Of a stretch of DNA of 64,000 nucleotides, positions 1 through 64,000 are shown piece after piece (the stretch's first letter is position 1; every line of letters begins with the position of its first letter). Source of the DNA: an uncultured Acidobacteriota bacterium (lineage in GTDB: Bacteria; Acidobacteriota; UBA6911); assembly GCA_963843575.1 (NCBI GenBank), contig CAWJKZ010000024.1, forward strand, positions 192,001-256,000. The letters are read 5' to 3'. The notes beneath the pieces are model-generated. The model was not told the origin of the DNA. It worked only from the letters and a program-made list of their open reading frames with translations, and searched no databases. The position numbers and the translations under genes are program-made.

Positions 1-713
1 GGCCGCAGGACTCGATCGAGCAGGTCATGCTCGCCGGCGAGGCGGCGGAGGCCGCGCGCCAGGAGATCGGCGAGGACCTCCAGGACTGCAGCCTCATCGG
101 CCAGATGGTCCGCTACGAGATGCCGCCGGACTTGCGCCGGCAACTGCAGGTCGCCGCCCCTTCGCTCGGGCTGGCGTTGACCGGGCTGACCCGCCGCCCC
201 GAAATCAGGGTGAACCTCCTGCCGGCGGCGCTGCGCATCACGCAGACACGCTGGGCGTACGTACCCTCCGTGGTGCTCGGCCTGGCGGTGCTGGCCCTGG
301 CCGTGGCCCTCGGCTTCCGTCAAAACGTCCAGGAGCAGATGCTGACCCGCAAGCTGGACCGGGAGATCGAGTCGCTCAAGCCGCGGGTGGAGCAGGTGCA
401 GGCGGTGCGTACGCAGGCCGAAGCCCTCGAGAAGAGGACCGCGACGGTGGAAGACCTGCTGCGCCGGCGTGACTTGAATCTCGAGTTGCTCCAGGAACTC
501 ACCACCCTGCTGCCGGCCGACACCTATCTGACCTTGTTTCAAAACAGGGACGGCACGATCCAGCTCTCGGGGTTGAGCACTTCGGCCCCGGACCTGATCC
601 CGAAGCTCGAGAACTCCGCATTGTTGAAAGACGTCGTGCAGCGCGGCACGGTGTTCCGGGATCCCCAAAGCGGCAAGGACCGATTCAATTTCGAGGCGAA
701 GCTCCAGAGGTAA
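1..713 (+). CDS. PilN/GspL-like type II secretion / type IV pilus alignment protein (5' truncated by window)
   Basis: Single TM segment (WAYVPSVVLGLAVLALAVALG), coiled coil, then a PilN-like periplasmic domain (LLQELTTLLP...IQLSGLS...LENSALLKDV...FNFEAKL). Sits upstream of GspM-, GspC- and GspD-like genes. Confidence 0.7.
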   Translation, partial: PQDSIEQVMLAGEAAEAARQEIGEDLQDCSLIGQMVRYEMPPDLRRQLQVAAPSLGLALTGLTRRPEIRVNLLPAALRITQTRWAYVPSVVLGLAVLALAVALGFRQNVQEQMLTRKLDREIESLKPRVEQVQAVRTQAEALEKRTATVEDLLRRRDLNLELLQELTTLLPADTYLTLFQNRDGTIQLSGLSTSAPDLIPKLENSALLKDVVQRGTVFRDPQSGKDRFNFEAKLQR

Positions 714-716
714 GAC

Positions 717-1301
717 ATGAAGATCACTGCGCGCGAGAAGAAATTTCTGGTTGTCGGCGGGGGTAGCGTCGCGATGGCCGCCCTGATCTACGTCGCGCTC
801 GTGCTCATCCCGGCGGGGTCCGGCGCGACCGGCAGCGTCGAGCTCAAGAAGCGGATGCTGCTCAAGCAGAAGGAGACGCTGTTGCGCGAGCAGGAGTACA
901 AGACGCGGGTGGAGCAGTATCGGCAGCGCCTGACGAAGGATCTGACCCGCGTCCTGCCGTTCGACAACCCGACTATCGCGGCCGCCGACCTGCAGAGAGT
1001 CCTCAAAGAGATCGCCGACCGTAACGGGGTGGAGATCATCCGCAAGGACATCCAGCAGGAGAAGAAAGTCCAGGAGAACCTGGTCAAGGTCTCGGTAAAG
1101 ATCGAGACCAACTGCGTGCCGGACCAACTCGTCCAGTTTCTGGCGGCGATCGAGAACTACGACAAGTCCCTGACGGTCGACGAGCTGGTCATCAACAGCT
1201 TCCGCATCCAGAAAAAATACGAGATCCGGCCCATCGTGACCGTTTCGGGATACATCGTGGCCCCCCCGGCACCGCCTGCGGCGAAGCAGGTCGGGGTTTA
1301 G
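717..1301 (+). CDS. GspM/PilO-like type II secretion protein
   Basis: N-terminal 'ITAREK' motif plus TM, coiled coil and ferredoxin-like end (LVQFLAAIENYDKSLTVDELVI); 3 bp after the previous stop. Confidence 0.7.
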   Translation: MKITAREKKFLVVGGGSVAMAALIYVALVLIPAGSGATGSVELKKRMLLKQKETLLREQEYKTRVEQYRQRLTKDLTRVLPFDNPTIAAADLQRVLKEIADRNGVEIIRKDIQQEKKVQENLVKVSVKIETNCVPDQLVQFLAAIENYDKSLTVDELVINSFRIQKKYEIRPIVTVSGYIVAPPAPPAAKQVGV

Positions 1302-1325
1302 AGGCGCCGGAGAAGGCAAGGCCGT

Positions 1326-2214
1326 ATGAGCAAGAACCTGATTGCCGCAAACGTGCTGCTCCTCGTCGTGGCCGGCCTGCTGGGCTGGCGGCTGCACGGG
1401 TCGATCAAGCGGTTCGACGTGGAGAACGACATTTCGAAGATCCAGCCCGTCCGGGACGTCAAGAGCATGACGGTCGAGCAGGGGCTGGCTCCGGTCAAGC
1501 CGCCGCGCCAGTACAACGCCGGCGAGTTCGACGTCATCGCCGCGCAGAATCTGTTCTCGGAAACACGCGCGCGCGAGGAGAAGGTGGACCCGGCGGCGGC
1601 GGTGGCCCCCGAAACCCCTCCACTGGACGTAAAGCCCGTGCTGGTCGGAATCACCATCGCCGGTTCGCAGCGCAACGCACTCATCATTGATCCCTCGAGC
1701 GCCGCCGCCGGCCGGAAAACGCAGCGGCGCAAGCTGGGGGACAGCTATCGTGGCTACACGATCACCGACATCGGCGACAACAAGATGATCTTGCAGAACG
1801 GCAACCGCAGAGAGGTCATCCCGCTGTTTGACGGTTCCAAGCACCCGACCGGCGGCGGTAAGACGGCGATCCTGGCGACCCGCGTCGTCTCCTTCGGAGC
1901 GGGCGGCAGCAGCGGCGGCGGAGTCGGCGTCGTGGCGGCGGGCACGCCTCCCGGCCAGGCGGCGAGCGCGCGTCGCAGTGCCCGGGCAGGCCCAGTCCGG
2001 CGTCACCACTGTGGTGGGGCCGTCGCAAGCCGCCACGCAGCAGGGCGGACAGAGCAGCGTAACCCGCGGATCGCAACAGCAGACAACCCGGCAGGCTCCA
2101 GGTGCTTCCGGTACTTCTCCCGCGTGGAACGAACGGACAGACGATCAGGGGCGGCGCGTGATTCGGACCCCCTTCGGAGACATCGTCCGCCCGGAGAAGG
2201 CCAACAACCCCTAA
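1326..2214 (+). CDS. GspC/PilP-like type II secretion protein, frameshift near 1965
   Basis: N-terminal TM, NLF motif, 'LVGITIAGSQRNALIID...KLGDSYRGYTITDI' HR-like domain. The C-terminus continues in the 1828..2214 frame (RRVIRTPFGDIVRP). Confidence 0.6.
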
Positions 2215-2232
2215 CAAACTAAGGAAGATCAC

Positions 2233-4886
2233 GTGTCCACCCAAAGATCTTGGATCCCCGGCCTCATTCTCCTGCTGTCGCTGACGGCAAGCGGTCGACC
2301 TGCGCCGCCCCAGGAGCCCCCAAGCCAGAATCGGCCCACCATGAACGAGCAGGAACGCCGCAAGGTGATGGAGCGCCTGCTGGAACAGATGAAGCGCCCC
2401 GGAGCCGATGCCCAGCAGGGCATCCGCCCCGCGCCCGAGCAGCCGCCGCAGGGATCCGCGCCGGTGCCGACCGTCGTCCAGCGGGCGCCCATCGGCAGCG
2501 ACCAGGTGCAGCTCACCTACGACAACGCCGACCTCTACGAGTTCGTGAACCAGATTGCCGACACCCTGGGGATCACCCCCATCGTGATCGATCCCGAGGT
2601 CAAGGGGACCGTCACGATTCACAGCTCCGCGCCGATGTCCAAGGAAGACATCTTCCCGCTCTTCAACCTCATCCTCAAAAACAACAACGCCGCGCTCGTC
2701 AAACAGGGTAACATCTACCAGATCGTCCCGACGTCGGCCGCCCTCAAACGGGGGCTCGAGATCATCGACCACCTGCCGCCCGTGGCTCCCCCGCGCACCT
2801 CCCAAGGAGCAGCACGAACTGCCGAAGGGGAACGGGACGTCGGCCGCCGACCACGGCGCCCGCGCAACAGCCGCCGGCCGGCACTGCCCCCAAGACTCCA
2901 CCGCAGCCCAGGCCGTCCACAGTCCCGCAGGCCGTGCCCGTGACGCCCCAGGCCCCGTCCGAGCCGCGCCCGCGGCGGCCCCGGGGCAGGCCGCAGCCGC
3001 CCCCGCCGTGCCCCGGCTGGCCACGCACGTCCTTCGAGTGGAGTTTGTCCCGGTCCGCGACCTCATCGAGCCGCTGAAGCTGTTCATGACCGACGGGGGC
3101 GTGATCATGCCCTACGACCGGCTGAACATGCTGATCGTGACCGACTACAGCGACAGCGTCGCCAAGGTCATGGAGATCATTCGCCTCCTCGACGACAATT
3201 ATCTCAACGCGGACCTTATCGAACTCATCAAAATCAGATACAACGCCTCGCGCCGACGTCGTCGAGGACCTGAAGAAGATATTCGGTGCCGGCACGAAAG
3301 AGTCGACGACCGGCATTTATTTCGTTTCGCTCGACCGCGTGAACTCCATCCTCGTCATGGCCAATTCCAAACGCGCCCTCGAAGAGGTGAAGCGCTGGAT
3401 CAAGGAACTGGATGCGACCACCGGTCGAAGCGTGCAGACGTTCGTCTACACCGTCGAGAACTCCACCGCCTCCAATATCGCCATGATCCTGTTCGGCCCT
3501 GTACGGCGGTGAAGGCGGGAGCTCGGGCGTCCGGCGGCTCGGAACGGGGCAGCTCCGGCCCGTACGGCGTCGGCAGGCTCGGGACCGGCACTCAGGGCGG
3601 CTGGTCGGGGGAACCACGGCCACGCCGTTCGGCAACACGAACGATCGGCGGCTTCGGGTCGACGGGGTACCGGCAGCACGTACGGCGGCGGCAGCTTCGC
3701 TCCGGGGCTTTCGGCCAGGGCTCGAGCATGTACGGCGGCGGCATGTACGGCGGCGGCGGCTTCGGGGGAGGCGGCTTTCGGCGGCGGGTGGCTTCGGCGG
3801 CGGCGGATTCTACGGCGGCGGCCAGCAGCTGGGCCCGCGCCTGAATCAGAGCTCCGGCGTCTCGTCGCAGATCCTGCGCGGGGGAGCATTCTCCGGCCTG
3901 CAGGACACCGTGCGCATCGTCACCGACGACATGAACAACTCGCTGATCGTGCAGGCCAGCGCTGCCGACTACGCCTATATCGCGGAGATCATCCGAAACT
4001 GGACGTGCTTCCGCGCCAGGCGATCATCGACGCGCGCATCTTCGAGGTGGACCTGACCGACGCGCTTCAGCTTCGGCGTCGCCGCCACCCTGCAGGCGAA
4101 AAGCGGCGAGCACCTGACGACCGCCGCGAAGTCGGCCACCACCGGGGCCCTGAGCACCAGCACGTTCGCATTCATCGGCAATGCCAGGGAGATCCTGCTG
4201 AACATCGACGCCCTGCGTCAGAAAACGAAGGTCAGGATACTGGAGGCCCCTTCAGTGCTGGCGCTCGACGGGACGATGGCCCGGATCACCGTCGGCGGCG
4301 AGGTCCCATACCCCGGTGGAAGCTACATCGGCGCCGCCGGCGGGACGGCGACGAGCGTCCAGTACCGCGACACTGGCATCTCGCTCATCGTCATGCCGCG
4401 GATTTCGGCGTCGGGCACCGTGACCCTCGATGTCGCCCAGGAAATCAGCAGCGCGGGCGCGCCGACGAACGACGGGCCCAACGTTCAACAAGACGAGCGT
4501 CGCGACTACGCTGGCGGTGCGCGACGGGGAGACGGTGGCCATCGCCGGCCTTATCCGCGACTCCAACAATATAGCGCGCAGCGGTGTGCCGTTTTTCTCC
4601 GAGATCCCGCTGCTCGGAAGCCTCTTCGGCCGTACCAACCGGAGCGCCAACCGGAGCAGAACTGCTGATCCTCATCACCCCGCACGTCATCCGTAATCCT
4701 GAACGTTTCCAGGAGATGACCCAGGAGCTCAAGGACTCGCTCCGCAATGTCCGCAAGCTGGTCGATCAAAAGAAGGAAGAGCACGTCGAGGACGTCGAGG
4801 ATGCCCGCAAGGACCGCGTCCGCGAACGCGAGAAGCAGCAGAAGAGCCAGGAGCCCCAGCCCGCGGAGAAGCCGCCGCAGCCGTAG
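2233..4886 (+). CDS. gspD: Type II secretion secretin GspD, several frameshifts (probable sequencing errors)
   Basis: Signal peptide; N0 domain (LTYDNADLYEFVNQIA...IDPEVKGTVTI); secretin motifs across frames (IIDARIFEVDL, ARITVGGEVP, YRDTGISLIVMPRIS, GETVAIAGLI, GVPFFSEIPLLGSLF, ELLILITPHVI). Confidence 0.85.
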
Positions 4887-4888
4887 CA

Positions 4889-4965
4889 TGGAGTGCGGCG
4901 GCTCGACGCCGACGCGGATCTCGGTCTCGAAATGCGGCGTCGAGCCGTCGAGCCGCCGCACTCCA
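4889..4965. repeat. REP-like inverted repeat pair, family A (TGGAGTGCGGCGGCTCGACGCCG ... CGTCGAGCCGCCGCACTCCA)
   Basis: Inverted arms directly after the gspD stop. Related copies at 13163, 22348, 25447, 42701, 53681 and 55123. Confidence 0.8.
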
Positions 4966-5027
4966 CATTCTGCGCTGCAAAAAACCGCTCTCCGTGTTTG
5001 GATCTTCGTATTACACTCGCGGGCATC

Positions 5028-6215
5028 ATGGCACATCTGGTCCGGCTCGAGGTGAATGCGGGGCGCAGCGACGCGGTCGAGTTCCGAGTGCGGAACTGCG
5101 CGGTCGACCGGCTGCAGGGCGTCACCCTCGCGCTGGAGGGCCAATCGGTCGAACTGGGCGAGATCGCAGCCGGGGAATCCCGGCTGCCGGTGGTCGCCGC
5201 CGCGGCCGGCTCCTCGGTCGAGCTGGTCGTGGACAACCACGTGTACCGCGGGCGGATCGATCTCGAGCTGAACATCCACCGCCTCGAAAGCTACGCCGGC
5301 AACGACCTCGCCGGCATGCTGAGGAGCGCGGGCGACGAGCGCGAGCTCAACGAGGACCGGGTGCGGGAACGGATCGCCCGGGGCGAGCCGTGGTGGGTCG
5401 ATGTCGGGCTGGAGCTCGACGAGGCGGAGACCTCGCGCCGGTCGACCGAGTCGCGAAGTTTCTTCTGCGTCCCTGATGCGCCCTGCCCTGCTCGCGCATC
5501 CAAGGCGCTGCTGGAGAGCGCGGACCCGGCGGAGCCGCGGCGCATCTTCCTCTACTCGTCGCCCGAGGTCCGCTTCGGGCGCAACACGCAGAAGAACGAC
5601 GCCGTGCTGCGCTTCCTCCCGGATTTCTTCGGCGACGAGCGCAGCAAGACCATCAGCAGCGAGCAGTTCGTCGCCCGCTCGGCCGGCGAGGGCTGCACCC
5701 TCACGCTGTCGCCGCAGGGGCGCGCCCCCCTGACCTGCAACGGGAAGGTGGTCGAGCAGGGCAAGCAGTTGCCGCTCGCGACCGGGGACGAGATCAGGAT
5801 CGGGGCGCACGAATTCACACTCAGGGTTTATTGCGAGCCGCGCACGAACGACCACGGCTGGCTGCGCACCCGTGAACTGGCCTTGCGGCTGGATCCGGGC
5901 GACGATCATTTCGCCGCCTGCCCCTGGGATTTCGTGAGTTTCTCGCGCACCGCGAACGGCCCCGAGGAGGAGTACTGCTGGCTCTTCCGGAAAGCGGACA
6001 TCGGCTGGGCACCCGGCGCAGGCCTCCGGCTCGGGCAGCCGGGGGCGCGCCTGTCATTCTGGAACGGGCGCTACTATGTCGAGGCCACCGATCCCGCCAG
6101 GGAGGTGAAAGTGGGCGGCCGCCGGCTGCTCCCGCGCGAAGCGGCGTGCCTCGGGACCGAGACGGAAATCGCGCTCGGCACGCGGACGTTTCGCTGGACC
6201 CTGGTGCAGGCATGA
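5028..6215 (+). CDS. FHA-domain protein (two FHA-like domains)
   Basis: ATG at 5028; the track start at 4893 lies inside the repeat. FHA-like 'VRFGRNTQKND...TISSEQ...CNGKVV...LATGDEIRIG' and a second degenerate FHA-like C-terminal domain (VKVGGRRL...LGTETEIALG). Confidence 0.65.
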   Translation: MAHLVRLEVNAGRSDAVEFRVRNCAVDRLQGVTLALEGQSVELGEIAAGESRLPVVAAAAGSSVELVVDNHVYRGRIDLELNIHRLESYAGNDLAGMLRSAGDERELNEDRVRERIARGEPWWVDVGLELDEAETSRRSTESRSFFCVPDAPCPARASKALLESADPAEPRRIFLYSSPEVRFGRNTQKNDAVLRFLPDFFGDERSKTISSEQFVARSAGEGCTLTLSPQGRAPLTCNGKVVEQGKQLPLATGDEIRIGAHEFTLRVYCEPRTNDHGWLRTRELALRLDPGDDHFAACPWDFVSFSRTANGPEEEYCWLFRKADIGWAPGAGLRLGQPGARLSFWNGRYYVEATDPAREVKVGGRRLLPREAACLGTETEIALGTRTFRWTLVQA

Positions 6216-6917
6216 GAGACCACTTGCCCCGGATCGCCGGCGCGGTCCTGTTCGTGGCCGGGTTCATCCTGCTGGTGACATCCCCTCCCCGGGAGCAATT
6301 CAACGCGCTGCGGCTGTATTTCTCGCTGGGCTGCTTCGTGGCCGGATACCTGCTGGTGCTCGGGCTGATCGGGACGGACCCCGTCGCCGCGCGCGTGCGG
6401 CGCGAGCCGCCTGCCGCCGCCCGCGCCGGACCGTCTGTGTCCCGTCGAGGAACAGATCTTTCCCTACACCGCGACACCCGGGCGCCGGGCGCTGGCGGTC
6501 GGGTCCGGGATCGCGCTCGCGCTGCCGCTCTTGTTTGGCGCGGGCTGGGTTTTCCGCGCGATCCCCGGCAGCCCCCTCGACCGCGCGACGGCGGCGTTCC
6601 CGCTCTTCCTCGGTGCGGCGGTCTGCGGCTGGTGCCCGGTGCGCTGGTCCGGGATGTACGTGAAGGCCGATCGGCAAGGTCTGACCGCGCGGCTGTACTT
6701 TCGCACCGTCTCGCTACGCTGGGAGGACGTGGAGGTCCTGGTCGCGCGCGAGCGCCGGACCCCGACGCTTGTTCTATCCGTCCCGCTGCTCGTGCCGCTC
6801 GAGACCGTTTATACGGTGTACTCCAGGGATTCGATGCTCTACTTCACCGCCCGTCTCCCCGGAAAGGACCGGCTGGCCGCCCTCATCGCCGAGGCGACGG
6901 GCCTCCGCTGGCAGTAG
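6212..6917 (+). CDS. Membrane protein with C-terminal bacterial PH-like domain, frameshift near 6440-6470
   Basis: ATGA overlap with the FHA gene; several hydrophobic segments; 'YVKADRQGLTARLYFRTVSLRWEDVE' resembles a bPH domain. Confidence 0.45.
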
Positions 6918-6923
6918 CCGCCG

Positions 6924-9900
6924 CTATTTCAGCACGAAGCTGACGGTGACCTTCCACGAGCCGTCCCCGGAAAAGACGTGTTCGCCGCTTCCGCGCGCCT
7001 CGTCCGAGGTGTAGGTCCCGGTGACCTTGAATTCCCCGAGCTGAGGTTCTTCGGGCTGCAGCCGCCAGAAATAGAACGTGAAATTCCCCTTTCCGTCGTG
7101 GGTGCCGGTCAAGTCAACGAGCTCGGTCACTTTGACCTCGCAGGTGAGCCACGCGGGGGGTGGGATGCAGTTCGCCTGCGGCATCGGCAGGAGCGGCGAC
7201 GACGTCCGTGCGGTCACGGTGCCGTTGTCGTGCAGCGTCAGGGTGATGGGCAAGACTCCCGCTGCATGACCCTGTCGGGGTACACCCGTAGCTCGACGCG
7301 CGACGTGTACGTCCGATCCACCTGCATGTTCCCCGAGAACTCGAGCTCGCCGGCCTTGACCAGGATCGTCGCGGTGGCCTGTGCCGTCACCGAGTTGGCC
7401 GAGGCGGTGAACCGGATCGTCTTGAGCCCGGACTGCGGGGGCGTGACTTCGGTGCCGAAGGTGTATGCGCCCTCTTGGGCGTTGCCGTACAACTCGAGCG
7501 CCGCCGGGCCCCCGATCGCGCTCAGATCGGCGACCACGGAAGTGGCCCCGAGAGAGTTGCACGAGATCCGCACGCTATTTCGCCTGTTGATGTACAGATC
7601 GCCGGCCGCGGCGGCATCGGTGATCACCAGGTTCACCCGCACGGTGGCGTAAGCCGTGACCGAGTCGCCGGTGCTGCTCGACCCGTAGAATTTCACCTGC
7701 CTGTCCCCCGGGGTCGCCGGCCGGACGCTGATCGCCGAAGCGGGCGCCCAGATGTCGTCCTGTGTCGCGGGGTCCTTTCCCGTGCGGACGAACTCTATGA
7801 CGGCAGGCCCGCCGATGGACGTCGCGTCGGCGCGGACGATGTTGATGCCGCGGGTCGTGCACCGGAGCGTGACCTGCCCGTTCCTGCCGGTTTCGAGCGC
7901 CGCCGCGGGCGTGGCGCTGGCGCCGGTGATGGCGAGCGTCGCGGTTCCCACCTGCACCGATTCGTAGTGCGAATACGACAGCACCGAATGGAAGGTCGTG
8001 AACATCGCGTCCTCGATGATCCAATTCAGCCCCGTGAGGATGTCGAGGGCCGTGTTGACGGCTTCCCCCGTTCCGGCGGTGCCGGCCGCTGCCGCGCACC
8101 CCACGATACTGTGGATGGTGCTCTTGAGCGCCGCGTCGTACAGCTGGTCTGCCGCTCCCTGGTCCCCGGTGAGCCACTCCACGTACTTGTGCCTGCAGGA
8201 ACCGCGGCAATCCCGGACTGGACGGCGATGTCCGCACATTCGGTGAGCGATCCCAATCCCGCGATGGCTCGTACGCCTTCCATCGTGAAGTAGAAGAAAT
8301 CCAGGACCGTCACGGTCGCCAGGACCTGCGCGTCCGCGAGGCTGACCCCGCGCAGCTCGGCCGGCAGTCCCCGGCTCTTGTAGAAGGGTATCGCGCGTGA
8401 AAACGAGCCGTAGGTCTTCACGACACCGGACGGATTGGCCCGCACCACCGCGCCGGTCTCGTTGCCGTAAAGCTTGGTGGCCCCCCCTCCCATGTATTCC
8501 AGGAACTTGTCGAGAAAATCGAACAGCTCGGTGGGAATCGTGCTGGCCCGCAACGGGAGGTAGCGGGCGACTTCGCCTGTGAAGTCTCCCTTGGCCGCAG
8601 CCCATCGCCGGGTGGTATTCACGCCGTCGGATCAGCAGGGCGGTTTCCTGTCCTTCGTAGGTCAGGTCGACTCCTGTTTTCATGGAGATCCTGTCGGCTC
8701 CGCCGGGGAACACTCCTTCCCGGAGAATTTCTCCTGCGGCACTGGGGGCGGAGGCACCGCCGCTCAGCCCCGTCAGGAAATAGCCGACCGCCCTCCGTGA
8801 GTTCTGATCCGAAAGCGCCGCGTTCCCCAGCGCGGGGTGATACAGGTAGGCCTTGCCGTTCTTGATGATCGCGACGAGGGATTCAGGCGCCAGGGCGGCG
8901 GTGTTTTGATAGGACTGTCCCTGGGAGATGATCGTGGCCCCGGGGGCGATCACGACGCCGTTGGAGTACCCGGCGCTGCCGTCGGGGACGTCGACGCCTC
9001 GAGCCCGGATGCCCGCGGCGAAAGCGTCCAGGGTCGTGAGATCGGCGGCGAGGTTGAGCTGGAAAGCCACGATGGGCTGGTCGGAGGAATAGTGCACGCT
9101 GGTGTACTCGGGCGTCTCGGGAGGGAAAAACTCAAAGGTGAATCCCAGCTGCTTCGCAAAAGGTGCTACCTGCGTCGTCCGTGAAATGACGGTTCTACCC
9201 TGGTCGTCGAATGCGGTCAGGGTCACGTTCGCCTTCGTGCCGGAAACGTTCACGAAGGCGATGCCGGTGTAGGAGAACTTCTCCACGCTGGGGAAAATCC
9301 CTTCCTTGGAGCTGATGTTCACCCCGGTGTAGCCTGCCATCATGTCGCCGTTCTGAGCGGCGAACAGCTCGAAGCCGGTGACCGGCACGCTCCCTTCGAC
9401 CTCGAGCCAGGCGGCTTCCTGGGGCAGGCCCAGGGTGCTGAGCAGCCCGATATAGCGTTGGCGCGGCTTCAGCGTCCGGGTCACTTCCGGGCAGGGAGGT
9501 CCCGTCGTAGCGGTGCGGTGTGATGCGCAGCCGGCAATCGACCGCGGCGGGATTGAAGACCACGATGCCGGTCCACCAGAAGTCGTCCTGCGCAAGGTGT
9601 GGGAAGAAGAGGCGGTTCGCGGTTTCGTCTTCCAGCAGCAGCCCGTCGAGAAGGGCGGGGCCGGTCTGGTTCGTGCTGCCAAACAGTTCGGTGCCGACGA
9701 TCCCGGCGCCGTTCTTCACGATGGCCGACTCGAGAGCCGGCTGGGGTTGACCCCCGAACCACTCCTGCACCTGCGCGTAGAATCGCCCGTGCGCGGGCAG
9801 GTCCACCGATTTCGTCGCCCCGTTGTTGAATTCGATCGTCAGCTGCTTGGGATAGGGCGTTGTGTTGACGAGGCTGATGCCCGTCCACCAGTCGGCGAGC

Positions 9901-10320
9901 GAGGCGATGTGGGTGATGTAGAAGTCGCCCGTGTTGGGTTTGGCGGCTGCGGCGATCGAGGCCAGTGCGCGGCCCGGGGTCCCCACGCGCGCGAAGCCGC
10001 TCACGGTCAGCGACGGCGATTCAAAAACGACATAGCCGATGTTCGCGATGCCCGGGAAGATCTCTTCCAGCCCGCGCTTGACGCGCGCATTCGGTGCGAG
10101 CGTCACCGGCGCCGATTCCGCCAGCATCAACCCGGCGTCGGAGAAGGCCCTGAACGTCCCCCTGACCGGATCGGCGGCGCTCGTGTTTGCGACGCAGATC
10201 TCGGTGCTCCACCCGGTGCGGGATGACGGCGTGAGGATAGTGCAGCGCCGCGCCCGCGTCACGGGCCGAGGCCAGAGTCAAGAGCACGAACGAGACAATG
10301 ACGGTAAAGCATCGCAGCAT
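6924..10320 (-). CDS. Large secreted protein with four tandem beta-sandwich repeats, several frameshifts
   Basis: Signal peptide (MLRCFTVIVSFVLLTLASA). Repeats LHYPH..WSTEICVAN, FYITHIA..WWTGISLVN, LFFPHLAQ..WWTGIVVFN, IFPSVE..YTGIAFVN across ORFs 10021..10320, 9195..10262 and 7238..9682; continues through 8026..8622 and 6924..7562. Confidence 0.6.
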
Positions 10321-10393
10321 GGCTTGCTCCGCTCCACATCTCTGGGTTCAATGCCCTCCAACCATCCGTGCAATCCGCGCAAATCCGCGTCCT

Positions 10394-11548
10394 CTAGCGG
10401 CCGGCGACCTTGAGGCCGGCAAGCAACCACTTCGGCAGATCGGAGACACTCTTCCCGTGCGATTTCAGGAAGCGCGCCATGCGCTCGGGGTACTGGCGTT
10501 TCGGGAAGAGGAAGTCGAGCGAGTTTTCCAGGCCGATCCGGGCCATCCGCTCCTCCCCGAGCTGCAGGAACGGCTTGACGTAATCGGTTTCGCGCCAGGT
10601 GTGGCGCGTCATGGACCAGTCAGTCCCGAAGATGATGCGCTTGCCCGCGAGGTGGTCCTTGTCGAGCAGGTTTTTCAGAACTTCGAAGTACGGCCCGCTC
10701 GTCGATCGCTCAAGCGCCTGGCGGTTGTAGGCGAGGTCCGCGTAGACGTTGGGGTACTTCCAGATCAGGTCGCGGATCTGGCAGGACCACGAGCCAGGAT
10801 CCTTGATCTGGGCGAGGTCCCCGCCGAAGTGCGCCAGGTTGAGGTAGAGGTCGGGATACTTCTTCAGGACGCCGGCCCAGACGGCGGGTCGCGTGAACTC
10901 GCTGCGCACTTCCTTCACCTTGAGGACGTCGTTGCTGTAAGCGCCGCCCGGGGAGCAGTGCGTTGTGATCGGGATTTGGTTCCTGGCGCAGTAGTCGTAG
11001 ATCTTGTTCAGATCGTCGTTGGTCTGCGGATCGTTGTAGACCGAGTCCGGGTCGGGGTGATAGCCGAGCGCCGGGTACATTTTGATCCCGAGAAAGCCGA
11101 GCTCCTCGAGGCAGCGCCGGGTGAGGTCCGCGGCGCGGGTGCGGCGCGGATCCACCATAGCGAAGGGCATCAGGGCACCGAAGTGCTCGATCGATATGTC
11201 CGAGATCAGCTTCAGCTGGTAGTTGTAGGGGATCTGCGGGTTGTCGGTGAAGGTGGCGCGCCCCATGTCGACGATGAGCGGGACCGCGAGCTGGATGCCG
11301 GCGGCTTCCATCTCCTGCCGCAGCCGGAGCGCGACCTCGTGTATGTCCATCTTCATGAGGTCGTACACCTCGTGCAGGCGGCGCAGCTTCCTGCGCGGCA
11401 TGGACCCGGCGATCACGCGGACCAGCGGGCGGGTGCTGCCGTGGCGGAGCATCCACTCGAGCGCGGCCGACCGGCTCTTGAAGCACGCCGGCGAGATGAA
11501 CTGGTAGTTGAGCAGGTGACAGTGGGCGTTGATGAGTTTGGCGGGCAT
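10394..11548 (-). CDS. Amidohydrolase_2 family metal-dependent hydrolase
   Basis: HxH motif (INAHCH), GFLGIKMYP, PITTHCS, LAHFGG, YADLAY, IIFGTDW. Confidence 0.85.
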   Translation of the reverse strand: MPAKLINAHCHLLNYQFISPACFKSRSAALEWMLRHGSTRPLVRVIAGSMPRRKLRRLHEVYDLMKMDIHEVALRLRQEMEAAGIQLAVPLIVDMGRATFTDNPQIPYNYQLKLISDISIEHFGALMPFAMVDPRRTRAADLTRRCLEELGFLGIKMYPALGYHPDPDSVYNDPQTNDDLNKIYDYCARNQIPITTHCSPGGAYSNDVLKVKEVRSEFTRPAVWAGVLKKYPDLYLNLAHFGGDLAQIKDPGSWSCQIRDLIWKYPNVYADLAYNRQALERSTSGPYFEVLKNLLDKDHLAGKRIIFGTDWSMTRHTWRETDYVKPFLQLGEERMARIGLENSLDFLFPKRQYPERMARFLKSHGKSVSDLPKWLLAGLKVAGR

Positions 11549-11634
11549 GATTGGCTATCATAAAACAAAAAGCGTACGGCGGAGGATGCGGAAATCTCCG
11601 GCCGTTTTCCCTGACACGTTTTCCCGTTCAATTG

Positions 11635-11643
11635 TGCTATAAG
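11635..11643 (+). promoter_or_regulatory. Possible extended -10 promoter (TGcTATAAG) for the ESCRT-like operon
   Basis: Lies in the AT-richer divergent intergenic region 11549-11689; no convincing -35. Confidence 0.3.
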
Positions 11644-11689
11644 GGGGCGTTCGCAAAACAAGTCAGCTCGAAGGGTTACCGCAATCGCC

Positions 11690-12553
11690 ATGCACCGGTT
11701 GACGGATCCATTCTGGGCATTCTGGGGCAGGATCCTGCTCAAGCCCGTGGCGTTGGTCGTGCTGAGCGCCTCGATGCTTTTCGAGGGCTATCACCTCCTC
11801 GCCCCGTCCGGGGACAGCCTCGGCGGCATCCGCCGCGATCTCGCCGAACAGGTCTGCGGCAAGGCCGTCGACGAGCTGCCGAAGATGAACGGCGTCCCGT
11901 CCCTCGCGGTTCTCAACCTCGCCGGCGACGACCAGGGGCTCGTCACCGAAATCCTGCGCGCGCGGCTCGAAGCTTCCGGCGAGTTCCGCCTGATGGAGCC
12001 CGGCTTTTTCAGGAAGCTCCTGCGCGAATTCGGCAAGGAGGAAGCGCCCGTCTCGCGTCTCGCCGACGCGGTCGACATGGCCCGCAAGCTCGGGGTCGAC
12101 CTGGTCCTCTTCGGCGAACTCCCGGAATTCAAGGCCTCGGCCGACCGTGCCGCGATCCGGCTCGAGCTGCGGATGGCCGAGCGCGCGACAGGCCAGGCTT
12201 TGTTCGCGCGCAGCTACTCGGAGAGCGTGGGCAGCGGCCCGGGTCGTTTCAGCTGGCGCGCGCGCATGGCGGGGAGCGCCAAGGGGCGCAGGATATTCAT
12301 CTGGGTCGCGTTCACCCTGCTGCTCCCACTCCTGACCGTCCCCTTGATCCGCCGCATCATCTCGGTCGAATCGAATCTCGTCAACCTCGTCCTGCTCGTG
12401 GCCTACACGGCCGTCGACCTGGCGCTCGCGTTCTTCCTGACGGGCTTCTGGATTCCCGGGATCTGGACCGCGGTCGTGCTGCTGCTCGCGCTCGCGGCGA
12501 GCGCTCTCTACAACTACGTGATTGCTTCGTTTATCGAAGAGATGAGTCACTGA
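11690..12553 (+). CDS. Membrane protein: N-terminal TM, CsgG/TolB-N/FlgO-like alpha-beta domain, 3-4 C-terminal TMs
   Basis: 'SLAVLNL...LVTEILRARLEASGEFRLME...DMARKLGVDLVLFGEL...LRMAERATGQAL' pattern, followed by hydrophobic helices; first gene of the cluster. Confidence 0.6.
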   Translation: MHRLTDPFWAFWGRILLKPVALVVLSASMLFEGYHLLAPSGDSLGGIRRDLAEQVCGKAVDELPKMNGVPSLAVLNLAGDDQGLVTEILRARLEASGEFRLMEPGFFRKLLREFGKEEAPVSRLADAVDMARKLGVDLVLFGELPEFKASADRAAIRLELRMAERATGQALFARSYSESVGSGPGRFSWRARMAGSAKGRRIFIWVAFTLLLPLLTVPLIRRIISVESNLVNLVLLVAYTAVDLALAFFLTGFWIPGIWTAVVLLLALAASALYNYVIASFIEEMSH

Positions 12554-12563
12554 GGTAACCGAT

Positions 12564-13160
12564 ATGGCTCTGTTCAAATCCAAAGAAGAGCGGCGCATCG
12601 AAAGGAACATCCAGATCCGCAAGGCCGTGACCCAGATCCGCCGCCAGATCGCCTCCAACGGCAAACACGAGAGCGATTACATCGCCAAGGCGAAGAGAGC
12701 CCGGAAAATGGGCTGGGACAACCAGTACGAGTTCCTCAAGAAGGCGATCAAGAAGACCGCCACGATCAAGGTCCGGCTCGAGCGGCAGCTGCTGGCGCTG
12801 GAATCCGCCGTGCAGATCAAGGAGCAGGCCGAAGGGCACCACGAGTTCGCGAGCGCGATGAACGCGCTGTCGAAGTCGATCGCCGAGGTGTTCGGCGCCA
12901 CCGACATGGCCAAGACCCAGGTCAATTTCGAGAAGGCGATGTCGCAGGCCGAGAGCCTGGAAGAGCGGATGGACACGTTCCTCGAGATGACGTCCGAGTC
13001 GATGTTCGACTACGAGGGGAGTTCCGAGCGCGAGCTCGTCAGCGACGGCGACATCGACAAGATGCTCGAGGAGGAAGTGCAGCACGAGGAACGCGAAGGG
13101 ATAGACGAAGAAATCGACAAGGACATTTCGGCCATCCAGAAGGAAATCGAGAAAAAATAA
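12564..13160 (+). CDS. ESCRT-III (Snf7/Vps2/Did2/CdvB)-like protein 1
   Basis: 198 aa, all-helical pattern, MALFKS N-terminus, K/R-rich first half with 'AKAKRARKMG' turn, 'FASAMNALSKSI...FEKAMSQAESLEERMD', acidic tail ending in amphipathic 'DEEIDKDISAIQK'. RBS GAGG upstream; adjacent to a Vps4-like ATPase. Confidence 0.75.
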   Translation: MALFKSKEERRIERNIQIRKAVTQIRRQIASNGKHESDYIAKAKRARKMGWDNQYEFLKKAIKKTATIKVRLERQLLALESAVQIKEQAEGHHEFASAMNALSKSIAEVFGATDMAKTQVNFEKAMSQAESLEERMDTFLEMTSESMFDYEGSSERELVSDGDIDKMLEEEVQHEEREGIDEEIDKDISAIQKEIEKK

Positions 13161-13162
13161 TG

Positions 13163-13199
13163 TGGAGTGCGCGCCTCGGCGCCTCGACGCCGCACTCCA
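13163..13199. repeat. Short REP-like family A palindrome between ESCRT-III-1 and Vps4-A
   Basis: TGGAGTGCG...CGCACTCCA inverted arms. Confidence 0.7.
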
Positions 13200-13203
13200 G
13201 AAG

Positions 13204-14310
13204 ATGAATACGATGCAGTTCTTCCTTGATCAGTACGAGAAGAACAAGGACCAGGGGCTCGACTATCTCAAGGTCGGGGACTACGAGCAGGCAGGTTACC
13301 ACCTGCTCCTCGCGGCGAAGTACCTGCTGACCGCGGCGCAGCGGTCGGAGCCGGGGCTCAAGAAAGTGAGACACGCGAAGGCGTTGAAGCTGCGCGAGCT
13401 CGCGCTCTCGGCGAAGGGTCGGACTCCCCCCAGGAAGGCTGCGGGGGCCAGGGACCAGGACGGCGATCTGACGCCCGAGAGCAAGTGGATTGTCTCCGAG
13501 AAGCCGAACGTCCGGTTCGACCAGGTCGCCGGCCTCGCGGACGTCAAGGAAGCGATCAACCTGCGCGTCATCCTGCCGTTTCGCAATCCCGACGCCGCGA
13601 AGCGCTTCAGGAAGAAGGCGGGGGGCGGCATCCTCCTGTACGGACCGCCGGGCACCGGCAAGACGATGATCGGCAAAGCGGTCGCGACCGAGCTCGACGC
13701 GCAGTTCCTCAACGTCAAGAGCTCGAACATCATGTCGCCGTGGGTCGGGGTGGCCGAGCAGAACCTCGCGCGGCTGTTCGAGGTGGCGCGCCGGTATCCC
13801 ATCTCGGTGATTTTCCTGGATGAGACCGAGGCCCTGGTCGGGAAGCGCGGCAGCCAGTCGACCGTGATGAACCGCGTAGTCCCGGAGTTCCTCTCGCAGG
13901 TCGACGGACTCGACCCGAAGGTGAACTGCATCCTGCTGATGGGGGCCACGAACCGGCCGTGGGACATGGACGAGGCGGCCCTGCGCACCGGGCGCTTCGG
14001 CGAGATGATCTACGTGGGTCTCCCCGATGCCGCGGCCCGCGAACAGATACTCCATTTCCACCTGGACGGCATCCCGATGGCGTCCGACATCGACCTCCCT
14101 GCCCTGGCGGCGAGGCTGGACGGCTTCAGCGGAGCGGACATCGCGGGTGTCTGCATCAAAGCGACCGATTTCCCCTTTCAGCGGCAGATCCGCTCGGGGG
14201 CCGACACGATTCTGACCAAGGAGGACCTGGACCGGGCCGCTGCGGAAGTCGTCCCGTCGGTGACCCAGGCCATGCTGGAGCGCTATCGCAAGTTCGCGGA
14301 GGCGAGGTAA
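13204..14310 (+). CDS. Vps4/CdvC-like single-ring AAA+ ATPase A with N-terminal MIT-like domain
   Basis: MIT-like helices (GDYEQAGYHLLLAAKYLL...HAKALKLRELA); IVSEKPNVRFDQVAGL, GILLYGPPGTGKT, pore loop SPWVG, Walker B IFLDE, GATNRPW, Vps4_C-like end (LTKEDLDRAAAEVVPSVTQAMLERYRKF). Start moved to ATG 13204 because GTG 13162 is inside the repeat. Confidence 0.85.
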   Translation: MNTMQFFLDQYEKNKDQGLDYLKVGDYEQAGYHLLLAAKYLLTAAQRSEPGLKKVRHAKALKLRELALSAKGRTPPRKAAGARDQDGDLTPESKWIVSEKPNVRFDQVAGLADVKEAINLRVILPFRNPDAAKRFRKKAGGGILLYGPPGTGKTMIGKAVATELDAQFLNVKSSNIMSPWVGVAEQNLARLFEVARRYPISVIFLDETEALVGKRGSQSTVMNRVVPEFLSQVDGLDPKVNCILLMGATNRPWDMDEAALRTGRFGEMIYVGLPDAAAREQILHFHLDGIPMASDIDLPALAARLDGFSGADIAGVCIKATDFPFQRQIRSGADTILTKEDLDRAAAEVVPSVTQAMLERYRKFAEAR

Positions 14311-14334
14311 CGCCGCCCGCTTTGGAGTCGACCG

Positions 14335-15030
14335 ATGAGTGACCCCGTAAGCCACAGCCTCCCTGCCGCGCCGCGCTGGGGCGAACTCTTCCTCGAGCGG
14401 TTCGACCTGAACGTGCGCGCCTGCGGCGCCGTCGTGCACCCGGCCGACGGGACCGTGCTCAAGGTCAATCCGAAGATGCTGGGGCAAACTTTCCGCCGGG
14501 ACTTCGGCGAAGTGGTGCTCTTCTCGCTCTCCGCCGGCCTCATCGCCAGATCCCGCCTGCACCTGGCCGCCATCCGGCTGAACGACGGCGTCCCCGAGCC
14601 GGAACTCCTGCGCCGCGTGGGCGGTCCCGACGGACTCGATTTCGTGGGCGATCATTTTTACTCCGTCGGGTTGTTCGCGCCCGGCGGCTGGCCCGAAGAG
14701 TGGAAGGCACAGGCGGCGCTGCGCGGCAACGCGCTGTTCTACCTGGTCGAGAAGGGGGACGGAACCGGCTGGGGCGTGTTCGGCCCGGAAAACCCTCTCC
14801 TGCGGCTGTTCGACCCCGAGACGACCATCGAGAAGGCGGCCCGGGCGGCGCAGGCCCTCGCGGGGCACCCACGGCTCGTGATGCCGGGGGACCAGGTCGA
14901 AGCCGGCGCGTTCGCCGCGGAACTGCGCCTGGACGCGGAGGCCCTGGAGAAAGCGCTGGCAGCTTCGCAGGGGCGCTTCCACAAGATGGAGTACAAGGGC
15001 AAGACCTACATACAGCGGTCAATCCGGTAG
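14335..15030 (+). CDS. Hypothetical protein with probable C-terminal winged-helix domain
   Basis: 231 aa; GGAG upstream; C-terminal helix-strand-helix-helix-hairpin pattern (EKAARAAQAL...VEAGAFAAELRLDAEALEKALAAS..RFHKMEYKGKTYIQR). Confidence 0.55.
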   Translation: MSDPVSHSLPAAPRWGELFLERFDLNVRACGAVVHPADGTVLKVNPKMLGQTFRRDFGEVVLFSLSAGLIARSRLHLAAIRLNDGVPEPELLRRVGGPDGLDFVGDHFYSVGLFAPGGWPEEWKAQAALRGNALFYLVEKGDGTGWGVFGPENPLLRLFDPETTIEKAARAAQALAGHPRLVMPGDQVEAGAFAAELRLDAEALEKALAASQGRFHKMEYKGKTYIQRSIR

Positions 15031-15038
15031 GAGGAATC

Positions 15039-15650
15039 ATGTCCGTGATGGAGAAACTCAGAGCGCTGTTCCAGAGCGAGAGTCTGCCGGACGAGACGCG
15101 CCAGCTTTACAGCAGGGCGTCCACGCCGCACGAACTCATCAAGGAGCTGGAGGGGTTGCGGGGCCGCAACGAGGTCGACCTGCGCGAGAACGAGCAGGAG
15201 CTGATCGGGCTCGAGAAGGCGGTCCTGCTGGAGGAGGACGCCGTGCGCCGGGGAGGGATGACCCCGACCGAAGAGACGATCGTGCTGCGCCGGATCGAAC
15301 GGCTGCAAAAGCAGCGGGAGAACCTCGACCGGCAGGTCTCGATCTACAACGAAAACGTCAACCTGCACCTCAACCTCATCGCCAGAATCCAGGAGATGGA
15401 GGCGATGCGCTCCCGCGGGGTCGCCGAGGACCAGATCGACCGGCTCGTCGAGGATGTCGAGGGGCACGTCGAAGAGTACAAACGGGTGAGCATTGCGGCC
15501 GAAGGGGGCTCGACCATGGGTTCGGCCATCGACCACTCGGCCGAGCGCCGCCGCCTGGACGAGATCAAGAACCGCATCCTGGCCAGGGACAGGGAACGTC
15601 CACGCGCCGCGGACGAGGAACCCGTCGAACCCCCCAAAGACCTGGAGTGA
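15039..15650 (+). CDS. ESCRT-III-like coiled-coil protein 2
   Basis: Strong RBS GGAGGA then ATG 15039 (the track start at 14700 overlaps the previous gene). 203 aa, amphipathic 'MEKLRALF' start, long helical hairpin, tail 'LDEIKNRILAR...EEPVEPPKDLE'. Confidence 0.6.
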   Translation: MSVMEKLRALFQSESLPDETRQLYSRASTPHELIKELEGLRGRNEVDLRENEQELIGLEKAVLLEEDAVRRGGMTPTEETIVLRRIERLQKQRENLDRQVSIYNENVNLHLNLIARIQEMEAMRSRGVAEDQIDRLVEDVEGHVEEYKRVSIAAEGGSTMGSAIDHSAERRRLDEIKNRILARDRERPRAADEEPVEPPKDLE

Positions 15651-15686
15651 TCCCAGCTATCACGATTCATCAAAGGAGATCGAATC

Positions 15687-16307
15687 ATGAACCTGATCGA
15701 AAAGCTGTTCAGCAAATCGCCCACCGCGGCGGACCTCCGGGTCCAGCTCAAGGAGATCGAAAGGGACCAGAAGAAGAAGCGGCGCGACCTCGACATCGTC
15801 GAGCGCAACAAGCAGCAGAAGGTCAAGGAAGCCGTCGCCGCAAAGAAGAATGGCAAACAGGAGGTGCTCCGGGACATCTTCCGGGAGATGCGGCAGATGG
15901 AGATCGAGAACGGCTATGCAAACGCCGACCTGCGCCGCCTGTCGCTGGCCAAGACCGCGCTGACGTCCTTCCTGCGCAAGATGGAGATGCTCGAGCGGAA
16001 GAAGGACCGGAAGAGCCTGCAGAACCTGATCGTGCGGTTCAAAGACAGCTCGATCCAGAAGGCGATCGACACGGCGGAAGTCGACGACGACACCTTCAAC
16101 GACATGCTGGAAGAGATCCTCGGCGAAGAGGAGTTGTCGGTCACGCAGGGGAGGGTGAAAGAAGATACCGGGTTTGCCGACTTCGACCGGGCGATCGGCG
16201 AGATGGCGAAGGCCGAGGAGGCCGGTTCGGACGAAGAGGATCTCAACAAGTTCCAGGAAGAGATCGACAAGGCCGTCCGGGCGGAAAAAGTGCGGGACGA
16301 GGCGTAG
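15687..16307 (+). CDS. ESCRT-III (Vps2/Vps24-like) protein 3
   Basis: RBS AAGGAG; 206 aa; 'MNLIEKLFSKSPTAADLRVQLKEIERDQKKKRRDL..ERNKQQKVKEAVAAKKNGKQEVLRDIFREM' follows the Vps2/Vps24 N-terminal pattern; basic N-half, acidic C-half. Confidence 0.75.
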   Translation: MNLIEKLFSKSPTAADLRVQLKEIERDQKKKRRDLDIVERNKQQKVKEAVAAKKNGKQEVLRDIFREMRQMEIENGYANADLRRLSLAKTALTSFLRKMEMLERKKDRKSLQNLIVRFKDSSIQKAIDTAEVDDDTFNDMLEEILGEEELSVTQGRVKEDTGFADFDRAIGEMAKAEEAGSDEEDLNKFQEEIDKAVRAEKVRDEA

Positions 16308-16331
16308 CAGGGGTTCTGGAGGCCTGATCAC

Positions 16332-17552
16332 ATGGACGTCGACCTGAGCGGGCCGCTGAAAGTGTCGCTGGACAAGACACTGGCCGAGGCGCGGGAGCTC
16401 GAAGGGCAGAACAAGGGCCAGGAGGCGGCCGTCGCCTACCTGAAGGCGTCGAAGCTGATGAAGAGCTACGCCGACTACGCGCTCACCCGCGACGACCAGG
16501 TGCGGAGGCGCCAGAAGGCGCGGCAGTACCTGGAGTGGGCCGAGGCGCTCAAGGCCGGCAAGCGGCGGGTGGCCGCAGCCGCCGCGCCCGTGCGGGCTGC
16601 ACCGGTTGCCGGCGGCGTCAAGGAGGCCGCCGCCGGGGACGAGGAACAGTACTCGCGCGACATCGCGTCGCTGATCCACCGCAGCAAGGTGACGTGGGAC
16701 AAGATCGGCGGGCTCGAGGAGACCAAGCGTGAGATCAAGTTCACGTACGGGCTCGCGCTGGCCCGGAAACCGGAAGGGATGAAGCTCGCGGGGTGGCGCC
16801 GCATGCTCTTCTACGGGCCGCCCGGGACCGGCAAGACGTTGCTGGCGGCGGCTACCAGCAACGGGCTGGGCGCGACCTTCTTCAACGTCAAGGCGAGCAA
16901 CCTCCTGTCGAAGTACTTCGGCGAGTCCTCGAAGCTGATCACGGAGCTGTTCGACGCCGCCCGGAGCGAGGCCGACGAAGGCTTCGCCGTCATTTTCATC
17001 GACGAGGTCGAGTCGCTCTGCCTGCCGCGCGGCGACGGCTCGGAGAGCGGCGCCGAGAGGCGCGTCCTGTCGACGATCCTGTCGGAGCTCGACGGGCTGG
17101 CGGACAAGGGTGAGGACCGGTTCGTCCTGACCATCGCGGCGACCAACGCGCCGTGGGACCTCGACGACGCGGTGCTCAGCCGCTTTCAGAAGAGAATTTA
17201 CATCCCGCTGCCCGACGCCGAAGCGCGCAAGTCGATACTCGAGATCCTGCTGCTCAAGGCGGGCCACACGCTGGACTACCCGCTCGGGGAGGTCATCGAG
17301 CACTCGGAGTGGTTCAGCGGGCGCGACCTGGAACGGCTGGCGAACCAGGCGGTCAACGTCATGGTCGAGGAACTCAACAGCCAGATTCCGCGCTGCGTCG
17401 ACGCCGGGCGGGAGTCGATCGAGGGCTACCAGCTCAAGGTGCGCCCGCTCGGCAAGAGCGATTTCGACGAGGCGTTCCGGCGCATACGGGTGGACGTGGA
17501 CCGGCTGAAAAAGCTGGAGACGCGCTTTCGCGAGTTCGCAGAGAGCAATTGA
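16332..17552 (+). CDS. Vps4/CdvC-like AAA+ ATPase B with clear MIT domain
   Basis: MIT signature (AEARELE...EAAVAYLKASKLM...RQKARQYLEWAEALK); VTWDKIGGLE, GPPGTGKT, FFNVKASNLLSKYFGESSKL, IFIDEVESL, ESGAERR, AATNAPWDLD, RFQKRIYIPLPD. Confidence 0.9.
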   Translation: MDVDLSGPLKVSLDKTLAEARELEGQNKGQEAAVAYLKASKLMKSYADYALTRDDQVRRRQKARQYLEWAEALKAGKRRVAAAAAPVRAAPVAGGVKEAAAGDEEQYSRDIASLIHRSKVTWDKIGGLEETKREIKFTYGLALARKPEGMKLAGWRRMLFYGPPGTGKTLLAAATSNGLGATFFNVKASNLLSKYFGESSKLITELFDAARSEADEGFAVIFIDEVESLCLPRGDGSESGAERRVLSTILSELDGLADKGEDRFVLTIAATNAPWDLDDAVLSRFQKRIYIPLPDAEARKSILEILLLKAGHTLDYPLGEVIEHSEWFSGRDLERLANQAVNVMVEELNSQIPRCVDAGRESIEGYQLKVRPLGKSDFDEAFRRIRVDVDRLKKLETRFREFAESN

Positions 17553-17570
17553 GGACTTCCGGGGAATCCG

Positions 17571-18542
17571 ATGGCGGTTTGCGGTCAGTGTAAACAGGAC
17601 GGCGGGGAAAAGAAGTTCTGCACCAACTGCGGCGCGCCCATGGTTGAGCCGGCCGCGCCCGCTCAGAAAGCGCAGGCGTCCGGGGTGCGGCTTGGGGACA
17701 TCGGGTTCGTGAAGGGGAACATCACCGACTCGAGCACGGTCACGACGACCACCACCAACGTCGGGCAGATCAACATCGGGATGCCTGCCGGCACGTCCCC
17801 CGCGGCCCCGTGTTGCCCCATCTGCGGCGAGTACCCGGAGCTGCGCGAGAGCTTCCGCTGCATGGCGTGCGGGCGCGACTACATCTGCAAGAGGCACCGC
17901 CACCCCGAGCAAAGGATCTGCACCGCGTGCGTCCGCCGGCGCGAGATGGTGTGGGTGCCGCCGGGCGGATCGTTCGACGGGTTCTGGATGGACCGTGCGA
18001 AGGTGACCTGCGAGGCCTACCGGCGATTCCTGGTGGCCAATCCCGGCTGGCAGAAAGGGAGCGTCGATGGGAAGCGCCACGACGGCTACTATCTCAGGGA
18101 TTGGAACGGGAACGACTACCCGGCCGGGAAGGGCGGCCAGCCGGTGGTCTACGTCAGCTGGTACGCGGCCCGCGCCTGCGCGGAGTGGTCCGGGAAGCGG
18201 CTCCCGACCGAGGCCGAGTGGGAGTACGGCTGCCGCGCGGGAACGAACACGGCCTACTGGTGGGGGGACGAGTTCGCCCTGGGGCGGGCCGCCGAAGCCA
18301 ACCCTTGGGGACTGCGCGGCATGTCGGGGTGCCTGTGGGAGTGGACGTCATCGCCCTTCAGCGACGACCCCGCGGATGCGGGGCCGCGCAGCTGCCGCGG
18401 CGGCTCGAAATGGGGGGATGCGGCCGAAGCCCGCTCCTCCGCGCGCAGCGGCCGCGCCCCGAGAGGCTGCAGCGTGATGGTCGGTTTCCGGTGCGTCGAG
18501 AGCGGAGACTGTCCAACGACGAAGCCACTCGACCAGATGTGA
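17571..18542 (+). CDS. Zinc-ribbon + AN1-like zinc finger + FGE-sulfatase (SUMF1)-like domain protein
   Basis: CGQC..FCTNCG; CPIC..FRCMACGRDYICKRHRHPE..C; PVVYVSW, KRLPTEAEWEY, NPWGL..MSG..WEW, RGGS, GFRCV. Confidence 0.8.
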   Translation: MAVCGQCKQDGGEKKFCTNCGAPMVEPAAPAQKAQASGVRLGDIGFVKGNITDSSTVTTTTTNVGQINIGMPAGTSPAAPCCPICGEYPELRESFRCMACGRDYICKRHRHPEQRICTACVRRREMVWVPPGGSFDGFWMDRAKVTCEAYRRFLVANPGWQKGSVDGKRHDGYYLRDWNGNDYPAGKGGQPVVYVSWYAARACAEWSGKRLPTEAEWEYGCRAGTNTAYWWGDEFALGRAAEANPWGLRGMSGCLWEWTSSPFSDDPADAGPRSCRGGSKWGDAAEARSSARSGRAPRGCSVMVGFRCVESGDCPTTKPLDQM

Positions 18543-18544
18543 TT

Positions 18545-18572
18545 CAAGTGGGTCTGGGCTTCAGCCCGGACG
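18545..18572. repeat. REP-like palindrome, family B (AAGTGG-GTC[C/T]GGGCT-TC-AGCCCGGAC)
   Basis: One mismatch to the copies at 35443, 42609 and 44479. Confidence 0.75.
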
Positions 18573-18672
18573 TCTTTTGATCTGAGCTATACAGCTAAGC
18601 ATGCGCTGTATAGCGACCGACGAACCAGCGTCCCACTTGAGGACTTTCGCTTGAGGCACTGAGGTTTGCTAG

Positions 18673-20181
18673 ATGATGATGGATGCCGCGGACCAATTGA
18701 AGGAGCTGCTTCTCAAACTCAAGCAGAACCTCCCGCTCACGATCGCGACCACGATCGTAATGAGCATCCTCGTCATATCATGGAAAAAACTCCTTCATTT
18801 TGCGAAACGCAGACTCGGTTTCGAAGAGCCTCCCAAGGAAGTCCTGAAACCCTCGCTCCCTGAAGGCGATTTTGCCCGTCTGTCGACGCTCGACAAGTTC
18901 CGTTCCGGCTTCTCGGTGCCCTTCGGCTGGCGCGGCGCCGTCGTCGACGCCGGCGTGGTTCAGCGTGAGCTCGGCCCCGGCCGCTACCGCCGGCGCGCCG
19001 TCGCGAAGATAATCGCCTCCCTGCGGCTCGGCGAAAACGCGCACGTCGTCTTCTGGCGGGACCAGGAGTTCCCCGTAGTGCTCTATCTCCGTGATCTCTT
19101 CGCCTCCGACCACCAGCCCATGCAGCTCGAGATCCGGAGCACGGCCCGGGTGCGGCCCGATCGTCTGACGCACTCCTCCCCGGAGGAGATCAACCGCGAC
19201 CCGGCCTGCTGGGCGGAGGATCTCTCGGCCGGCATCGCGGTTGCCGCCCGCCAGTGGGTGGCCGGTATGGCGGCAGAGGCGCCGTATCACAACGCGGCCA
19301 AGCTCTCCGAGTGGTGCGACGTGGCTGCCGGCTGGATCCGGTCCGCCCTCGAGCGCTCGACTTTCGAACTGGTGCGAGTTACCGGGTTCCGGTTGTTCAG
19401 CCCGGTGCTCGACAAGGTCTTCGCCGAATACGGCGAGGCGGCGCTGGAGCACGAGGCCGCGCGCCGCGAGGTGGAGCGCAACAAGGTGCGCGGGGCGCTG
19501 CGCCAGGCCGTGCTCGCCGGCCAACTGGAGGAGGTCCGGGACCAGAGCGAGCACGAACAGGCGGTGCGCGCCATCGAGCAGGAAAAAGAGCTCCGCGAGA
19601 AAGCCCTGCGGCAGGAACTGGCGCAGGCCGAACTCACGGAACTGGAAGACAAACTGAGACTCTGGAAGAAGAAGCAGGACCTGTTGCTCCAGACGCTCGA
19701 CCTGTCGGGGCAGGACTCCGCCCGGCAGTTTGATGCCCCCGACTCGCCGTTCTCCGCCCACGAGCGCGAACAGATCCGGGCAGTGCTGCAGAGTCAAAGG
19801 GCGATGTCGACGCAACCCGAGGAAGTGCTCCCGCTGCTCGCCCGCAGCACAGAGATCCAGTGGGCCGCGTTCGACCCGCTTGCCCGGATCCGCGGCCCGC
19901 ACACGCTGCGCGTCGGCGAGGGGTGGCGGTTCTTCGACGGGGTGAGCCTGTGGAGAATCGTGCTGACCCGCATCGACACGCGTCGTAACGGGTTCTTGTG
20001 GCAGCGGGAGACGCCGTCGCGCGCGTATTTCGAAGTGCGCGGCACGCCCGACGGCCGGCGCTACGAGCAGGTTGTCGAACTGAACAAACACTTCCGGCTG
20101 AGCGCCGGCCCCCACGAGATGAGTGTCGACTTCATCGGCGGCAGCGCGAGCCGGATTTCACTCCAGGTAGGCCAGGCCTGA
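18673..20181 (+). CDS. Membrane-anchored SPFH/Band-7-like protein with coiled coil and C-terminal beta domain
   Basis: N-terminal TM (LTIATTIVMSILVISW); SPFH-like 'FSVPFGWRGAVVDAGVVQRELGPGRY...RDLFASDHQPMQLEI'; E/R/A-rich coiled coil. Confidence 0.65.
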   Translation: MMMDAADQLKELLLKLKQNLPLTIATTIVMSILVISWKKLLHFAKRRLGFEEPPKEVLKPSLPEGDFARLSTLDKFRSGFSVPFGWRGAVVDAGVVQRELGPGRYRRRAVAKIIASLRLGENAHVVFWRDQEFPVVLYLRDLFASDHQPMQLEIRSTARVRPDRLTHSSPEEINRDPACWAEDLSAGIAVAARQWVAGMAAEAPYHNAAKLSEWCDVAAGWIRSALERSTFELVRVTGFRLFSPVLDKVFAEYGEAALEHEAARREVERNKVRGALRQAVLAGQLEEVRDQSEHEQAVRAIEQEKELREKALRQELAQAELTELEDKLRLWKKKQDLLLQTLDLSGQDSARQFDAPDSPFSAHEREQIRAVLQSQRAMSTQPEEVLPLLARSTEIQWAAFDPLARIRGPHTLRVGEGWRFFDGVSLWRIVLTRIDTRRNGFLWQRETPSRAYFEVRGTPDGRRYEQVVELNKHFRLSAGPHEMSVDFIGGSASRISLQVGQA

Positions 20182-20282
20182 CGGATTTTTGAAAATTCGA
20201 GATTCTTCGAGTCTTGGAGCCTTCGAGGTGGGATTGGAATCCCCCTCGACGACCATTTCACCAGACGCATCGGAGGCACGCC

Positions 20283-22343
20283 ATGTTCCAGGTCGAATGC
20301 CCTAAATGTCAGGAGAAAAGCAAGTCCGGTTCGCGTTATTGCGGCAACTGCGGCGAACGCCTGCCGGGGTCGGAGATCAAGTGCGGCAACTGCGGTGCCG
20401 TCGTCGCGGGCGACAGGAAGTTCTGCGGGAACTGCGGCAAGCCCCTGGCCGAGAGCGAATCCCCGCTGCTGACCGGCAACCGCTGGGCGCGGCGCACCGA
20501 CGATTTCGCGACCAAGGTCGAGATCGACGACGTCGAAGGCTTCTTCAAGAAAGGGTTGATCGTCGAGGCGGGCACCAGGGCCATCTTCTTCGTCAACGGC
20601 GCGTACTCCGGCATCCTCGATCCCGGCAAATACGACATGGGCGGACTGCTTCAGCGCATCAAGAACGTCTTCAGCTCGAAGACGACCACCGCGGTCCTCG
20701 TCGATGCGGGAGACGCCGAACTCCAGTTCTCGCTCACCGACCTTCCGACGAAAGATCCTATCCGCCTTGCCGCCGAGTGCAGGATCGTCGTCCAGATGGA
20801 CAACCCCACCCAGTTTTTCGAAAACATGATGAAGGGCCGGCAGAACTATCCGCTCTCGCAGCTGAAGGGCTTCCTCGAGGAGGAACTGCGCAACTGCCTG
20901 CTCGAGTTCGTCGGCGCCAGGTCCGTCCAGGAACTGTCGACCAACCTCGCATTCAAGCAGCAGATGGAGCAGGGGATCGCGCAGCACCTCGCCAGGACGT
21001 TCGACCGGAAGGGGCTGTCGTTCATCCAGGCGCGCGTCTTCAACTTCCGGCACCCGCGCATGAACGCGCTGACCAGCAAGATGGAGGAGTACTGGTTGAA
21101 CGCCGAGGATCTCAAGGCCCGGCTGGCCGGACAGGACTCCACGGTGGGGCTGGAGCGGCGTCTGCTCGACCAGGAGACCGCCAAGGCGATCATGCAGCTC
21201 GAAGTCTACGAAGACCGGGCGCGGGTGCGCGACCGGATGCGCAAGGCGGTCGCGAGCGATCAGATGAACGAGATCACCAGCGCGGCCGAGATGGAGAAAT
21301 TCCTCCAGGGGATGGACAAGGAAAAGCTCCTGCGCGCCGACGAGATGCGTGACCTCGCCCAGACCTTCGCCGAGAAGGGCGAAGATCACGACGTCGCCCG
21401 CCGTCACGTGATCCAACGGCTGAGGGTCGAGCAGGAGATGGACCTCGCCCGGGCGGCGCTCGTGGGCAAGATCGGACTGCAGCGCACGGCCACCGATTCC
21501 ATCAGGGCCGAGGAGATGGCCCAGCTCGAGCACGAGCTCGTGGCGCAGCGCAAGGAAGTCGAACAGCGGCAGGCGCAGGAATGGGCGCTCGTCAAACAGC
21601 AGGTGGAGGCGCGGCGCCTGCAGACCGAGATGGACCTCGACCTGGACAGGCAGAGGAAGCTCTCCGATATCGAACTCGAGGAGAAAGGGGACCAGGCGGA
21701 CGTGCGCAGCGCCCTGGATGCCTTGAGAATCGTCAAAGAGCAGAAGGCCATGCGGAAGGAAGAAGCCGACGCCGACCTGGAGCGCCGGTTGAAAGAGGAG
21801 GCGGTGCGGCACCAGCAGGAGCTCGAGAGGGTCGACAAGCTCTCGACGCTTTCCACCGAGGCGCTGATCGCGCTCGGGCCCGCGGACCGGGCGCCTATTC
21901 TCGCAGAACTGCAGCGGTCGGAAAAGCTGAAGGGTTATTCGGCGGACCAGATCCTGGCGATGGCGGCCGAGAAAAACCCGGAGGTGGCGAAGGCATTCCA
22001 GGAGAAGTACCGGAACGCTTCGGCCGCAGACGTCGAGAAGGCCTACGAGCGGATGCTGGGGATGAAGGAGAGGAGCGAAACCGACTTCCACGCGTTCGCG
22101 GACAAGGCCATGCAGAGGATGCAGGAGATGTACAACCGCGGCATGGACACGCAGCGCGACACGAGCATGGCGGCGGCCCGGTCGGGCCAGCCCGAGACGA
22201 CCGTGATCACGCCCGGCTCCGGAGTCCTCCAGAGCAGCGGCGGGCAGCCCGTCCGCGAGGTGCGGGTGATGGTCTGCCCCGAGTGTCACCAGAAGGTCGC
22301 CGAAGGGAACAAGTTCTGCGACAACTGCGGTCACAAGTTCTGA
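20283..22343 (+). CDS. Double zinc ribbon + SPFH/Band-7 + long coiled coil + zinc ribbon protein
   Basis: RBS GGAGG, ATG 20283. Four N-terminal CxxC motifs; 'LIVEAGTRAIFFVNGAYSGILDPGKYD...LPTKDPIRL'; about 400 aa of coiled coil; C-terminal CPEC..FCDNCG. Confidence 0.8.
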   Translation: MFQVECPKCQEKSKSGSRYCGNCGERLPGSEIKCGNCGAVVAGDRKFCGNCGKPLAESESPLLTGNRWARRTDDFATKVEIDDVEGFFKKGLIVEAGTRAIFFVNGAYSGILDPGKYDMGGLLQRIKNVFSSKTTTAVLVDAGDAELQFSLTDLPTKDPIRLAAECRIVVQMDNPTQFFENMMKGRQNYPLSQLKGFLEEELRNCLLEFVGARSVQELSTNLAFKQQMEQGIAQHLARTFDRKGLSFIQARVFNFRHPRMNALTSKMEEYWLNAEDLKARLAGQDSTVGLERRLLDQETAKAIMQLEVYEDRARVRDRMRKAVASDQMNEITSAAEMEKFLQGMDKEKLLRADEMRDLAQTFAEKGEDHDVARRHVIQRLRVEQEMDLARAALVGKIGLQRTATDSIRAEEMAQLEHELVAQRKEVEQRQAQEWALVKQQVEARRLQTEMDLDLDRQRKLSDIELEEKGDQADVRSALDALRIVKEQKAMRKEEADADLERRLKEEAVRHQQELERVDKLSTLSTEALIALGPADRAPILAELQRSEKLKGYSADQILAMAAEKNPEVAKAFQEKYRNASAADVEKAYERMLGMKERSETDFHAFADKAMQRMQEMYNRGMDTQRDTSMAAARSGQPETTVITPGSGVLQSSGGQPVREVRVMVCPECHQKVAEGNKFCDNCGHKF

Positions 22344-22347
22344 GCGG

Positions 22348-22374
22348 AAAGCGGCGCCGAGGCGCCGCACTCCA
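22348..22374. repeat. REP-like family A single arm
   Basis: AAAGCGGCGCCGAGGCGCCGCACTCCA. Confidence 0.65.
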
Positions 22375-22386
22375 TAGGGGGCAGCC

Positions 22387-23751
22387 ATGGCTAGTTGGGT
22401 GTGTGGGAAGTGCAATACCGAGAATCGGGCCGAGGGGAACTTCTGCACGTCGTGCGGCGCGTCGCGTCGCGCTCAGGCGCCCCCCGCCCCGGCCGGCGCA
22501 GCGGACCAGGCGTCGAGCATCCTGGACAAGATCCGCGAGTCGCGGGCAAGCTCGTTCAAACACAGCCGGGCCTCGCTCGACCGTTTCTCGTCGGAGGTGG
22601 GGAAGCTCCCGGAGCTGGAGCTGGGGTTGCCCGACATCGGGCAGCTGCTCAAAACCGGGACGCCCGGCGCGGCGGGTGCTTCGGCAGGTGCGTCGCGCGC
22701 TCCTGCGATCGCCCGGGTCACGACCCGCGACCTGCAGGTGAAACACAATGCCCACCCGCGCCTGAACTACGCGATGGCGCACTGCGGGCTGCCGCTGATC
22801 CCGACGCTGGAGATCCGCAACAACGCGCGCGAGCCGGCGCAGGACGTATTGGTCAAGGCGTGGGTCGCGACCGACTACGGCGAACCGTGGCAGAAGACCA
22901 TCCCATCGATTGCGCCTGGGGAGGCGTACGTCGAGAAGGACATCTTCGTGCCGCTGCAGAAATCCCGGCTGCAGCAGGTCCGGGAGGCGGAACGGGCCAA
23001 CCTCAGGATCGACGTTTTCACCGAGGGCGAGGTGCAGGTGTCGGAGACCTTCCCGCTCGATGTGCTCGCGTACAACGAGTGGTACTACAGCGCGTACTTC
23101 CCTCAGACGGTCGCGAGCTTCATTCAGCCCAATTCGCCGGCCATCGAAAGGATCGTCTCGCTGGTGCGCGACCGCCTGAAGCGCGAGTACCGCGACACCG
23201 CGCTGGACGGCTATCAGTCCGACGACCCGAAAAAGATCCTGGAACGCCTCGAGGCGTTCTTCCTCGTCCTGCAGAAGGACCTGCAGATCACCTACATCAA
23301 CCCGCCGCCCAGCTTCGAAGGGGCCGAAACCCTCCCCGACGGCACCATGACGGTGTCGCAGAAGGTTTTTTTCCCCGAGCAGATCCTGGAGCACCGCCGC
23401 GGCACGTGCCTCGACCTGGCCCTCATGTGCGCCGCGTGCGTCGAACGTATGGGGCTGCACCCATTGTGGTTCATGATCCGCGGGCACGCGTTCTTCGGGA
23501 CGTGGCTGTACCAGAAGGCGCTCAAAGAGCCGGTCGTCACCGAACACGCGTTCGTGCAGAAACTGCTGACCGAGGGACTGTGGCTGCCGCTGAACTCGAC
23601 GACCTTCGCGCTCTCCCGCCCGATGCAATTCACGGACTGCGTCGCGGAGGCAACTTACTGTCTCAAGGATCCGGCACCGTTCATCTGCGCCGTCGACGTG
23701 CAGTCGGCACGGATGGGCGGCATCAAACCTATCCCCCCGGTGGTGGGATAG
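22387..23751 (+). CDS. RanBP2-type zinc finger + transglutaminase-like (Cys-His) domain protein
   Basis: WVCGKCNTENRAEGNFCTSC fits W-x-C-x2-C-x3-N-x6-C-x2-C; YINPPPSFE...SQKV; GTCLDLALMCAACVE; GHAFFGTW; LPLNST. Confidence 0.75.
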   Translation: MASWVCGKCNTENRAEGNFCTSCGASRRAQAPPAPAGAADQASSILDKIRESRASSFKHSRASLDRFSSEVGKLPELELGLPDIGQLLKTGTPGAAGASAGASRAPAIARVTTRDLQVKHNAHPRLNYAMAHCGLPLIPTLEIRNNAREPAQDVLVKAWVATDYGEPWQKTIPSIAPGEAYVEKDIFVPLQKSRLQQVREAERANLRIDVFTEGEVQVSETFPLDVLAYNEWYYSAYFPQTVASFIQPNSPAIERIVSLVRDRLKREYRDTALDGYQSDDPKKILERLEAFFLVLQKDLQITYINPPPSFEGAETLPDGTMTVSQKVFFPEQILEHRRGTCLDLALMCAACVERMGLHPLWFMIRGHAFFGTWLYQKALKEPVVTEHAFVQKLLTEGLWLPLNSTTFALSRPMQFTDCVAEATYCLKDPAPFICAVDVQSARMGGIKPIPPVVG

Positions 23752-23788
23752 GCAAGTACCGCAGGCTTTTCGATTGAGGTGAGCTGTC

Positions 23789-25444
23789 ATGACCGAGACG
23801 ACTCGCTATTGCCCGAATTGCGGAGAACCGTGCGGCTCCGAAGACCGCTTCTGCATGACCTGCAGGACAGAGTTGCGCGCCACAACAAATCCCCGTCCGG
23901 TGACCGTTTCCGGCACCGGGACTCCCTCCGGCACGGGCCATGCGGCCCGGTCGCCGATGGCCGACCCGCTCGGCGCGGCCCAGACCGAACTGGGGCTGCC
24001 GCTGAACACGGTCCTGCTCAACCGTTACCGCATCTCCAAGATGCTGGGCGCCGGCGGCATGGGTTGCGTCTACATGGCCGAGGATGAAAAACTCGGGATC
24101 CCCGTCGCCATCAAGGTTCTGCGCGACGTGCTCAGGCAGGATCCCGGGTCGGTGAGGCGACTGATCACCGAGGCGAAGGCCTCCATCCTGCTGTCGCACC
24201 CGAACATCGTCCGGCTGCACAATTTCGAGGACGCCGAGACGACGAAGTTCCTCGTCATGGAATTCGTCCAGGGCGAGACGCTGGCCGACAAGATCGCCCG
24301 GGAGGGAAAACTCGCGGAGGACGTCGTCAGGCGCATCGCCGTCGAGGTCTGCAAAGGGCTGGAGCACGCTCATTCCAAGAGGGTGATTCACCGCGACATG
24401 AAACCCGGGAACATCCTCCTCGGCAAGGACGGCTCGGTGAAGGTCGCAGATTTCGGCATTGCGCGGCTGTGCCGCGACTCGGTGTCGCGCCTGACGTCGC
24501 AGCACGACTCGGGGACGCTGATCTACATGTCCCCGGAGCAGCTCGACGGCGACAGCGGGGAATCGACCGACCTGTACTCGCTCGGGGCGGTGCTCTACGA
24601 GATGTTGTCCGGGGACCCGCCATTCGTTACGGGGGAAATCACGGCCCAGATCCGTCACAAGGTGCCGAAGGAGATACCCGGGGTCTCGGCGGAGATGAAT
24701 CGGATCGTCCTGAAGTGCCTGGAGAAGAAGCCGGAGAACCGGTTCGCCGGGTTGGCCCGGTTGCGCGAGACGTTGGAGGGCAAGGCCACGCAGACCGTCG
24801 GGACGCAGCCGGTCGGGCCGCCACCAGCGCAGCCGCCGGTCACGCCAACGGTGCGGCCCACCGAGCCGGTGGTTGCCCCACCTCCTCCGCCGCAACCACA
24901 GCTACCCCGGCCGAAGAAGTCGCGGTTGACGTTGTCCGTGGTATTGGGGGGCGCCGCGCTCCTCCTGGCCCTGATGGTGTACCTGTCGATCTTCGGAGCG
25001 TATCACGGCTCGGAAATCGGCGGAGGGGGAGGAGGAGGGAGCGGCGACGACGGCGGCTCCGTGCCACCCCCGCCCCGCATCGACATCTCGGGAGACTGGG
25101 GTTACACGGTCACGTCACCCGACGGCAGGTCTGTCCGCGGCCAGCTGCAGATCGCCGACAAGGGAGGCGAGGTGCGGCTCTATGCCGAGGCCGCGTACTC
25201 GATGATGTGGACCGACGGGCGCTTCCACCAGTTCATCGAGCGCAGCAACTGGGCCGGCCAGCTTGTCGACCGCAACCTGCAGGCGCAGACCGTTCAGGGG
25301 ACCGTGCTGATGGACGGGGTGCCGGTCCCCCCGATCGGGTTGCCCTGGAGTTTGAACCTCTCGGTCTCCCCCGGCGAACGCTACATGCAGGGGACCGTAG
25401 GGAACGCGATCGGCGGGGTCGCCAGCCTGTCCGCGCAGCGGTGA
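23789..25444 (+). CDS. Zinc ribbon + Hanks-type Ser/Thr kinase + TM + extracytoplasmic beta domain
   Basis: CPNC..FCMTC; LGAGGMGCVY, VAIKVL, HPNIV, HRDMKPGN, DFG, GTLIYMSPEQ; Pro-rich linker; TM (LSVVLGGAALLLALMVYLSIFG); 'DISGDW' domain start. Confidence 0.92.
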   Translation: MTETTRYCPNCGEPCGSEDRFCMTCRTELRATTNPRPVTVSGTGTPSGTGHAARSPMADPLGAAQTELGLPLNTVLLNRYRISKMLGAGGMGCVYMAEDEKLGIPVAIKVLRDVLRQDPGSVRRLITEAKASILLSHPNIVRLHNFEDAETTKFLVMEFVQGETLADKIAREGKLAEDVVRRIAVEVCKGLEHAHSKRVIHRDMKPGNILLGKDGSVKVADFGIARLCRDSVSRLTSQHDSGTLIYMSPEQLDGDSGESTDLYSLGAVLYEMLSGDPPFVTGEITAQIRHKVPKEIPGVSAEMNRIVLKCLEKKPENRFAGLARLRETLEGKATQTVGTQPVGPPPAQPPVTPTVRPTEPVVAPPPPPQPQLPRPKKSRLTLSVVLGGAALLLALMVYLSIFGAYHGSEIGGGGGGGSGDDGGSVPPPPRIDISGDWGYTVTSPDGRSVRGQLQIADKGGEVRLYAEAAYSMMWTDGRFHQFIERSNWAGQLVDRNLQAQTVQGTVLMDGVPVPPIGLPWSLNLSVSPGERYMQGTVGNAIGGVASLSAQR

Positions 25445-25446
25445 TG

Positions 25447-25550
25447 TGGAGTGCGGCGCCTCGTCGCCGGCCGTATGGAGTGCGGCGCCTGGGCGCCGAC
25501 GCCTCTGGCTAGGTTCGGCACAGGAAGGCAGGCGGCGCCGAGGCGCCGCC
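25447..25550. repeat. REP-like family A cluster between convergent genes
   Basis: Two TGGAGTGCGGCGCCT arms plus reverse arm GCGGCGCCGAGGCGCCGC. Confidence 0.7.
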
Positions 25551-25689
25551 GGGGAAAGTGGCGCCGGCCGTGGCCGCGGCCGGCGCCCGAAGCGAGCGGA
25601 GGAGAGCGGCGGCATGTTCGGCAGGGACTGACGCCCGCCAAATCCCTTGCCGGCCGCGCGCCGACGCTCCACTCACCCCATCCCAAAAT

Positions 25690-28600
25690 CTAACGATCGA
25701 ATATCTCCTGGAGCTCCTTTACCTCGTGGTTGTTCTGCTTCTTCAGCTCGAAATGCCATTTCCAGACCTCGTAGATCGCCGGATAGACCAGCAGCTCGAG
25801 CAGGAAGGAGGTGAAGACGCCGCCGATGAGGGGAGCGCCGATGCGCTTCATCACATCCGAGCCCGTGCCTGTGGCCCACAGGATCGGCACCAGGCCGATG
25901 AAGTCGGTGGCCACGGTCATGAACTTCGGGCGGATGCGCTTGACGGCGCCGTGCACGATGGCCTCGCGCAAGCCCGGCCAGCGTTCCCAGGCGGCCCTCC
26001 TTCTTCGCCTGTTCGTAGGCGAGGTCGAGGTACAGCAGCATGAAGACGCCGGTCTCGGCGTCCACGCCCAGCAGCGCGATCAGCCCGACCCACACCCCGA
26101 TGCTCATGTTGTAGCCGAGCAGGTACAGGAACCAGATCGCGCCGATGGCCGAAAACGGCACCGCCAGCACCACGATCAGGGTCTTGACGACGGAGCGGGT
26201 GTTGAGATAGAGCAGCAGCAGGATGAGGAAGGCCGGTGACGGGCAGCACCAGCCAGCAGGCGGTTGTTGACGCGTTCCATGGCCTCGTACTGGCCGCTCC
26301 AGGTGATGGCGAAGCCGGGAGGCAGGCTCACCTTGCCGCGGACAACTTCCTGGGCCTCGCGCACGTAGCTGCCGGGATCGCGGCCGGCCAGGTCCACGTA
26401 GACGTAGCCGGTGAGCAGCCCGTCCTCGTCGCGGATCATGCCGGGCCCCGACGCGGGCTTGATCTCGGCCAGTTCCGAGAGCGGGATCTGCGGCTTTCGC
26501 CGGCCGGGACGAGCACGCGCCCGAGGCGATTCCAGATCGGAGCGGAAATCGCGCATGTAGCGGACGTTGACCGGGTAGCGCGCGCGTCCCTCGACGGTGG
26601 TGGTGATGTTCTCGCCGCCGATGGCGTTCTGCACCGCCGCCTGCGCCTCTTCGATGGTCAGCCCGTAGCGCGCCAGGGCGTCGCGGTTCCATTCGAAATC
26701 GAGGAAATAGCCTTCGGCGGTCCGCTCGGAGAAGACGCTGCGGGTTCCCCGTACCGAGGGCAGCACCGCCTCGACCTGCGCGCCGATTTCCTGGATGGTC
26801 TCCAGGTCGTCGCCGTGGATCTTCAGGCCGACCGGGGTGCGCATGCCGGTGCTCAGCATGTCGATGCGGGCCTTGATGGGCATGGTCCAGGCGTTGGAGA
26901 CTCCGGGGAGCTTCACGGCGGCGTTCAGCTGATCGACGAGCTGCTCGGGCGACATGGTGTCGGGCGTGAAGTGCCGGAAGAGCGGCTTGAGCCACTCCGG
27001 CGACCACGAGGAATACCAGGTCGGCACCTTGCGCCACTCGGAGCGCGGCTTGAGGGTGATGACCGTCTCGAGCATCGACAGCGGCGCCGGATCGGTGGAG
27101 GTTTCGGCGCGGCCGGCCTTGCCCAGCACGCGGTCCACTTCCGGGAAGGTCTTGATGAGCCGGTCGGTGACCTGGAGGACGCGCTGGGCCTCGCCGATGG
27201 AGATGCCCGGCATGGTCGAGGGCATGTAGAACAGCGCCTCTTCGTACAGCGGCGGCATGAACTCGGAGCCGAGCGAGAAGAACACCGGGATGGTGACCGC
27301 GAACAGGACGACCGGCGCCGCGATCACGGCCCACTTGTGGCGCAGGGACCAGCGGCAGGCCGGCTCGTAGAGCCGGATGAGGACCCGGCTGACGGGGTGG
27401 TGGTCCTCGGAGTGGATGCGCCCGACGAACACGGCGTTGGCCGCCCTGGCCAGCCAGCGCGGCCGGAAGCTGAAGTTGCGCAGGTGAGTGAAGGTGAGCC
27501 GCAGCGCCGGGTCGAGCGTGATGGCCAGCACGGCGGCCACGATCATCCCGAGGGTCTTGGTGTAGGCCAGCGGCTTGAACAGCCGCCCTTCCTGCGCTTC
27601 CAGGGCGAACACGGGGATGAAGGAGACGGCGATCACCAGCAGGGCGAAGAAGCTCGTGCCGCCGACCTCCTTGACCGCCGCGATCACGACTTCCTTGTAG
27701 TCGCCGCGGCGCCCGGAGGCCTCCCAGGCCTCCAGCTTCTTGTGCGCCTGCTCCACCACCACGATGGAGGCGTCCACCATGGCGCCGATGGCGATGGCGA
27801 TGCCGCCGAGCGACATGATGTTGGCGGTGATGCCCATGGCGCGGAACGGGATGAAGGCGATCAGCACCGCGATCGGGATGGTGATCATCGGGATGAGCGC
27901 GCTGGGGATGTGCCACAGGAACAGCAGCACGATCAGCGACACGGTGATGATCACCTCGATGACGGTGGACTTCAGGGTGTCGATGGAGTGGTGGATCAGC
28001 TGCGGAGCGGTCGTAGATGGGGACGATCTTGACGCCGGCGGGAAGGCCGGGCTCGATCTGGCGGATCTTCTCCTTGACCCGGTCGATGACGTCGAGCGCG
28101 TTCTCGCCCTGGCGCATGACGATGATGCCGGAGACGGCTTCGCCGGTGCCGTCGAGGTCGGAGACGCCGCGCCGCATGTCGGGCCCGAGGGTCACCTGCC
28201 CGATGTCTTTCACGCGGATCGGGGTGCCGTTTTCGCTGGCGGAGACGACGACGCTCTCGATGTCGGCGACGGACCGGGCGTAGCCGCGGCCGCGGACCAT
28301 GTACTCGGCGCCGCCCAGCTCGATCATGCGGCCGCCGGTTTCGCTGTTGCTGCCGCGGATGGCGTCGACGACCTTGTTGATGGGGATGTTGTAGGCCTGG
28401 AGCCGGTTCGGGTCGACGTTGACCTGGTACTGCTTGCCGAAGCCGCCGATGGGCGCGACTTCGGCGACGCCGGGGACGGACTTGAGGTGGTAGCGCAGGT
28501 ACCAGTCCTGGAGCGAGCGCAGGTCGGCCAGGCTGTGCTTGCCCGACTTGTCCTCGAGCACGTACTGGTAGATCCAGCCGAGGCCGGTGGCGTCGGGGCC

Positions 28601-28984
28601 GAGTTCGGTCTTGGACCCTGCCGGCAGGGACTGCAGGACGCCGGAGAGGTACTCGAGCGTGCGGGTGCGCGCCCAGTAGATGTCGGTGCCGTCTTCGAAG
28701 ATGACGTAGACGAAGGAGTAGCCGAAGTCGGAGAAGCCGCGGACGGCCTTGACCTTGGGCGCGCCGAGCATGGCGGTGACGATCGGGTAGGTGACCTGGT
28801 CCTCGACGATGTCGGGGCTGCGGTCCCAGCGGGAGTAGACGATGACCTGGGTGTCGCTGAGGTCGGGGATGGCGTCGAGCGCGACGTTGTTCATCGACCA
28901 CCAGCCGTAGATGGCGGCTACGGCTACGAGGGTGAGGACGATGAGCCGGTTGCGCGCGGAGAAATCGATGATGCGCGAAATCAT
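25690..28984 (-). CDS. cusA: CusA/SilA-family heavy-metal RND efflux pump, frameshifted
   Basis: LDAIPDLSDTQVIV, LGPDATGLGW, ANIMSLGGIAIAIGAMVDASIVVVE; Met sites LFYMP, DPAPLSM, RIDMLSTG; KRIRPKFMT. Split over four track ORFs. Confidence 0.92.
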
Positions 28985-30462
28985 TCAGACGTGTGCGCCA
29001 TCCCGTTCATGTCCGGAGCCGCCATCTTCTTCTGGACATATTTCCCGGGATTCGCTTCAAAGCTCTTCTTGCACAGCTCGGAGCAGAAGTAGTAGGTCTC
29101 GCCTTCGTACTGGGTCTTGAAGACGTCCGGCGACTTCGGATCGACATCCATGCCGCAGACGAGGTCCTTTACGGTCTTCGGCTTCTCGCGTCGTCGCAGC
29201 AGCCGATGTCGCTCGGCGAGCTTCATGCGGCTTTCGGAATCGATCAGGAAGTTGCCGGAGACGACGATGCGCTCGCCCGGCTCGAGGCCGCTGCGTGATC
29301 TGGACGCGATCGCCGAGCCGCCACCCGGTTTCGACCAGCCGGGGTTCGAAGACCCCGTTCCCGCGTTCGACGTAGACGGTCTTCCTGCGGCCCGAGTCGA
29401 TCACGGCCTCGGCCGGCACCGTGATGGCCGCCGGCGTGTCCACCTGAGCTCGACATCCACGAACATGTCGGGCAACAGAACATTACCGGGATTGTCGAGT
29501 TCGAAGCGGGTTTTCAGGGTGCGCGTCTGCGGATCCAGCTGCGGCAGTGCGTCGCTCAGGCGCGCCTGAAATTCGCGGCCCTGGTACCGGACCGTGGCCA
29601 TGGCGCCCGGCTTCACGAACTCGCGGTCTTTCTCGAAGATGTCCGTCATCACCCAGACGTGGCCGATGTCGGCGATGCGATAGAACTCCGTGCCCTTGTC
29701 GAACCGCTGGGTCGGCGAGATGTTCCGCGTCAGCACGAAACCGGAGACCGGCGAGTAGATGTTGATCTGGGGCGAGGCCACGCGCGTCCGGTGGATTTCC
29801 TCGATCTGCAGGTCGCTCATGCCCAGGCCGCGCAGCGAGTCGATCGGGAACATCGGGTTCGCGCTCCCGGACGTCCTTATGGACGCCTGGGTGAAATCAG
29901 TCGTCTGCTTCGGCAGCGGGTCCTTCGAGGGGATGCTCAGCAGGAACAGCCGCTCTGTATACAGGAGGTCCTTCTGGTAGTAGGACGCGAGGAACTGGTT
30001 CTTCTTGACGAAGCGGCCGACGGTGTTCTGGCCGAGATCGACGATCCAGCCATCCGCCGCCGCAACGATGCGGTAAAGCCGCTGGTCGTCCACGGCTATG
30101 CGGCCCGGCACTCGCAGCATGTTGGAGGACGAATCGAGACGGACCTCGTCCGTGCGGACGCCGATCAGCTGTTGCCTTGCGGCGCCGATCTGAACCATCC
30201 CCGGAGTGTCGGGACTGTCCGGATTGGGCTTGTGGTCCGGTTTCGCCGGCATCCGCCGGTTCCAGGCGCATGCCGCAGATGGGGCAGTCCCCGGCGTCGG
30301 TCGGATCTGTATTGGGGATGCATGGGGCAGGTGTAAGCGACAGCCTGCTCACGCGAAGCTGAAGACAGTGGCGGGATCTTCTTGCCGGTTGGCCAAATAT
30401 CCGGCAAAAAAGATGCCGATCGCCACGAAGAGAGCGGTCATAAATCTTGCGGGCGTCGTCAT
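28981..30462 (-). CDS. cusB: CusB-like RND periplasmic adaptor with heavy-metal-binding and C-terminal YHS domains, frameshifted
   Basis: RBS GAGGAG and ATG at 30462; YTCPMHP...CPICGM.L; QQLIGVRT; TRTLKTRFELDNP; FEPRLVETG; KDLVCGMDV...YYFCSELCKKSFEANPGKY. Confidence 0.85.
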
Positions 30463-30493
30463 ATCTCCTCTCGGTAGAAGAAGTCAATTTAAG

Positions 30494-30521
30494 GAGGGGG
30501 GAGGGATTGCTCCCTCCCCTC
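30494..30521. terminator. Stem-loop between the multicopper oxidase gene and cusB
   Basis: GAGGGGGGAGGGA-TTGC-TCCCTCCCCTC hairpin; weak U-tract. Confidence 0.4.
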
Positions 30522-30542
30522 GGACACTATCGAACACACCGG

Positions 30543-33500
30543 TTACGGCGTGCGAATCGGGAACGGCAGCGCGTTCGTCCAGGCGGACGAGCCGCCGAGG
30601 TTGTTGTTCGCCCGGATCCGGTAGTAGTAGACCGTGTTGCGATTCACGGTCTGAATTAGGCTTCTGGCGGAGCCTGTAGGCGTGAAGGTCGCCAGGCCCG
30701 TCGTGAAGCCGAGGTTGGTGGCACGCTGGATCGTGAAGTTGGTCGGATTGGCAGCGGCCGCCCAGATGAGCGTCGCCGTGTCCTTGTTGCCGTTAGCCCG
30801 GGCAACCGCGACTGTGAAGCTGGTCGGCGCTGCCGGAATCGTCGGGATTGCCACCGGGGATGCCAGCGTCGCGTACGCCGAAGGTCCCGCTGCGTTGACC
30901 GCCTTCACCCGGTAGAGGTAGCTGTTACCGGCCGCGACGTGGTATCGACGTAGGTCACGTCACCGGTGCTGTTCCTCGGCCCCGGTGCGGCGATCTGCGC
31001 GAAGTTGGTGCAAGTCGTCGCCGGCGCTACGAACGAGCAGCGCTCAACCACGAAGCCGGTTTCGTTGGTCGCGTTGTCCCTCCACGTCAGGCTCACCTGC
31101 GGCCCGCTCTGCACCGTCGCCCGTCGGGTTCGTCGGAGCCGCGGGCCCCGTCGCCGCGGTACCGACAAGAACAGTAAGCACGCCGGACACGGAGTCGGCA
31201 GCCATCGTCGGGAAGCCTGCGATGCTGGTGTCGCCGACGGTCTGGCCAATCGCCCGCACGCGGTAGAAGTAAGTCACGTTGTTGACGTTCCCGATCCTGT
31301 CACCATACGCCCTGATGTTCGCTGCGACATTGACAGTCCTCAGGCCCGTGTTGAAGTTGGCATCCGAGGCCCTTTCGATGGCGAACTGGGCGACAGTCAG
31401 TGAGGGGCTGGTCCAGCTCAGGTTGACCGTCTTGTTACCACCGTTGCCGGTGATGGTGAACGCGGTGCTTAGCGTAGGCGCCGTCGGCGGAACCGCAAAC
31501 ACCAGTGAGTGCATGAAGTCCATCTCTTCGTGGGACAGGATGTGGCAGTGCCACACGTACTCCCAGCCGAAGTTGACGGTGTGGTTCAGGATCTCCGGGA
31601 TGGGGATTGCCGTTCGGGTCGAACCATCCGGCCGGCCCCGGCGGTGGAAGCGTGGCTCCGGGGGGCAGCGTCGGATCGATCAACCGCACGCTGTTGGGGA
31701 GCTCGAACGGAATCTCAGTCGGAGTCGGAACGGTCGGCCTCAGCGCAAGGAAGGTGATCTCCAGCGGGTTGATAAAGACGGTGTCCTTCCAACCCACGTT
31801 CTGGGCGTCAACAGCCCGCCCGGCTGGGAACGCTCCCGGCGCGACCTGCCCGTCCTGCCCGACGCGGCTGATGACCTGGGCAGTAAACAGGTGCGTGTGG
31901 ATGGGATGAGTGTCCACGCCGTTGTGGAAGATTCTCCAGATCTGCGTGCCGTCGGCCAGCTGCCCGATCTTCGTGGTTTCGAGCGAGCCCTTGACGACGT
32001 CGGTCGGCGGGGACGAGAACGGGAACGGGAGGATGAATCCCAGAGCCGAATTCGGGTTCGTCATCCCGAGCATGCCGCTCATCCGGCCGAACTGCGTGTC
32101 GTACACGCCGCCCATCTCGTCGTGCATCGCCTTCATCTCGAAGGGGATGGTGACGGCGGGCTGGAGGTTCCAGGCGTTGGTCACGCTGTCGTAGCCGAGC
32201 GGCTGGAAGTTCTTCTGCGTGTCCCCGATGTTGAGGACGTACTGGGACGCACCCGTCGGGAACGGCAGGTTGTCGTAGGCGGAGTTGTAGGCCGCCTGCG
32301 GGATGATGGATGGGATCCTGGCTGACCTCGAAGACGCCGCGCTTTGTTGCTGTCTTGGCAAACACGGCCTGGAGGTTGGCTAGCGTGACGTCCGGGGTCG
32401 GCGTCGTCACCGTCGTTCCCACCTGGATCTGCATGATCGTCCGGGTGTTGGGCCCGTAGCCCGGCAGCGTGTTGGGCGCGCCGCCGCTGTCCATCAGGTT
32501 CCCGTCTCCGGTGTAGTTGTCGTACGGCGCGGCGCCGGCCGGGACAGGCGCCGGGGAGTCGTTGTAGAGGATCAGCGTCTTGCCTGCGTAGGCGCTGAAG
32601 TCAACGATGACATCCGAGCGCTCCGCTGCCATGAGGAACAGCGAGTGCTGGTTGACGATGCCGAAATTGAAGTAGGCCGGGTCAAGGTTGTACCCGATCG
32701 GCTGCTGCGGGATCACGACCGGCGCCGGCGTGAAACCGCCCTCGGTGCCGATCTGGATCCACGAGCGGTCCTGCCGTTGTCGGATCGGGAACGCCGCTCG
32801 GCGTGTCGGCGTACTGGTTAGCGGCGGTGCCAAGGGCAAGACTGACCGGGACCATCCGGACCTCGGTGCAGTCCCCCACTGGGACGGCGCCGGTGCAGAG
32901 AGGTGCTGGCGCCGCCGCGGTCGCCGTGGTGTCCGCCTTCTTGTCCGCAGCGACGTAGAGCTGCAGGTTCTGGGCCCGGTCGTTGGATGCGTTCAGGATG
33001 CGGAACCGATAGGCCTTTGGTTCCACCGTCAGGGATGGGTAAGCGGTTCCGTTCACGATGGGCGTGTCCAGAAAGCTCTCGCCCGGGATGGAGGGATTCG
33101 GCACGCCGGGATTAAACGGCGGTTCCCACGGCGCGGTGCACTGGGCCGGGGGGGTTGGGATCGGGATGCAATCCAGCTGCCCTGGACCGCCGCATGGTGC
33201 CGGTGTCCAGCAGTCCTGGTCGAAGTACGGGTTCGGCACGGGGCCGACATCAATGCATCCCACCGGGCCGCCGTTGACGCACGTCGGGGTGGGGGGGTTG
33301 AACCACGGCCCGTAGAACCAGCGGCCGAAGGGGTTCGTTCCGGTCGGATCCCACGGATTCGTGACCGTCATGTAGACGTGTGGGTACCAGAAATCGCCCG
33401 TGACGGCTGTCCCCGGCGCCGCCCCTGATCCCCAAGCCCACGTCGGGTCCTGGGCGTAAACCGTTTCGGCGTCCACGAACGTCTTGTCCTGGATGACCAG

Positions 33501-35048
33501 CGGGATGCCGATGTCAGGGAGAACCTTGAGCCCGTTGGGGTTCACGCCCGAAACGTTGCTGCCGGAGATCATGTCGGTCTCGACGGCATCCGTGATCACG
33601 TATCCCGCCGCCTCGCCGGCATACACGTTGAGGCGCGTGATGCCGTGGGCGTGATCGTGGTAGAACTGCAGGCGGGCGCTCTGGGCGTTGGTGTAGAAGA
33701 ACGTCATGCACCCGCTGCTCTTCTTGGCAGCACTGTCGCCGGGAAGCCCCGGGGCCAGAGGATTGGCGTCGCAACCTGTGCCCATGTCCGGCACGTTGCG
33801 CGCGCTGACGCCCGCCGGGTACGGTGTGACTTCACTCGCCGGCGTGATCCACTGGTGGGTGTTGCCGTCGCTGATCCACACGGTGTTGTTGCCGTGGAGG
33901 TGGATGGTCGCCCGGTTCTGCGTGTACTTGTCGTTTGCCACGCCCGGCAGCGCGGGTCCGATCCCGGAACCCGGAACCGTCTCGTCCACCGGCAGCAGGA
34001 GGTTTCCGCCGCTGGCACTGTTAGGAAGCAGGTTGTAGAACGTGATGCGAACCGGCTTCGCGGCACCCGCCGCGCCTAACCCAGCTACCTTGCCCAGGGC
34101 CACTATGGTCGGCCCAAGGTAATGGGGATTATCGATGGCAAACTTCCCACTGCCGACGTCAATGTGCTTGCTGACAAGGGGCGGATTCATGGCCGCCATT
34201 GCAGCCAGTAACCCAGGTGTCTCCAGTTGTACGTAACCGCGGAGCTTCGTCGCCGGCAGGTCCGAGTGCATCTTTTCCTCATACAGGACCAGGCCGATCG
34301 AGTAACAGTCCGCCTGCTGAGTGCTATATGTGCACGGCTCGTTAACCCCAACCGGGATGTACTGGCCCTGTATCCCAGGCTTGACCGGATCCTGGTCGAT
34401 GTTGTTGGCCCCGGCAGGTCCAAGCCCAGGAAGAGTGTCAACGAACTTGCGAATCCCGCCACCGGTAGGCGTGCCGATGATCGCGTCGCCGACGAAACCG
34501 GTGCCGTCTAGGTCAGTGATGTTAACGACTGGAGCCATGTACCCGGCGCCGAAACCGTTAATCGTGAAACCGGTAATGACCCCGCCCGTTACCTGGGCCG
34601 ACACGTCTGCCGCGGTGTAGCACGCCGGGGCAGCGGTGGGGCACTGCGGTAGATAAGCATCGTCGACAGTGACGGTAGGCGCGGTGTACCCCGTGCCTCC
34701 GTCCACGACCGTGATGGTCCCGACGGGACCCTTCGGGAGCGGACTGAACGCCCAGTTGCCGTAGGGTCCGAAATAATGCGGCACCCCGCCTGGAGCGGGG
34801 ACCTGCGCCGCCATCGGGTTTATGGCTGTCAGGGCGGCGATCCCAGGCTTCAGACCGCGCTTGGCGGCGTCCTTTGCCGCCTTCTTCTGCACGGACGGCG
34901 GGATTCTCTTGAATTTCTCCTTGTAGACTTGGTCACGTGTGACCTTGTCCTTCTTGGGCTTTTGTGCGTAGTTGACGCCGGTCGCCAGCGAAACGGCAAC
35001 CGCCATCATTATCAGCCGCACAAAAATCATGTATCTGCGACTAGTCAT
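30543..35048 (-). CDS. Very large secreted multicopper oxidase with C-terminal fibronectin type III-like repeats, frameshifted
   Basis: RBS AGGAGA, signal peptide. Four Cu motifs: IHLHG, FYHDHA, HPIHTH, WHCHILSHEEMDFM. FN3-like LSWT..FAIERA, LTWRDNATNETGFVVER, YYYRIRA. Confidence 0.85.
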
Positions 35049-35442
35049 ACAGTGTCTCCTCAATTTGTCAACCTCGATGCAACTTCCACATTCACGCATA
35101 TGCAGCTGCATGCTTTATTCCCTTGTCCCAAAATCGCTTCCGGGAATCTGCACCCTGGAGGGGGCCAGGTAATCGTCTGGGCCGGAATGACCGGCGGCAA
35201 GCTTTGAACTCGCCCTAGGGGAGCCTGGAGGGGCTTTCATCACCATGCGATTCTCCATGAGTGGGTGTTTTATTACGGAGAGGTCAAGACAAACAATTCG
35301 TGGAGTTACCCATTCTTGAATGGGTATAACTACTCAGTGGGCCTTGAGTGGGGATCTTTGAGATTCTTAGGGTCCTTTGAGACTTTGAGGTAAAGCTAAA
35401 ATTCGCCTCGAAGACTCTAACTAACGGCCCGTCCCTCGCGCT

Positions 35443-35611
35443 CAAGTGGGTCCGGGCTTCAGCCCGGACGCAGTTTGCGGTCGCTATGCAGGGCAGGTGG
35501 AGCTGTATGGAACGGATTTAAAGACGTCCGGGCTGAAGCCCGGACCCACTTGGTTTACGGGCAGGGCGGACGGTTAACCGTTGGACGGCCTCTGAAGCCC
35601 GGACCCACTTG
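35443..35611. repeat. Composite REP-like element, family B (forward copy, reverse copy, partial reverse copy)
   Basis: Copies at 35443-35470, 35525-35552 (rc) and 35592-35611 (partial rc); same layout as 44479-44645. Confidence 0.85.
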
Positions 35612-35633
35612 GTTTTTCTAATGCGGGATTTTG

Positions 35634-37211
35634 TCAGTGGCGGGGGGTGGCGATGCCGACCGTCAGGCTGCCGTCCGCGTCGACGTCGCCGACCACGAGG
35701 TACACGTTCGCGCCGGGCGCGATCGTGACGGTGTTGGTCAGGGTCCCCATGGCGTTGTCGAGGTTGAGCGCCAGGCTCGAGTTCAGCACGACCGCGTTGA
35801 CGCGCGCGGACCGTCCCTTGGCCGTGGCGACCTCGGATTCGAGCGACGGGGCGAATTCGAACGGGGTGCCGGCCAGGCTGCCGTCGCCAAAGCCTTTCAG
35901 GACGACGCCCCGGTTGGTGAAGTCCATGCCCAGAAGCTGCAGCCTCCCGGTCCCGGTCGGGTCGGCGGCCAGCACGTAGTCGCGGTAAACGTCGAGCCAG
36001 CCCGTTTGGTACCTGAACTGGTTGCCCGACTTTCCGTACAGGAGGGTCAACACTCCGGTCCCGACGCCCGACACCGCGACGTCCATGAAACCGTCGCCGT
36101 TGAAATCGGCGGCGGCAATTGAGCGGACGCCCTTGCCGGTTTCGACCTGAAACTGCTCTTCGTAGTTCCCGTCGGCGCCGGCCATGAAGAAGCGCAGCAA
36201 CCCCTGGAACGGGACCTGCACGGCGGCGTCGGGGAGCCCGTCGTTGTTGAAATCCGCGACGGCAATCGATACCGAGAACTCGGTCGGGATCGCTGAAGGG
36301 GAGCACGTCGAAATCGCGCAAGCCCAGCTCGGCCGATTCGAACACACCGTCGCGGGGGTGGCTGACCCGCACCGATTCCAGCGTGCCTCCCTCCCCGACC
36401 CGCAGCATGTAGCTCGGCCGGACCGTCACGGTCCCACCCGGCCCCGTGGCTGCGACCTGGGGAGTGGCCGTTTCCGTGGTGGCAGTCTCCTTTGCGGCGG
36501 TTTCGGTCGCCTCGGTCGTCTTGGTCTCGGTGGTCTTGGTTTCCGTCGTGGTCTCGGTCGCAGGGCGAAGCGTCGCCCAGCGACTCGCGCGCGCGCCGGA
36601 ACGGGTTTTCGTCCTGCTCTTCGGCCGGTTCCGAAATCCCCGTCGATTCCACCCGGCCTTTCGCCGAACATGTGCGAGAAGAAGTTCCCGAACGAACCCC
36701 CGATGCCGGACTGCATCATCCGCAGGATTTCCTTGTCGGAGTAGCCCGACGTGCGCAGGGACGGGGCAGGGGGGCCGAATACGGGGATGTTTCCGTTCAT
36801 GCGCCTGATCGAGAGCTCGCCCTCGGCGTTACCCAAGGCCATGGCGTAGAGGAAGGGGTCTCCCTGCGCCGTCAGCATCGCTCGGCTGACCGCGGCCTCG
36901 AAGGGATCCTCGACCGGGGATTCGGCGACCTCGCCGAAACGCGGATTGCGGACGGGTTTGAGCGCGTCGTAAATCCCGGGCTGCTGGTCGGGCAGGGCCG
37001 CCCGGGGCGCGAGCGCCAAGTCCTCCGCGCCGGCCTGAAGCGGTTGTGGCTCGACCGGGGATACCGTCAAGTGGTAGCAGAAGATGGCGAGTGCCGGGGC
37101 CAGAACGAATGCAGCCAGGATGAGGGCGGAGGGACGCAGACGTGTATTGAGAAACCGAGGAGCAGACGCCAGCTTCGGTCGGAAGCGTGCCGAATTCAAA
37201 ACGAACTCCAA
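35634..37211 (-). CDS. Membrane-anchored FG-GAP/VCBS repeat protein, frameshifted
   Basis: N-terminal TM; VADFNNDGLPD, AADFNGDGFMDV, VGDVDADG repeats; low-complexity T/E/K linker. Confidence 0.65.
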
Positions 37212-37336
37212 TACTTCCCTGACTTGTGCGCCGCCAACGTTCTACGATGATGCAAAAGGCCTAAACCCGATGGCCTAGTTTATATGACTAATCGAGAGCC
37301 CGTGTAAAGCAATTTTTCCAACAATTTACCAACATC

Positions 37337-37819
37337 CTACCGGTTGCGGCTCCCCTCGAGTTCGAGGGCCCGGCGCCAGCTCTCGATGGCGCGGTCGCTG
37401 TCGCCGGCGAGACGGTAGAGCCGCGCCTTGGTGGCCAGGATCTTGGCCCGGTTGGCGTTGAGCTCCGTGTTTTTGAGGGCCTCGTCCAGGAGTGTCTGGC
37501 CGAGGTCGAACCGGCGGATTTCCGCGAACTTGTCGGTGATGATGCTCAGGCTCTGCGCGACAAGGCTCTCGTACTCGGGTGGGAAGCGGAGCTGGATGAT
37601 CTGGCGGGCCTCCGCCATCGCCTTGTCCAGGTCGCCCTTCTTTATGTAGAGCTCGGCCAGGTCGTGGTGGGCCTCGGCGAGGTCGAATTTCTGAGCCAGT
37701 TCCGGGCTGCGTGTCTGCGGCTGCGCCTGGCCGGAACCCACGACAGGGGCGCAGGCGAGCAGCAGGGCGAGAAGCGGGAGCTTCAGCGCCCTTGGGCCCA
37801 ATGCGAGGTCAAGAATCAT
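37337..37819 (-). CDS. Secreted TPR-repeat protein
   Basis: Signal peptide; AHHDLAELYIKKGDLDKAM, KARLYRLAGDSDRAIESWRRAL. Confidence 0.75.
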   Translation of the reverse strand: MILDLALGPRALKLPLLALLLACAPVVGSGQAQPQTRSPELAQKFDLAEAHHDLAELYIKKGDLDKAMAEARQIIQLRFPPEYESLVAQSLSIITDKFAEIRRFDLGQTLLDEALKNTELNANRAKILATKARLYRLAGDSDRAIESWRRALELEGSRNR

Positions 37820-37852
37820 ACGGACTGCTCCCTGGCGGGGATGCGCTCCCCG

Positions 37853-38368
37853 CTACCGGTCGGCGAATGGATTTCCCTTGCCCTGAATCAGGGTAGATTG
37901 ATATCTCGTAAAAGGATTGCTGTAATCCTGTCCCAGGCTGCGGAACGGGTTCCCCGCTTCCTTGAGGCGGGCCTGCTCGACCGCGCCGTACTGCGCGATG
38001 GCGGTCAGCTCACTCTGCCGGGCCGCGTCCCTGTACTGGCGGACTCCCACGGTCAAGGCGAGGAGCATGAACAGCGACAGGCTGACGCCGACGGCGAACT
38101 GCCGCGGCCTGGACAACACTCCGAACCAGCCGGGGGCCGGCCGCGGCTCCTCGAGCCTCGCCCGGATCCGGAACCACTGCGCGGCGGGCACGTCGATCTC
38201 GAGCCCCGTCGAGCGGAACAGGAGGTCGACCGACCGCCACCGGGCGAGTTCGTCCCGGCAGCCCGCGCACGTCTCCAGGTGCCCGCGGATCTCCTCGAAG
38301 CGCGCGTCGGCGCGGTCGCCGTCGAGGTAAGGGCCGAAATCTGCGGGATGGTCTGTTCTCGCGTTCAT
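37853..38368 (-). CDS. Zinc-binding (zf-HC2/ZAS) transmembrane anti-sigma factor
   Basis: YLDG...HLETCAGC (HxxxCxxC) plus TM; overlaps the sigma stop by 4 bp. Confidence 0.85.
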   Translation of the reverse strand: MNARTDHPADFGPYLDGDRADARFEEIRGHLETCAGCRDELARWRSVDLLFRSTGLEIDVPAAQWFRIRARLEEPRPAPGWFGVLSRPRQFAVGVSLSLFMLLALTVGVRQYRDAARQSELTAIAQYGAVEQARLKEAGNPFRSLGQDYSNPFTRYQSTLIQGKGNPFADR

Positions 38369-39054
38369 CTTCGGATTTCCAGGTATTGCCCCAGGGACTT
38401 GCGCGCGAAAGAACGGGCACGGAATATGTCCGTCTTGACCGACAGGAGCGAACGTCCCACGATGTCGGAAATCTCGGCGTAACTCTTTTCGTGAATCACG
38501 GCCAGCACGAATACCTCGCGAAGCTTCGGCGGGAGCGAACCGAGCACCACCCTGATCCGCGCCCCCAGTTCCTCCTGAAGAACCACATCCTGCGGGGTCG
38601 GCCGGCCGTCGGCCGGTTCGAACTCCGCCTGCTCCCTGCCGTCGCCCCCCACCGCTGGCGGCTGCCGGGGAGGCTCGCTCCGCTTTTTGCGGAACGTCTG
38701 ATAAACCTCGTTTCTGGCGATGCGGTAGAGCCAGGATTCGAACCGCCCGGGATCCTGCAGCCTCGGGAGTTCGTGAAAGGCCCTCAGGAAAACGTTCTGC
38801 GCCAGATCTTCCGCGTCTTCCCGGCTATCTACCATCCGGTAGATGAAATTCAATATGCGCCGGCCGTACTCCTGGTGGACCTGCCGGAAGGCTTCCACCT
38901 CGCCGGCCTTGGCTCTCTGGATGAGTTCAGCCTGTTCGCTCTTCAAAAATCGTATCTCGAGGGTGAAAGGCTTTCCGTCGCAGAGCCGACTGCCAAGATG
39001 ATCCGAGACGGAAAAAGTTGCAAAAAAAAGCTTGACTCGCCGCGGATTATGCAA
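38365..39054 (-). CDS. ECF RNA polymerase sigma factor (true start probably downstream of 39054)
   Basis: DAEDLAQNVFLRAF, FESWLYRIARN, LPPKLREVFVL, SYAEISDIVG..VKTDIFRAR. Confidence 0.9.
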   Translation of the reverse strand: MHNPRRVKLFFATFSVSDHLGSRLCDGKPFTLEIRFLKSEQAELIQRAKAGEVEAFRQVHQEYGRRILNFIYRMVDSREDAEDLAQNVFLRAFHELPRLQDPGRFESWLYRIARNEVYQTFRKKRSEPPRQPPAVGGDGREQAEFEPADGRPTPQDVVLQEELGARIRVVLGSLPPKLREVFVLAVIHEKSYAEISDIVGRSLLSVKTDIFRARSFARKSLGQYLEIRR

Positions 39055-39141
39055 CCTTGCGGCCCCGCATGCCGTCCTGTATAGTCACATGGCTGCAGAC
39101 GCCGCCAGGGTCTTTCGCGCACCCTTCAAGGAGTCGTTTTC

Positions 39142-40348
39142 ATGTCTCTCCCCAACCAGGACCGCCGTTCCCGCACCGGGCGGGCAGTCTGCCTGCTGGT
39201 TCGCAACCTTATAATGGCCACGTCTGTTTTCGTCCTCTGGGCCGCCCCCATTATCGGCATGGACCAGGACGCTGTCCAGAGCACGGCACAGCCGGCCGAC
39301 CCGGAGGCGCAGGTGCGGGCACGGATCACGGCCTACTGGGAAGCCATGCAGCGGGAGGACTACCGGGCGGCCGCGCAGTTCGTCCACCCGGCCTCCCGCG
39401 ACCTTTTCGAACACAGGGTCCCCAAGTCCCGGATCGACCGGTGGAGCATCCAGAAGCTCCAGTTCAACGACGAGCGCACCGTGTGCGACGCTACCATCCT
39501 CGTTTCGAAACCCGTAGCCATTTTCGAATCCAACGTCGTCGACTGGCCCTTGAAAAACCAGTGGGTGCTGTTCGAGGGGGACTGGTACTTCAAGATCCCC
39601 TGGGACAGCAAGACGAACCCGGCGCTCGAGTTGTTCCGCGCCCAGCAGGACACGGCCGCGAAAACGACCGAGATCCGCGAAGCCAGGCCGAGCACCGCCG
39701 CGCCGTCGGCCGAAGCGATCGAGCGGCTCGCCGCCACCCGGTTTTTCACGCCCGGACCCGGCCAACCCCTCGGTCGTCCACAACGGGCAGAAAAGCGTGT
39801 TCCGCTATCACTACACCAACGCCAAGGCCACGGCGACGCGCATCGTCTCGGTCCACTCCGACTGCCACTGCACCAGTGTCAAGCAGGAGTACCCGGAGAT
39901 CGCTCCGGGCGCGGAGGGGACAGTGGAGGTGACGCTGGACACCTTCGGGCTGCCGCTGGGATCTGTCCAGAAGGAAGTGTATGTCACGTTCGCCGACCAG
40001 GCGGATCCCCAGGTGATCCGGATCTCGGTCAAGAACCAGCCCAATTTCGCCGTCAGCCCCGCCCGGGTCAACTTCGGGCTGGTGGCGCGCGGCAAACCAG
40101 CCGAGGCGTCGCTCCGGATCGTCAACCAGAGCGGCCAGCCCGTGAAGCTGCTGTCGCACCTCAAATCCGACCCGAAGCTCCAGGTCGTCGTGGACAAGCC
40201 CGCCCTCGAACCGGGCGAGACGGCGACCGTGACGCTCCGCTACGACGCCTCCTCCGCCGGCGAGTTCCTTGACAGCCTCATGCTTCAGACGGACCTCGCG
40301 GCGGAACCCCTGATCACGGTGGCCGTCCGCGGCGAAGTCGCCCGCTGA
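39142..40348 (+). CDS. Secreted DUF1573/Ig-like domain protein, frameshift near 39760
   Basis: NTF2-like N-terminal part; 'IVSVHSDCHCTSV...IAPGAEGTVEVT' DUF1573-like motif; second Ig-like repeat (PARVNFG...LEPGETATVTL). Confidence 0.65.
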
Positions 40349-40363
40349 GGCTCGGAGAGAAGA

Positions 40364-40453
40364 ACGCGGATTTCAGGGATCTAACGGATTCACGCGGCCT
40401 GCCACCCATGCCTTTATCTTCGTTCCGCGTGGATCCGCGGCCATCCGCGTCCG
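40364..40453. repeat. Degenerate ACG(C)GGAT / ATCCGCG inverted multi-repeat (family C)
   Basis: ACGCGGAT, ACGGAT, ACGCGG followed by TCCGCGT, ATCCGCGG, ATCCGCGT; a similar half-element (ATCCGTG-ATCCGCG-ATCCGCGT) lies at 10364-10392. Confidence 0.5.
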
Positions 40454-40581
40454 CAAAAGCAGGTTCTTTTTTTAATCAAATAGCTTTTTCCCCGCAACTT
40501 TTTGCCGATTTGTGCATCTGTGACCGTGTTGTTTGAGGTTCCCGTACGTGGGGACCCCCAGGACGACGTCCCTGAAATCAG

Positions 40582-40610
40582 TTGACATTCCCCGCGCTGG
40601 CTGTTAGGGT
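40582..40610 (+). promoter_or_regulatory. Sigma70-type promoter for the S-layer-like gene
   Basis: TTGACA-17 bp-TAGGGT with extended TG. Confidence 0.55.
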
Positions 40611-40800
40611 TGCGCCGCCAGTATGGGTAAGTCGTACGTTGTAGCATGTCCCTTCGAGAAGGGGTGTGCCGGCTTGTTTGCCGTTCGCCCTACAACGCGC
40701 CTTAGCTCGAAATTACTTGGACCTCTAGATGAACCTATCGGACGCACGAAAGTCTGGTAGTCGTTACCCAATGCTCACCATTTACTTACGGAGAAAGCGT

Positions 40801-42516
40801 ATGACTTTGTTGAAAGCTAGCAGAATGCCCTTGCTGGCGGGATTGCTATGTCTCCTGCTGCTGGGCTTCGCTGGAGCTTCCTACGGCGCGGTTCGCTTCG
40901 ACGTTGTATCGTCGCCGACTGAAGTGATCAATACCGGCCGCTCGGAAGTCACGGGTTCCGTGAACCTGATCGTTCGCGGGGCTGGCAACGTGACGGGCAC
41001 CTCCCTGGGCGGCAACACCCAGATCGGGTTTATTTACACGAACCCGGCCATGCAGATCGACAACACGACGACGTCCGGGATCAAGCTGGTCTACAGCGCC
41101 GGATTTACGTCCGCCAGCCCGCACTTCGCGCCTGTCGCGGTTGAGAACTTCGACTTGAACGGCCGCTGCTCGGGCCGTATCACGATCGTTCTTGCCGCCG
41201 GTGCGCAGCCGGTCGAAGGCGACTTCATCCGTGTCGAGGGTGTGCGTGGCAGAATCGATGCCAGCCTTGCCGTGACCCCGGGGACCGACCTCTACGTTGA
41301 CCTGCAGTCGATCAACGACCCGACCTCGGCCAACTTCACCCCGGACCGCGTCCGCGTGGCGAAGTCCCTGGACGGCATGAACGTGGCGATCTCGCCCGAT
41401 ACCCTGTTGCTCTGCTTCCCGACCACCGGCAGACCGCCGTCAGGCACCGAGAAGCCCAGCTACTACATCAGGATCACCGAGGGCTTCGCCCGCGCGTTCG
41501 TGGATCAGGATGCCAACAACGACGGCTCCTTGGCCACCGACCGCGTCGACTCCGGCAACGGCCTGATCGGCGTTACCACCGCTCCGGGCGCCCTGGGTGC
41601 ACCGAACAACTCGACCCAGTTCCTCGTCTGGTTGGAATCCATCCCGACCAGCGTGGACGACATCGAGTGGCAGGCTTCCGTAGGAACCGACTCCTCGACC
41701 GGCGCCAGCCTCGTTCTGGTTGAGGACAGCGCCACCTTCTCCTCGACTCTCGGTGTGGCCACCGCCCTCTATTCTTATGAGAGCGTCAACCAGACCGACG
41801 TCAGCGATATCGCGGTTGAGGTCTTTACGCTCATGCCGACGATCATCCTGAAGAGCACCACGGCGACCACGACCGGAACGATTATGGCCGGCGTGAGCCT
41901 GGCTCCTGCGGTCGATGCACTCTCCGGCTGCCCGGTCCCGACCGGTTCGTCCACGATCGGCCGTCCTCGCTTCCTGAGAATGTTCGAGTCCGACGCGGTT
42001 GCCACCAACAACCCGCCGGATGACCCGCTGAAGCCCTATGCTCAGGTCATTCGCTGCAACTGCTACATGCTGTTCACCTATGTCACTGCGACCGCCGACT
42101 TCAACACCGGCATCGCGGTGGCCAACACCACTGGTGACACGGCTCCGTTCGGCGTGAACGAGGCTCCGGATCAGCTTGGTAAGATCACCTTCTACTTCTA
42201 CGATCGTACCGCCGGCTACGTGGGGACGACCGAGACCGCCGCTGATATTCAGACCGGCCGTAGCTATGTTGATCTGGTTTCCAACATCCTGCCGACTGGT
42301 GTGACCAGCTTCTCCGGTTACATCATCGCCAAGGCGGACTTCCAGTTCTGCCACGCCTTCGCCTTCATCGCGGACACCGGGTTCGCTTCGATCGCGCACG
42401 GCTACGTGGCGAACATCATTCCTGACCCGGCGATCAAGAACATCAACGATCGCAGGGCTCCCGCCGCGGCTGCGGACGTGTTCAACATTCCTGCGGGTGA
42501 AAGCCTGAACAACTAG
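40801..42516 (+). CDS. Abundant secreted surface protein, probable S-layer protein
   Basis: RBS GGAGA, signal peptide, T/S/G/A/V-rich; many T-ending codons (GGT, GCT, GTT) unlike its neighbours; C-terminal 'CYMLFTYVT...FNTGIAVANT...FSGYIIAKADFQFCHAFAFI'; own promoter and terminator. Confidence 0.6.
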   Translation: MTLLKASRMPLLAGLLCLLLLGFAGASYGAVRFDVVSSPTEVINTGRSEVTGSVNLIVRGAGNVTGTSLGGNTQIGFIYTNPAMQIDNTTTSGIKLVYSAGFTSASPHFAPVAVENFDLNGRCSGRITIVLAAGAQPVEGDFIRVEGVRGRIDASLAVTPGTDLYVDLQSINDPTSANFTPDRVRVAKSLDGMNVAISPDTLLLCFPTTGRPPSGTEKPSYYIRITEGFARAFVDQDANNDGSLATDRVDSGNGLIGVTTAPGALGAPNNSTQFLVWLESIPTSVDDIEWQASVGTDSSTGASLVLVEDSATFSSTLGVATALYSYESVNQTDVSDIAVEVFTLMPTIILKSTTATTTGTIMAGVSLAPAVDALSGCPVPTGSSTIGRPRFLRMFESDAVATNNPPDDPLKPYAQVIRCNCYMLFTYVTATADFNTGIAVANTTGDTAPFGVNEAPDQLGKITFYFYDRTAGYVGTTETAADIQTGRSYVDLVSNILPTGVTSFSGYIIAKADFQFCHAFAFIADTGFASIAHGYVANIIPDPAIKNINDRRAPAAAADVFNIPAGESLNN

Positions 42517-42540
42517 GCTTATCCCACACGGGATCAATAA

Positions 42541-42577
42541 AGGGGGTAGCTCCCTCACCGGGGGCTACCCCCTTTTT
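42541..42577 (+). terminator. Rho-independent terminator
   Basis: AGGGGGTAGCTCCC-loop-GGGGGCTACCCCCT followed by TTTT. Confidence 0.85.
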
Positions 42578-42608
42578 GTGTGTCGCAATAAGCAGGCGCC
42601 AAATAAAG

Positions 42609-42719
42609 CAAGTGGGTCCGGGCTTCAGCCCGGACGCCTTTTGCACTTGTACATAGTGCAAGTCAAACTACGTCCGGGCTGAAGCCCGGACCCACTTGGG
42701 AGGCGGCGCCGCACTCCAA
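42609..42719. repeat. REP-like family B inverted pair plus a family A arm
   Basis: 42609-42636 forward, 42671-42698 reverse, then GGCGCCGCACTCCA. Confidence 0.85.
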
Positions 42720-42740
42720 TTTCTGCTATCATCCCCTGCC

Positions 42741-43466
42741 GTGTACAAGAGCCGCCCCATCACCGTCGTCATCCCGTGCCTGAACGAGGAGAAAGGCATC
42801 GTCGAGGTACTCTCCCGCATGCCCTCGTTCGTCGACGAGGTCATCGTCGTCGACAACAACTCGACCGACCGCACCCCCGAGCTCGCCCGCCGACACGGAG
42901 CGCGCGTGATCCACGAGAAGGTCCGGGGATACGGCCGCGCTTACAAGACCGGCCTCCTCGAAGCTCAAGGGGACATCGTCGTCACGCTCGACGGCGATCA
43001 CTCCTACCCGGTGGACGCTATTTCCTATCTCCTGGAAATCTTCCTCCGCTCCGAGGTCCGCTTCGTGTCGGCCTCGCGGTTCCCTCTGAAGAACCGGCGC
43101 GCGATGTCGGCGAAGCACTGGCTGGGCAACCGGCTCCTGAGCCTGGCGATGTCGGTCCTCTATTTCCGCTGGGTCCGCGACTCCCAGTCCGGCATGTGGG
43201 TGTTCGAGCGGGACAGCCTCTCCCGGATGCACCTCGAGAGTGACGGCATGGCCTTCAGCGAGGAGATCAAGATCGAGGCCATCCGCAACCGGCACATCGG
43301 GTTCAAGGAGATCTACATCGACTATTCCAACCGCATGGGCGAGATCAAGCTGCAGCCGTGGCGCGACGGCTGCCGCAACCTCGCGTTCCTGGTAAAGAAG
43401 CGGTTTGGGTGGCGGCGACGGCGCGACGCGGCGCCGCTCGTGCAGAAATCGGAGACCCCGCGGTGA
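42741..43466 (+). CDS. GT2 glycosyltransferase, polyprenol-phosphate sugar synthase (DPM1)-like
   Basis: VVIPCLNEE, VVDNNSTD, GYGRAYKTG, TLDGDHSYP, DSQSG. Confidence 0.9.
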   Translation: MYKSRPITVVIPCLNEEKGIVEVLSRMPSFVDEVIVVDNNSTDRTPELARRHGARVIHEKVRGYGRAYKTGLLEAQGDIVVTLDGDHSYPVDAISYLLEIFLRSEVRFVSASRFPLKNRRAMSAKHWLGNRLLSLAMSVLYFRWVRDSQSGMWVFERDSLSRMHLESDGMAFSEEIKIEAIRNRHIGFKEIYIDYSNRMGEIKLQPWRDGCRNLAFLVKKRFGWRRRRDAAPLVQKSETPR

Positions 43467-44512
43467 CGACCAGGGTGGACGGGACCGATCGACCCGGCGC
43501 CGCGGCTCCCTGTCCCGTTTGCCGGCGCGCCGACGCGCCGTTGTACGGCGTCGGACGCGACCGCCTCTTCGGCCTTGCGCCGGGTGAATACCGGCTGTAC
43601 CGCTGCCGCGGCTGCCGCTGCATATTCCAGCACCCCCTCCCCCCGGAGCCGGCGCTGGCGGGCTTCTACCCCGAGGAATACTGGTGGGACGGCGCGGCTG
43701 GGAACCGCGGGGCCGCTTCCGGGATGCTCGCGCGGGCCGAGCTTCTCTATCGAGAAACCGTCGTGCGCGACCACGTGCGCTTCGTCGCGCGCTGTGCCGG
43801 AGCCGGGGGCTCCGGTCTCCGGCTCCTCGACATCGGCTGCGGGAGCGGCACTTTCCTGGCGATGGCGGGGCGGCGCGGCTTCCAACCCTGCGGCATGGAT
43901 GTCTCCGAGCGCGCGGTCGCGGCCGCCCGGCGGCAGTACGGTCTCGACGTGCGCCACGGCGGGATCGGCAGCGCGCTCTGGGAGCCCGCGAGCTTCGACC
44001 TGGTGACGATGTTCCACGTCCTCGAGCACGTCCGCGACCCGCGCGGCGCGCTCGACTATGCCCGCGGCCTGCTCAAACCCTCGGGACGGCTCGTCGTGCA
44101 GGTCCCCAACGCGAGATCGCTCCAGGCCAGGGCGTTCGGGACGCGCTGGTACGGTCTGGACGTGCCCCGGCACCTCATCAACTTCAGCGCCGACGGCCTG
44201 GAGATCCTGCTGCGCGAGGCCGGACTGGAGATCCGCGCCGTCTCCCGTTTTTCGCTCCGCGACAACCCTGCGGCCCTCGCCTCGAGCGCGGCCCCGGCCC
44301 TGGACCCCATCGGCCGCAAGGGGCGGCGGCGCGACGCCGGCCGGCCGGCGGCCCGGGCCGCCCTCGAGCTCGCCTACTTCTCCCTGACCCTCCTGGCCCT
44401 GCCGCTCGCCCTCGCCGAGAGCGCCTTCGGGCTGGGCGCGACCCTCTGGGTCGCCGCAAGCCCGACCAACAGAAGAATAAGTGGGTCCGGGCTTCAGCCC
44501 GGACGCCTTTAG
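43463..44512 (+). CDS. Class I SAM-dependent methyltransferase with N-terminal Zn motif
   Basis: CPVC..CRGC; LLDIGCGSG; FHVLEHV; QVPN; PRHL. GTGA overlap with the upstream stop. Confidence 0.88.
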   Translation: MTTRVDGTDRPGAAAPCPVCRRADAPLYGVGRDRLFGLAPGEYRLYRCRGCRCIFQHPLPPEPALAGFYPEEYWWDGAAGNRGAASGMLARAELLYRETVVRDHVRFVARCAGAGGSGLRLLDIGCGSGTFLAMAGRRGFQPCGMDVSERAVAAARRQYGLDVRHGGIGSALWEPASFDLVTMFHVLEHVRDPRGALDYARGLLKPSGRLVVQVPNARSLQARAFGTRWYGLDVPRHLINFSADGLEILLREAGLEIRAVSRFSLRDNPAALASSAAPALDPIGRKGRRRDAGRPAARAALELAYFSLTLLALPLALAESAFGLGATLWVAASPTNRRISGSGLQPGRL

Positions 44513-44645
44513 ATCCGCCTCATCTAGAAACAGTTTCACGTCATAGTTTCAGCAAACTACGTCCGGGCTGAAGCCCGGACCCACTTGTTTTTCCGGCAGG
44601 CCGGGTGGTTCAACCGCTGGACGACCTCTGAAGCCCGGACCCACC
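44479..44645. repeat. Composite REP-like element, family B
   Basis: 44479-44505 forward, 44560-44587 reverse, 44628-44645 partial reverse; the spacer resembles 35552-35592. Confidence 0.85.
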
Positions 44646-44696
44646 TGAGTTTTCATTTGCGCGCTGCCGTGACCACGGATAGGATCTTTCCCCATC

Positions 44697-45695
44697 ATGG
44701 CAAATCTCCGGCTGACGAAAGTGAAAGTGCTGGTGACCGGCGGCGGCGGGTTTATCGGCAGCCACCTGTGCGAGCTCTGCGCCCGCGAGGGGGCGGAGGT
44801 GCGGGCGTTCGTCCATTACAACTCGCGCTCCGACTGGGGCATGCTCGAGCTCCTGGACCGGCGCGTGCTCAAGGGTATCGAAGTGCAGTCCGGGGACCTG
44901 CGCGACGCGGAAGCGGTACGCCGGGCGGTGCGCGGATGCAACTTCGTGTTCCACCTCGGGGCTTTGATCGGCATCCCCTATTCGTACGTGAACCCGCTCG
45001 ATGTCGTGTCCACGAACGTGCTGGGGACTGCGCACGTGCTGCAGGCAGGCCGCGAGTTTTCGATCGAACGCATCGTGCAGACTTCGACGAGCGAGGTGTA
45101 TGGCACAGCGCAGTACGTGCCCATGGACGAGGCGCACCCGCTCGCGCCGCAGTCCCCTTACGCGGCGTCGAAGGTGGCGGCCGACAAGCTGGCTGAAAGC
45201 TACCACAGGGCTTACGGCCTCCCTGTCACCATCGTGCGGCCGTTCAACACCTACGGCCCGCGCCAGTCGCCCCGTGCCGTTATCCCGACGATCGTGCTGC
45301 AGGCCCTGCGGGGCAAACGGATTCGGTTGGGTAACACGGGCCCGAGCCGCGACCTGACCTTCGTCACCGACACGGCGCGCGGTTTCGTCGACGCCGCCTT
45401 GAGTCCGGCCGCGGAGGGGCAGACGGTGCAGCTGGGTTCGGGGACCGAGACCTCGGTGCGGGACTTGGTCGCCGCCGTCGCGGCGATTCTCGGCAAGGAA
45501 CTTGTCGTCGTGCGCGAGCGCCGGCGTGAACGACCCCGGGGAAGCGAGGTGGAGCGCCTGTATGCGTCCAACCGGCGCGCCGCCGACCTGACAGGCTGGC
45601 GGCCGACGGTGCCGCTGGCGCGGGGTCTGCAAAAAACGATACACTGGTTCCGTGGCCGGACGGCCCTTTACAAAACGGATCTTTACCATGTCTAG
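44697..45695 (+). CDS. NAD-dependent nucleotide-sugar epimerase/4,6-dehydratase
   Basis: TGGGGFIGSHL, TSTSEVYG, YAASK, RPFNTYGPRQ. Confidence 0.92.
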   Translation: MANLRLTKVKVLVTGGGGFIGSHLCELCAREGAEVRAFVHYNSRSDWGMLELLDRRVLKGIEVQSGDLRDAEAVRRAVRGCNFVFHLGALIGIPYSYVNPLDVVSTNVLGTAHVLQAGREFSIERIVQTSTSEVYGTAQYVPMDEAHPLAPQSPYAASKVAADKLAESYHRAYGLPVTIVRPFNTYGPRQSPRAVIPTIVLQALRGKRIRLGNTGPSRDLTFVTDTARGFVDAALSPAAEGQTVQLGSGTETSVRDLVAAVAAILGKELVVVRERRRERPRGSEVERLYASNRRAADLTGWRPTVPLARGLQKTIHWFRGRTALYKTDLYHV

Positions 45696-46482
45696 CCCCA
45701 CAGAACCGCAAATCGTCGTCGTGCTGCCGGCGTACAATGCGGCGAAGACCCTCGAGCAGACCTACGCCGATTTGCCCAAGGACAAGATCTCGAAGATCAT
45801 CCTGGTGGACGACGTCAGCCAGGACCAGACCGTGGAGGTCGCCAAGGCCCTCGGGCTTTCGGTCGTGATCCACGTGCAGAACCGGGGTTACGGCGGCAAT
45901 CAGAAGACGTGCTACCTCGAGGCGCTCAAGCACGGCGCGGACGTCGTGGTGATGCTCCACCCCGATCACCAGTACGACTCGCGCCTCGTCCCCGAGCTCG
46001 TGCGCCCCATCCTGGAGGGGCGCGCCGACATGGTGATGGGCTCGCGGATCATGAACGGTCGCGCCCTCCAGGGGGGCATGCCGAAGTGGAAGTACCTGGC
46101 CAACCGGGCGCTCACCATCACCGAGAACTTTGTCTTCCGCACCCGGCTGACCGATTGCCACAGCGGATTTCGCGCCTACAGCCGCAAGCTGCTCTCCACC
46201 GTCCCGTTCCTGCTCAACTCCGACGATTTTGTCTTCGACTCCCAGATGATCGCCCAGGCGGTGCACCTGGGATTCACCATCACCGAGATCGCGGTCCAGG
46301 CTCGTTATTTCCCCGAAGCCTCCAGCGTGAACTTCAAGGTGAGCACCGTTTACGGCATCAAGACGCTGGGCGTGCTCGGGAGTTTCCTGCTGCAGCGGTC
46401 CGGCGCAGCCCACTTCCGCATCTTCGAACGCACTCTGCCGGAGGTGATCAGCAAGTACTACCATGAGGGGATCTTCCGCTGA
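45688..46482 (+). CDS. GT2 glycosyltransferase (DPM1-like)
   Basis: VVLPAYNAAKTL, VDDVSQD, NRGYGGNQKT, HPDHQY, HSGFRAY. Confidence 0.9.
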   Translation: MSSPTEPQIVVVLPAYNAAKTLEQTYADLPKDKISKIILVDDVSQDQTVEVAKALGLSVVIHVQNRGYGGNQKTCYLEALKHGADVVVMLHPDHQYDSRLVPELVRPILEGRADMVMGSRIMNGRALQGGMPKWKYLANRALTITENFVFRTRLTDCHSGFRAYSRKLLSTVPFLLNSDDFVFDSQMIAQAVHLGFTITEIAVQARYFPEASSVNFKVSTVYGIKTLGVLGSFLLQRSGAAHFRIFERTLPEVISKYYHEGIFR

Positions 46483-46509
46483 GGCCCGGCCGTCCTGAAA
46501 GCCCGGCCC

Positions 46510-47604
46510 GTGCACCCGCGCCCGAAGGGTGGAGCAGAGCGATTGTATCTACAGTGCGAGCACAACTCGAAACAACCGGGACTCGTTCCCGGTCTGGTTT
46601 CGGTCGTGGTGGTGAACTGGAACGGGATGGGGTACCTGCCCGAGTGCCTCGAGTCCGTCCGAATGCAGTCGTACGACCGGAAGGAGATCGTGGTCGTCGA
46701 CAACGGCTCGACCGATGGCTCGCGCGAATGGCTGCGCGCCCACCCGCCCGAGTGCGGCCGCCTGGTCCAGCTCGACTCGAACCGCGGCTTCGCCGGCGGC
46801 GTGAACGCGGGCATCCGCGTGTCGTCCGGTGAATACGTCGCGCTGCTGAACAACGACGCGGTCGCCGAGCGCGACTGGCTGACGCACCTGGTGGCCTCCG
46901 CGGCCGATCCCGCCGTCGGTATGGTCGCCTCGAAAATCCTGTTCTACGACCGGCGCGGCGTGATCGACAAGACGGGCCACCTGCTTTACCCCGACGGTCT
47001 GAACCGCGGCCGCGGGGCGGGCGAGACCGACAGCGGGCAGTACGACCGGGACCTGGAGATCCTGTTCCCGGACGGGTGCGCGGCCCTCTACCGCCACCGG
47101 ATGCTCCACGAGATCGGGCTGTTCGACGAAGAGTTCTTCGCCTACGGCGACGACGCGGACCTCGGGCTGCGGGCCTGCTGGCAGGGCTGGAAGTGCGCCT
47201 ACGCGCCCGGGGCCCGGGTCTACCACCGCCACTCCAGCAGCCTGGGGAAATACTCGCCCGAAAAGGCGTTCCTGGTGGAGCGCAATCGGTTCTGGGTCGC
47301 GGTGAAGCTCCTGCCCTGGCACCGCCTCGCCCTTTCGCCGTTCTTTACAATGTGGCGCTTTTGCTGGCACATTAGCAGTGTTTTCGCAGACAGGGGGCTG
47401 GCGGGGGGCGTCGCCCGGGACCACAACGCAGGCAGGCTGGCGTGGGCCTTGGTGCGCGCTTACGTCTCCGGCATATCCGGCCTGATCAACATCCTGCGCA
47501 AGCGCAGGGACGTGTTCCAGACGAGGCGCATCCGTTCGGCCGAATTCTGCCGGCTGATCCGCAAGTACCGGATTTCGGCCCGGGAACTCGCGCTGCGCGA
47601 CTGA
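46510..47604 (+). CDS. GT2 glycosyltransferase (WbbL/rhamnosyltransferase-like); start uncertain
   Basis: VSVVVVNWNG, VVDNGSTDGS, NRGFAGGVN, LLNND, FDEEFFAYGDDADL. Confidence 0.9.
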   Translation: MHPRPKGGAERLYLQCEHNSKQPGLVPGLVSVVVVNWNGMGYLPECLESVRMQSYDRKEIVVVDNGSTDGSREWLRAHPPECGRLVQLDSNRGFAGGVNAGIRVSSGEYVALLNNDAVAERDWLTHLVASAADPAVGMVASKILFYDRRGVIDKTGHLLYPDGLNRGRGAGETDSGQYDRDLEILFPDGCAALYRHRMLHEIGLFDEEFFAYGDDADLGLRACWQGWKCAYAPGARVYHRHSSSLGKYSPEKAFLVERNRFWVAVKLLPWHRLALSPFFTMWRFCWHISSVFADRGLAGGVARDHNAGRLAWALVRAYVSGISGLINILRKRRDVFQTRRIRSAEFCRLIRKYRISARELALRD

Positions 47605-47609
47605 TCACT

Positions 47610-48662
47610 ATGGCCACGACGGTCTTTCTCACCGGGGGTACGGGCTACCTCGGCGGCACGCTCCTGCGTCAGCTCCTGGACGCGGGCTACGCCGTGCGCG
47701 CGCTGGTCCGGCGCGCGCCGGCCCCCCTCCCCGCGGGCGAGGTGGAGCCGGTTGTGGGCGACCTTTCGGATCCGGACCGCCTGGCCGGGCCCATGAGGGG
47801 GTGCGCCGCCGTGTTTCACAGCGCGGCCCTGGTCTCGTGCTGGGCCCGCGACCGCCAGGACTTTTACCAGACCAACGTCGACGGTTTGCGCAACGTGTTG
47901 CGCGCCGCGGCGGCTGCGGGGACGGGAACAGTAGTCTACACGTCGTCGTTCTTCGCGCTCGGCCCGGCGGAACTGCCGGGGGCGCGCGAGGACTCCGGGG
48001 CCGAGCCCACAAGTGGGTACGGGCTTCAGCCCGGACGTAGTTTGCGTTGGCTTGGCGGCGTGTGCGGAACGCCCCCCTATCTTCACAGCAAGTTTCTGGC
48101 GCGCGCAGAGGCCCGGCAGGCGAAGGCGTCGGGATTCCCGATCGTGATCCTGTATCCCGGGGTGATCTACGGCCCGGGGCGCCGCACCGCCGGGAACCTC
48201 GTCGGCCGCCTCGTTGCGGACTTCGTGTCGGGGCGCATGTCCGCGCTGCTTGGCAACGGCCGCCAGATCTGGTCCTTCGCTTTTATCGAGGATGTCGCCC
48301 GCGGCCACCTGCGGGCCATGGAGCGGGCCGCCGGCGGGGGCGAGTTCGTCCTCGGCGGCGACAACGTGTCGCTGCGCGGGTTTTACGAGATCCTGGCGCG
48401 GCTTTCAGGCCGGCCCGCGCCGCGGCTGCGCCTCCCCGCGGTGCTCGGCGCCCTGGCCGGCGCGCTCGAGTTCGCGCGCGCGCGGGCCCTCGGCTCGATC
48501 CCCGCCGCCACCCCGGCCACCGTGCTGGCGATGTACAAGAGCTGGGCTTGCGATTCGGGCAGGGCGCAGGCGGAACTGGGGTACGACTGCACGCCCCTGG
48601 AACAGGGGCTGCGCCTCACGCTGGACGCGATGGACGTGCCCACCGGCGAGGGGCGCCAATGA
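47610..48662 (+). CDS. NAD-dependent epimerase/dehydratase (HpnA/DFR-like) carrying an in-frame REP insertion
   Basis: TGGTGYLG, FHSAA, YTSS, YLHSK, YPGVIYGPG, EDVARGH. Confidence 0.88.
   Translation: MATTVFLTGGTGYLGGTLLRQLLDAGYAVRALVRRAPAPLPAGEVEPVVGDLSDPDRLAGPMRGCAAVFHSAALVSCWARDRQDFYQTNVDGLRNVLRAAAAAGTGTVVYTSSFFALGPAELPGAREDSGAEPTSGYGLQPGRSLRWLGGVCGTPPYLHSKFLARAEARQAKASGFPIVILYPGVIYGPGRRTAGNLVGRLVADFVSGRMSALLGNGRQIWSFAFIEDVARGHLRAMERAAGGGEFVLGGDNVSLRGFYEILARLSGRPAPRLRLPAVLGALAGALEFARARALGSIPAATPATVLAMYKSWACDSGRAQAELGYDCTPLEQGLRLTLDAMDVPTGEGRQ
48010..48046. repeat. Family B REP copy inside a CDS
   Basis: CAAGTGGGTACGGGCTTCAGCCCGGACGTAGTTTGCG matches 35443-35479 with 2 mismatches. Confidence 0.85.
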
Positions 48663-48705
48663 TCCTGCGTTCGTGGAACGCCGCCGGAGCGGATCGGAGT
48701 TGCGC

Positions 48706-49425
48706 GTGCTGAATTCACGGGTGAAAAGCCTGGCCCGGCGCATCCTGCCGGACGTCGTCGCCGGATGGCTCGACCCGGTCGAGCGCACCATCGACTCCGA
48801 GGTGCGCCGTGCCGCCGCGCTGGTGGGCGACGGCCAGGTCGTGCTCGACGCCGGCGCCGGGGAAGCGCGGCACCGCGGCTTTTTCCAGCGCGGGCGCTAT
48901 GTCGCCCTGGATGCCGGGTCCGGCGACCCGGCCTGGGATTACTCGGGGCTCGACGTCCGCGGGGACCTGGGGTGCCTCCCGCTGCGCGCCCGCAGCGTGG
49001 ACGGGGTGCTCTGCATGGTGGTCCTCGAGCACACGCGCGACCCGCGCCGCACCCTGGCGGAGTTCGGGCGGGTTCTCAAACCCGGCGGTTTCCTGGTCAT
49101 GGTCGTGCCTTTCCTCTGGGAGGAACACCAGGCGCCCCACGACTACTTCCGGTTCACCCGCCACGGCGTGCGGCTCCTCTTCGAGGGCCTCCCGTTCAGG
49201 ATCGACCTGCTGTCCCCGCTCGGCGGCTTTTTCCGCGTTTGCGCGCGCCGCTGTGTGAACCTGCTCGGCTTCTTCCAGCAGGGGTGGCGCTGGCCGCTCT
49301 TCGTGCTGCTCGCGCCGTTTTTCGGGCTGCTCTTCCCGGTGCTCCTCCATTTTCTCGACGGGCTGGACCGTTCCAGGGAATTTTCCCTGGGTTTCCAGAT
49401 CCGGGCGACCAGGGACCAGGACTGA
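48706..49425 (+). CDS. Class I SAM-dependent methyltransferase (start approximate)
   Basis: VLDAGAGE, VLEH, RVLKPGG, VPFLWEEHQAPHDYFRFT. Confidence 0.85.
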   Translation: MLNSRVKSLARRILPDVVAGWLDPVERTIDSEVRRAAALVGDGQVVLDAGAGEARHRGFFQRGRYVALDAGSGDPAWDYSGLDVRGDLGCLPLRARSVDGVLCMVVLEHTRDPRRTLAEFGRVLKPGGFLVMVVPFLWEEHQAPHDYFRFTRHGVRLLFEGLPFRIDLLSPLGGFFRVCARRCVNLLGFFQQGWRWPLFVLLAPFFGLLFPVLLHFLDGLDRSREFSLGFQIRATRDQD

Positions 49426-51017
49426 TGCCGGAGACAAAGACCAGCCCGGTCCTCGACCACGGCCTCGTCCTGCTGCTCTGTGCCGCGACGTGGGGCATCA
49501 ACGCCGCGTGGCTCAGGATGGACACCCGCCCCCCGGTCTGGGACATGGCCATGCACCAGGCGTACGCCCTAAACTACCTGCCGGATGGACAGCCGCCGGG
49601 GTTTGCCCACGAGCGCTCGGGCACCTATCCGCCGTTCGTCCACCTCGTCATCGCGGCGTTCTACGCAGCCCTGCACCCGGGGCGCAACGTCGCGGCCCTG
49701 GCGAACCTCCCGGCCACGCTGTTGCTGCTGTGGGCGATCTATCTCCTTGCCCGGGACCTGTCCGGGGCATCCGCGGCACGCTGGGCGTGTTTCTTCACGG
49801 CGGCGACGCCCTTCCTGCTCTGGATGTCCAGGGAGACGGTCCTCGACTACTGGCTTTCCGCGTGGTTCGCGGTGGCGCTCCTCCTGCTGCACCGTTGTGG
49901 TTCGTTCGAATCAAGGCCCGCCGCCCTCTTGCTCGGCCTCGTCATCGGTCTCGGGATGCTGACGAAGTGGTTTTTTGCCGGGCTCCTGGTCTTTCCCCTG
50001 GGCTTCGTGCTGGTGCGGCAAAGGATTTGGCGCGACTCTGAACGCATGGTCCGGCTGTTCGACGCGCTTCTGGTGGCGGGGTTCGCGGCGGGCGTGTGGT
50101 ATCTGCCGAACATCCCCCGGCTGATGGCCTACTTTGGCGCGAACATGTCGATCGGGGCGCGCGAGGGGGAACCGCCGGTGCTGTCGTGGCAGTCCGCCAT
50201 CTACTACCTGCGGCTGCTCGAGGGCTACCAGTTGTTCGCGCTGCTGTTTGTCGTCGCCGCGGCCGGGACGGCGGTGGCGCTGAGGAGACGGCTGCTGTCC
50301 GACCCGGCCTTCTGGGCCGTGTCGGTCGCAGGCGGGTGGCTCGTCTTCACGCTGCTCAGGACCAAGGACCCCCGTTTCACCATGCCGCTGCTCGGGCCGC
50401 TGATGATCGCCTCCGGAGCGTGGCTGTCCTCCTGGCGCCACGATTTCACGCGCGGCGCGGCCAAGGTGGCGGTCGTCGCACTTCTGTGCGTCCAGGCCTA
50501 CGCCGTCAATTTCGGCATCCCGTGGCTCCCGCGCGCCGTGGTGCTGGCCCGGGGATATCAGGGCTCGCTGCGCTGGGACTGGAACCTCTACCTGCAGGAC
50601 TATTTCGGCATTCTCGGGCCGCCGCGGCGCGAAGACTGGCGCCAGCACGAGATCCTGGGCCGGATCGCGCGGCATGCGGCTGAAAACCGCGAGCGCCCGT
50701 CCCTTGCCGTGGTCCCGGACCTGCCGCATTTCAGCGCCGCGAATTTCCTGCTTCAGTCCCGGCTGGACGGTTCGCCCATGAGGGTCGACCACCCGCAGTC
50801 CGCGGCCGCTGGAGTCAGGGCCTTCGACGGTTTCAGCTATGTGCTGATGACCGAAGGGGACCAGGGGATGTCGTGGACGACCGGCGCCGCTCGCGCCCTG
50901 AACCAGATTATCGTGGACGAGCACGACGTTTTCCGGATACTGGAGCTCTACCCGCTGCCAAACGGGGATTACGTCCGGCTCTATCACATCGACCGGGAGG
51001 GAAGAACCGGTGGGTGA
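49425..51017 (+). CDS. GT-C (ArnT/PMT, GT39/GT83-like) membrane glycosyltransferase
   Basis: PPVWDMAMH, YPPF, multiple TMs, GLGMLTKW, KDPRF. Confidence 0.8.
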   Translation: MPETKTSPVLDHGLVLLLCAATWGINAAWLRMDTRPPVWDMAMHQAYALNYLPDGQPPGFAHERSGTYPPFVHLVIAAFYAALHPGRNVAALANLPATLLLLWAIYLLARDLSGASAARWACFFTAATPFLLWMSRETVLDYWLSAWFAVALLLLHRCGSFESRPAALLLGLVIGLGMLTKWFFAGLLVFPLGFVLVRQRIWRDSERMVRLFDALLVAGFAAGVWYLPNIPRLMAYFGANMSIGAREGEPPVLSWQSAIYYLRLLEGYQLFALLFVVAAAGTAVALRRRLLSDPAFWAVSVAGGWLVFTLLRTKDPRFTMPLLGPLMIASGAWLSSWRHDFTRGAAKVAVVALLCVQAYAVNFGIPWLPRAVVLARGYQGSLRWDWNLYLQDYFGILGPPRREDWRQHEILGRIARHAAENRERPSLAVVPDLPHFSAANFLLQSRLDGSPMRVDHPQSAAAGVRAFDGFSYVLMTEGDQGMSWTTGAARALNQIIVDEHDVFRILELYPLPNGDYVRLYHIDREGRTGG

Positions 51018-53151
51018 TTCTGCCATGCGGCCCTTTGTCTGCGATCCCCGCCTCTCGGCCTTTCGCGTCCAGCGCGACCTGGCGCTGCTCGTGCTCGTGG
51101 TCGCGGCTTTCTCGTTGCCGTTCCTGGGGCAGCCGTTCCACATGGACGACAACTTCTACCTGGACATGGCGCGCAACGCCCTCGACAAACCGCTGTTCCC
51201 CAACGACACCCCCTACGTGTTCGAGGGCCGTCTCCTCCCCGACATGGGCTCGCACTCACACCCGCCGCTGCACACGTACTTCCTGGCGCTGGTGCTCCGG
51301 TTGACGGGCGGCGGGGCGGGGACCGAATGGGTGTTTCACGTCTGCGCCCTGATATATCCGCTGATGGCGGTGGTCGGTTTTTACTTCATTTCGATGCGGT
51401 TCCTGGAAACGCCGGTCTGGCCCGCCCTGATGCTGGCGTGCACGCCGCTCTTCATGGTGATGCAGCACACCCTGATGACGGACGTCCCGACCCTCGCCTG
51501 GTGGCTCGTCGCGATCGCCCTGTTCCTGCGCGGCACCGACCGGGGCAGCCGGCGCCTGCTCGCCGCCAGCTCGGCCTTCCAGTTCGCGGCGATGTTCACG
51601 AGTTACCAGTCGGTGGCGCTTACGCCCCTGCTCGCGTACTACCACGCGCGCAAGGGCGGCCGGCGCGCGGGCTGGTTCGCGCTGGCGGCCCCGCCGCTTC
51701 TGCTGGCCGCGTGGTTCGGGATGAACTACGCGCACTACGGCCGCTTCCTCCTGGCCGACACCGCCGGGTACATCGCCTCGCGCGACCCTCGTTCCGCCGC
51801 CGCGCTCTGGACGAAGCTTCTCGCCCTCCTCCAGTACCAGGGCTGGCTGGCGGTGTTCCCCGTTTTCCTGCTGTACGTCTTCGCCCGGGGCCTGCGCGGG
51901 CGCGTGCCGGCGGCGGCGGTACTGGCGGTGATCTGCGTGACGCAGGCGGCCGTCCCGCAGTATCGCATCCCGGACAAGGCCATTTTCGCGGTCGGCCTGC
52001 TGGCCGGGGCGGCGGTTCTCGTGCACCTGGCCCGTTTCTGCGCTATGGCGTTCAGAAGGCCGGCGGAGTCCGGTTTCGGGCCGGTCGAGGGGCAGTTCAT
52101 CGCGCTCTGGTATTTCGGGGCGGCCACCTTCTGCCTGCTGATCTTCACCGAGGGCTCCGCGCGCTACATCCTCCCGCTCGTGCCGCCGCTGCTGATCTAT
52201 TTCTTCCGCCGGCTCGAGATCGCGGAGGCCTCGGAGTACCGCAGCGTACCCCGGCCGCTGCTCGGCGCCGCCATGGTCGCCAGCGGCAGCGTCGTGATGT
52301 CTCTCGGCTGGGGGCTGCTTCTCTCGCACGCCGACCAGGAGTTCGCGCGCGTGTATCCTCGGGCCGCCGGCGAATTCGCCCGCATCACCGGCGGGATGGA
52401 CTCCTATTACGCGGGCGAATGGGGTTTTCGCTATTATTTCGGCCGCGAGGGTGCGAGGCAGCTCCCCGTCGACGAATCGGCGGCCCGCGGCGGCAGCTGG
52501 CTGGCCCGCCCCAGGCTCGCGCTCCCCTACGACGTCCCCGCCGCGCTCTGGACGATGGCCATGCCCGTTCAGGCGCTCTCCTACGACGTAGGCACCCCCA
52601 TCCGGCTGCTCGACTCGCAGGCGCCGGCGGGTTTCTACTCGACCTCGTGGGGGCTGGTCCCCTTCTCGCTCTCCCGCGCCAGCCTTGACATCATCGACGT
52701 GCGGCAGGTCAACTATCTTGTCGAGCGGCTCCCGTGGGCCCGGATCGATGCTCCTCCCGGAGACGCTCCCTGGCCGGGATTCGCCGAGATCCAGGGCTCC
52801 GCGCCACTCGCCCTCCTGGTGAAGCCGGGCACCCGGGTGCGCTACCCGTGGGAAGGCACCCGCGCGATGGAGTTGCACCTGAAGCTCGGCATCCCCGCCG
52901 ACTCCTGGGCGGAAGGCGAAGGGAGGCCCCTGGACGTCCGGATTGTCCAGCGCGACTCGTCGGGCGATACCCTGGCCCGCTTCGAGAAGACCCTCAACCC
53001 GGGCATCCGCAAGGAAGACAGGGGCTGGGTTCCGGTCAGCCTCGGACTCGCGGGAGGCTCGGGTCCGGACGGTGTGCTGGAATTCGAAGTGCGCGGCGCT
53101 GCCGGAGGAAGGGCCGCATTCGCGCAGGCTCTGCTGAGGGCGGCCCAATGA
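51010..53151 (+). CDS. GT-C (ArnT/PMT-like) membrane glycosyltransferase with C-terminal periplasmic domain
   Basis: HMDDNFY, HPPL, MTDVP, ARYILP, many TMs. Confidence 0.78.
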   Translation: MGDSAMRPFVCDPRLSAFRVQRDLALLVLVVAAFSLPFLGQPFHMDDNFYLDMARNALDKPLFPNDTPYVFEGRLLPDMGSHSHPPLHTYFLALVLRLTGGGAGTEWVFHVCALIYPLMAVVGFYFISMRFLETPVWPALMLACTPLFMVMQHTLMTDVPTLAWWLVAIALFLRGTDRGSRRLLAASSAFQFAAMFTSYQSVALTPLLAYYHARKGGRRAGWFALAAPPLLLAAWFGMNYAHYGRFLLADTAGYIASRDPRSAAALWTKLLALLQYQGWLAVFPVFLLYVFARGLRGRVPAAAVLAVICVTQAAVPQYRIPDKAIFAVGLLAGAAVLVHLARFCAMAFRRPAESGFGPVEGQFIALWYFGAATFCLLIFTEGSARYILPLVPPLLIYFFRRLEIAEASEYRSVPRPLLGAAMVASGSVVMSLGWGLLLSHADQEFARVYPRAAGEFARITGGMDSYYAGEWGFRYYFGREGARQLPVDESAARGGSWLARPRLALPYDVPAALWTMAMPVQALSYDVGTPIRLLDSQAPAGFYSTSWGLVPFSLSRASLDIIDVRQVNYLVERLPWARIDAPPGDAPWPGFAEIQGSAPLALLVKPGTRVRYPWEGTRAMELHLKLGIPADSWAEGEGRPLDVRIVQRDSSGDTLARFEKTLNPGIRKEDRGWVPVSLGLAGGSGPDGVLEFEVRGAAGGRAAFAQALLRAAQ

Positions 53152-53681
53152 ACGCCGCGATCACGAAGGTGGCCGTGCTGGTGACGACCGCGGCCCTCGC
53201 CGCCTGCGGCTCCCGCCCCGAGGCCGCGCCCGGCAAGCCACCGGACCTCGATCTGCTGCCGCGGCTGGCTCTCGCGCTCGAACAGGCGGGCAGGCAGTCG
53301 GGCCGGCCCGGCTTCGAGGTGACACGCGGCGGCGTCCGCCGGCGGTGCGCGGTCCTCATTGCGCCGGCGCAGGTCGCCGTGCGGGTCGGGGGGGTGAAAG
53401 GCAGTCACACGCTCGAACTGGTCGCCGCCCCCGTGTTCAACATCGGGGACGGCGTGGACCTGGAGGTGACGCTAAACGGGCCGGCGGGGGCGAGGCTGCT
53501 GCTGTCGCGCCGCTTCGACCCGGCGCGGCGCGCCGATGACCGGGCCTGGCAGAAAATCGGGATCCCGCTGGATCTGACAGGCGCGCCCGACGAGACGATA
53601 CAGTTTCGCCTGGCCGGCGGCCCCGCAGGCGATCTCGTGGACGACTGGCTGGCCCTGGGTGCGGTCAGGCTGGTGAATTAG
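53148..53681 (+). CDS. Lipoprotein with beta-sandwich domain
   Basis: Lipobox LAAC; the domain resembles the C-terminal domain of the preceding gene (RFDPARRADDRAW vs LNPGIRKEDRGW). Confidence 0.6.
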   Translation: MNAAITKVAVLVTTAALAACGSRPEAAPGKPPDLDLLPRLALALEQAGRQSGRPGFEVTRGGVRRRCAVLIAPAQVAVRVGGVKGSHTLELVAAPVFNIGDGVDLEVTLNGPAGARLLLSRRFDPARRADDRAWQKIGIPLDLTGAPDETIQFRLAGGPAGDLVDDWLALGAVRLVN

Positions 53682-54022
53682 TGGAGTGCGGCGCCGAGAA
53701 GTCTGGAGTGTGGCGGCTCGACGCCGCTTTGAGTTTCGTCCGAAGGCCGAACGACTCGGCGCCTCGGCGCCACACCAAACTAAGTCACGGGGCGGCGTCG
53801 AGCCGCCGCATTCCAGATAGCGATGGAGTTTACGGGGGCGAGGTACGTGTGGAGTGCGGCGCCTGGGCGCCGCTTTGAGTTTCGTCCGAAGGCAGTACGA
53901 CCCGGCGCCTCGGCGCCACACCAAACTAAGTCACGGGGCGGCGCCGAGGCGCCGCCCATAAAGCGGCGTCGAGCCGCCGCACTCCAGGAATAGCGATGGA
54001 GTTTACGGGGGAACGGTACGTG
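53682..54022. repeat. Family A REP cluster with ~150-170 bp tandem duplication that includes the next gene's first codons
   Basis: 53704-53849 and 53850-54022 share TTTGAGTTTCGTCCGAAGGC, CACACCAAACTAAGTCACGGGGCGGCG and TAGCGATGGAGTTTACGGGGG..GGTACGTG. Confidence 0.85.
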
Positions 54023-55120
54023 CCGGGGCAAGGGGGGGCGCAGATCGCCTACGAACACCTGCACCGCTATCTCTTCGCCGCGCGCTGGGCCGCGGGCAAG
54101 CTGGTCCTCGACGCGGCCGCAGGGGCCGGCTATGGGGCTGCGCTGCTGGCGCGGTCGGCTGCCGCCGCCTGGGCGCTCGAAATCGACGCGGCGGCGGTCG
54201 CGTCCGGGAGGGCCGCCTACGCACGGCCCAACCTCCGGTTCATCCAGGGGGACGCCACGCGGCTGCCGTTCCGGAGCGGCTCCGTGGACCTCGTCACCGC
54301 CTTTGAAGTGCTCGAGCACCTCGCCGATCCGGAGGGGCTGGTGCGGGAGATTGCGCGCGTCTGCCGCCGCGACGGGCTGGCCCTGATCTCGACTCCCAAC
54401 AAGGCCGTCTATTCCGAGGCGCGCGATTACCATAACCCCTTCCACATGCGGGAGTTTTACCGGGAGGAATTCCTGACCCTGCTGTGCGCCAGCTTCCGGA
54501 ATGTGGTACTTTTCCACCAGCAGATCCGGGCCGGCTCCCTGATTTCGTCCGAGGGGGGCGACGGCTGGGAGTTGCACGCCGAACCGCCGCCGGGGGCGGG
54601 GCGAGGCCCTGTTGAGCCGATGTATTTTCTGGCGCTGTGCGGGAACGAGCCTTTCAGGGAGAGGCTTCCGCGCGGCTCGGCCTATCTCGATCCTACGGAC
54701 GCCCTGATCGCGGAGTGGGGTGCCGAGGCCGCCAGGCTCAACGGCGACATCGAACGGCTCGGGTCCTGGGGCAAGGCGCTCGAAACCGAACTGGCCCGGC
54801 GCGACGAGACCCTGCGGCGCACCCTGGACGAGGTCGGCGAACGGGACCGCACGATCGAGTCGCTCCAGCAGGAGATGGGGAACGAAATCGGCGCGCGCGA
54901 CCGGAGTCTCGCGGCCCTGCGGCGGGAGTTCGAGGAGCGGAGCCGGTGGGCGGGGGAGCTCCAGCAGGACGTCGCCGATCGGGACGCCCTGCTGAGGCGG
55001 ACGACCGAGGCGCTGGACCGCACGGACGCGGAACTGAAGGGTACCGAGGCCCGGCTGGCGCGCATACGGCGCGCGTTCCTGCACCGGGTGCTGTGCCGCC
55101 TGGGCCTCCTGCCACGATGA
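53996..55120 (+). CDS. SAM methyltransferase with C-terminal coiled coil (glycan chain terminator-like)
   Basis: MEFTGERYVP, EHLHRY, FEVLEHL, ISTPN, NPFHMRE, then about 130 aa of heptad coiled coil. Confidence 0.85.
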   Translation: MEFTGERYVPGQGGAQIAYEHLHRYLFAARWAAGKLVLDAAAGAGYGAALLARSAAAAWALEIDAAAVASGRAAYARPNLRFIQGDATRLPFRSGSVDLVTAFEVLEHLADPEGLVREIARVCRRDGLALISTPNKAVYSEARDYHNPFHMREFYREEFLTLLCASFRNVVLFHQQIRAGSLISSEGGDGWELHAEPPPGAGRGPVEPMYFLALCGNEPFRERLPRGSAYLDPTDALIAEWGAEAARLNGDIERLGSWGKALETELARRDETLRRTLDEVGERDRTIESLQQEMGNEIGARDRSLAALRREFEERSRWAGELQQDVADRDALLRRTTEALDRTDAELKGTEARLARIRRAFLHRVLCRLGLLPR

Positions 55121-55122
55121 TT

Positions 55123-55203
55123 TGGAGTGCGGCGGTTCGACGCCGCTTTCCCGGGCGGGGCCTAGGCGCCGCTACCAAAGCGGCGTCGAGCCGCCGCACT
55201 CCA
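55123..55203. repeat. REP-like family A inverted pair
   Basis: TGGAGTGCGGCGGTTCGACGCCGCTTT ... AAAGCGGCGTCGAGCCGCCGCACTCCA. Confidence 0.85.
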
Positions 55204-55240
55204 CACTGCGTTTGAATGGCAAAAACTGGAAGAATTATCG

Positions 55241-55269
55241 TTGCAAACCAGTAGGTCTGTTGCTAGACT
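55241..55269 (+). promoter_or_regulatory. Sigma70 promoter of the tRNA-tuf operon
   Basis: TTGCAA-17 bp-TAGACT, 15 bp before tRNA-Thr. Confidence 0.7.
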
Positions 55270-55284
55270 AATAACTTTGTCGAC

Positions 55285-55360
55285 GCTGGCGTAGCTCAGT
55301 TGGTAGAGCAGCTGATTTGTAATCAGCGGGTCGGGGGTTCAAGTCCTCTCGCCAGCTCCA
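55285..55360 (+). tRNA. tRNA-Thr(TGT)
   Basis: Cloverleaf, anticodon loop TT-TGT-AA, GTTCAA T-loop, CCA end. Confidence 0.97.
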
Positions 55361-55549
55361 TGGACACGGCGGCGGGAACGGGCGGAATGACGACCCGGCG
55401 GGGCAGGCCGGGGGCGGGGCGGCGCAAGAATCAGTCTCCGACGACGGACAAGGCAACGGACGAAGTGTCCGGCTCACCTGCAAGCTCCCCATATCTCTCA
55501 GGCACGGCGCCGGGAGAAGGTCCCGATTCCAGGCTAGGCGACATATTCT

Positions 55550-55637
55550 GGACAGGTGGTCGAGCGGTTAATGGCACTGGGCTGTAAACCCAGCGACCTT
55601 CGGGTCTACGGAGGTTCGAATCCTCCCCTGTCCACCA
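55550..55637 (+). tRNA. tRNA-Tyr(GTA)
   Basis: CTGGG-CT-GTA-AA-CCCAG, long variable arm, CCA end. Confidence 0.97.
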
Positions 55638-55655
55638 TGTTATTGGAAGCTAAAA

Positions 55656-55731
55656 GCGGGAGTAACTCAGTTGGTAGAGTCATAGCCTTCCAAGCTATTG
55701 GTCGCGGGTTCGAGTCCCGTCTCCCGCTCCA
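55656..55731 (+). tRNA. tRNA-Gly(TCC)
   Basis: ATAGC-CT-TCC-AA-GCTAT, CCA end. Confidence 0.97.
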
Positions 55732-55738
55732 GATCTTA

Positions 55739-55814
<76 letters not shown>

Positions 55815-55903
55815 GCAAATTGCGGGGGCTCTGCCCGCGGGCGCATCAGGCACTTTTTCGGATCGGATCAAATAGACGCACCGAGCACAGCTAGGAGAGA
55901 CAT

Positions 55904-57092
<1,189 letters not shown>

Positions 57093-57116
57093 GCGCACGG
57101 CTAATCGGGAACTGGG

Positions 57117-57266
57117 ATGCGAGACATCATTACTTTCGAATGCACGAAGTGCAAGAATCGAAACTACACTTCGACGAAGAACAAGAAGACGACCACCGAG
57201 CGCCTGGAGTTCAAGAAGTTCTGCAACCGGTGCCGGGCCCACACGCCGCACAAGGAGACGCGGTAG
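57117..57266 (+). CDS. rpmG: 50S ribosomal protein L33 (zinc-binding type; absent from the ORF track)
   Basis: Manual translation: [49 protein letters not shown]. Confidence 0.97.
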
Positions 57267-57296
57267 TGGCTCGGCGCGCCGGCGGGGTGTTATTGC

Positions 57297-57373
57297 AGGC
57301 CAGTAGCTCGAATTGGTAGAGCGGCGGTCTCCAAAACCGCATGTTGGGGGTTCGAGTCCCTCCTGGCCTGCCA
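57297..57373 (+). tRNA. tRNA-Trp(CCA)
   Basis: GCGGT-CT-CCA-AA-ACCGC, CCA end; canonical position before secE. Confidence 0.97.
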
Positions 57374-57420
57374 ACCCTTGAAGCAGATCCGGCTGGATCC
57401 GTCGTTCGCGGAGTAAAGAG

Positions 57421-57648
57421 ATGAAGGAGTACTGGCAGAAATTCGTGGGCGCCTTCCGGGGCATGATCGAGTTTATCAAGGAGACCCGGAAAGAGCTCAA
57501 CAACGTGTCCTGGCCCGGCCGTCGCGAAGTCACGGGCACCACCATGGTGGTGATCGTCGCCGTGTTCTTTTTCGGCTTCTTCCTGTACGTCGTCGACAGG
57601 ATCGTCGGGTTCGGGATGACTTACCTATATCGTCTCGCGGGGCAATAG
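57421..57648 (+). CDS. secE: Preprotein translocase subunit SecE
   Basis: [20 protein letters not shown] plus TM; synteny. Confidence 0.95.
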
Positions 57649-57664
57649 CCGGAAAGACGGGGTC

Positions 57665-58202
57665 ATGGACGGCGACAAAAAGTGGTACATCATCCACACC
57701 TACTCCGGATACGAGCGCAAGGTTGCGGAAAGCCTGATGAACCGCATCCAGGCGTACGACCTGGGTGAATGTATCGGGCAGATCCTGATACCGACGGAAG
57801 ACGTGGTGGAGATGAAGAGCGGGAAGAAGGTGGTCACCACCAAGCTGACCTTCCCGGGCTACATCCTGGTCGAGATGGACATGACCGACAAGGCGTGGCA
57901 TGTCGTCCGGGGCACCCCGAAGGTCACCGGTTTCATCAGCACCGGGAAAAAGCCGACGCCCCTCACCGAGGCAGGAGATCAACGAGGTGGTGAACCGCGT
58001 GTCGGTGACGGCCGAGCAGCCGAAGCCGAGGTTCACCTTCGACCGCGGGGATGCGGTCAAGATCATCGACGGGCCGTTCAAGGATTTCACGGGGGTGGTC
58101 GAGGACGTCAATCCCGATCGCAACACCCTGAAGGTGATGCTCACGATCCTCGGCCGGGCGACCCCGGTGGAACTCGAGTCCGAGCAGGTGGAGAAGGTCT
58201 AG
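57665..58202 (+). CDS. nusG: Transcription factor NusG, frameshift near 57972
   Basis: [27 protein letters not shown]; KOW domain [21 protein letters not shown]. Confidence 0.96.
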
Positions 58203-58248
58203 GGGCAGGCCGGCCGCGGAGGCCGGGGCGCTGCAAACGGGAGTGGCA

Positions 58249-58674
58249 ATGGCGAAGAAGATAGTGGCGAACGTGAAGCTGCAGGTTGCGGCAGGGAAGG
58301 CGACCCCGGCACCGCCGGTCGGATCGGCCCTGGGCCCGCACGGCCTGAACATCATGGACTTCTGCAAGGCTTTCAACGCCAAGACCGCCAAGCAGGAAGG
58401 CCTGATCATCCCGGTCGTGGTGACGGTCTACAGCGACCGCACCTACTCGTTCGTCACCAAGACGCCGCCGGCGGCGGTGCTGCTCAAGAAGGCCGCCAAC
58501 ATCGCCAAGGGCTCCGCGGAGCCCAACAAGACCAAGGTGGGCAAGGTCACGATGAAGCAGGTCCGGGAGATCGCCCAGACCAAGATGCCCGATCTGAACG
58601 CCGCCAGCCTGGACGCCGCCGTCAACATCATCCTGGGAACGGCGCGGAGCATGGGGATGGAAGTCGAAGGGTAG
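58249..58674 (+). CDS. rplK: 50S ribosomal protein L11
   Basis: [33 protein letters not shown]. Confidence 0.98.
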
Positions 58675-58705
58675 GACGGGACCCAACGAGTCACGAGGTG
58701 ATGCA

Positions 58706-59404
58706 ATGCCGAAAGCTGGAAAGAAGTTCGCGAAGGCCGCCGAAGCCGTGGAGCAGAAGGCGTACCCGCTCGACGAGGCGGTCGCCCTGCTGAAGAAGGT
58801 CGCGTACGCCAAGTTCAACGAAACGGTCGAGGTGTCGATGCGGCTCGGGGTCGATCCGAAGCACGCCGACCAGATGGTGCGCGGCACGGTGGTGCTGCCC
58901 AACGGCCTGGGCAAGAGCAAGAAGGTGGTCGTGATCGCGTCGGGCGAGAAGGTGAAGGAAGGGCGCGACGCCGGGGCGGACGAGGTGGGCGGCGACGACA
59001 TCGTCGAGCGCATCGCGGGCGGCTGGATGGATTTCGACGCGGTGGTGGCTACGCCCGACATGATGCGCAGCGTCGGCAAGCTGGGGAAGATCCTCGGCCC
59101 GCGCGGCCTCATGCCCAACCCGAAGACCGGCACGGTGACCTTCGACGTCGGCAAGGCGATCCGCGAGATCAAGGCCGGCAAGGTGGAGTTCCGCGTCGAC
59201 AAGACGGGCATCATCCACGCCCCGTGCGGCAAGATCCAGTTCGACCAGAAGAACCTCTACGAAAACGCCCGGGCACTGATCGAGGCGGTCCTCAGGGCGA
59301 AGCCGCCCAGCAGCAAGGGGAAGTACGTACGCAGCATCTCCATCTCCTCCACGATGAGCCCCGGCATCTGGGTGGACGAGGCCTCGGTAGAGTCTCGCGC
59401 CTAA
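58706..59404 (+). CDS. rplA: 50S ribosomal protein L1
   Basis: [37 protein letters not shown]. Confidence 0.98.
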
Positions 59405-59564
59405 GGTTGGGCGGGGCGCCCGCCGGGCCGGCGGGTGCGCAGTGTGCCTGTCATCTAAACCAGTCCCCGCGCGGCCGGCGGGGACGACCCGTGTTCGTGA
59501 GAGGGCGGCCCCCGTCCGGTGGACGGGGCGGCCCACCGCATGACCATCACAGGCGTTGCCAGTT

Positions 59565-60073
59565 ATGAACAGACAAGAGAAGAACGAGAATGTGGACAGC
59601 CTCGGCGAACAGTTCCGGGGCCTCAAGAGCGCGTTCCTGATCGACTACCGCGGCCTGAAGGTCGTGGACGCGACGGAATTGCGCCGCAAGATCCGCGACA
59701 TCGACGGCAGCTACGTCGTCGTGAAGAACACGCTGGCGATGCGCGCGGCCAAGGACACCAAGCTCGAGCAGCTCAACCCCTACTTCGAGGGCCCGACGGC
59801 GATCGCCTACCACCCGAAGGACGTGGTGGCGCTCGCCAAGCTGCTGACCGAGGTCTGACCCGCGCCAACCCGAACATCAAGTTCAAGGCCGCCCTCGTCG
59901 AAGGCAAGGTGGTTCCGACCGGCGAGATCCAGGCCCTTGCGTCCATGCCCGCGCGCGAAGTCCTGCTGAGCAAGCTGGTGTTCCTGCTCAAGGCGCCCGT
60001 CCAGAGATTGGCCGCGGTATTGAAGGCTCCGGTCCGAGACCTCGGCCTGGTGCTGAACCAGATCCAGAAATAG
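59565..60073 (+). CDS. rplJ: 50S ribosomal protein L10, frameshift near 59855
   Basis: DYRGLKV, VVKNTLA, EGPTAIA; continues LASMPAREVLLSKL in another frame. Confidence 0.94.
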
Positions 60074-60129
60074 CCGAGTCCACCCGGAATCAGCTACTTA
60101 TCACTAAACCCTGAAGGGAGTTTTCGAAA

Positions 60130-60523
60130 ATGGCGAATACGACACCAGAAGAAGTCTTGGAATGGATCGACCAGGCCACGATGCTCGAGATCTCGGACCT
60201 GGTCAAGAAGCTCGAGGAGAAGTACGGCATCAGCGCCGCAGCTGCCATGCCGGTCATGGCCGCCGGCGCCCCGGCCGCCGGCGGGGCAGCCCCCGCGGCC
60301 GCCGAGGAGAAGACGGAATTCACCGTGGTCCTCTCCGCCGTGGGCGACAAGAAGATCAACGTGATCAAGGCCGTCCGCGAGGTCACCAGCCTGGGCCTGA
60401 AAGAAGCCAAGGACCTCGTCGAAGGCGCCCCCAAGCCGGTCAAGGAAGGCGTTTCCAAGGAAGAGGCCGACACCATCAAAGAAGAAGTTCGAGGAGGCCG
60501 GCGCGACTGTCGAAATCAAGTAG
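60130..60523 (+). CDS. rplL: 50S ribosomal protein L7/L12, frameshift near 60480
   Basis: [34 protein letters not shown]; true end [13 protein letters not shown] at 60521-60523. Confidence 0.96.
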
Positions 60524-60829
60524 AGCTACGATCGGCGCGCCGGGCGGCAGGTCCGCTTTCGACCGCATGCGGGCGCGTCTCCCCCGCTGCCGTAATCGGC
60601 GCCCCTCCCGGGCTGCATGCTCCCGGGGCGGCGCACTCCAGGACGAGGTTACAGTGCCGAAAGGCAACAGTGCTGCGGGCTTCCATTTCCGCAAAGCAGA
60701 AGACCGAAGGCAGGAAGGCGACGGGATGCCCGTGGTGCGCCTTCCGCACTCGGTCTTCTGCTTTGTCCATTCTGAGCTGTTGCACGCCAACCGGGATTCA
60801 CAAAGAGAGCTTTTGAGGTAAATCCTTCG

Positions 60830-64000
<3,171 letters not shown>

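Follow-up and report, generated by a model that had tools for sequence, protein, structure and literature searches.

The analyzed stretch of DNA (the window, 64,000 nucleotides) contains 12 ORFs at 11690-25444, all located on the + strand. According to the ORF layout they lie between a divergent gene on the left and a convergent gene on the right, as it had been described in an earlier note on this DNA. The ORFs are spaced by 1-130 bp (about 8-130 bp in the earlier note). The following genes were identified:

10394-11548, - strand (divergent): left neighbour, Amidohydro_2 family protein, 384 aa (Pfam PF04909, 5.6e-21)
11690-12553, + strand: G1, membrane protein, 287 aa
12564-13160, + strand: G2 (E3a), Snf7-type ESCRT-III-like protein, 198 aa
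13162/13204-14310, + strand: G3 (AAA_A), MIT-like N-terminus, one AAA domain and Vps4_C helix
14335-15030, + strand: G4, globular protein, 231 aa
15039-15650, + strand: G5 (E3b), acidic, helical-looking protein, 203 aa, distant paralogue of G6
15687-16307, + strand: G6 (E3c), ESCRT-III-like candidate, 206 aa
16332-17552, + strand: G7 (AAA_B), MIT-like N-terminus, one AAA domain and Vps4_C-like end
17571-18542, + strand: G8, Cys-rich N-terminus and FGE-sulfatase domain
18673-20181, + strand: G9, N-terminal membrane anchor and divergent SPFH domain
20283-22343 (ORF open from 20214), + strand: G10, double Zn ribbon, SPFH domain, long coiled coil and C-terminal Zn ribbon
22387-23751, + strand: G11, N-terminal Zn finger and a domain shared with the ProA N-terminus
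23789-25444, + strand: G12, Zn ribbon, Ser/Thr kinase, membrane segment and C-terminal domain of ~150 aa
25673-28984, - strand (convergent): right neighbour, RND pump (Pfam ACR_tran, 9.6e-74)

The ORF of G3 is open from 13162, but its start lies likely at 13204-13213. The G+C content is even across the borders of the cluster (0.63-0.67). A bacterial tRNA block (Thr-Tyr-Gly-Thr ... Trp) is located at 55.3-57.4 kb of the window, and close relatives carry Acidobacteriota MAG labels. Both observations support the bacterial host assumed before. The host of the cluster is a soil bacterium.

ESCRT-III-like proteins and Vps4-like ATPases

G2 is predicted to be a Snf7-type protein by way of its family. 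The protein itself has no Pfam match and only an insignificant score against Snf7 (11.9 bits, E 0.5). In a search of the PDB with the profile of the G2 family (A1), the best six of the 10 matches listed at E <= 10 were Snf7, CHMP3 and CHMP2A (E 0.0013-0.033). Pfam Snf7 is matched by 10 of 26 family members (best 1.8e-8), while none of the 26 matches PspA_IM30 at E <= 0.01. Since two independent libraries agree, the PDB profile search and Pfam, the family is called Snf7-like. G2 is basic in its N-terminal part (residues 1-75, charge +14) and acidic towards the C-terminus (residues 126-198, charge -18).

From their sequences, G3 and G7 appear to be classic AAA ATPases of the single-domain type, which begin with an MIT-like part and end with Vps4_C. 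Pfam recognizes one AAA domain in both (G3: 3.3e-34, together with AAA_lid_3; G7: 8.8e-36). Vps4_C was found in 48 of 60 C-terminal segments of their family (best 8.7e-10), with 19.3 bits (E 0.0011, over the last 75 aa) for G3 and 12.2 bits for G7. The MIT part of the proposed MIT-Vps4 architecture is matched as well, but weakly. The N-terminal profile of G3 (A11) has 2mpk as its best PDB match (E 0.001), and that of G7 (A10) matches the MIT domain of Vps4B/SKD1 (E 0.0066, query 13-75). Full-length but weak matches to the MIT domains of Vps4A/B and calpain-7 range from E 0.0066 to 0.16. The Pfam MIT model matches only 2 of 46 N-terminal segments (best 0.03), and TPR_2 matches 7. In NCBIfam, G3 scores best with CDC48 (208 bits), followed by CdvC (204 bits), and G7 with CdvC (179 bits), followed by PAN (155 bits) and CDC48 (154 bits). 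The cut-off of the CdvC model is 650. Both proteins are far below this value and are therefore not CdvC equivalogs. In a tree of 60 ATPase sequences, a G2-like gene immediately precedes 25 of the 37 members of the G3 clade, and a G6-like gene immediately precedes 21 of the 23 members of the G7 clade. Hence, each ATPase lineage directly follows its own small helical protein.

Of the three ESCRT-III-like proteins proposed for the locus, G2 is backed by its Snf7-like family, but G5 and G6 are connected by remote profile links only. Their own family searches, in Pfam and other libraries, gave no match, and PDB profile searches with both families found nothing. Snf7 and PspA models match 0 of 109 members of the G6 family, and likewise 0 of 20 and 0 of 12 among the G5 and G6 families. 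Using hhalign, G6 was linked to the G2 family with 70.9% (E 3.8e-5, 118 columns; controls <=1.6%) and a score of 36.0, compared to <=18.9 across 16 reversed or shuffled controls. The link between G6 and G5 reached 91.2% (E 9.8e-7; controls <=2.3%) and a score of 45.6, compared to <=20.0 across 16 such controls. The link between G5 and G2 is not significant. The G6 HMM scores real G2-family sequences higher than their own reversed copies in 106 of 110 cases, but the G2 HMM does not separate real from reversed G6-family sequences (57 of 109). The G6 family comprises 396 representatives at E <= 0.001. In G6, residues 26-125 carry a charge of +14 and residues 126-206 one of -19, whereas a charge scan of G5 revealed no basic N-terminal half. 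For a homologue of G5 (P0252), the nearest named clusters by Atlas features are Snf7 (0.85) and PspA (0.83), which is a lead only.

Partner and accessory proteins

G1 consists of a soluble domain of ~150 aa surrounded by five hydrophobic segments, one N-terminal and four C-terminal, according to a hydropathy scan. The only protein family matched by G1 was CsgG at E 0.096, and relatives were found at 13 loci. G4, labelled a winged-helix protein in the earlier note, has no match in Pfam or NCBIfam. By hhalign it is connected to c14 (76%, E 2.3e-5), which in turn is connected to c5_490 (95%, E 3.1e-8). In one architecture (alignment A15), G4-like and G5-like domains are joined in a single protein (97.8%, E 7e-13). 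In the relative G419 the G4 domain is part of a 905-aa fusion with a protease-like ORF, in which subtilase-like motifs were recognized by eye. G4 is a core partner of the cluster.

The FGE domain of G8, the two SPFH proteins and the kinase with a membrane segment had all been predicted before and are supported here. G8 matches FGE-sulfatase (PF03781, 4.9e-31) and weakly a Zn ribbon (0.066) but not AN1 in Pfam; the position of its gene differs among relatives. G10 matches Band_7 (3e-14), DZR (8.6e-14) and, at its C-terminus, Zn_Ribbon_1 (6.4e-13), and has relatives at 23 loci. G9, for which Pfam sees nothing, aligns to the G10 family by hhalign over 166 columns (97.5%, E 5.1e-12; reversed control 0.9%) and contains one N-terminal hydrophobic segment (residues 19-37). 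G12 matches Pkinase (1.4e-53), contains one hydrophobic segment (residues 378-396) and has kinase relatives at 22 loci. In G11, residues 127-450 match positions 1-313 of the 1903 positions of the NCBIfam model for antiphage ProA (NF058533, E 1.1e-74). Its zinc finger is weak in Pfam (Zn_ribbon_RanBP, 0.0042). A transglutaminase family was not matched in Pfam or NCBIfam, and a similar motif was seen by eye only.

Conservation of the gene set

The same gene set was found in L004, L005, L014, G419 and G405, and Acidobacteriota genomes are among the carriers. This confirms that the genes are conserved together outside the window. G419 is a 100% complete genome of a different genus, in which the cluster order and the left neighbour are kept on a contig of 1.96 Mb. 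The amidohydrolase gene divergently adjoins G1 in the window, L004, G419 and G405. Within the family it was detected in only 3 of 31 genomes, and the two other than that of the window both carry the cluster next to it. Because of this co-conservation, the amidohydrolase could belong to the cluster as a 13th component, or it may have the promoter region in common with it.

A more divergent core is present in many metagenome contigs. It occurs in three architectures and includes Snf7-like, G6-like, G4-like, AAA, SPFH and kinase genes. In 20 of 30 loci, the G2-like gene is followed by an AAA gene that starts <=3.5 kb downstream, and in 24 of 37 loci a G6-family gene ends <=2.5 kb upstream. Among 14 loci with >=6 kb on both sides, G6-like genes were found in 10, G4-like, AAA and kinase genes in 9 each and SPFH genes in 7. 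No AAA gene is located nearby in about one third of the G2-like loci. As the gene calling was crude, these counts are lower bounds. The SPFH proteins, the G4-type protein and the membrane kinase travel with the Snf7-type and ATPase genes.

Possible function and comparison with known systems

Judging from sequence comparison, the locus probably encodes a bacterial ESCRT-III/Vps4-type membrane-remodelling machine. In this conserved operon, two Vps4-like ATPases would be combined with membrane-shaping proteins of the Snf7 type, alongside a kinase and membrane scaffolds. To our knowledge, textbooks assign the Snf7 and Vps4 machine to archaea and eukaryotes only. The ESCRT-like system suggested in the earlier note holds for the conserved Snf7-type protein beside a Vps4_C/MIT-like AAA ATPase, but Snf7 and PspA models do not extend it to G5 and G6.

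In such a machine, G2, G6 and probably G5 would form polymers that contact the cytoplasmic membrane from inside via basic N-terminal halves. G3 may remove G2 from the polymer in an ATP-driven manner, while G7 would remove G6 and G5, with the MIT-like domains of both ATPases binding acidic or proline-rich C-terminal tails. G9 and G10 could build membrane-anchored SPFH rings or cages which mark the site. G4, which other versions of the cluster join to a G5-like domain, might nucleate or target the polymer. The outer domain of G12 would sense an envelope signal, and its kinase would switch assembly. The Zn ribbons of G8, G10, G11 and G12 may dock accessory proteins onto one scaffold. By analogy to PspA with its SPFH partner and to archaeal ESCRT loci with kinases and SPFH proteins, the role is most likely the sealing or shedding of damaged membrane under envelope stress.

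An anti-phage or conflict system, in which an infection-triggered membrane effector or repair module may still work in an ESCRT-like way, is unlikely. Sensors or effectors would then be found among the accessory proteins, namely the kinase and the FGE, ProA-like and protease-bearing proteins. The domain of G11 is common to the Prometheus protein ProA, which is described as a defence protein in the available part of PMC13700489, but the match is limited to the N-terminal 313 of 1903 positions. The spread is patchy: of 401 genomes sampled from the phylum, 3 were found to contain the G2 family, and the linked amidohydrolase was found in 3 of 31 genomes of the family; however, accessory stress systems can be patchy, too. 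Accessory genes vary among the operon versions, some of which contain HEPN and nucleotidyltransferase genes, and the subtilase-like fusion in G419 points in the same direction. On the other hand, a PADLOC scan of 10 of the 12 proteins found matches at the AAA level only (IetA, TRIP13). Nuclease, NADase and other usual effectors are absent from the cluster, and the flanking genes of the window, encoding the amidohydrolase and the RND pump, are not defence genes.

Somewhat less probable is a function in quality control or extraction of membrane proteins. Here, G3 and G7 would be Cdc48-like unfoldases acting on SPFH-caged membrane proteins, comparable to FtsH, which works with HflK/C, and the helical proteins of 200 aa would serve as adaptors or as linkers of the coiled-coil type rather than as membrane-shaping polymers. 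The top NCBIfam score of G3 (CDC48), its arginine-finger region, which we take by eye to resemble Cdc48 and PAN, the two SPFH proteins, the failure of ESCRT-III models to see G5 and G6 and the protease-like fusion in G419 are consistent with this. It is opposed by the Snf7-like G2 family in two libraries, by Vps4_C at most ATPase ends and by N-termini which match the MIT type and not double-psi-barrel N-domains. Furthermore, there is one AAA domain instead of two, and each ATPase lineage goes strictly with a single small helical gene. A chimeric contig or archaeal contamination is very improbable and largely refuted: although the genome is a MAG (88% complete, 3% contamination) and no public run holds >7% of the sampled words of the stretch, the order and left neighbour recur in G405, L004 and, on the 1.96 Mb contig of another genus, G419, for which reason the contig is judged non-chimeric, and the G+C content over the borders and the tRNA block agree.

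The preferred reading, a membrane-remodelling machine, can be compared with several known systems. Prometheus ProA resembles G11 in the first 313 model positions, but it is a single protein with helicase and nuclease parts according to the available text of PMC13700489, and G11 lacks these. Crenarchaeal CdvABC likewise combines a Snf7-type protein (CdvB) with a dedicated single-domain AAA ATPase (CdvC), and the CdvC model is the best in NCBIfam for G7 and within 5 bits of the best for G3. In contrast to CdvABC, no CdvA was found, and nothing points to a role in cell division.

Bacterial PspA/Vipp1 (IM30) shares with the locus the ESCRT-III superfamily, the action on membranes and an SPFH partner (PspA with YdjI); the link between PspA and SPFH proteins is cited in the parts available of PMC10936438 and PMC7619361. 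However, G2 is of the Snf7 type by its family, which PspA_IM30 does not match, and PspA systems work without an MIT-Vps4-type ATPase. PspF belongs to a different AAA+ clade, as stated in the accessible text of PMC7619361.

A parallel is found in archaeal ESCRT loci, which according to the available part of Makarova et al. (2024, PMC10936438) contain genes for a membrane kinase, for a protein with a winged helix and for an SPFH-coiled-coil-Zn-ribbon protein. In the 'Main' and 'Meth_adaptin' systems described there, as in our locus, ESCRT-III gene(s) adjoin an MIT-AAA Vps4-type ATPase, accompanied by the SPFH/coiled-coil/Zn-ribbon protein, a Ser/Thr kinase associated with the membrane and a partner with a globular domain, whose archaeal version has a winged helix at its end. 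Unlike these systems, the locus is located in a bacterium, contains a pair of paralogous ATPases, both of which are linked to a small helical gene of their own, and includes with G5/G6 a separate family invisible to Snf7 models. Adaptin-like, arCOG08177 and phosphatase genes were not seen at the locus, which instead adds FGE, ProA-like and amidohydrolase genes.

The caution on novelty in the earlier note was justified, as a PSP survey, in the text at hand, already reports bacterial Snf7-clade genes next to AAA+ ATPases and a transfer of Vps4-like ATPases to bacteria (PMC11237479). Its examples differ from our locus: a TPR-6TM protein displaces Snf7, or a two-AAA ATPase occurs with ABC transporter genes. 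The available passages of this survey on such loci mention neither a pair of MIT-AAA paralogues nor the G5/G6 family, the G4 partner, a kinase or SPFH proteins. For these neighbourhoods it proposes ATP-dependent membrane remodelling (PMC11237479).

The gene cluster and its conservation

The earlier note had described twelve co-directional ORFs between a divergent gene on the left and a convergent gene on the right, and this layout was recovered in the window (G000:C24:192001-256000, part of a contig some 520 kb long). The ORFs, named G1 to G12, comprise a membrane protein (G1), three ESCRT-III-like candidates (G2, G5 and G6), two AAA ATPases (G3 and G7), a putative partner protein (G4), an FGE protein (G8), two SPFH proteins (G9 and G10), a ProA-like protein (G11) and a kinase (G12). 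The feature is real; the observation made in that note is largely right and its interpretation is right in its core, with details unproven. With moderate confidence, we read the locus as encoding a putative bacterial ESCRT-III/Vps4-type membrane-remodelling machine.

Features of the window
11690-25444, + strand: cluster of the twelve ORFs G1 to G12, with gaps of 1-130 bp
10394-11548, - strand: left neighbour, a divergent Amidohydro_2 gene (Pfam)
25673-28984, - strand: right neighbour, a convergent RND transporter gene
55285-57373: tRNA genes Thr-Tyr-Gly-Thr and tRNA-Trp

At both borders of the cluster the G+C content is even (0.63-0.67). The tRNA genes are arranged as in the bacterial tuf/secE-nusG region. 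A strong GC skew occurs at 56-58 kb of the window, which fits highly expressed genes at this position. The nearest relatives of the cluster carry Acidobacteriota MAG labels. A chimeric contig, a possibility raised in the earlier note, is ruled out by the presence of the same cluster on a 1.96 Mb contig of a genome from another genus of the window's family (G419, 100% complete). Promoter-like sites (1, with 1.4 expected from shuffles) and terminator-like sites (14, with 11.2 expected) were not above expectation. Among the runs listed, no RNA run contained the window stretch, and the DNA runs were four only, containing 5-7% of its sampled words. The read pieces found at 85% likeness in the 32 of 1,728 records listed were 151-752 letters long, and none of them spanned either border.

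The earlier note had proposed a search for the same gene neighbourhood elsewhere, and the gene set is indeed conserved in other genomes and on metagenome contigs. One contig scan of named genomes gave six loci. Four relative loci (L004, L005, L014 and L003) retain most of the gene order of the window, and a Bryobacterales MAG (L006) retains G1-kinase-G4-G5-G6-G7. G419 and G405, two further genomes of the family from another genus, share the order amidohydrolase, G1-G2-G3-insert-G4-G5-G6-G7-G9-G10-G11-kinase-kinase-FGE. The Amidohydro_2 gene is itself rare: among the family's 31 sampled genomes it was found in 3, namely the window's own and two others, and in both of the latter the cluster adjoins it. 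The same holds for the MAG contig L004. The gene may be part of the system.

Copies of the Amidohydro_2 gene
Window: 10394-11548, - strand
L004: 4280-5410
L111/L112 (G419)
L113 (G405): 10102-11238

In metagenomes, at least 596 contigs matched the pattern, of which 105 encode a relative of G2 and 80 were kept. Phyla named by Protein Atlas for divergent relatives were taken as leads only. The loci fall into three architectures.

Gene orders in the related loci
Architecture A: as in the window, or G5-G6-AAA-G2-AAA-kinase-SPFH-G1
Architecture B: SPFH-G4-like-G5-like-G6-like-G6-like-AAA-G2-x-AAA-x-TPR
Architecture C: x-kinase-x-(G4-like fused to G5-like)-G6-like-G2-(HEPN/NTase)-AAA-SPFH-DeoC

A census of 14 metagenome loci with at least 6 kb on either side of the G2-like gene gave a G6-like gene in 10, G4-like, AAA and kinase genes in 9 each, SPFH in 7 and two AAA genes in 4. 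In 20 of 30 loci an AAA gene begins no more than 3.5 kb downstream of the G2-like gene, and in 24 of 37 a G6-like gene lies upstream of it, with its end at most 2.5 kb away. The GC3-weighted gene calling used here missed G5 in the window itself, so the census counts are lower bounds. Several divergent loci of type C (L069 10609-10995, L085 11775-12272 and others) contain a nucleotidyltransferase gene (NTP_transf_2, 1.3e-9) and a HEPN gene (1.7e-20) between the Snf7-like and the AAA gene. The inserts resemble a toxin-antitoxin pair lodged in the operon.

The ESCRT-III-like candidates G2, G5 and G6

A search of 5.8 billion proteins gave 197 relatives of G2. When a profile of the G2 family (26 sequences) was compared with the PDB, the six best matches were Snf7, CHMP3 and CHMP2A (E 0.0013-0.033). 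The Pfam model Snf7 (PF03357) was matched by 10 of the 26 members, with 1.8e-8 as the best value, and PspA_IM30 (PF04012) by no member of the G2-family alignment at E <= 0.01. G2 alone reaches 11.9 bits on the Snf7 model (E 0.5). In the same search none of the control genomes, Sulfolobus included, exceeded the cut-off, and the Snf7 model is therefore weak for prokaryotes. The charge of G2 is +14 over residues 1-75 and -18 over residues 126-198, an asymmetry that is typical of ESCRT-III. In the alignments its C-terminal helix is acidic-hydrophobic and conserved, and the same applies to G6. At the level of its family, G2 is classed as a Snf7-type protein.

A second Snf7-like match in the genome (contig C13, 19.8 bits) was rejected as chance; it is a lone 236-aa coiled-coil ORF with no cluster genes nearby. 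The only PspA_IM30-like match of the genome (G000:C14:575336-575647, - strand, locus L104; 31.5 bits) covers positions 2-103 of the 220 positions of the model and contains one TGA. Possibly this is a pspA gene that has been broken or truncated.

For G5 and G6, which the earlier note had also called ESCRT-III-like, the outcome was mixed. The Pfam Snf7 model matched 0 of 109, 0 of 20 and 0 of 12 members of their families, divergent members included, and the PspA models gave no match in these families. Four PDB profile searches with G5 and G6, deep profiles included, returned no solved ESCRT-III chain, and as single sequences or small alignments G5 and G6 gave no link to the G2 family. The G6 family is large, with 396 representatives at the 50% identity level (E <= 0.001), 224 at 1e-10 and 50 at 1e-30, among 1.84 billion. 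A 109-sequence alignment of this family was used in hhalign, with one reversed and 15 block-shuffled copies of the target as controls. It matches the G2 family with 70.9% (E 3.8e-5, 118 collinear columns, score 36.0; best control 18.9) at a control probability of at most 1.6%; smaller alignments give 4% for the same pair. The match to G5 reaches 91.2% (E 9.8e-7, 145 columns, score 45.6; best control 20.0). The direct profile comparison of G5 with the G2 family was not significant, and G5 is tied to G2 only through G6 (91.2%) and a fused form (97.8%).

A conserved glycine between two long N-terminal segments is aligned in G6 and G2 (G56 in G6, G50 in G2). The G6 HMM scored real sequences of the G2 family above their own reversals in 106 of 110 cases; the G2 HMM did so for the G6 family in just 57 of 109. 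G6 carries +14 over residues 26-125 and -19 over residues 126-206; this asymmetry is absent in G5, which is acidic throughout. Protein Atlas features for the homologues P0228 and P0252 point to the same side, as leads only, and the Atlas model of P0228 was uninformative, with structural neighbours at TM <= 0.38. We class G6 as probably, and G5 as possibly, a divergent ESCRT-III superfamily member.

Relatives of G5 have a conserved proline-rich C-terminal tail that closes in LE; in the fused forms the last residues are PE(L/P)G. The MIM consensus is the MIT-binding C-terminal motif of ESCRT-III. A tail of the G5 type might be where the ATPase docks. In close relatives of G6 (P0308-P0320 and P0239, 275-684 aa), residues 1-190 form the G6 domain and long extensions follow on the C-terminal side; one of these extended proteins has a precomputed match to PF24161.

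Partner genes and the two ATPases

The SPFH, FGE and kinase assignments of the earlier note found support. Pfam identified FGE-sulfatase in G8, Pkinase in G12 and, in G10, Band_7 (3e-14) together with a double Zn ribbon and another Zn ribbon at the C-terminus. G9 has an N-terminal membrane anchor; its SPFH domain is without a Pfam match and was recognized by hhalign against the G10 family (97.5%, E 5.1e-12; reversed control 0.9%). By these matches, G9 and G10 are assigned to the SPFH/Band 7 proteins. Pfam and NCBIfam searches with G1, G2, G4, G5, G6 and G9 gave chance-level matches only.

According to hhalign, G4 is related (76%) to a 279-aa protein (c14) from one architecture, which in turn matches the N-terminal half of a 490-aa protein (c5_490) from another (95%). 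The C-terminal half of the latter is G5-like (97.8%, E 7e-13; reversed control 0.2%), and this natural fusion ties G4 to G5. A divergent relative matched GMT-wHTH, at no better than E 0.012. In G419 the G4 domain forms the C-terminal part of a 905-aa ORF (L111 13021-15738, - strand). By eye, subtilase-like Asp/His/Ser motifs are visible in the N-terminal part of this ORF, which also contains a Zn ribbon; another Zn-ribbon ORF, of 236 aa, is located upstream. In L003, L005 and G405, too, about 2.7 kb separate G3 from G4.

G11 shows weak Pfam zinc-finger matches and a Cys/His motif that is transglutaminase-like by eye only. The winged-helix (G4), AN1-finger (G8) and transglutaminase (G11) labels of the earlier note are putative. 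Its residues 127-450 match positions 1-313 of the 1903 positions of the NCBIfam ProA model (E 1.1e-74), with 251.8 bits against a cut-off of 1500. The Prometheus defence protein ProA has four domains, with helicase and nuclease, whereas the match of G11 is confined to model positions 1-313. This ProA-like domain would be compatible with a role of the cluster in defence, as would the toxin-antitoxin-type inserts, the protease-like fusion and the patchy spread: the system is rare, with the G2 family found in 3 of the 401 genomes that were sampled in the phylum. However, PADLOC gives matches at the AAA level only for the 10 of 12 proteins scanned, and we regard a defence role as unlikely.

By their Pfam AAA matches (3.3e-34 for G3 and 8.8e-36 for G7, a single stretch each), G3 (368-382 aa) and G7 (406 aa) are each assigned one classic-clade AAA domain. 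They share 33% identity. NCBIfam model scores, all far below the curated cut-offs, served as a proxy for branching with Vps4/CdvC: G7 scores best on CdvC (179 bits; PAN 155, CDC48 154), and G3 reaches 208 bits on CDC48 and 204 on CdvC. In the arginine-finger region, compared by eye, G7 resembles Vps4/katanin/spastin and G3 resembles Cdc48/PAN. Vps4_C (PF09336) was found in 48 of 60 C-terminal segments (last 75 residues of the G3 and G7 families from the window and related loci), with 8.7e-10 as the best value; the window copies reach 19.3 bits (G3) and 12.2 bits (G7) at a cut-off of 21.3, which orthologues pass.

Over its full length, an N-terminal profile of the G7 type (21 sequences) can be aligned with MIT domains (Vps4B/SKD1 0.0066, calpain-7 0.027, and further matches to Vps4B at 0.034 and Vps4A at 0.095), and TPR repeat proteins outscore MIT solely via sums of many partial matches. 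For the G3 type (25 sequences) the best match is chain 2mpk (E 0.001), an oomycete chitin-synthase MIT domain. Pfam MIT matched 2 of 46 N-terminal segments (best 0.03), and G7 alone reached 13.1 bits (E 0.68); this model is a poor detector for these N-termini. The N-termini of G3 and G7 are described as MIT-like, not proven. Of the MIT-Vps4 label given in the earlier note, the AAA part and, at family level, the Vps4_C part stood, and the MIT part is putative.

A midpoint-rooted FastTree phylogeny was calculated from 60 of 68 ATPases; the other 8 had lengths outside 330-520 aa and were left out. In the G3 clade (n=37), 25 genes directly follow a G2-like gene, 11 are placed otherwise and 1 is unassigned; in the G7 clade (n=23), 21 directly follow a G6-like gene. 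ESCRT-III genes are found beside the ATPase, which is criterion ii for Vps4 of Makarova et al. (2024). A Cdc48-like quality-control system, as the scores of G3 (CDC48 208, CdvC 204) might suggest, is quite improbable, since the Snf7 link of G2, the Vps4_C domain and the pairing of each ATPase with a small gene do not fit it.

Proposed function and comparison with known systems

As a bacterial ESCRT-III/Vps4-type membrane-remodelling machine, the locus would comprise two subunit-ATPase pairs, with G4 as a targeting partner, SPFH scaffolds and a sensor kinase. We infer that its action would include polymerisation, binding of tails by MIT, ATP-driven disassembly, control by the kinase and docking via Zn ribbons. 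Membrane repair or shedding under envelope stress would be the most likely use, because of the analogy with PspA and its SPFH partner and with archaeal ESCRT loci (PMC10936438; PMC7619361).

More tentatively, the cluster might represent a true bacterial ESCRT system present in several phyla in at least three architectures. Each of two dedicated Vps4-type ATPases would serve to recycle one ESCRT-III-like subunit of its own, and ATP-driven membrane scission, for example in budding or shedding, would be under the control of a G4-type adaptor, SPFH cages and the kinase. If this were true, the partnership of ESCRT-III and Vps4 would not be an archaeal invention. The pair would be as old as the split of bacteria and archaea, or would have crossed between the domains as a whole module. 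The ESCRT-III superfamily would also gain a new branch, the G5/G6 family.

Three papers describe Vps4 together with ESCRT-III as absent from bacteria (PMC7619361, PMC7615534, PMC10936438). According to two of these, both reviews, no clear homologue of Vps4 exists in bacteria, and their ESCRT-III is usually a single protein of the PspA type (PMC7615534, PMC7619361). Liu et al. (2021) place Snf7-type proteins in archaea and eukaryotes (PMC8281802). One paragraph of a PSP survey mentions bacterial Snf7-clade genes beside AAA+ ATPases and transfers of Vps4-like genes to bacteria (PMC11237479). The bare association of Snf7 and AAA+ is therefore not new, in line with the caution of the earlier note, which had mentioned sporadic bacterial Snf7-Vps4 operons. 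In the literature we found no description of two MIT-like/Vps4_C paralogues, of the G5/G6 family, of the G4 partner and its fusion, or of the SPFH pair, the kinase and the three architectures, though the supplementary tables of PMC11237479 and PMC10936438 may list such loci.

A conserved bacterial operon of a Snf7-type protein, two MIT-like/Vps4_C ATPases and archaeal-type partners would challenge the picture of bacteria without Vps4. It would give a bacterial system for testing ESCRT-III remodelling driven by AAA ATPases, and the old link of ESCRT-III with SPFH scaffolds and kinases would become open to direct testing. The locus defines unannotated families for structural work, namely G6 (the 396 representatives at 50% identity), G4 and G5. 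Such an operon would also bear on the question whether the ESCRT-III/Vps4 pair is older than the archaeal lineage or was spread by gene transfer. Among known systems, the archaeal 'Main' and 'Meth_adaptin' ESCRT loci come closest; they contain a membrane kinase, a partner protein with a winged helix and an SPFH-coiled-coil-Zn-ribbon protein (PMC10936438).
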